Assembly (NCBI GenBank): GCA_000320545.1
Contig: ADNK01000906.1
Location: forward strand, 1 to 44,612
Length of the DNA stretch: 44,612 nucleotides
Reading direction: 5' to 3'
Origin: Bigelowiella natans CCMP2755
Lineage: Eukaryota; Protista; Cercozoa
Position 1 is the stretch's first letter. The number at the start of each line of letters is the position of its first letter. A model generated the notes under the pieces. The model ran no database searches, was not told the origin of the DNA, and saw only the letters and a program-made list of their open reading frames with translations. Below are positions 1-44,612 of this stretch, in pieces. Both the position numbers and the translations under genes were made by a program.

Positions 1-209
1 GGGAGGGGGAAGCCCTTCCCAGCCAATTGGGGTAGAAATAAAGCGATTTCCATCCCTTTTTGAAAAATTTGGGCGGAAAATGGGATTTTTTGAAAACCCA
101 GCTCTCCGGGAGCAATTTATTTTAAAAAGCCAAGCTATTTTTTTTTTTTGTCCCCAAAAAAATCCGAAATTTTTTTCCCCCCCCCCCCCCCCCCCTCTCT
201 CTCTCTCCA

Positions 210-1296
210 CAGTTTCAAGCTCTTCTTTCTTAAATCCTCCCTCTTCCTCTCCATTCTTTCAAACATAAGGAGGGTTGGGCGAGAATGACAAATATCATGA
301 CCATGCTATGTTAAGCACACAACGATAAATACATTAGGGGTGTCACAGCTCCGTCTCATAAGATATGGAAGTCCGAGGTCGTTCACAGCGAAAAGGTGCG
401 TTTGCACATGCGGCGACATGCCCTGGCACGATACGATCGGCCCTGCAATAGCCACAACGGGGCGTAAGAAAATCTCCCGGAACTTTCTTACCCATTCTGC
501 ACCACCAACGAGCCGTGCTCCATCATTCCCGAATACATACATGTCGTACATATCCCCCCTCTCGCTCTGTTTCAGCATATCGATGGCGCGCTTGTGGAGG
601 CATAGGTCGCCGCCTGATTACAACTTCTATTAGGATCATTACGTGTTCGAAAAGGCGCTTCTTTACCTTCATTGTCGACTTCCTCTATGGTGAGTTGATC
701 AGGACCATGCATTGCTAAATAGCGTTCCAGTGTTGGCCTGCAGGTTAGATATATGTTGTATCTCCCTCGCATTTTTGAGAATCGTTACAGAGTAGTACAA
801 GTATTGCCTCTGCTTGATCTTATTCTATAATATATGGCGGGCATATGTAAAGAATATTTATACAAAAAAATAAAATCATGAGTAAATTTTAGTACCTGGC
901 AATGTTCGAAGCTTCTTCTCCAACGATACTAAACTTGTAGAAAACTCCCTCAATCATTGAGCGCAACACAGCCTCTAAGTTTGAGAGGTACATCTCGCGC
1001 AGTTTAATGTCCTCGTGAGCCCGATCTGGCTGCACAACGTAGTGGAAAAAGACCTTCTTCGTCTTGGGAGATTTGTCTCCATCAACTGCCTTCGCTGCTT
1101 CAAGGAAAACAAGGGGGTTCGCTTGCGTTCTATTACTGACAGCAGCCGTATATATCGAGGCAGTAGAAGGTGGTAGTAGCTCTAATATCGTCGAGTTCGC
1201 TTCTAATTTGTCACGCATGATGATATGCGAACGAGGCGTCGCAGTGGTTTCCGTTAGAATTAAGGAAACACTTATAAAAAGGTATGGAGCACACAT
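210..1296 (-). CDS. Hypothetical multi-exon protein with RgpF/glycosyltransferase-like motifs (3' end probably runs off window; start uncertain)
   Basis: ORFs 889..1374, 572..772 and 306..578 join in frame via GT-AG introns 738..895 and 614..666, giving ...KVFFHYVVQPDRAHEDIKLREMYLSNLEAVLRSMIEGVFYKFSIVGEEASNIARPTLERYLAMHGPDQLTIEEVDNEGGDLCLHKRAIDMLKQSERGDMYDMYVFGNDGARLVGGAEWVRKFREIFLRPVVAIAGPIVSCQGMSPHVQTHLFAVNDLGL. The NxGxD, YDxYVFxN and PHVQT motifs resemble RgpF-like algal/viral proteins (family call from memory). Confidence 0.55.
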
Positions 1297-2266
1297 CGTT
1301 GATTCCTGCCCCGTTCTGTTATCTATTTTTTCCAAATAGATATGGAACTCTTTTTCTATTTCTGCTTTCCTCAACGTTCATCCCCTCTCAAGGCAGCGGC
1401 TCTGTCATGGTCATCATTAACACGTCAGACTGAATTGAAGAAGCGCCACCTGTCCAGCAATGCGGGGGGCCGAATTTCAAAAAATTCGAACTCATTCAAG
1501 ATTCGCTCGATCCCTGCGACAAAGATCTTGCATGTCGCAGCATAGAAATAGATCATATTTGGAATCGGGGATTCTGTTTCAATGGGATTGTGTTATTTGT
1601 CCTGCGACAACACAAAATATCTGAGAAAGGTTTCTTGACACGCACAGCGGTAAGCGCATTGGTAAAGTAAGGAGCCCAAGATCCATGTCGCATCCGCAAA
1701 GTCGAAGACATTCACTGTGTAAGTTTCCGGAAGCCGTGAGAATACTTTGGGGAAGACCAGGGAAATCGAAAACGCCGTGCATTTTGTACTACATTTGTTG
1801 TCGCAGGACAGAATTTGTCGGCGAAGATCATCGAGCTCTGACGTAGGTGCGTGCTGACCCCCCCCGCGATCTTTTCTCTCTCCCACAAAACCAAACGGAC
1901 GAACCGCCCAGGAATTTTCTGGAAGCCACTATTGATTGGTTCAGAAGATCGTCATATTTTCGAACGATTTCTTTTTTGTAATATTGAGAGAGGGGCTGGA
2001 TTGAACAGGAAGCCTGCTCCTCCTCAGGCTTCGAGGTTTCATAACGGAGTATTCGGAGAGATATTCGAAAGCCTTTGCACCTCCATCTCATTTGGACAAT
2101 AGTTTTACTAAAATCCAAACGAAAACGTCATGACTTTCACGTGTTTGACTGGGATAATGGAGCGGAGAGAGGGTTTTTACTTATGAGGAGGCACAACACA
2201 CATATCTAAAGCACGAAGAAAACACATGAATCTTCTCATTTACCTAAACAAATAAACCACAGAATC

Positions 2267-3744
2267 ATGGACGAGGAAAATAAGATTATCGAGAAGGCGG
2301 TTGGGGAGCTGCAAGAATGCTCTGCCACGAGCAAAAAGCTGGCTATCCAGAAGAAAGACAAAACCCAACCCGACCCAGATCCTAAGGAAGTAAAAGCACT
2401 TCTGTGAATCGTTCATTTCCAATATTACTAACAAAGGAGCAGGCTATTAGGAACAATAGAGATATTATAATGGTCTTTGCTCTCGTGTTGTTCTCTGTGC
2501 AGTCGATGGCTAAATACTAATTAAACCATACTGTGTTGCTACAATCCCACGTACACCTAGATGAAGGCAGCTCAAGCTGCGGAGAAGAAAGCGAAGAAGA
2601 AGCTTGAGAAGTTGCTCAAGAAGCAGGTGAGTACTAAGAATATGGAGGAAGTAGAGTATCACACTACTAGAATGTGATGCATCCTGCACATACGCTCGCA
2701 TGCACACACACACACACACACACACAGGAAGCTGATCGTAAAGAGTTGGACGACCTGATGAAGAGGCGCTTCTTCGTCGTTCCTTCGTTTGAAATCTATG
2801 GCGGTGTGGCCGGATTCTTCGACTTCGGTCCCCCTGGTATGGCCCTGCGAACGAAATGATAACTCAATCTCCTGCACTACTAAACCTCGTCGCTTGTAAC
2901 TATTTGCTGCTCCAATAAACCCTTGTGAATGATGCTGCTACTGCTGCTACAGGCTCTGCCCTGAAAGATCAGTTTCTAGAATTCTGGAAGCGCCACTTCG
3001 TGATCTACGAGGATATGCTCGAGATCACGTCCGCCTGCGTAACCCCCCACAAGGTTTGATAATGTCACAGAGGTGGGGATGGCAGGGACGGCCCATTCCA
3101 TAATGTTTGATTCTGTTTATCTTCATGCTTCTTCTACACAGGTGCTTGAGACCTCTGGACACGTTGCGAAATTCGCGGATTATATGGTCAAGGATGTGAA
3201 GGAAGGTAACTGCTTTCGAGCCGACAAACTCCTGGAGCAGCACATCGATAAGGTATATGAATTATGATCACCGTTATGTGGTGGATAGCTTTGATGATTA
3301 TAACTACGACAATTATGATGATGGTGATGATGAAATGCTGCTGGTGATGCTTCTCTTGATACTGACACCACTGTTTCACCGCTGACGAAATGATTCTTAC
3401 CCCCCCCTTCCCCACCCCCCGTCTCCCTCCTTGTCCCCATTTAATTAAAAAGCTGATTGAGAGCGGAAAAGTCTCCAAAGAGGAACAGGAACGCTTGCTG
3501 ACGATAGCGGTCTTGACTACCACTCATTTTTCTGTGGGCCAATGCTAGAATGGGATTGAGGATAAGGGGGGGGACAAACGATGAACGATAGATATCGTAA
3601 TACGCAAGAAAATTGCTCGAGTTCATCTCTTTCGATGTTTTTGTCAGCAAAATGCAGACGCCTACTCAGCCAAGGAACTCGGAGATAAACTGAAGTAATG
3701 TGTCACGTATTTGCGCACACATACACAACACAAATTAGACGGAG

Positions 3745-3783
<39 letters not shown>

Positions 3784-5677
3784 GTCAATATTTATATTTT
3801 TAACTAACCCCCCCCCCCCTTTCTCCCCTTTGTCCCCTCTTACAACTATGCAGAGAGCTCGGAATCAAAGCACCCATTACTGGTATTTTCTTTTCTCCCC
3901 CCCCTCTGCCTTTGTAGCATGGACTATCATCTACTACCATCATCATCTTATTATATCCAGGTAACGCTTTGACGGACCCCTTCCCTTTCAACCTCATGTT
4001 CCAGACGCAAATCGGTTTGTCGTAGGATTAGCTGTTGTTCACTTGTGATGATGATGAAGAAGAAGAAGAAGATGATGATGATGATGATGAGGATGATGGA
4101 TGGGAATAATGGCGATGCGATGGTGGTGGTGGTGGTGAAGGTGAAGGTGAGTACACAACCAGAGAAGTTGGACTTTCTCCCCCCCCTGCATACATTATCT
4201 TCATCCGTTGTCATCGATCATCATCAACGCACAATAATGACAACAACTGAATACATGATCAGGACCGAGCGGCCACTCTCCTGGCTTCTTGCGCCCTGAA
4301 ACTGCTCAGTCAATCTTTGTCAACTTTAAACGACTCTTAGGTGCTGTTTGTTGCCGTACAGAAAGGGAGGGGGGGAGAAGGGAGGGAAGCAGGGAGGGGG
4401 AGCACGATGCTGGGCGACACGTGAACAAGCTGACATTTATTTACTTGGCATTTTTTTACTCTTCTATTTTTTCTCACATCCGTGAGCTCCGTCCGTCTCC
4501 ATCCTCTCATTATTAATCACCACAGAACCACCACCTCGTCCATCTCACGCGCATTTACACACGTAAAACAACAACAACAACAACAACGACAGATTACAAC
4601 CGAGAGCGGATGCCTTTTGCGGCGGCTCAGATCGGATTGGCATTCAGGAACGAGATCGCTCCGAGAGCCGGTCCGAATTGTGGCAGTAGCAGCAGTTAGT
4701 TGTTGTTCTTGTAGGAGTAGTAGTATTTTATTGTCAATTTGACGAGATAAGTATTGTTACGGGAAGCATAAATATGCATACTCACTCATATGGGGGATTT
4801 GGCATCCTTCTCCTCACCACCAATACCATCATCTTCATTCTTTTTTTGCTCCTCTTCTTCTCTTCTTCTTCTTCTTCTTCTTGTTCATATCAGGCCTGTT
4901 GCGGGTTAGAGAGTTTCTCCAAGCGGAAATCGAGCACTTCGTTGATCCCAAAGATAAAGACCACGTGCGGTTCAGTGAGATCAAGGACAACAAGGTAATA
5001 ACAAACATCAATATTATTTGTGTCTAGGCCTTCCGCCATAACCATGGAAAGCAACACCGCCACCATAACAATCAAATCATCGCATAGGCGTTCTTGTTGC
5101 CACGTGAGAAGCAAGTCGGAAAGGCGGAATGCATACACATGTCCTTTGGAGAGGCCGTGGAGAAAAAAATCATCGATAACCAGGTGCTGCTGCTGCCGCT
5201 GCGAGTTGAACAGTTGATGATAGTAGATCCTTTGAAGCAATAATCTAGAGACTAATATTCTCGGGCTTAGTTACCTCTTCCCCCTCCTCCTCTTCTTCTG
5301 CTTCTTCTTCTTCTTTTTCTTATTTATTTATTTTGTTATAATAGACGCTAGCCTACTTCCTTGCACGTTCGCAACTGTTCCTCGAGGCATGTGGTGTCAA
5401 TCCCCTGAAACTACGATTTCGGTAGAGTAGTAGAAGTAGTAGTAGGCGAACAACAATGCATATTAGACGTACTGGTACCACAAGCTTGACGTTCAAATCC
5501 ACTTTAGTGAGTGAGTATCTGCTGACGCTCATATTATTTCGCAATTAACTATCACAAATCTCAATTATCGCCACATCCCATGCACCAGAGTACTAGTACT
5601 AGTTCAGTTGTTCCGTCGTCGTCTTCGTCGTCAGAACCGCCATTCCTTGCTCGCCCCAATTAGCTTAATCATTGAGG

Positions 5678-5719
<42 letters not shown>

Positions 5720-6300
5720 CATGCACACATGCAGGCAGCACCTCTCGAACGAAATGGCGCACTACGCTGCGGACTGCTGGGATGCGGAGATCTTCCTACG
5801 AGGCTACAAGTGGGTGGAGGTTGCAGGACATGCCGACAGATCAGCTTATGACCTGAAGGTTGGTGTTGTTGTTGGTGGTGGTGGTAACGATAGGAGGAGA
5901 AACATCATGATGTAATTAATCTAATTATTAACAACATTTATTTATAATAACAATAAACTAAAATAATGAGAACAATAATAATATGATGGTGATGATGATG
6001 ATGATGATGATGATGAGATACGAAAAATAACCCTTTTGTTTGACGTGAATTCCGTTTAGGTCCATGCTAAGGCGACCAAGAATACTTTGGAGGTAAATAA
6101 ATCAAATGATGATAATTAAAAGCATTAGTCCTCGTAAATCTCACTCTGTGCTGCTGCCGCTGCTGCTGCTGCTTCTCCTTTACATGCGTCCCTCATGAAC
6201 AACCGACTACTACTACTATTTAGGCGCAGAAAGCGTTGGAAAAGCCTATCATCGAGAAGATTGTTGAGGCAGCACCCGTTATGAAGGTACTAGAAGTAGT

Positions 6301-6332
<32 letters not shown>

Positions 6333-6460
6333 ATAGTAGTGGTGGTGGTGGTGGTGGTGGTAGTAGCACATTAGCAACAATATTAAAGCAGCCTCCTAAT
6401 AATGATGATAATGATGATAACGGTTCTATATATACCGTGCAACTCTCTCTCTCTCCCGTC

Positions 6461-6497
<37 letters not shown>

Positions 6498-8051
6498 ATC
6501 TGGGAAAATATACAGGTAATGGGCAAGGCATTCAAGAGGGATGCGAAGGTGGTTAAGGAGCATCTTTCTGGCCTCGAGAAGGTAGTAGTAGTAGTAGTAA
6601 CAAATCTTATTTAACGCCATGCCCTTAGCTACAGCAGACGAGAGATTGAGTACGATTCTAAGCCTCCTGGATAGAAGATTTTCTCTAATTGTATCTTCAA
6701 CGTTTGATTTTGCATTCTTGTGAGGGGTGATACCCATGCATGTCAACGACGATTCAATGATGTCGCTGCTGCCTGCTGCTGCTGCTGCTGATGATGATGA
6801 TAATGATGATGATGATGACGATGGTGATAACACCAGGACGACGTCTTGAAGCTCGAAGAAAGCCTAAAATCTGGAGAGGCAAAGGTGCATCGTTCGCAGC
6901 TAGCACTAAAAGTAGCCAATATAGTAGACAATGGAAGAGGAGTACCCATTGATGATCACACGAACCCAGCAGCAGAAACGTACTGCGGGGTGTCATCATC
7001 ATCATCATCATCATCACCACCACCACCACCGTCGTCATCGTGAGAACTCTTTGTCTGTGAATCAGATCGTGGCTGGTGGCAAGGAGTTCACACTGCTGCC
7101 AGAACATGTGCAAATCAAGAAGTACGACAAGAAGATCTCAACGGAGAGCTTCATTCCGAACGTAATCGAGCCTTCATTCGGAGGTATATTCCGTCGTCGC
7201 AATTTGAGATCACAGCACGCTCATTGCATGCCTGCATCTATATCAGCTAGAGCCAATAAGCCGTCCACACACACACACAACGCACACATACAAACTAACT
7301 AATTAACTATCATTCACAATATCTCAGTTGGTCGTATTATCTATTCCATTCTCGACAACGCCTTTACCTACGTGGTACGCAACTCATCAGCACCAGTAGA
7401 AGCGCCAATCAGGAAGGGGGGGGGGGGGGGCGCAAGGGACAGCGTAGCCCTTTTTCTTCTGGCATGAACACTGTGTGCGAGTGTCAAAACACGGGCTCTA
7501 GATTGAAAGCGCGCTTAGTTTAATTAACTAGCTTAGCAGTGTGACAATGCTCTCCCTTCCTATGCTTATTACTTATGCTCCTTACTTACAAGGGTGAGGG
7601 GAAAGATAGGAGGACGATTCTCAAGCTTCCAGCCGTCATCGCGCCTATTAAGGTAGTAGAGAGGAAGATCGTCCGTGTGCACGCATCACTACAACACGAA
7701 TATGTTGTTTATTGCATTGATGATGGTTTGTTCGGTGGGTTGATGGTAGGCTGGTATCTTCTGCGTCGTCTCCAGCGATGAGCTCCAAGCTATAGCTGAA
7801 AGCATTAGGAAAGGTACGTGCAGTAGGAGAGCGGAGGAATAGAAAGGAGCGAAAGGGAGAGAAGGGGGGAAAGGAGGAGGGGATTTGGGCAATATGAAGA
7901 GGGTGATGTTAGTGCGCATGTCAGGAAATGTGTTTGGAGCAATATCAGCAATATCAGCGAAATATCATCATCACAACGAATGACAAACACCCACTGCAGC
8001 TACCATCGTCGCCTTGTCTTCGTCGTAACTTACTGCGTGTGCTGCTTGAAA

Positions 8052-8084
<33 letters not shown>

Positions 8085-9129
8085 CAAGGCCTCGTTGAAG
8101 AGGGCCTCATGTGCCAATTTGACAGGTGTGTTGTTGCTGCTGCTGCTGCTGCTGCTGCCAGCATACAGATGTATATGGATATGATGAAGAACGAACATAC
8201 ACACACACACACACGGAGAGAAAAAGAGGGAGAGAACGCAGAGAGATCGTCGCCTAATGTTACCTGCATGGTTCCCTCGACAGCATAGCTTAACATCCAT
8301 TGGCTACTCATTTTTCTCCTAATCAGGAGTACGACCACCATTGGAAGAAAGTATGCAAAGTCTGATGAGGTGCTCTCCTTGGCATTATTATTACACGTTG
8401 TCATGTGATGGAACGAAGGAAATCATGCAGATCCATCTAGTTATTATGAAGAAAGCAGCCATCCACACACACACACACACACACGCAAATAAACATGCCC
8501 AACGAACTGATCTCACGGCTATATGACTTTCCAGATTGGCATTCCGTATGGCATTTCCATTGACAACGACAGCAAGGTGGGAAGAGACAAATGTAGAATT
8601 TGAGTTTCATGTAGTACTCGATAAATGACGCGTTATTCTTGGGAAGTAAAAGGAGAAGAACGAGGAGGGATGTGGGGTATTTTGTGTCTGCCCTTGGAAC
8701 GTATCTTTACGTGCTGTGATGATTATTATCAATATCTCCTAGAGCGACAACAAGGTGACGATCCGCGACAGAGACTCATGGAAGCAGATTCGTGTGCCGG
8801 TAAATACAGACGCCGTTATTAATTTATTCACTATCCACATGTCGCCGTAGCATCTAGGTAGGGATGGTTATTTGCAACCTTTGTGAGGAGAATCTTGTCA
8901 CTATTTCGAATAGATGATTATTGATTAGATGTATTCTTTTCGTAGATCGAAGACGTTCCTGATATCATTCGCAACCTATGCCGATTGGTAAAAGACTTGA
9001 AATGTCATGTACTCTCGAATGTTTGGGTATGTAATAAGTTAAATCTAATCCCTCTCTTCCCCGTCTTTTTCTATACAGAAAATCTCCTTTGCGAAATGTT
9101 TGGAGAAGTACGGAGAATTTAAACAATAG
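2267..9129 (+). CDS. GARS1: Glycyl-tRNA synthetase (eukaryotic alpha2 type), 29 exons
   Basis: Hand-spliced with consistent phases: [153 protein letters not shown] 2267, TAG 9127-9129. Confidence 0.97.
5681..5712. repeat. (CA)n intronic microsatellite (representative of dozens)
   Basis: Pure CA run in a GARS intron. Confidence 0.95.
6301..6366. repeat. Compound (AGT)n(GGT)n microsatellite just after a splice donor
   Basis: Directly visible in a GARS intron. Confidence 0.95.
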
Positions 9130-9289
9130 ATAGTAAGCAAAATAAAGCGCCAGGACTAGAGTTTATTAGGACCGGCCGTATTGGAACACAGGTCTCGTGG
9201 CTAACGATTCATTCGACAGCATTCTATGTTTGGCGAATCGATATGACAAACTGTTACGCTGTAATGACTCACTGAATAATCAAGTTAAG

Positions 9290-10050
9290 CTGCTGGTAAC
9301 ACTGCAATATCGCAGCATCTAGCTAGGAGTACGTGCTGCCATAGCCGCTACTGCTGCTAGCTAGTCTGAATACATTATATTAGCGTACCTAGGTAACTAT
9401 TATTCTAGTGTTGTATGATAAGCTTCGACGCTATAATGCAGCACGCTCACCTGCTCGTAATAATCGCACCGCTTGCGCTTCAAATTTATATTTATTTTGT
9501 AATACATTTCAGCTACTATTGCGGCATGGGTGGTTGGGCGGGCTAGCGGGCTAGCTAGCTAGCGGGGCACATATGCATGCGCATATGCATGTGTGCATGT
9601 CGTCGTACGTAATGACATAGCCCATCTAGCAGCTGTGCACGCTCTATGCTCTACTCTAGTACTAGCGTTAGCAATGCATAATAGACATTGTGTATTGCAT
9701 GTCTATCATATGCTAGCTAGAATGCATGACTGACATACTAGCGCATGTAGCTCTAGAGCTAGCAGATAGATAGATCTAAGATGTAGCGCCATAGCTAGAT
9801 AGGTAGCGTGCAACGCCGGCGGCGTGTAATGTGCGCTGCGCTAAATAAGCGAGCATGCTGCTATGCTACACACACACATTTGAATGTAATGACCGACCCG
9901 ACTACATCGTCTCTACATGCTATGTAGACTTAGACACATCTAGACATGGATATTTTTTGTTGGCCTATCTAGCTATGTATCACGTAGCGCGCCCTCTAGC
10001 CCTACAACACAACTTCACATGTATGCATACTTAAGCGTAATGGACATGGA
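9290..10050. terminator. Convergent-gap domain A: CTAG/ATGCAT-rich palindromic sequence, candidate termination/boundary element
   Basis: Between the GARS stop (+) and the small membrane-protein stop (-). About 16 CTAG and only about 3 GAA/TTC in 9541-10020 by hand count. ATAGCTAGATAG at 9791 (+) and 9965-9976 (-). Function is inferred. Confidence 0.4.
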
Positions 10051-10243
10051 AATTGCTATACGTTTAACAGATTCCTTTGTCTATCACAAGCGTATTTAAT
10101 GGCATGTTCACGCTCGTTTAGTTTCCCATTTTGTTCTATTAAAATCTATACATCTTGACACATTTGGATGAGAATGTAGGAGATATTTCATTCTCAGCAG
10201 AGCATATTGTTTTTATGTCGAGCTGTCCATTCATAGTGGTCAT

Positions 10244-11480
10244 TCACTGAAGAAAATCTCTATCCTTTTTTTCATCGAATTCCCTGTCCCGCTGTGGCTT
10301 TTGTGTTGAGGGGTCCTCAATTTGGTTGTTGCTTCCCCTGAAAGAAGCAGCAGTTCGCAATCATTTGTTTCGAAACTAGCAGTAAAGAAGTGGTCTCAAA
10401 AAATGAATGACGGATGACATATTCACAGAAATCAGATCAAGAACGCTAATAATGCTGCGCAAGACGACATATGCATTCAGTCGCTCAATTCTTAATATCA
10501 TTTTGGAGTCTCAGGGGCTTACCGCATAGTCAGAAGCATTGTTATCATTAGTCCGATAAAGACGGTCGTGACAATCATGGTATTGCTCACTTCAACGTTG
10601 TTGTTCTGGGGTAGGCTGAAGGCTTCCGAGGCTGTGAATGTTCATACAAAGCAATAGTAGCGGTGATCCCTTGAGTAATCAATGATTTCTCAAAGATAAT
10701 GCGAAAAGTTTTGGAATTTTCAATCCTGAATGGGATGAGTTCAAAATTAATTCATAATACCGCTACTAAAACCACGATCTGTGAAAACGGTGTGCCCATT
10801 GTTCTGCAACGACCAAGCAATAAAGTCAGACTATTTTTGCTGAGTCATAGCACGAGGAGGAAATAATTTGGGACATGTTGCCATCTAATACCGATTCGAT
10901 CACTCCATTCACTTCTCTCATCTGCCTCTGAATGAAGGAGTACAGGCACTCGCATAGATCGTTGAAGGCCATTATTTAATTTGTAATTATAGACGAATCC
11001 GAATCCAATCTCTTTGTACTTGATTCCACTTTGTATTTACACCGTAGACTGCACCGCCTGCGATCAATCAGGGCCTAATGATGTGAAATTTGATTGATGG
11101 TAAGTCTCCCTCCTCTGTTATTAAACGAGATCTCCCAAATGAAAAATCGAGTGTAGTCTTGAGTCACGTGCAGGTCAAGTAAAGTATGTCGTATTTTTTG
11201 TGCACTCTTCGTGCACATCAACTGAATGCCATTATTACGCATGCATTGCATTTGAGAACACGTTGAACGAAGGTGTGATAGCTCAATAAGTGCCCTAAAG
11301 ATGCAAGGGGTGAGCCAGAGGTACCAGAGATGCTTCGAATTGTATTTTACGTGAGAATAACATCGAACTCACAGGAACAAGTATTCGTGGGAAAAAAGGG
11401 AAAAAAAGTATATGATGGTAAGTCGCAATAAGAAAACGTTATAGTATAGGCGACAGCTGTATCTATAATCGTCCTGAATA
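10244..11480 (-). CDS. Small hypothetical membrane protein, several exons (5' end uncertain)
   Basis: Phase-consistent exons ~11373-11473, 11168-11294, 11020-11074, 10892-10927, ~10761-10778, 10523-10631, 10244-10337 give ...ALIDRRRCSLRCKYKVESKADERSEWSDRIDRGFSSASEAFSLPQNNNVEVSNTMIVTTVFIGLMITMLLTMRGSNNQIEDP...DRDFLQ*. One clear hydrophobic helix; no recognised family. Confidence 0.5.
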
Positions 11481-12420
11481 CCTCTGAAACACAGACCCAA
11501 AGTGTGAAGCAATAAGACAGAGGAACGAGTGTTGTCCACACTATTAAAGCAAAACCCTTACAATAATTTACATTGCGACATAAAATAAATCGATAAAAAT
11601 GGGCTTAAAGGAGTCACATGGCAAAGTAAAAAATGCTTGATGATCTTCCTGCATTTGTTGTCGCAGAGCCAAAAGACATTGCGAAGTGTACCGAATTCCA
11701 GCCATTCCCTCGAATTCCCAGCCGGTTTCATGACTCATCAGCAAATTCAAAATCCGACGGATGTTGTCGTCTAGATTTCCTACAGGCAACGGCGACACAC
11801 TGCTGCTGCTCAGGCAAACGAAGAAACTCCTAAAAAAATCTCAATATATTCTCACAAAACTGCGCCAACTCCGACGAAAATCTCCGTTGACTTTGCCACT
11901 GTGCAAGATATTTCACTTTTCGGCTCAGATCGATTGTGGAAGAGCAGCCTCCTCTGTTTCGGGTCAAAAAAACACCAGAAAACATCGTAGAATCCAAGAG
12001 GTAGATAGTGCGGCTTGAGAGACTAGACCTAAGCCCAGGGGTAATGCTGTGTTGCGGAGCTTTTCCGTAGAGGGAAAGATGATTCGTTTGTCTTATTTTT
12101 TAATTTAAGTACGAATTTTCCAAGTCGTTCCGAGTAAATACCCTATATTTTGTTATCTTATAACGTTTTGTATAATTTGTCCCCCTTCCGAACCGCCCCC
12201 GCTACAATCCGAAGAGCTACTCGTAAACTTACCTCGGAACTTGGGTGAGTCCTAGACCCGGGGCATACGGACCTGGAATATATAGTAGAATAGGGGGAAA
12301 TACTTATTTTTTTTTTCGTTAAACTGGATGATATAGCCAACAAGGGCGTTGTAAATTCTTTGTCGGAAATCTGAACACATCGTTTTGATTGCAGCACTCA
12401 GAAGTGAACAATCATCCAAC

Positions 12421-13213
12421 ATGAGCGGCGAATTTAAAAACAATCCTGTCTGGGTGGGTTTGAGGCCTTTTGTCATCGGTGGATCTTCCGCCTGCGCTGC
12501 CACGTGCTGCATTCAGCCGCTCGATATGGTAGCTGCCTTTTTGTCCTCAGTTACTGGGTGTTTAGTGTATCTGTAGTGGTATTTGTACGCTACAAAAAAA
12601 AATACGTACATGTGTAATATGGGTAGCATCGATGATAGTGACGCTATTGGCTACCGCATATATGAAATGGGTCGCTTCGCACGTAGTTCTAGAGCTAGCA
12701 GGTTGAAATGATTTGGCTGTGTGTTGACGGAGGAATGCATTACTTACCGCAGAAATTACACACATCAGTAGTGCGTTGTTGACCGTAGTGATGATTCTCT
12801 TGACCGCCCTCATTGTTCCCCGTCGCCATGGCCATTATTATCCTTCCTTCCCCACACCCAAACGCTAGGTGAAAGTACGGATCCAGCTTCAAGGTGAAGG
12901 CTCTGGTGCGAAGATAAACGCAAATCCTTTCTCGGTTGCGAGCAAGATCATTGCTGAAGAAGGCGTAGGCGCGCTGTACAAAGGCCTTTCTGCTGGTATT
13001 CTTCGGCAACTGACGTACGGGATGAGCCGTCTGGGCATCTTCCAGGTGTGGAGTGATGTGTGGCAGTGAGTTTGGGCGGTATCGGATTTAACGATGAATT
13101 TGTTCACCTGCGATATGGCTTTGAATCATGATTAAATATTTAAGAAAATATTTCATGCTGGTGCTGTGTCATGGTGGTGATAACGTGCCACGATATACTA
13201 TTCTGACAACACG

Positions 13214-13251
<38 letters not shown>

Positions 13252-13762
13252 CGTTGTCGGAGAAGTTCAAACCAGAAGGAAAGACAGCGAATGAGCTGCC
13301 CTTCTTAACCAAACTGGGGTTGTTTAGTGCACACGTATACACACACCTGAGACTGGCACAGATATCTATATCTCAAAGCCCCGCTCGTATGCATCGAACA
13401 CATTTTCCGAAAATCACTATCATCACTATCACTATCATCATCATCATCATCATCATCATCTACTTCTCTTCTTTCTCTTTTTATTGTGTTGTCTGGTTGT
13501 TTCAGGTGCAGTATCTGTGCAGGAGGAACAGGGGCCCTCATCGGTACGTACGAACACCGCCGTTTTGGACGACTATTGTTCCGAAAACAACGATAGTTGC
13601 TATCGTCTATTATGCCCTGCTTTCGAGATCGGCATGTTCTTATTTCTCACCTCTACCATGGCTACCTGTAATAATAACAGGGACTCCGGCTGATGCTGCT
13701 CTTGTGCGTATGCAAGCCGATTCGACATTGCCGGTCCGCAGTAGTTGCAGCAGTTGTTATTT

Positions 13763-13794
<32 letters not shown>

Positions 13795-14105
13795 GCAGTC
13801 TCTATCATCCATATTCTATCCGAAGGGAAAGTTGTGTGTGTAAAGTAGTCAATATCGTTAGTCATACCTTTCTCTTGCTCTTCCTTTATATGAGAGATAT
13901 GTTATGCTGATCTGGCCATTTCTTTGGATTTCCTTCTTCTTCTTCTTCTTGTTCTTGTTCTTCCTGTTCAACGTACCCTCCCTCTCCCCCCCTGCCACCA
14001 ACACCACCAACACCACCAGGTGGATCAGCGACGTGGGTACAAGCATGGATTAGATGCTATGTACCGAATGGCAACGGAAGAAGGGGTCGGTAGTAGTTAG
14101 TAATT

Positions 14106-14141
<36 letters not shown>

Positions 14142-14451
14142 CAGCAGCAGCAGCAGCAATGGTATCAATAATTTATATGATGTGATGGAGATAAGGAGAA
14201 GGGGGGGGGGGGGAGGAGGACAACGATGCCCACCCAAACAAATCATAAACCGGCAACAAAGAACACCGTAGCAGCTAGTGAGATGTATATATGTGAATAC
14301 AGGAGGACGATCTAACGTGTACTACTCCTACTGTGCTAAAAATAATAAGAAAATATGTTATCATCACATCATAGATCTCGGGGTTCTTCAGCGGAGCAAC
14401 ACCCACCATTTTGAGAGGTGAGATAGATTGATAGGACAGCGGTATAACTCT

Positions 14452-14503
<52 letters not shown>

Positions 14504-15360
14504 TTCTCCCTCTCTCTTTCTTTCACAGTAGTACCCTCCTAGATATTCTTCGCATGCAAAACAAATCAGCATAGTCGTTATCATGCTGCTGTATTTTATA
14601 GCTTGGGTGCAAGATGTGCTTCTAGCGGATGGTAATTATTGTGTTCTTCTGTGCATTGCAACAACCGTAGGACTGGCCATCAACATCGGAATGCTGACAA
14701 CATATTCAAGCTACAAGAGCATGGTCAGTTTTGAAGGAGACCAACAAGATAACGATGCTTAAATATATATATCTAATATCGTTCTCTTTTTCTTCTTCTT
14801 CCTCTTCTTCTTGTATCTCATGCTAATATGTTTATTATTGGTGAAGATGGCACCATACCTTGGCTCTGATACGCAGTCCAATCGTTTTTTTTGCGGGGCT
14901 TTATCCGGGTAATAACATAAGCAGCCTAGCAACGTCAGCATGTGCCTCCTGCCTTAATATCCTTCATCATGGGGGGAGGGAAGAGCTTAGATGCCATAAT
15001 ATTTATGGTGGCACTAGAAGGAGAGAACAATGTTTTCCGTCAGGAACTCTACCCCCCTCCCCACTCCCGGTTTGTCTCCCTCTACTATATTACAACTTCT
15101 TTGTCTTCTGCTGCACTGCCGCCTCTTCTATTTGGGATGTGGTCATCATCGTACGTTGCATGCTCGAGCAATTCGCGTAGTTGTAGCAGTATTCTTGTCT
15201 GATGGCTGACGTGCGTGCTAATCATCATCATCATGGTGGTGGTGGTGGTGGTGGGGATTCAGGTGGACTGCAGCTACTGTGTCTCTACCATTTGACTTCG
15301 TCAAAACCCGACTCCAGAAGCAGGTATTAATATGTATCTGTTGTATGAATACACATATGG

Positions 15361-15403
<43 letters not shown>

Positions 15404-15404
15404 T

Positions 15405-15447
<43 letters not shown>

Positions 15448-15946
15448 TTGTGCCTACGTAGGCTGTGCATATTTTAAAGATATCTGCAATTTTCGAAGTT
15501 CACTGTTCTTCATTGTTGTTGTTAAAATTATCGTATAATTTTTTAGAGACCTGATGCTAGTGGAAAATACCCGTACGCTGGTGTCATGGACTGTATTGGA
15601 AAAACTATGGCTGCGGAAGGGCCCTCTGCTTTCTATAAAGGGTAGCTCTATTTAGGAGGGCAAAAGGCGGGGGGGGGGGCGGGGGGGAGATTGGAAATCT
15701 AAAATTACACTGTGGATTCATAAATATATCGATGCTTTCAAATGTTTACAATGCGACATTTTCATCCATTTTCTGTAAATATTCTGCATGCTGTATTCCT
15801 ACCTGCTACTGCTAACACATCGCTGTTTGAATGCTATGCGAACTAGATATGGGACGTACTGCATCCGAATCACTCCGCATATTATGCTCACGTGGGTATT
15901 TATGGACAACGTTAAGGCTATACTGAAGAAGAGAAATCTGATGTAA
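12421..15946 (+). CDS. DTC: Mitochondrial dicarboxylate/tricarboxylate (2-oxoglutarate/malate) carrier, SLC25 family, 12 exons
   Basis: Three carrier signature repeats after splicing: QPLDMVKVRIQ, TPADAALVRMQAD, LPFDFVKTRLQ. Also LYKGLSAGILRQLTYGMSRLG and FYKGYGTYCIRITPH. ATG 12421, TAA 15944-15946. Confidence 0.93.
13217..13250. repeat. (TA)n microsatellite running directly into the acceptor AG
   Basis: ...tatatatag|GCGTTG at a carrier exon boundary. Confidence 0.95.
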
Positions 15947-16049
15947 GGGTAGCATCATAGACATATCTCTGCGCTTCGACGTACCACTTGATTGCATGGT
16001 CCAAACACGGATATCAATATTATAAATCCGTTCGTATAATAGCCACGGT

Positions 16050-16505
16050 TGTAGGTAAATAATCTGTTCTTGCGAGCTTGTGTGCGCATGTCTAGATGTG
16101 CATCGCGCGCTGCCCAATGCATGAGCCCAGCTAGCAACGCAGAAAATATATATATCGATATTATATCGTGTGCGTGGTGGTGCATCATGCTAGCATGATG
16201 TCTACTAGATGTATCGTAGCACACTGAACCCTAGAGATAAGAGCTTCCGCTAGTCAGGCATAAAACAGCAACGGCAAGAGCAAGTAGGCATGCACTAATG
16301 CATTGTTACGCCATCCGCCAATCGCGCCTGGCCTACGTACATGCTTTGCTAGATAGCGATATAGCTAGATAGCGCACGAGCCAGATCGACGTTACCCAGC
16401 TAGCCAGTAGTCCACAACTAGATAAGCAGACGATGGGCGAAATGAACATGCCATTCTATTCATTAAAAAAACATTTTTTGCTGCAACTTACTAGCTGCAT
16501 TAGCA
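16050..16505. terminator. Convergent-gap domain B
   Basis: Between the carrier stop (+) and the kinase stop (-). About 11 CTAG in 16081-16500; ATAGCTAGATAG at 16361; CATGTCTAGATGTG at 16087; perfect 18-bp palindrome 16183-16200. Confidence 0.4.
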
Positions 16506-16591
16506 TAATTTGGGCATCAACCAACTTGGTTCTTATAGCTCAACCAGTAGTCGGTCTTTTTTGTCGAATAATTTCTGTCTTTCTTCGTTGA

Positions 16592-18338
16592 TCATACATT
16601 TTCTGCTGCAGCAGAAGAAAGAACAGCTTCGATATCAGCATTGCCCTCCCCAGCTTGTAATTTCGCAGAGGTCGTCACCACTCCCTCCTTTTCCTCCTCC
16701 CTTTTCTCAGTTTTGTTTGAGCTATTTCTACCATCACAGCCCCCACTATCATCACTACTATTTGGAGCAGCGTCACCACCCGCAACGTCAGTTATAGAAG
16801 GTAAAGCCTTCTCTGTTGATTGATTTACATCTTCTTCTTCTTCTTCTTTTCGGTTGTCTTCCTTGTTCTCCTGACGATGCGGCATCATCTCCACTCCCCG
16901 CTTTTCTTCAGTACAGTGTCCGTTGCTCCTGCTTCCTTTTGTATCACTGTGCTTTGCAGAGGTCGTGTTCGTATTCTGCTTGCCTTCCCCAGCAACCGTT
17001 ACTAATGTGCTCTCAGACATTTTCTCCTTCTGTGGATCTTCCTCCTCCTCCTCCTCCTCCTTTTGAGTCTTTTGAGGGTGGTTGTTCACAGCAGGAGTTC
17101 GTGTGATGGGCATCACCCTGTTAGGATCGCTGTCTTCTTTCTTGGGGGGAGGAGGGCGTTGGTTCTGTTGATAAGCAGTTTTAGCTTCTACTCCACCACC
17201 ATCACCACCACCACCACCACCACTTCCTTCTGCCATTACCGTTGCAGCAGTACCAGTACCAGTAGCAGCAGTACCAGCAGTAGTACCAGTAGAAGCAGCA
17301 GCAGCAGCAGTCCCAGTTCCTCCCACCGCCTCTTCTTCAGCAGTAGCAGGGGAAGGAGAAGAAGCAGCAGCGGTTGTTATTGTTGTTGTTGTTGTAATTG
17401 TTTTTGACTCCAGGGTTTCCTTCCCCTCGGAGACTTCATCATCACCATCATCATCATCATCGGCAGCAGCAGCAGCAGTAGAGGGCACTTGTTCATATTG
17501 TTCATTCCTGCTCTTCTCTTTTGATGCTCCTCCTCCATCGCTTTCACCTCCTCCTCCTTCTTCTCTCTCATCCCTCGCTCCCCTAGCGACTAAGGAGGAC
17601 GCAGTTTTACTCTGCAGGCGCTGCTGCCTCTGTTTGATGGAAATCATACTAGCACCCTGCCGATTGCCAGAGCGCCCTCCTTGGGGGCTTATACCTAGAA
17701 TGACTGCTGCTACTGGTCTCCCTCCTCCTCCTCCTCCTCCTCCTCCTCCTCCTCCTCCTGCGTCTTCGTTTTGATTTCCCATTGGAGCTCCATTGAGCTG
17801 TTCGTTTGTCATATCTTTCCATACCCGTGGCTGTGACCTTATTGAAGCTGTTGCCCCTACATCCTGTTGTTGTTGTTATTGTTGTTGTTTTTGCAAGCTT
17901 AGAGTGTGGTGGTGGTGGTGGTGGTGGTGGTGATGATAATGATAATGCCGCCGACATGCGTTTTACAGCTGTTCAGCACCAGCAGCTTGGAGTAGCAAAA
18001 AGAAGCCATTATTTTTGATCGAGTTGGTAAGAATGGTGCTTTCCCACTCCCCCCCCCCCTCTCTCGTCTTTCTTCTTCTTCTTCTTCTTCTTCTTCTTTC
18101 GAGTGAAAAGATACATCACCTTAGACTCATGGCGCCGGCTCATCAGTAACTACGATGTTCCCCAAAAAAAACAACAACAACAACAGCGTACATATGCAAC
18201 ACAAACAATAACTATCCCGGTAAAATATAAGGATTCTCGAGGCACCCGCCCCCCTCCTTTCCTGCGCGTCTACATCTCTCAGTCCCATCATCATAATCAC
18301 CCTCTGGGTATATTTAGGGAGGGAGGAAGAGAGGGAGA

Positions 18339-18387
<49 letters not shown>

Positions 18388-20181
18388 GAGGAGTTGTATC
18401 CCTCCAAACACATCATCCCACTTCTTCGTCTCTGTCATGACTCTCACCTCATCTTCGACATATCGGCACCAGAAACCATAATCTATGTGATAGGATACGA
18501 GATGATCATTTCAATGCGCGACGTGTTGATGAGGACCATAGAGAAACAGGCAACACAAAACGTTCCAAAATACAACTGATGGCGCAGCGACAGGGAGAGC
18601 AGGGGAAGTGATATATTCGCCAAGGCAGGATATGGGTTGCGCTAGCTTCTTTGGCTGCTGCTGCTGGATGATGCCGTGCACTGATGATAGGAAAGAAAAC
18701 GAAGAGCATTGATTGACTCTCCCCTCACCTTGGAAAGATGTGATATTTTATTTTGATTCCTCCTCCAATTGATGACATCGCGCTTGTCCTCGTCGCCTGC
18801 TGCTACATAAGTAAGTAAGTAAGTAAGTAAGTGAATGATCATACAGAGAATCAAACGTTATACCACCACCACCTCCATTAGAAGCAGCAAAGCATAGATA
18901 ACCTGCTGCGGCTCCTCTGGAATCCTTGAACTTACTCTCCACTGTCGTTTCTTTTTTTTCGTGGTCTCCCTCCCCCCCCCTCCCCTTCGCCAAAGGATGT
19001 TTTGCTGCAGGAACCGACCTAGATAGCGACGATGATGATGAAGAAGAGCACAATAACGGCGAAAGTCATACTGATCATCATCATCATCATCATCATCGCC
19101 AACGCTACTATGATCCATTCATTACGCAGGGTTTCCCGTCGAGTAGAAGGTGCCATCAGACAGCTTAAACGGTGGTTGGTTGTTAAATGAAATGCCTGCA
19201 GTAGTATGTGGTAGTAGTAGTAGTGGTAGTCACAGCGAGAAATGAAACACGATGAAACGACGGGTTCAAGATGATCGATGCGTTGTTGTTGTTGTTGTTG
19301 CCAAGTGTGCGGTATTACATTGAACATCACATGCAGTAGTATACGGCAAAAAATCCCTTTTCGTCGCTTTCCTCCACCATCATTCTGGCTATGTTTACTA
19401 CTGCTTCTACACTACTACACACCTTTAAGCTCATTAAAGATCTTTTGGGCCTCTTCTCTACTTATCCTCTCCCCTGCGTCCTGCAAAGAACAGCAGCAAT
19501 AACCAACACCGTCATCACCACGAGTGGGAGGCGTGTGATGGTGATAATAAACAAAAAGGGCTCTCATACCGTCCCGTAGTTAAGCGCGAACGTGTCCTCG
19601 AGATTATACCTATAATGATGATGATGATGATTTCCAAAGAAGCAGTATTGAGGGTATAAGTACACCAAGACCGATATCACAATCACACAGCTGCTTCTTC
19701 CGTATTGCAAGAAGAAGAAGAAGAAGAAGAAGAAGGCATAAATAGCAGTCTATTTTCGTTGTATTCAGGGTGCAATGTTATGAATGCTAAGCTGTATTAT
19801 GTTGTTGGCATTGTTAACGATGATAATGATGATGATGATGATGATGATGATGATGGGGCGGTGGCGGTTATGTGGAGTTATTGTTTCTCGTCACCTTATG
19901 TCGAAGTTGAATTCGTCTGAGATATTGAAAGGAGATTTGACCTTCCGATGAGCCAGCTCCTCCCACGAACACGGCAACTAAGGGTATTATTATTGTTGTT
20001 ATTATTATTATTATTACAACTATTATTATCATTATTAGTAGTATCATTATTGTTGTTATTATTATCATCGCATGGTTGATATCGTGCCAACAATAAAGCT
20101 CGCACCACCACACACAAATCAGCGATTATCAGCTGCCTGCTGCTCTTGCTCCCCTGCACCCAAAGTAACAAAAGAATGACG

Positions 20182-20212
<31 letters not shown>

Positions 20213-20520
20213 TTCTTCCATTGCATGCAAAGTAGTAGTGTCACATACGTCATCGAAGAAAGGATGTTTCTTCACATCGTCCCAGAAGTTTGTGTGGCCT
20301 AGACGGTCTCTCTCGTAGTAAGCACACAGCTTTGTAACAACGTCCTTTCCTTTCTTCGAGAGGCGGTTCACGCTGTCGGGTAGTGCAAACGCAGTCTTGA
20401 AGAAGTACCTGCGAACACCACGACACACTCGATGAGGGGTGACTATACAAACACGTGTTGTTTGCGAGGAGAGAACAAGACATTATGTACCGAGACGCCT
20501 CTCTTCCATACGCATATTGT

Positions 20521-20565
<45 letters not shown>

Positions 20566-22311
20566 GTGCAGTGGATGATGATGATGATGATGATGGTGAT
20601 GGTGATGATAATGGCGATGATTCATATGGAGGAAAAAGGTTGGACGATACAAACTTGAAGGAGAAAAGCTGTATTTCTACTACTATAACTAAGTACTTAC
20701 TTGCGGCTCTGATTGGGAAAGGGAACCTACGAGTACGTACACGCAACACAAGTAAGCGAAGAAGGACAGAATGCTACTGATGATAATGGAAATAACGACA
20801 GGCAAACTAATTATGATATAGTCTTAGTACGGCACAATCCATTCACACCAGAGGGCAGGGTATCACAACGTCTTCTTGCGAGTAGTAAGGGGCGAGGAGC
20901 TTACTAAGGAATGGATGGTGTTGCTAGATCAACCTACTACCTTGTTAGTGAAGAGACTAAACATCAACGCTCCAAGCGCGAAGAAATCGGCTAATTGATC
21001 ATAAGACTTGACGAAGACTTCCGGAGCCATGTATCTGTGCGAACGGGGGGATGGGATGGGGTGGGGTGGGGTGAAATAAATGATGATATTTCCTACATTA
21101 CAAGGTCGATTTTCGAAATAAATCCCAAAATAATCGAGTGGTTATCTATCACCCTGGAGTGCCTGATACTCCTCTAAGCCGGCAGTGGTGTGGCGGATCC
21201 CAACGCTTGGAAAAGGATTCATTGTATTTCTTGTCGAAGTCTGATGAGGCAACGGTCAATGGTCAATTGTACTACTCTTCAAAAGAGAACATGTGATCGG
21301 AGGAGGACCGTGAAGATGGGCGTGGGTGGGGGTTTGACGACTAGAAATGAAAGGGCGAAGAGAAAAGTCTTTTAACTACTACGGAAATTGACTCTGTTTT
21401 AGTACAACCAGATATCTTCGCAACTAATCCAAGGTCTGTGATGACACAATGCCCTTCGCCGTCAAGGAGAATGTTTTCGGGCTTCAAGTCCCGATACACG
21501 TAGCTTTGTGCGTGGATGGCTTCGAGCCCTAATATCACTTCCGCTGAGGCAAACCGGATTTGCTCCTCCGAAAGCGATTTGCGAGACAAGTACACGCAAA
21601 AATCTCCACCCTGCGTTGGAAATAACAATTTAGGGAACTGTTCTATCTTTGTGTTAATCTTAGAGGGGAGTCTATCTCTGTATTATGTCACGGTGGGAGG
21701 AAATGACAACTATGAATACGCACTGAACTTTGTGGTCATGACGATGCATTAAATGAGGGACTACCTGGAGGAATGGCATCACGAATACGATCTCAAAGTT
21801 CGTATTGAAAGAATACCTGTCGACCCATCAAATAAAACGATCAATGGGTTTCAACAAACATGACGCGTTTGTAGTGGTTAAACAGAAAATATTACAGGAT
21901 ATTCACGACGAAGTCGGATTTTATCGAGGCCAATGCCTCCCTGAAATAGACCAGATGAATCACGTTAGTCCTCTGTGCGACTGCATCATACTTCTCAGTA
22001 TAGATCTCATGCTTTAGAGCTTGTATATATTCTACAGTGGATGCACAAGACATACTGATATTCGCACTGAAACAAAAGAAATACTTCCAGTACCTTTCCC
22101 GTCTCAGTTGAGCTCTTCTATGCGGTTTATGGTAGTATGCGACGTCTAGAAACTTCATTGCAATATATTTGTTCGGCTGGACGCCCTGTTCTTTGATATC
22201 TACGGCTAGACGGACCTTTCCAAATCCCCCCGCACCAATAGTCGTCATGATTTGGAAGTGAGAAATGTCGACCTCATTTGGGTTTATCACCTCTGAGGCA
22301 CAGAGTCCCAT
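16592..22311 (-). CDS. AGC-group Ser/Thr kinase (STK32/YANK- or GRK-like catalytic domain) with long low-complexity C-terminal tail
   Basis: MGLCAS start, EVDISHFQIMTTIGAGGFGKV, IAMKFL, YRDLKPENILLDGEGHCVITDLGL, SGTPGYMAPEV, ADFFALG, RDRLG...VKKHPFF, AGC tail VKSPFNISDEFNFD. The terminal exon joins the 406-aa ORF 16592..17812. Exons in 18100-18700 are less certain. Confidence 0.88.
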
Positions 22312-23785
22312 GTTTAATTAAGACAACTGGCAGGAGGTATCAATCTGGACTAGAATTTCTCAATTTTTACTCTCCTCCGACGGTGGAAAGGATTCTTTCC
22401 TATCTGACCATTGGTCGCGTGTCGAATTCCTTCAACTTTCTGATTTATACGGTTTAAGATTCCTGTTTAACGGAAATCTGGGACTTGGTATGGTTCCAGC
22501 TCTTCGATATCGATACACTTTAAAAGATTAAGATCTCCTTCCACCCCTGCTTCAACCAAAAAAAAGAAGAGAACAGGGAGAATTAGGAACAACGAGCGAT
22601 GTGCACCTTGATGAAGTCCTTCAATAATCATGAAACATGATGGTATTCTCGGATTTTCAGACTTCCCTACCTTCATATTTATCTGTTCTACCCCCCACCC
22701 TCGTGTTTCTATCCAAACAGCATGCTAATGTTGCGAAGGAATGCACGTGAGGTTCACCTCTCCAAGTCCCCCCAACCAGATAGACTTTGCAAATCCGAAC
22801 GGTTTGCTTGGGAATGGCTTCCTTTCTCGACTTACGACATGAATTTTGATTGGGTGTTGCATTAGACTGTCGCTGTGAGGTAATAAACTGTTCGACAGCC
22901 GCTTGCGACTGCAGAAAATAGTGCAAAACTATAGATAAAAACTATGTCGATTTGTAAAATAAGCCCCCTTTTTCGGTGCGACCCGCTCCTTTGGGGTTTG
23001 CTTCCGAGGAGTCAGAACAAGGGTCTTCGCTCAAGAACTCGATGCCTTACCGTTTCCAAATTGCGACATGTTTTATTACAACTTCCTCCAGAATTTCGCT
23101 GCGTTTCCCTTCCTCGTGGTGGTAGCCTGGCGGCGCAAATCGCCAACAGCAAAAGGATGATGGATCCCCTTTCGCGCAATAAAAAGCCTTCCTTCCACCT
23201 TCCCAAGTTCCTCAAGGTCTCGTGAGTACATGGAGCACATCGTAGCCTTTATTTATTCAAATGATGATAAGACTTTGTAATATCGGTATCAATTTTACCA
23301 TCTTTCCCACCGAACCTTCTTTTCCTTTCCTCGAAAATGTGATTTGGAAATAAAAGTGAAGAATAGTTGGATTCGGTGCGCCATAGGGCCAATCTTTTCA
23401 TCCTTGTTTCCCCACAACGTCCACCTTCGCTGTTATATCCCTGCGGTGACGATTTATTGATAATTGCTGTGTACATCGCAATTGCAGCATTCAACGGAGC
23501 GAAACAACCCGTCTACCTTCCGTCACCGATGCCGCTCCAAAGTTCTTTCGGCCGCGGCAATTCTCGGCCTCGCAATTGTTGTAATGAGCATTGCACTACG
23601 CTGGGAATCTGTCAAGCCAATGCTTCATCGCGGCGTTGTCACGAGAAAGGTCTACCCTTGGTCATCACATGTGTGATCTTTGAATGCACCTTGGAATTTG
23701 CCTTCGAGGAAAAAGACAATATTTATGGAACTGAGTTTCATCCTCATTCATATTTAATCAGTTTGTTGATGGAGAGGAACGCCTA

Positions 23786-24653
23786 ATGTATAACGGAGTT
23801 GAATTTCGCCCTGTTGAGCGCAACATGAAAAAGACACCGACCCCTACGTCTGCGCCAACACCAAAGCCTGCTGGAGATCCAAACGCCGTAGCTGAGGCAG
23901 AATTTGTATGTTTCCTTACTTTGTGGTGTTGGACAGTTTCGATCCCTTTTGCTACATTGTCAACAGGCCCCTTTGATTCACCCTTAATTTCTTACGTGCT
24001 TTCATTAAGCAAAAAGTTTATGTAGCCCACCTAATTCGCGACTCTTCTCTTACGAATTATCGTCCCTTCGTGCTCATCATCAAAATTCTAATATCCCGTC
24101 TAGGAGATCGATCCAGAACACTTGGAGGAGTTTTTGAAAGAGCTAGAATCGAAGCTCAGCACCGTAGAAAAAGATCAAACTGCAGCAGCTGCTGCTGGGG
24201 AGAGTGCTGCAGCTGCTGCAGCTGCTGCTGGGGAGAGTGCTGTCTCGTCCTCTGCTGCGCCTCTCCAATCTTATCTCCGAAAGGAAAGAGACACCTACAA
24301 ACCTGCTGCTGATGTAACCGCCGCCAGAGCCTCGAAAAAGGCATTGTTTTCCGCCGGCGACCGAGTCAAGGCATATTGGATGGGCTTCCCGAGGAAAAAG
24401 TAAAAGATTGTATTAGATGTCATTAGTTGTAGAAAGAGAAAAAGGAAAAGGAGGATCCAAAAAATGATTCGGAAGTGATTTACTTGTGCGAATGTAGTTA
24501 GTGTATTAGTTTCTTCCTACGAACAGTCAAGGTTTTTACCCCCAGTCGTGCGTAATTATGGTTATTGTCTTGTTCTTATGCTCGTAGATACCCTGGTGTG
24601 ATAAAAAAGAGCAATAAGGTAGAAGGAACACTTTATTTTATCAGTACAGAAAC

Positions 24654-24703
<50 letters not shown>

Positions 24704-25180
24704 CGTGCAGAGCGTAACACAAAAGGCGCACGAGTGCACGCACACACACACACACACACACAAACACACATATACACACACGTTACATTAGAAACTAATT
24801 GTTTGGTGTCCTTCAAATAGGACGGCACATACCACATTAATTTTGATGATGGTGACGTGGATAAGCGATGCCCGGCAGAGCATATATTCCTCAAAAAGCA
24901 CCAGCACCATCAAGAAAAGGAGCGTGCACTGTTTCCTGGAAGATCATCCGCACAATCCCCCCCTCCTTTCCCTAAGAAAGAACCGAAGCAAACGACTCCT
25001 CCTCCATCCTTGGATGAGATGATTGCATCGGCGCTCGGGGGCGATAAATCGAAGATATCTGGTAAGAAATTCACCAAATTTCTGGCAGAGAACCCTCAGT
25101 TACTATCCAAGGTAAAGCAGCCGCAGCACCGCCATCATCATCGTAATCAGCCACAGCAAAAGCAGCAGTTAAAACCACGT

Positions 25181-25214
<34 letters not shown>

Positions 25215-26207
25215 ACCTCGGTGGAGACAAAGAGGATGCAGTCGCGTCATGGCTCAGCTCTATGATCCAGTAAGAAAAGAGGAAGATAGTTGTTAGAATA
25301 TGATGATGAACAAATGAGTGGGGGTGACCATATGTGCATTTCTCTTGTCGATTTAGTGTATTTTCGCATCAACCCCCCCCTCCTACTCGATTGTTATCTA
25401 ATGTCATTATTTATACATTTGTTGCACGGCCTCGTTGCAGGCGTGCTGCCGCGGAACATAAGCGACGTAAGAATGTCAACGCTCTGAGGTCTACCAAGGG
25501 AAGGAGGGAGGAAGAAGAGGATGATGAAGAAGATTTCCTGGATAACGAGGACACTGACAAGGAGGAGGACGATGATGACGACGAAGAGGTATTTTGCGGG
25601 ATTTTGAATCTGTTGTATGACGATGAAAGAGAGGACAGAGGAATGGAGATGGTGCGAAGGATGCCATGGTAGTTTCTCTTGGTGCACACTTGCATCGCAC
25701 GTATTGTCCTTCGGACACAATAACCCAGTTGCTGCTTCATGATTAGGACCAAGATTATGATGAAAATGAAGATGAAGATGAATCCCAAGATGGATCGGAA
25801 GAGGATGACGAAGATGAGGATGAACAGGTGCAACGGGGAGGAAATATAGCTCATTTTCGTTCGAACACACAATACACACATAGATACGCACACCTCAAAA
25901 TAATTGTGTTTTACGGGAACAAATTACTACTCTCACAGGGGGCGGATGATGATGATGATGATGAGATAAGCGGCGATGACGATGAAGAGGGCGACTATGA
26001 AGATTCTGATGGTAATAAAGCGCAAACTCGGCATCCATCCCATACACACAAACACACACACACAAATAAACAAAATAAATCATGCTATGATGAACCTATG
26101 GATACGTTGGTAAGGTGCTTGCGTAGGGGTGCTCCTGTGTGTGATCAGCACATGTTATTTACAAATATGCTTACATATGTATGTCCGTCCTCCCCCCTCT
26201 ATCTCTA

Positions 26208-26247
<40 letters not shown>

Positions 26248-27711
26248 CGGAATATATATTGCCTCCTTACTCCTCAGATGAAGATTACACCGGCGATGAC
26301 GAAACTGGAGACGAGGAGGAGGAAGAGGAGGAGGAGGATGAGCAGAGATCTAAGGTGTGGACTTAAAAATAAGCAAAGCATTTACTTCAGAATTTATGAG
26401 ATCAATCACTTCTCTGCTTCAATGCTCCCATCCCCACTTGTACTACTACGTGCTACTGCTGCTTCCTATATTAGCATCATGCGTGTATCTTATCGTCAAT
26501 GCCTCTTTTTTCTTCTCTTTCTTCTTCTTCTTCTTCTTCGTTTCTATGATAGGGACATAGAAGGAGCAGCTCCAGTTCTTTTCCTCCTTCCAAAGGGCAG
26601 AAACCGATGATGACGATGCCTAACTTGGCCACAAAGGAGACAAGACGACATGTCACCATGACCGTGTCGAAGGTGCCCTCTGATGTGAAGAATGCAGCAG
26701 TGTATCAGCACAAGAACAATCTCGTCATTCAGGGTGATAGATAGATAGTACCATCTATTAGTAGACAAGCCGTTGCAGCGAACTTCACGCAGATGGTTTA
26801 TGTCGTGAGATACAGGCCAAAATCATCATCATCATCTGCGTTGTTTTTCTATGATTCAATATTCCTAAAACCATCTCGAAGATTCTTCCCAACGGTTCGT
26901 GTGTCCTCCTCATTACTCAAACAATGACGACGACATTTCTGGCTATCAGGCACCGGAAGCAGCGGGCAGCACGTGTACTCAATGACGATCCCAATTCAAA
27001 GGAAGGAAGTGGACGACGTGGCTTCGGCCTACTATGACCGAGACAATCATGTACGATAATCATTGCGAAGATGATAGTAATACTGATAATTGCTATAATG
27101 GTTACTGCTCTCTTGCCGCTTTGGCTGCTGCTTTCTACTGCGCTGCTGTTACTTTGATCATACAGGAGATTGTAATCCGGCTTTCAAAAGTGCACGAACC
27201 TCTCACCTGGCAGTTTGGTGAGAATCATAGTACACAACAACAACTACTACAACAACTACTACAACAACAACAACAACAGCGTGGCCAAACAACATACAAA
27301 CTTAGAGGCGGTAGGTGGTGCAAAGAACGCAGCATGGACGAATATTAATCATGAATACGAATTAATAACGGAAGGAATCACGTACTTCGTGATACTGTTG
27401 ATTGATGACTACAACAAACGCCAGAAGTCTAAAGAAAACGATGGATTACATCCTCCGTTCACCACAACACTATCATGATAATAGCAATAATGATTATGTT
27501 TTATTCAATGCTCAGGGAGGAACTTTATATAGATAGTGGTGTGGCTTCGGCGCTGCTGCTACTGCTACTGATGCAGCAAAAGGATGCTACCCTGCCCTAC
27601 CATCGATGGAATCTACCTCACTCGTAGTTCCATACAGGATATTTTCAGTGGGCCATGTCCTCCGATGTAATCGTTTACGTGAATGAGCACAGAATACTTT
27701 GCGACACCTAA
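23786..27711 (+). CDS. Tudor/Agenet-domain protein with long acidic region and CS/HSP20-like (PIH1 C-terminal-like) domain
   Basis: Spliced FSAGDRVKAYWMGFPRKKYPGVIKKSNKDGTYHINFDDGDVDKRCPAEHI (Tudor-like). Several D/E-rich exons 25500-26355, then ETRRHVTMTVSKVPSDVKNAAVYQHKNNLVIQGTGSSGQHVYSMTIPIQRKEVDDVASAYYDRDNHEIVIRLSKV. Last exon ends ...HRILCDT* at 27711. Confidence 0.75.
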
Positions 27712-27813
27712 CAATATGCACTAGAATAGAGTAAGATGTATTGAATAGTGCGTCGAATAATGAAAATTATAGGTTTGTAGTTTTTCTGTCGCTGCTTTCA
27801 TCACATTACTTGT

Positions 27814-27845
<32 letters not shown>

Positions 27846-27879
27846 CATAATCTTATATCAAAGTTATACCTTCATTAAT

Positions 27880-28400
27880 TACATAATGCACGTGGACCGG
27901 GTCTGATTGTTGAACTGCATGGCGCTAACGTGGAAATTATTATTTGCCCTGCGGCTGACATGCACCAAAAAATATCGTGTCTCGGTGCTGGTACAAGTGT
28001 AGCTAGCAAGCGCCTTAAAATTGTACTTCATTATTAGTTTTTATAGCACCAAAATTGTGCGCCACGCTACGCTGTTTTATCCATTATAATCATTGACGAT
28101 AAGCATCGTCTATTTAGCTTGAGAATGGTGGCACGGCCTATCTAGCTATGCGTGCAATCAACACACACTTACTCTTATTCATATTGCTTAGACATCTAAA
28201 CATGGTAGTGCAATAGTGATGCCTCTCGCGTATGCATATACCCTCGGTACACGCGATGATGGAATAATCTAAATAATGTGTAATAGCTAGATAGCGTTTA
28301 ATTTACATAACGGTATGACAGCAATGCTATACTGAATGCATAACATAGTGTTTACGATGCATTCATCTCTAGGCATTGCAGCGAGAATCGGTAGCTGTAA
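27880..28400. terminator. Convergent-gap domain C
   Basis: Between the Tudor-protein stop (+) and the ABC1 kinase stop (-). GGCCTATCTAGCTATG at 28135-28150 is identical to 9962-9977; ATAGCTAGATAG at 28283; AGCTAGCAAG at 28001. Confidence 0.4.
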
Positions 28401-28401
28401 C

Positions 28402-29142
28402 TCAGTTCTTGATCTCATAAGAAATGTCAGAGCGAGCAGGTGCAGAAGACGTAGCCCCATGTTCCAATGACGATCTAGACGAATACAATTCAGAGCTGGC
28501 TGTAAGCGGCATGCCGCTACCCTTCCCCTTCCCGCAGTCGCGGGTTCTATCCGTAGGTAGTAGAGTGTCTGAATAACGAGCGCCCCATTTCTCAGCGAGG
28601 CTGTAGTCGTGGATGCCAAGAGTGAATGCCAGCCCCCGTATTATCTGGACGAAGTACACACACAGCAGAAACATAGTCAAAAATGACGACTAAACACCAA
28701 CTCCATGTTGTCGGTTAGCCGTGTGCGTGCTTGTCTAGTTGTGCCGGTGGTATTAGCATAAACTGAAGCCATTGCGACGTTAAATAACACAAACCTGTAC
28801 CGTCCTGAGGACGAGAAAAAGATTCTTTGGCAGGCTTTCCACAGCATTGTGGTGGAGGGTGCAATTAGGATTGAACAGATTCATCTCGTCGCCTTCATAC
28901 TGCACACATCCGAATCAACGTGTGTGACAAAATAAGCTCGCGATGATAACGATAATGATGATGATGATAATGATGATGATGATGATGCTGTGTTGTATGT
29001 GTTTAGCACAGTACACGGTATCATCACATACACCACCTTCTTCGTATCGAACATGGTCCGTGCAAGCACGATCACCGTGGCTGTATCCGAGGCATTCTCA
29101 ACCTAATATGTTATCAAACCACTGACTTCTTGTTGATCATAG

Positions 29143-29184
<42 letters not shown>

Positions 29185-30072
29185 CGGAGAACGTTCAGAA
29201 GAAGAGATAGAGGATGCACAAAATGAAGGGAGAGGCACACATCTCATCGTGTAAACATGCTGCCACTCTCACCCGTATTCCAAGGTTGTGGAAATCTGCT
29301 GCTATCTCCGCCCCCTCACCTATAACAACATTTGCATGTTGGCGTAACGCATAGAAACCACAATTTCCGGTTGCTTTCACTTGGAACGTCACGTATGTAG
29401 CTGCATGATGCAAATCATATGTACGGGGGGGGGAGGGTGCCCAGCCAAGCTTCGTAGTCACAAGAGAGCACCTACCTTTTGTGCGAGCGATGCTGACGAA
29501 AAGTCGCCCAAGTTTATGACGGAAGTCATCGTCAATCCTGCGTTTACATCAAATGTAGATGTTGATGGCGGATCGAACAGCGTGAACGACAGTAATACAA
29601 CACGTGTTACGTCTTACATAATGCTTTACCTTTTCACCTGCCCCCAGTCAATCACCCCAAGATCGAAGCTTCCGGGGGGGACAAACGGAACCCAGTTGAG
29701 AAATTGCAACCAACCGCTGTATTTCTGTATAGTTACCATTTCATCATCATCATCATCGTCGTCGTCGTCGTCGTCGTCATCAACACCCACCCTCACCATC
29801 ATCGGCATTGCTCACCACTGCTTAAGGTTCAGAAGGTCAAAGAGAGGACGTCACAACATAACGAAAAGCTAGTGATTGAGGAGACTATAATATCTAGCGA
29901 ATGTAAACAATCTACCATTGACAACACAATTGGACACCGCACATCAGCATCATGCATGCTATATTGGGGGAAAGTAATTAGTAGTACATTGGGTATGATG
30001 AGGATGTTTCCTGGGTGAGGGTCAGCATGGAAGAAACCATCTTCCATCACCATCATGCCCCACAACCTGCAC

Positions 30073-30116
<44 letters not shown>

Positions 30117-31137
30117 CATATTGTACGCGACGAGCAGCGGCAAGGGATGGGTGTATATACCAGCAGTAAGAACATAAATGAGCGATGAAATCGATTACTA
30201 CTCACACCCACAGATGAAAAAGAAGGAAATGGCAAGTCTTGAGCAGCAGCTACCAATTCAACCAAAATTCTCATCCCAACACAACGCCACCGCCTCCCCG
30301 CAGTCACCATCACGGCATTATTAATCAGCCCTCCACTGAGAAGAGCCCGACGATGCTTTGCCCCGAGCGTGGCGGTCGCTCAGTGCCCGGGCAAGGAATC
30401 GTCGGTGCAACTTCTGCGAGTTTCAATATGTTTTCTTCCAATGCAAGGGGCAGAGTTCTGATTCGTACTGGGCCATTCTGTCGACGATCTCCCTCCCAGC
30501 CCTTAGTCTTAGGGAATTGCTGCTGCTGCTGCTGCTGGTGGTGGTGGTGGTGATGGTGCTATAGATCTCATTGTCATCATCGTTGTTGGTCCTTGTACCA
30601 TCTGCTTCAACAGCGGATGGTGCTTTTTGCTGCTGCAATGGATCGTGAGATTCGAGGGTGGCTGGTGTGATATGATCAGGAGGACTAGAAGTGGAGGATG
30701 GAGAAGATGAGGAAGACGAAGAAGAAGAAGAAGAAGAAGAAGAAGAGGAGGAGGAGGAGGAGAGCCCTGGTGGTGATGATGATAATTGTTGGTAGCGAAG
30801 CTTCTTGTCCTCGTTATTGTTTTTGCTTGCAAGAGAACTGAGGGGCAGCCCTTCAAGCATCGTCATCGTCACCATTCGTTTGGTTACCATCCTGGTCGTG
30901 ATATAAGAAGAAGAGACGAGGGAGGAGGAGTGGAAGAAGAGGGAGAAGGAGAGGAGGAAGACGCAGAAAGAGGCATACAATAAGCGAAATTGCTATCAGG
31001 AGCGCCTCGAATTCTACCCTGAAATAGGAGTCGGTATTTGCACGTTTTTAGCCCTGCCGGACAGCCTTTCCGCAGCCTCACTCTGTCGGGGTGAACGAAT
31101 GGAAGGATGAGGCTCATCAAAGATATACACACGCATA

Positions 31138-31172
<35 letters not shown>

Positions 31173-32790
31173 TCATATGGAGGTGGATGCTCTTCGATGT
31201 TTACTGCTATTGCGCATGGACGACCATAGTTCTTGCCTCTTTGCGAAAGTCTAACTCCTCGAGAATCTGCTTCTGTGAGAGTAACAACAGATAATAGTTA
31301 GGAAGTCTTATTGTTTTAGCCATTGTATTCCTCTTCCTCCTCCTCCTCCTCCTCCTTCTTCTTCCATCCGATAATAACCATATCCCTTGTCTTTGTTATT
31401 CGCACACCTTCAGCTCCACCACTGCTGTAGACAAGTCAAATTTGACTTCGCCTGCAACGAGTTAAAGGGATGATAATCATTATTCGTTTTATAAAAAACA
31501 GCGGATGCAGACAAACACACTCACTCACTCACTCACACATATAGATCTGAGGGAGGGGGGCGAAGAGGTATCGATTTAATTGCACCTGTTTTGCTAAGGA
31601 AGGCCGAGATGATTTTAAGACATTCTGACGATATATACCCAGGTATTGATGAGAGAAGGATGAGGAAGAGGAGGGGGGAGGGGGGTGAAATGTAGAAGAT
31701 CGCAGAGAGAATCATAACGAGGACGTAACACAACTAAAGAAACTGAACTACTAGTAACTATCACTTCTCAATAAGAACACGCACGCACACACACACACAC
31801 ACGTGTTGTGTGTGTGTTAAGAGTTTTCCATAGATCTAGTACCTAAATCCAGCTGCATGAGCTCCTCCGCCTCCGGGTTCTAAAGGAGGATGGCGATTGA
31901 CGAGAATAAGTAGGTATTGAGGGGAAAGCAAATCCACTGTCGAGGAAGTATTATTCGCTTTATTTCAATTCGTGCGGAGCTGGTGTTTTAGGAAATGTTC
32001 ATGACTCCGTATATCATCAACCTGCAGCTTAATCGCCACAGGTGTGCCGTCGTGCAGCCGACCTGAGTGGACCTTTAGAATAGAATTTATTCCAGGAGGA
32101 GGGGGGGGTTCTATTTAGGAGCGAAAACTAGAGAAAACTTCCATCAGCATCATATCACCAATCTCTACCTGTGCAATAGAAGCAGATCCCAGCGGACGCT
32201 CAAAGTCGATATCGGTAAACACGTCCTGCCACGCCTTGTCCCCCCGTTGAATCAATCCAGAACTTGAAGCGGGCTTGCTGTCACCCTGGAAGCAAAGGCC
32301 CAGCTCTCGATTCAGAAGACTCCTGAGAAGTAAGTAAATCGTTACCTCGAAGAAATGAGTACAAAGTCTTTCAGTGTACGGCAAACTAGGCATGCTGTTC
32401 TCTCGTCAGAGCATTGAACGAGGGAATCCATCGCTACTATTGGAGATATGGATAATTCTCTTCATAGTAGAGATACTAGCGGCGTGTATAGAGAATCAAT
32501 TGCAACGTTTACTGCTCATCATTCAGAAATCTCTCTTCCTCCTACTCGATATCCTTTGCTGTGATAGCGGGAACATCGTCGCACAGCACGCCAAGCTTCC
32601 TGCAGTAGATCTGAGGCATAAAGTCCTACACACACACACGCGCGCGCGCGCGCGCGCAGCAGCCAAATTCCGATTAGCACAGCATCCGAACAGTGGTTAA
32701 TCGATACGATATGGCGCCAGTCGCTGTTGTATACTACATTACAGAGACCAAAGTACTCACCTTCCTTGTCGAGAGGAACTGGCCTGCCTA

Positions 32791-32837
<47 letters not shown>

Positions 32838-33107
32838 GCACGTACGCTCAGTCACTAGGATGATAAACATGAAGAGGTTAAGGCAAGCAAGAGGAAGAAA
32901 GAACGAGGGTACGAGGAGCAAAGAATTGCGTATTTCGTCATCGCATCGAATGGCCAGAACAAGCGGGCACTACTTTACCTTCACAAAGAACCCACGCATG
33001 TCGAGGCATAAGCTCAGCATCCCTGTAATGATGATGATGATGATGATGCTGATGATGATATTGATGATAGTGATAAAAGACGGTGAACTACGATGTTGTA
33101 TTTGTGT

Positions 33108-33151
<44 letters not shown>

Positions 33152-34114
33152 AGAGACATATGTAACACAATCTATGGCTGGCACGACAAGAAGGGTATGT
33201 CTACGGTGTGGCAGCAGCAGCCGCCGCCATACGATCGGAATTGAGGTCATGTAGTTTGCCCATGAGCTCCTTCCTCTTTGTGAGGTCCCCTTTGCACTTG
33301 AGGGATACCGCTATCTACTCAAGGAAGATGATCATGATGATGAGTTATAACTGTTAGTTGGTTTCGGTTGGCAATAATGATGACGATGGTGGCTACTCTC
33401 TCTCTCTCTGCGCGCTTTATATTTTGCCAGAGTCTACTGCCTTCCCTTCTCTTTCTCTAAATCGTGTGTCCTCATCAACGATGTTTCCGCCCTCTCCCCG
33501 CACAACCACGTACATGCACACACACGCACTACTCACCGTATTAGCCTTATAGCTGCAGTAGATGGTAGCTGCTCGCCGAAAGACCTCCCCCACGCGTTTC
33601 GCTTTACTAAACTCGCGTCCTTTCATATGAGAAGACAGGGGAGGAGGAGCTAAGAATAAACAATTCCTACTGGCGTTCATGATAACGATTCGAATTTGTG
33701 AAATGTTGTTTTCCGAAGAGCAAAGCTTTATCTCTCTCTCTCTCACTCTTTCTCTCTCTCCGCCCCCCCCCCCAAATAGATGGAAAAGTATAACAATTCG
33801 TAGGGTTGCTTCCGATACGCCACACATACGTCGAGCGGATTTCATCTCCCACCCGCCGTTCTTTTCATACCTCATAGCTTTATTTTTTTAATGTGGTATG
33901 GTGTTACTATGCTACCACCTGCAGTGTCTTTCCAATTGCGAAGATGTTGCTGTATTGGGTGCTGGTGAGAAGGGCTGTTGGGAGGACTCGAGCTCATCGT
34001 CGTCGAAGAAGCGAGACGTTGAGCGGCGATCGCTGCAGGAGATGCTGTGGTGACGGCCGACTCTAAAGTCGCAGCATGAGCTGCTCTCCCCGATATCATC
34101 CTTGCAAGATTCAT
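28402..34114 (-). CDS. ABC1/UbiB (ADCK) atypical protein kinase, many exons
   Basis: Spliced motifs: LDMRGFFVKAGQFLSTRKDFMP, LCDDVP, FERPLGSASIAQVHSGRLHDGTPVAIKLQ, EELDFRKEA, DGFFHADPHPGNILI, VIDWGQVK, LVLRTVQIIRGL. Ala/Ser-rich N-terminal extension from ATG 34114. Confidence 0.92.
32793..32836. repeat. (CA)n(CG)n alternating purine-pyrimidine tract
   Basis: cacacaca...cgcgcgcgcgcgcgca in an ABC1 kinase intron; similar tracts at ~32628-32658 and ~43366-43393. Confidence 0.9.
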
Positions 34115-34541
34115 GAATGGTGTGTCGCCCTAAAACACGAAGCGGGAGGAAAGAAAGTCGTTGTTATTACATCATTACGTCATATCCATATTTCTGTATA
34201 TTCATACGCATGCGGTGCTTCAGGTCTTTCTTTATAAAAGATGAGTAAGAGGGTCTGTGAAGGGTGACATTCGCTCAAGAGGTTCGGACGTGTTCGACGA
34301 TGACATTACATATCTAACAAAACCATTACATCTGCTACTTACCTCGAGGGGAAGATCGGTGCTGCTCACACCTGGCTGCAGCCACTGTATAGTAGCAAAA
34401 GATACCCCCGCATTCCCCAAAAATGCAACACAACACGTCAGCTATGCCCAGCTTCGCCACCAAAAGCGACACGAGTTGAAGGAAAGAGATTTGCTCTGAG
34501 ACGTAAACTCACATCGATGTGTGACACTCACCGTGAGCATA

Positions 34542-35862
34542 ATGCAGATGAAAAGGCAGGTTGCGGCCATCGCTCTCGACGCCATCCGAACCGGTGAGCC
34601 CTCTCGCGGCTCCGCCTCTCCTCAGCGTTTCGTTCCACCCCCTGCTGTCAGCATTGTAGTGTCATCGTCAGGGCAGATGATCTCTCTCTTTCTCTTATGC
34701 TTTTATTGCTAGTGCTCCCTTAAAGCTGCTGGTCCGACCCTGCGATTTTCGCCTGCGACAAGGGGAAAATCCATTCCGACGAAGAAATGCCCGAAGACAC
34801 GCCAGGGTGTGCAGATTCGGATTGGGGCAATAACAACAATAATACCAGGGATTGCCCTCTCTTAGTTGACATTGCCGGAGCTCCCAGTGACTTGCAGAAA
34901 AAACACTGCGTTTACGGAACTGCGACAAGGAAAAGAGTTGGATATTTTTGATTTTTTAGGATTTTTCGGGTCGATTTGTTGGGATCTACAGTGCTCTACG
35001 TCGCTGTGGAGTCTCAAGCTCCAAGCTACACTCCTTCCGGCCCCCCCCGCCAAGAGGATGTGGACACGCGTCGTGACCGCCTTGGTCGCCCAGAACAGGG
35101 TATTTATTTATCAGATGCGCCCCCACCCCCCAAAGGGGACATAGTCCTTCTTCGTCTCGCTTCCCATATATTCTTCGCCTTCCTCAGTCCGTCTCCGCGC
35201 AATCTTTCTGGCGCAACGCGCCCTTGTTTTTCAGTACGGCTCGATTCTGGGGTTCTTCCTGCTTTCCAGCATCTGCTTTATAAATCGGTTAGTTGATTGC
35301 ATCCCCCCTCCAGACATTTCTACCATTATTATGATAAATCTCTCCCCCTCCACCCGCTGTTTCGCTTCAGGATCTTAATGACAGTAGAGGGCTGGATATT
35401 TCCTGGCATTGCCAAGATTTCCCTGGATGATAATGTAATAATGCTGACACAGCAAATCCGTACTTTTAGTTCCAGCTTGAGAAGACCGTAAATTACGATG
35501 AATGAATGGGAAAAGAAGAAGATGTTCTTTCTAATTCGTCAGGTTGTATTCGTGATAGGACACCAGAGAAGTGGGACAACTAGTGTAAGCAGCTCCTCAA
35601 TATCATCACCGTCATCCTTGTCACCATAGCCGCTGTTACATAATTCATGGTCGGGTTTCATTGTCGCTTATAAGGCATTGTTCCACAGATACAAACAGCT
35701 CTCTCCGAGGGGGACAACGTCATTGAAAGCACAAACTTCGATTGTATCTGTCCTTCATTGATACTCAAAGTAAGTGCTGTCGGAATGCAGAAATAACAAA
35801 AAGTGTCATAAATATGATGATGATAATGAAGATTGTAGTACTGTGCAAGAGAACAATCTCTC

Positions 35863-35933
<71 letters not shown>

Positions 35934-35961
35934 AATGAAATTCTATTTTATGTATAATATT

Positions 35962-36009
<48 letters not shown>

Positions 36010-37047
36010 AATGTCATCGACCAGGTTTTGTTGGCGCCTTCAGCTATCATAATCAATTTCATCGTGATGAAGTTGTTCGACACGCCTAACCACAGGTAGA
36101 GAAGAGCTCAGTGGGAGAAATAGAGTTGAAAGAAAATAGTAGTAATAATATTGGCAGGAGACCTTTCTCATATTATCATCATCATTATCATCATCGTCAT
36201 CGTCATCGTCATCGTCATCATCATATTCCTCCACAGGGTAGGATTGAACGAGCCGTTGGAAGAGCATTTATGGCTACTGCACCATGTATTATGAACAGCC
36301 TATAGAGATCAAAGTCAGCAGATCGCTGAGAATCTTACGCTCTGTGGTGATTGTATGTGGTAGTTTTTCGGGGAGGCCTTGCCTTCCGTTATGTTTCCCT
36401 CGCTTTCCCAGGATGAAAAGATTCTTGAGGCGGTACCTTCAATAATACTACTACTACTACCACTACCACTACTACTTACTACTGCTGCTGCTGCTACCCA
36501 TCCACAGTCGCAACAACTACATAGAATCATCTAAGTTTTTTAGAGTGGCTAGGTTGGATGGGGAGTAACGTCATTTGGGTGTTGTTGTTTAAGTGCGGGA
36601 TGGTTGGTGCGTCGTCATGTGTCGTTCGTGATTTGTTGCTGCTCCTTCCTTTTCCTCTTGCAAGAGCATCGCAGTGGAAGACTGGCATTTCGATTTTGTT
36701 AAAGACTGCATGAGGAGAGTCATTTACTTCAAGCAAATGAAGGAGATGATGATGAGGATGTACGTGACGTCGTTCAGACTAGGAGAGAAGGATGGGCGGG
36801 GGCGGGGGGCGGGGGAGGGGGAGGTTGATCACTTTTGAACATAGTTATTCATTTATCACTTTTTACAATGCTCACTATGAACCTAGCCATTATTCTCCCT
36901 CGCCCCCTCCTTCAGGGTCGCTCAATCCCCCAGGCGTGAGAAGACGAAGATGGTATATGTTGGAAAACCGCTGCTGTTCACTTTGCATATGGATGCGCTT
37001 CGGAGAAATTTTCCAAAGGCGAAGCTGGTAGGTGCATTACCCTCCGC

Positions 37048-37099
<52 letters not shown>

Positions 37100-38679
37100 A
37101 TCCTTTGTTGTCGTTCCTCTCCCTCTGCATTGATTGATGCTGCTGGCGATGCTACGACAGGTCTTATGCATCCGCAACCCGTCATCGACTCTTCCGTCCT
37201 ACATCGACTTCATCAGTGCGATAACCTCGGTCCCCCCAGACGACAAAGTGTTCCGTGACAGATTCATGTCGCTTTTCAAGTATTAAGATATAAGTGGGGG
37301 GAGATACGAGAGAAAAAAAAACCAATGCTGTGGCTGTGAAAGAAGGAGAGTTGCGTGTATACGCCAAGAAGAGGAGGAGGAGGAAAGTTGTGATAGTAAT
37401 AGTACTTGCCTCACGTAAATGATTACCGTGGTGCTTTCGTCGGCGCTAAATAACCACAAACACCACCTTCAGGGTTTATAGTGTGCCGTTGCTACGTCGT
37501 TTGGCTATGGAGGTTACAGCAGCATCAGCAGCATCTGGTAGAGTGTTGTTTATGTGTCTTCTTATACCATTTGCTTCGGTTGATAGCTTCAGCGCAAAGG
37601 GGAGAGAAGGGGGATAATATATTTGCGTGTGCATTTTTTTAACTCTCGTCATCTTCCCCGCCCCCCCACTTTTGTCTTCATTCATGTGCAGGCAAGCAAA
37701 GCAGTGATGCCAGTGGCAAGATGCTCCTGCGGTTTTCCGAATGGAAAAAAGAGCCGCATAAAGCGGTATAATTCCCGTTACACTAAACACTAAAATCATA
37801 TGTTGTTAAGGCGGAGCTCCTACATCATCACATGATTTGATATTTCTATATGTTTTTGTGTGTAGATGAAGCGTATGTGTGACTGGACGGGGATTGTGGA
37901 GGGGAAAACAGCAAAGACTGTGGCCGGCACATTGCCAGACGATAAGAAAGCGTCGTCTTTGTCTTCGTCGCAGGTAGAAGGGAAGGAGACAGAACAGCAT
38001 CTCCTTGAGCCCTCCACACAATCAAACAGCTTACACCGATTCCTACGTTTTCCTTTTTTCCCTTACTTATGCTACGTTTGCCCCTGCTACTATTTCACGA
38101 ATTAAGAGAATACATATTCCCTTAGAATGAGAAATAGTGTTTTCCTTACCTGCTAAATTTGAGCCACGCTTGGCTTCGATGAACCGCCTCTGATTCGCAA
38201 TTTCCTGCGACACGACTCGCGCGTCCTTAAAGTCACGTTGCAAAACTAATAAAAATCGGCGTTGTTGAGAATATGAAGGAATCGTAAGCGAATTAATCCG
38301 GTCAATTTGGCGGAAATCTTATCTTAGGACCTGCGATTTAAGAAGAAGGAAAAGCACAAAAACAGGAAAGCGAGTTTCGAGCTTATCCCCGAGAACAAAA
38401 TGCAGGAATATCTTGGTATTGAAGATAGCATATTAACATTCTATATCAATTTATTTCTTTTTGATTTGTCCAAGAATATTGACTTTCCTCGACGAAGGGT
38501 ACAGTGTAAAGTAGAAGGATTTCGATCGAAAATGATTGAACAATATTGTGTGATTATAGTATTTTTTGCCCATGATGCGCTCAGTAGTATTGTGTTCTAA
38601 ATCTGCTGCTGATGTTCTTTCAGGGAAGGCGTTTGACATCTTACAAAAGTACGATGAAGACGGAACAGTTCCACAATAA
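34542..38679 (+). CDS. PAPS-dependent sulfotransferase (Sulfotransfer_3 / Stf3-like); 5' exons uncertain
   Basis: 5'-PSB motif after splicing: EGWIFPGIAKISLDDNVVFVIGHQRSGTTSIQTALS. Later exons HRVGLNEPLEEH and YVGKPLLFTLHMDALRRNFPKAKL. Terminal exon GKAFDILQKYDEDGTVPQ* ends at 38679. Confidence 0.8.
35965..36007. repeat. (AG)n microsatellite
   Basis: Pure AG run in a sulfotransferase intron. Confidence 0.95.
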
Positions 38680-38699
38680 GTGGTGTCGGTGTCACACAT

Positions 38700-39085
38700 C
38701 ATGCCACACATGCTGTTCGAGGTTGCATGTAGGCTTACTAAGCAACTAACCGTCGTGCTACATTAATATATCCATGCCTCACCAATGGCGTGCACAGCAC
38801 TGCTCACTATCTAGATCATCATAAAGGCTATAAATTGCGCACATCTTAATAAATTTGGACGCAACAGCAGATGGCACATTGAATACTAGCCGGTGAAATT
38901 ATGTGTGAGTAGCAGTGATAGAGCCATAGCATGTCATAACATGCGTTATAGCGTCCCAGCTGCTCTGCATGCTTGCACGCGCGCGACATTCGCACCTTGC
39001 TCGCAGCGACCCGTGCGCCAAGCTAGCAAGGCATCAACGTATGTGTGAGAGTGCATGTTGGACTCCGACGTACGAACATCTCGCG
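38700..39085. terminator. Convergent-gap domain D
   Basis: Between the sulfotransferase stop (+) and the SIM-protein stop (-). CTATCTAG core at 38807, AGCTAGCAAG at 39021, many GCATG/TGCA/GCGC words. Confidence 0.33.
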
Positions 39086-39091
39086 GCACTA

Positions 39092-39844
39092 TTAGAATCT
39101 AAATACTTTCATGCTGTGGGTGCTGGTATGCGGCAATGATTGAGTCTTTTTGTTGCCACTCTGCTGGTTAATTCTACCGCTGATCCTTCTCCGTCGCCGT
39201 GTTTCTCCCAAGTGTAGTTCTTCTTCTCGTCGCCGTCGCCGTCGAGTTCCTTCTATGTTGCTACTGTCACGGCGTCTCTTGCTGCTGGGTTCATTATGAC
39301 TATGCGCACGACGAGTGCGATCGTGATGATGACGAGGATGATGATGACGGCGGCGGCGAGGGTCACGATCATGGTTACGCAACCCATGGCGGATACGAAT
39401 GCTGTCATCATTTTCATCATCATGAACGTTGTGCTTCGCTGAGTCATCGGTTGTCAGATCTATCACTTCTGAGACGCTGCAGGTAGCCAGGGAAGGAGGC
39501 AACGACGACGACGACGACGAATTTGATTGCACTACTTCTTGTGCGAGCGTTAATGATGTCTCTGAGATAAGGATTTTTAAAAAAAAGGAATAATAATGAT
39601 TTGATTGATTATCGTGACGATTATATAACAATGGTGATGGCCTAGGTAATATTAATGCAACTAACATTTTCAAAACACGCAAAAAGCGAAACTCGTGTTG
39701 TGTTTAAGTTCAATCCATTACGGAGAAACCGAGTATTCATATGTTTCTGGCTACAGAGAGCAACCGGAAAGCATAGAAGATTTGATTCAATTGGCAAAGG
39801 TTTGTTGACTGAGAACGAGGTTTCATTCTTTAGCACTCTTAATG

Positions 39845-39881
<37 letters not shown>

Positions 39882-40517
39882 CTTTGAAATGTTCTGATCG
39901 GCCTGCGGAAAGAAGGCTGCGGCTGTTGTTGCTCCACAAAATAGTTATAGTGTTCTTCTAAGACGTAATCAGGGTCAAAAGGGTTGCCGTCGTTGCTACT
40001 GCTGCTTACACGACTGCTAAAGAAGAAGAACAAGAAGAAGAAGAACAAGAAGAAGAAGAAGAAGAATACGTTAAATTGTCTTCAGGCCATTTCAAAGCAA
40101 AATTAAGATTTTATACCTAAACTTGTTGTTTAGTCTCAGCTGTCTTTCCAACTTATACTCATTTCGCTGATCGTGCAGTCTCGCCTCCTCCTGCCTTTGA
40201 AGAAACCTGCAAATATTCCGGATGTTAGTTGTCATTTGAGAGCTGCCAGACACGATGTGCATATCCCAGTGGATTGTTTTCGAAAGGACCTGTGAGCTTC
40301 TTTGCGCAACTGCCGACCAAAATTGGAGATTTTCCTTTGTCTACTTCTTTTTGACGTCCTCCTTGCACGTGAAAGCACTCTAACCTCGGGGCTAGTCATC
40401 GCCAGCATCAAGCAACCTGCGAAGATACGCATATGGGTCCTTCATTTTCGTTGTATCTAGCGCAGCACGGCCTTTTTTCCCAAGCAATTGCTTGTTTACA
40501 AGGTTGGGTGTGGGCAT
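39092..40517 (-). CDS. Hypothetical basic/low-complexity (probably nuclear) protein with SUMO-interacting motif
   Basis: Phase-consistent exons MPTPNLVNKQLLGKKGRAALDTTKMKDPYAYLRR|RTSKRSRQRKISNFGRQLRKEAHR|FLQRQEEARLHDQRNEYKLERQLRLNN|SRVSSSSNDGNPFDPDY...; terminal exon contains EVIDLTTDD and Arg/His-rich tracts. Confidence 0.6.
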
Positions 40518-41599
40518 CCGCGGTACCTTCCCGATGAAGGCTCTTGCTGAATGAAGCGGGTTGAGCGAAAGGGTTCGAGTCGTCTCGGCTGAAGAAGGAA
40601 ATCTTCCAATTGGACAGTAAATCATCCGGGATAGAACTAAATAAAGTACTTCTTATCTTTTGAGGTTCCCATCTTATTCACTCTGTTTTTCCAGGGAGAA
40701 TATGATGACAGTTTTAGTCAAACCTACATCAAAATCTTGTCCAGAAGATTCTCCTCCTTCGACAGAAAAACTCGGCGAATTTCCCTGTTGCCTCTGACCA
40801 GCACAGCAGCTCATCTCCCTGACGGTGTAAGTATGCCGTTTGTGCCCTTTTTCGCTAAACATAGCATTATTTTGATAAAAATGTAATCATTTTGAGATTT
40901 CGCTCACACCATCGATATCAAGTAGTATCCTGAAAATGTTACAGAAATGGGAGCAAGTTCGCAGCTAATTTGCATCGTATATCTCTTTCTCATCATGTCG
41001 CTAGTAATATTGGTAGGACGATTTTGTTATTTCGATATGAAGAATTTCCTCCAAAATCTGAATTGCGGCATCTGAATTACAAGGTACTCTGTGGGGTAAG
41101 GGGGGGGGGCGGAAAGGGATCGGTCAGAGCGAAGAAAATCCATTTTATGGGAAGAAGGAGCAAAAATAAAAACTGGGCACAGCCTGTAGAAATTTATTTT
41201 TAGGTTATAGTTCTTTCTCTCCCCTCTGTAGTGGCTGTTGACTGCTTCGAACTCTTCAACGGCCAGCGAGGGTTGTTTTCAGCCAATGGCTGAGGTTTCA
41301 ATGAAGTCATAACAAATGTGTCAAACTCCTCTGTAAGATTCTAGCATAGTGCCACTGTTGAAGCTGGACTCATTTTATGGCCAAGCACTCAGCATTGCCT
41401 TGATGAGCGCTACTGGACAACTTTCTTTGAATAATTATGATTTTTTTGGGCTGGGGAGATGAGCGTCGTCGTTGCTATTGTCTGACACTCGATACTAATT
41501 TTTCTCTATTTTATGCTTCCTTCTTCTGCATCAGAGTGTGTGGAGTGAGAGAGAGCGATATAGAGAGAGAGAGAGTCTCATCAACCAGCCGATAGAAAG

Positions 41600-42913
41600 A
41601 TGCTTCTCTCCGCCGCCTCCGCAGCACGGAAAGACGAGGCAGCTTGCCCTTCATCGCGTCGCAGACTGGCCCTCCTCATATCCTCCGCTTTGGCGGTCTC
41701 CTTACTCTTTCTCGCACAAGCACCGGATGCTGGCAGGTTGCGACGCTAGCAGCTATAAGTCAAAAGACGTCGTTTTCACCACGATTTCGCTGTTTGGTAT
41801 TCGAACAGGCACCATTTCCCACTTAACAGTATCCACAACCTCCACCTTTCCTGTGCAAAAATTTTTTCCCTCTGTCTTACAACAATCAAATCTCTCTACT
41901 ATTCATGTGTTTAGAATTGGTCGAGCACTGGTATCTACAACCTCATTGGCGCAACAGCAGCAGCTCCCGCGAGGAGGGGCAGCCAAAATGTGTTCATCTA
42001 CCCCTTCCCTAAGAGGGCAGAGGCATACTGGCCTCTTTTCGCCGCACCCACTGCAGCAGCGGCAGCAGCAGCAAGTTCTTCTCGGCGACAACGCCAGGTC
42101 AATGGCAGTTTTTTCCTCAACGGATGATGTTACGTCGAAGAGCATCCTGCTGCGTGCAGAAGAACTTACCAAGGATCTTGAGCTGGAGCAGACTGAGAGC
42201 AACAAGCGGCGGGTAACTTGCTTTTGCCCCCCTTGCTATTTTATTCTTTTCATCGAGCGGAAAGAACAAGTGAATGGACGAATGTATTGTTTTTGTCTCG
42301 TTACTGTCTCATTACTACTGCTGTCTTTTCCTCCTCCCTCCTCCTCCTGCTCGCTCTCTCATATCATAATCATCGCTCACATGACTCATCACGTCTGTGG
42401 CTCCACGCACAGTGTCTTTCCGGGATGGGCGAGGCAGATCTCAGCGGACGTGTGGTGCTCGTGCGTGCGGACTTAAACGTCCCACTGGCTCCTATGCACG
42501 ACGAAGTGCTGCTTGACCAACGGCTTAAAGACGCCATTCCCACCATCCGATACTTGGTAATAACATAGTGATAATTGTAAGGAGGGGGAGGGGGCGTGAA
42601 AGTAGTCTGATTAGTGAAAGGAAATACGACTCCCTATGATGGTCTAACTGCGTGTCAATCAATCCTGTGTGAAATTATCCTGCTGCTGCTGCTGCTGCTG
42701 TTACGGACGGACTATGCTTAGACCTCCTCGCCTAATTCTGTGGCTGATTCTTTATCACTTTGCGGTAATGTGTTGTTTCAGACTCAAAGAGGCGCCAAAG
42801 TGCTTGTGATCGGGCACATTGAGCGCTTGAGAGAAGACGGTCCTCAGCCGGTAAGTAGTAGCACAGTCACTCCCAACGGGGTTAAACCTAATATAATGCT
42901 GCTGCTGCTGCAT

Positions 42914-42959
<46 letters not shown>

Positions 42960-42977
42960 TCTCTCTGTATGTGTGTC

Positions 42978-43017
<40 letters not shown>

Positions 43018-43673
43018 GTGTGTGCAGTCTTATCACAACGCTGCAATTATTTGAAAACTTAGGTATCCCTAGCTCCTGTCGCATCTGCGATGTCGGAACT
43101 CATGAATGAGGTCAGAGAACACCCAACCAACCAACACACGCCATTTCTTACTTTTTATACCATTAGCGAAGAGAGTAGAATTATAGAATAGTAGGGAGGG
43201 GGGTCAGTGAGAGAGAGAGAGAGAGAGTGAAGGGAGGGGGGGGGAGGGTTAGCGGTGATATGTGCAGTGTAAGAAAAAGAAACGATGGACAATCGATGTA
43301 CGCATGTATAACAATAGGTCGTTACCTTCGTGGCAGAAGCACGGGGCCAAAGGTCTTTCTCATAGCACACACACACACACACGCGCGCGCGCAAACATCT
43401 CCAGAAGATGGGGTTTGATTGTCTTTGACTGGGTTCTATCTGTGGATGTGACTTCTGTGCTCTCTCATTCTCTCCCTCTCATTCATTGTACCTCCTCCTC
43501 CTCCTCCTCCTCCTCCTCCTCCTCCTCCTCCTCCTCCTCACACTACTACTACTACTATTACTACTACTACTACTACTACTACTCTAGGTCGAGAAGGTGG
43601 TTGAGACCATGGGGATGGGTACTGTTGTGCTCCTGGAGAACGTGCGACTCAACGATCATGAGCTGTAATTTAG

Positions 43674-43721
<48 letters not shown>

Positions 43722-43879
43722 CATATATTATATATGCATGTAATCCTTTTACTACTAATACTAACACTAATACTACGAATACCATATATATTGTTGCTGC
43801 CAGCAATAGTAGGAATCGTTGATGAATTCCCTCTCCACGATAGTCACCATCGTTTATGATGTTGTTTCACAATTTTCAT

Positions 43880-43913
<34 letters not shown>

Positions 43914-44278
43914 ATGTTCATCTAGGGACGAGAAAAACGACGAGGAGTTTGCAAGGAAGCTGGCCTCCGTGGCTGATATGTACGTGTTGTCATCGTCGTT
44001 ATTATGATGGTGGACTGCTTGAAGAGTTTGTGACAACAATCATCATTACTCTCATCACGATATGTTTGATGTCGCCGAGTACGAGTGAGAACAGAAGAGT
44101 CATATCACACCCACCCATTCACATCACTGCATTTCACAATCCCTCCTCTTTCATCCTCCTCCTCCTCCTCTCCTTGGCCTTTCTGCTTTGCCGACAATGA
44201 TCCAACCACCATCACTACTAGTTTCGTTATGGACGACTTCGCAGATGCACATCTCAACTTGGCGTCTACTGTTGGAGG
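41600..44278 (+). CDS. PGK: Divergent phosphoglycerate kinase (PGK-like) with bipartite signal+transit presequence; 3' part beyond window
   Basis: Exon 1 MLLSAASAARKDEAACPSSRRRLALLISSALAVSLLFLAQAPDAG, then a Ser/Arg/Gln-rich transit-like exon. Then [92 protein letters not shown]. One exon (43318-43352) is out of phase by 1 nt. Confidence 0.85.
43491..43583. repeat. Compound (CCT)n/(CTA)n microsatellite abutting an acceptor
   Basis: Directly visible in a PGK intron. Confidence 0.95.
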
Positions 44279-44612
44279 TGAATAACAATAACAACAATGA
44301 CAACACGACAGCGATTTGTAATTGTTCCTGCTGATGATGATGTTGTTGTTGTTGTCGTTGCTGTTGTGTGTGTGTGTGTGCGTGCGTTGTATTATTCCAA
44401 CCGATGTGTAATTGGTGTGTAATAATGAATGAATGAATGAATGAATGATGAGCAACAACAATTAGTGACAAAGTACTGTGAGATCAACGTCGCTGGTCTT
44501 CTGGTAGAGAGTGAGCATAAACACCTTGAGGTAACTAGAAGTAGTAGTAGCAATACTACTAGTAGTAGGTGCTGCAAGAAGGAGGAGGGGAGAGAGAGAG
44601 GGGGGGGGGGGG

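What the first reader, a model, noticed from the sequence alone, without database searches (positions are those of the whole stretch)
9290..39085. All four convergent gaps are a distinct compositional domain (CTAG/CATG/TGCA-rich, GAA/TTC- and GGA/TCC-poor, nearly microsatellite-free)
Seen: gaps 9290-10050, 16050-16505, 27880-28400 and 38700-39085 switch abruptly to self-complementary words (ctagctag, gcatgc, atgcat, gcgc), strongest in A and B. Hand count for 9541-10020: about 16 CTAG (about 2 expected) and about 3 GAA/TTC (about 15 expected). By contrast, 1441-1560 in a divergent gap has about 7 GAA/TTC in 120 nt. Inference: a strand-symmetric chromatin or DNA-modification domain marking where polymerases collide (conceptually like base J at trypanosomatid convergent strand-switch regions). 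Alternatives are selection against purine-rich GAA elements so that elongation stops, or a local mutational signature.
Basis: partly seen in the sequence, partly recalled or inferred. Interest (0 to 1): 0.75.

Follow-up and report, generated by a model that had tools for sequence, protein, structure and literature searches.

The report
CTAG-rich spacers between convergent algal genes
In the alga Bigelowiella natans, the short stretches between genes that face each other end to end switch to a distinct pattern of self-complementary four-letter words (CTAG, CATG, TGCA) with almost no purine runs, likely a two-way stop zone for the enzyme that transcribes the genes.

Summary
Real, and more structured than reported. 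The window is B. natans nuclear DNA. The hand counts are exact, and each gap, held out, outscores at its median all 1589 outside windows. RNA places domain A between two mRNA 3' ends; D is half 3' UTR, half spacer. CTAG is strong only in A and B. All four gaps share the loss of purine/pyrimidine runs (0-7 per kb against 23-36) and GC/TA/CA enrichment. New here: a 4-base phase at lags 4-16 in A, B and D, and a 12-mer, ATAGCTAGATAG, five times in three gaps and nowhere else. The DNA is single-copy, with no Rfam match, no hairpin excess and no footprint of the known TpA mutator. 'Microsatellite-free' also holds for divergent gaps. Best reading (0.45, inferred): a selected, strand-symmetric RNA polymerase II termination zone. 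Main rival (0.25): a scar of topoisomerase II breaks and slippage. No modification could be tested. Limits: four gaps in one window, no tandem-gap control, no second genome. The scan had not noted this on other DNA.

The parts
2266..9316 (+). Glycyl-tRNA synthetase gene, left flank of A; stop near 9128, mRNA end about 9305-9316
   Evidence: Exon 2728-2835 matches PDB glycine-tRNA ligases, E 7.5e-8; GT-AG joints and contig ends at 9305 and 9316; start read from sequence
9317..10116 (.). Spacer A between the two mRNA ends; the domain runs about 9290-10040; strongest case
   Evidence: No RNA in 9442-10069 in 3 of 3 RNA runs; CTAG 22/1.4; profile
9529..9566 (+). G-rich block with four GGG tracts overlapping a (GCTA)5.5 / (GCGGGCTA)3.6 array
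   Evidence: the only G3-quadruplex-type match in the four gaps
9567..9600 (.). 34-nt perfect purine-pyrimidine alternation, the longest in the window once microsatellites are masked
9791..9802 (+). 12-mer ATAGCTAGATAG, copy 1
9965..9976 (-). 12-mer, copy 2; inverted pair with copy 1 (14-nt arms, 160 nt apart)
10117..11337 (-). Spliced gene of unknown function (4 exons, 109-codon frame), right flank of A; poly(A) site at 10117
   Evidence: T-tail loose end in 11 reads at 10117, three CT-AC joints, minus-strand first mates; frame
12184..15946 (+). Mitochondrial carrier gene (oxoglutarate-carrier-like), left flank of B
   Evidence: RNA joints; PF00153; homologues and tblastn to 15943
16050..16505 (.). 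Domain B; mRNA ends not mapped, predicted near 16070-16090 and 16430 from AATAR words
   Evidence: CTAG 11/0.9; AATAR positions; ends are inference
16361..16372 (+). 12-mer, copy 3, preceded by a second CTAGATAG at 16349
16592..22311 (-). Protein kinase gene, right flank of B
   Evidence: Exons 95-100% identical to the jgi Bigna1 model P0001; PF00069; the long last exon is read from the frame 16592-17875
27880..28400 (.). Domain C; weakest, no clear 4-base phase; its right part may be 3' UTR
   Evidence: first AATAR of the right gene lies at 28179; no RNA laid
28138..28149 (-). 12-mer, copy 4
28283..28294 (+). 12-mer, copy 5; inverted pair with copy 4 but facing the other way than the pair in A
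28403..34550 (-). ABC1/UbiB-like kinase gene, right flank of C (5' limit approximate)
   Evidence: PF03109, E 0.004, below the curated cut-off; frames
38680..38875 (+). 3' UTR of the left gene of D; carries the run depletion and CATG/TGCA but little CTAG
   Evidence: Spliced contig ends at 38875; composition
38876..39055 (.). True spacer of D between the two mRNA ends
   Evidence: Contig ends 38875 and 39056; no RNA in 38940-39031 in 3 of 3 runs
39056..39561 (-). Last exon and short 3' UTR of the right gene of D (unknown function)
   Evidence: Minus-strand first mates, contig 39056-39561; no Pfam hit

Best explanation
These are single-copy stretches at and beyond the poly(A) ends of convergent gene pairs, built from degenerate self-complementary four-base words (CTAG, CATG, TGCA, ATAG/CTAT) with purine and pyrimidine runs nearly absent, and they likely work as a two-way termination zone for RNA polymerase II that selection keeps. 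Inferred steps: after cleavage at its poly(A) site each polymerase runs into the spacer; many weak CTAG-centred sites, with CTAGATAG / ATAGCTAGATAG as the best version, would be read at the DNA level (a bound protein or a modified base) alike from both sides, slow the polymerase and let the exonuclease 'torpedo' release it before it enters the facing gene. Slippage and short duplications would supply the raw 4-base units.
For: Shown: in A the score rises at the GlyRS mRNA end (9290-9340) and falls about 80-110 nt before the facing poly(A) site; in D it falls at the right gene's mRNA end. Absent from 4 of 4 divergent gaps and from the 13 verified introns pooled. No strand skew, no hairpin excess over dinucleotide shuffles (mean z -0.46 to +0.33) and no change in RNA:DNA hybrid energy, which points to a DNA-level rather than an RNA-level signal. 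One exact 12-mer stands 5 times in 3 non-homologous gaps and 0 times in the other 42 kb; 1 of 200 order-4 simulations reached five copies; CTAGATAG stands 7 times in 4 of 4 gaps and once outside. The copies are isolated words, not parts of GATA arrays (lag-4 identity 0.32-0.45). B, C and D keep the composition without an excess of recent exact duplications. R/Y runs of 6 or more fall to 0-6.6 per kb, below the roughly 16 per kb of random sequence (the 16 is my arithmetic).
Against: No binding protein, modified base, nascent-RNA profile or cross-species conservation was seen. The 12-mer is missing in D, has no fixed distance or orientation to the mRNA ends, and is a common variant inside GATA/GCTA microsatellites of other organisms (80 of 121 metagenome loci were 4-base arrays). 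4 of 7 flanking 3' UTRs share the run depletion and the UTR half of D scores like the domain. A domain-like patch lies in the carrier gene's second intron, which the polymerase must pass. Only four gaps, and no tandem gap to compare.
Confidence: 0.45

Rival explanations
1. Mutational scar of head-on transcription: topoisomerase II cuts with a 4-base stagger where positive supercoils gather; fill-in and end-joining duplicate the four bases, slippage extends them, and the tolerant spacer turns into a decayed 4-base mosaic with no function of its own.
For: Excess identity at lags 4, 8, 12, 16 (z 5.1, 4.7, 3.1, 2.7 against order-2; 8-16 persist against order-4) and none at 10-11. Gap A has 11 exact 4-base duplications against 2.1 expected and 5 five-base ones against 0.5; it is the longest spacer and its genes are the more expressed pair in the one shared run (depth 28 and 45 against 6 and 10). 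Top2 yields 2-4-bp duplications, also with the wild-type enzyme overexpressed (10.1101/2020.05.03.075358, passages); AGCT is the commonest one in TOP2A-K743N tumours (PMC8795545, passages).
Against: B, C, D together have 1 exact 4-base duplication against 3.8 expected; pooled duplications do not exceed Markov models fitted to the gaps (12 against 9.6-17.6). The phase seen is CTAGCTAG (5 sites) rather than AGCTAGCT (1 site) and the TOP2A flank motif is not enriched. In unperturbed yeast Top2 activity is higher at divergent than at convergent intergenic regions (PMC11621772, passages). It does not by itself explain the run depletion or one repeated 12-mer.
Confidence: 0.25
2. A neutral substitution equilibrium of unconstrained DNA at gene ends (context-dependent mutation or repair that differs outside the mature transcript), common to the downstream side of any gene.
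For: Strand symmetry; a gradient from UTR to spacer; TT, TC and CC steps are all low while CT is not.
Against: Transitions cannot remove R/Y runs; substitutions do not make a 4-base phase out to 16 nt or five exact 12-mers; base composition is unchanged; the last introns before the gaps lack it.
Confidence: 0.13
3. One reading: a domain defined by a modified base or special chromatin, the palindromic words being its target sites.
For: Short palindromes suit symmetric modification; position as for base J at convergent strand switches (PMC4150806, abstract); unreviewed earlier notes say CTAG is spared by the TpA mutator in this genome.
Against: T-N12-A pairs 316 against 311 expected, one G-quadruplex-type motif in four gaps, no 10-11-bp period; no paper on a DNA modification in Bigelowiella turned up in searches. 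It overlaps with the best explanation, where a modification is one possible reader.
Confidence: 0.12
4. Old transposon remains, or the footprint of the known TpA hypermutation.
For: Three other contigs share 18-22-nt words with A; the TpA mutator makes CA and TG, hence CATG and TGCA (10.64898/2026.01.13.699255).
Against: DNA depth flat over D at 85% likeness; hits in A are short and not collinear; no alignment over 24 nt between gaps. TpA is enriched (rho 1.07-1.63, against 0.43 or less in mutated windows of the preprint) and mutable D-TA-H sites are not depleted (202 against 191.5); TA-to-CA/TG cannot create CTAG, which is five times above random.
Confidence: 0.05

Closest known systems
Base J at convergent strand-switch regions of Leishmania and Trypanosoma (PMC4150806, PMC4344527; abstracts seen)
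   Same: A DNA-level feature where opposing RNA polymerase II units end; proposed role in termination.
   Different: Here single genes, not polycistronic units; only a sequence signature is seen, no modified base; T-N12-A spacing and G-quadruplex motifs are not enriched.
Composition dip at convergent domain boundaries of the dinoflagellate Symbiodinium microadriaticum (PMC8110479; passages seen)
   Same: Base composition changes only at convergent, not divergent, sites.
   Different: There GC falls by 6-10% over about 10 kb between gene blocks; here GC is unchanged (0.41-0.49 against 0.45) and the change is in word order over 0.2-0.8 kb.
Short inverted repeats at yeast poly(A) signals (PMC6420913; passages seen)
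   Same: Self-complementary sequence at gene 3' ends.
   Different: Yeast repeats are AT-rich, lie in the 3' UTR and exclude nucleosomes; here the core lies beyond the poly(A) site, is GC-balanced and shows no hairpin excess.
Top2-initiated de novo duplications (yeast top2-FY,RG; human ID17 / ID_TOP2alpha; passages seen)
   Same: 4-base unit; AGCT/CTAG word cycle; link to transcription stress.
   Different: Described for trapped or overexpressed enzyme and as scattered events, not as a standing genomic domain; the phase here is CTAG and recent duplications are in excess only in gap A.
TpA hypermutation of integrated viruses in B. natans (10.64898/2026.01.13.699255; parts 1-3 of 5 and passages seen, supplements closed)
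   Same: Same species; CATG and TGCA are expected products.
   Different: That process depletes TpA; these gaps are TpA-rich.

Membership tests
Base J-type termination domain | Lies where opposing polymerase II units end | tested here: met
   A, D by RNA; B, C by homology and reading
Base J-type termination domain | Glucosylated hydroxymethyluracil present in the DNA | not testable with these tools
   Needs native long-read kinetics or mass spectrometry
Base J-type termination domain | T-N12-A pairs near G-quadruplex-forming sequence | tested here: not met
   316 against 311 expected; one G3 motif, in A only
Base J-type termination domain | JBP1/JBP2 hydroxylases and J glucosyltransferase encoded | not tested
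   No genome held
Top2/NHEJ 4-bp duplication signature | 4-base periodicity without other periods | tested here: met
   Lags 4, 8, 12, 16 in pooled gaps; A, B, D but not C
Top2/NHEJ 4-bp duplication signature | Excess of exact de novo 4-bp tandem duplications | tested here: inconclusive
   A 11 against 2.1; B, C, D 1 against 3.8
Top2/NHEJ 4-bp duplication signature | Top2 cleavage at these sites | not testable with these tools
   Needs CC-seq or END-seq
B. natans TpA hypermutation footprint | TpA depleted with CpA/TpG raised | tested here: not met
   rho TpA 1.07-1.63; D-TA-H 202 against 191.5
Transposon or MITE remnant | Multi-copy collinear homology, terminal repeats | tested here: not met
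   only two gaps were laid on DNA runs and a filter drops some contigs, so very old elements are not excluded
Structured non-coding RNA or hairpin terminator | Rfam match, folding beyond shuffles, stable transcript | tested here: not met
   0 Rfam matches; z about 0; no RNA in the spacers
Nucleosome-positioning sequence | 10-11-bp period of TA or WW steps | tested here: not met

The most novel reading that the evidence does not exclude
B. natans marks each convergent gene end with a CTAG-grid element that a dedicated DNA-binding factor or base modification reads as a two-way terminator: an independent, non-kinetoplastid counterpart of base J, whose CTAG sites may be the same ones that the host's TpA mutator leaves untouched.
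Probability: 0.18. Interest if true: 0.85.

Novelty: new variant of a known kind. Interest (0 to 1): 0.56.

Why it matters
Where and how RNA polymerase II stops between closely facing genes is known in few lineages, and I found nothing on it for Rhizaria. If the signature holds genome-wide, termination zones in B. natans can be found from sequence alone and tested with chromatin data that already exist (ATAC-seq, KAS-seq, Hi-C in PMC8887012). If it is a scar instead, it would be a natural, genome-scale record of topoisomerase II mutagenesis at head-on transcription sites. Either way it gives a practical marker of gene 3' ends in a genome whose models lack UTRs.

Tried and rejected
No whole genome is held, so no genome-wide test. 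Metagenome scan with a gapped 12-mer pattern (11 of 64 parts scanned, 121 loci kept): 0 of 121 met four domain criteria, 80 were 4-base arrays of other organisms. Viral scans: 40 chance matches to a 14-mer, all with negative flank scores; no kinase relative. Rfam: none. Hairpins, hybrid stability, skew, helical period, T-N12-A, UGUA and TAYRTA words: no excess. Long Z-DNA-type alternations are not confined to the gaps (5 of 29). A UV-damage reading (TT, TC, CC low, CT spared) was set aside because C-to-T changes would raise TT. Paper searches for this feature found no description; the library lacks most subscription papers, including the B. natans genome paper, and the mutation preprint's indel tables could not be seen although they bear on the Top2 rival. 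Earlier-finding look-ups returned nothing.
Full report
Source. The window is intron- and microsatellite-rich eukaryotic DNA of 45% GC. Exons of the kinase at 18450-22311 match the jgi Bigna1 model P0001 at 95-100% in the intron-free pieces, and its nearest relatives are from Lotharella and Norrisiella, so this is nuclear DNA of the chlorarachniophyte Bigelowiella natans. No whole genome is held.

Observation. Pooled over the four gaps against the microsatellite-masked rest, base composition is unchanged but CTAG is 80 against 7.9 (both strands), GCTA/TAGC 78 against 10.4, CATG 60 against 16, TGCA 64 against 21, GGA/TCC 16 against 67, GAA/TTC 30 against 91. All four gaps have GC steps at 1.8-2.1 times expectation and CC, GA and AA steps at 0.5-0.84. 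CTAG itself is strong in A and B and modest in C and D. With each gap held out, its median 200-nt window outscored all 1589 outside windows, though the weakest windows of C and D did not, and the background was fitted on the outside sequence. An untrained score put 32 of its 32 best microsatellite-free windows in A-D. Runs of six or more purines or pyrimidines are 0-6.6 per kb in the gaps and 23-36 per kb in four divergent gaps and three gene bodies. Lack of microsatellites is shared with the divergent gaps.

Position. For A, the GlyRS mRNA ends at about 9305-9316, a spliced minus-strand gene ends in a poly(A) tail at 10117 (11 reads), and 9442-10069 has no RNA in 3 of 3 runs (about 6 in 100 of the raw run was read). 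For D, the left mRNA runs to 38875 and the right one to 39056, so the stated interval is about half UTR; the true spacer is 180 nt. These are steady-state RNAs and cannot show nascent read-through. The score rises at the GlyRS end and falls 80-110 nt before the facing end; in D it covers the left UTR and stops at the right mRNA end. Four of seven flanking UTRs (three limits mapped, the rest estimated) share the run depletion, mostly without the CTAG excess. Thirteen RNA-verified introns pooled show background values. The genes alternate in direction, so no tandem gap is available as a control.

Grammar. Neighbouring bases are rarely the same (0.13-0.20 against 0.24-0.31) and bases 4, 8, 12 and 16 apart agree more often than an order-2 model predicts (z 5.1, 4.7, 3.1, 2.7; lags 8-16 persist against order 4). 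This holds in A, B and D, not in C; one divergent gap also reaches z 2.7 at lag 4 but not at lag 8. It remains after the strongest patches are cut out. There is no 10-11-bp period. The 12-mer ATAGCTAGATAG stands five times in A, B and C and nowhere else; 0 of 200 order-3 and 1 of 200 order-4 simulations reached that. Its core CTAGATAG is in all four gaps (7 copies) and once outside. In A and C two copies form inverted pairs, but facing opposite ways. Exact short duplications are in excess only in A. There is no hairpin excess, skew or change in hybrid energy, and no Rfam match.

What it is not. DNA depth is flat over D at 85% likeness; in A three other contigs share only 18-22-nt words out of order; the gaps share no alignment over 24 nt: not a recognisable transposon. 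The TpA mutator described in this species (10.64898/2026.01.13.699255; parts 1-3 of 5 read, supplements closed) depletes TpA, whereas the gaps are TpA-rich and keep the mutable contexts. Three unreviewed earlier notes report that this mutator spares CTAG; I used that as a lead and did not test it.

Mechanism. I favour a selected two-way termination zone read at the DNA level (0.45): borders tied to mRNA ends, symmetry, a repeated isolated word, and a composition kept in three gaps without recent duplications. The torpedo model and road-block termination are recalled general knowledge, and every step from sequence to polymerase release is inferred. Against it: no reader is identified, the word has no fixed geometry and arises easily in GATA/GCTA arrays (80 of 121 metagenome loci), UTRs and one intron share part of the signature. 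The main rival is a scar of topoisomerase II breaks and slippage (0.25): Top2 cuts with a 4-base stagger and yields 4-bp duplications, but yeast Top2 is more active at divergent than at convergent gaps in unperturbed cells and only gap A shows fresh duplications. A neutral substitution equilibrium (0.13), a modification-defined domain in the strict sense (0.12) and transposon or mutator debris (0.05) follow.

Comparison. It works like, but is not shown to be, a base J termination region (abstracts): position is met, the sequence features are not, the base is untestable here. Symbiodinium has a GC dip specific to convergent sites (passages); yeast has AT-rich inverted repeats at poly(A) signals (passages). 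Published ATAC-seq in B. natans finds almost no open chromatin away from promoters (sections 5 and 6 read), so these spacers are probably not open sites. Searches found no description of this signature; passages of PMC12730881 and PMC6461891 did not mention it. The library is incomplete.

Verdict. A real, well-bounded and apparently undescribed sequence class at convergent gene ends, shown in four gaps of one window with two mapped by RNA; function inferred. New variant of a known kind; interest 0.56.

Noticed in passing
window 1-44612: The genes read here alternate strictly in direction (- + - + - + - + - +), leaving no tandem gap. Seven of ten orientations rest on RNA or clear homology, one on a weak Pfam hit, two on reading alone; small genes may be missed.
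   Followed up: partly
window 12529-12868: Intron 2 of the carrier gene holds the best domain-like patch outside the gaps (12501-12700) and shares 22 of 24 nt with 9742-9765 in gap A; possibly an early-termination or antisense stop site, or chance.
   Followed up: partly
window 9275, 10140, 38848, 39093: An AATA(A/G) word stands about 25-45 nt upstream of all four RNA-mapped 3' ends: a candidate poly(A) signal for this alga.
   Followed up: partly
window 10117-11337 (-): Well-expressed spliced gene with a 5' leader of about 370 nt that holds a 59-codon upstream frame, and a main frame of only 109 codons with a hydrophobic stretch; no family search was run on it.
   Followed up: no
window 27813-27842: A (TA)n microsatellite sits just left of domain C, probably inside the spacer, an exception to 'microsatellite-free'.
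   Followed up: no
window 39095-39561 (-): Last exon of the right gene of D encodes an acidic stretch with a SUMO-interacting-like motif (label recalled, no call) followed by an Arg/His/Ser-rich tail; no Pfam hit.
   Followed up: no
window 41600-44612 (+): Phosphoglycerate kinase gene (PF00162) whose first exon reads like a signal peptide for plastid targeting (recalled pattern, not tested).
   Followed up: no
L042-L161 (contigs named Ga0126342): One metagenome holds many contigs with compound (GATA)n/(GCTA)n arrays, likely from an unrelated eukaryote.
   Followed up: no
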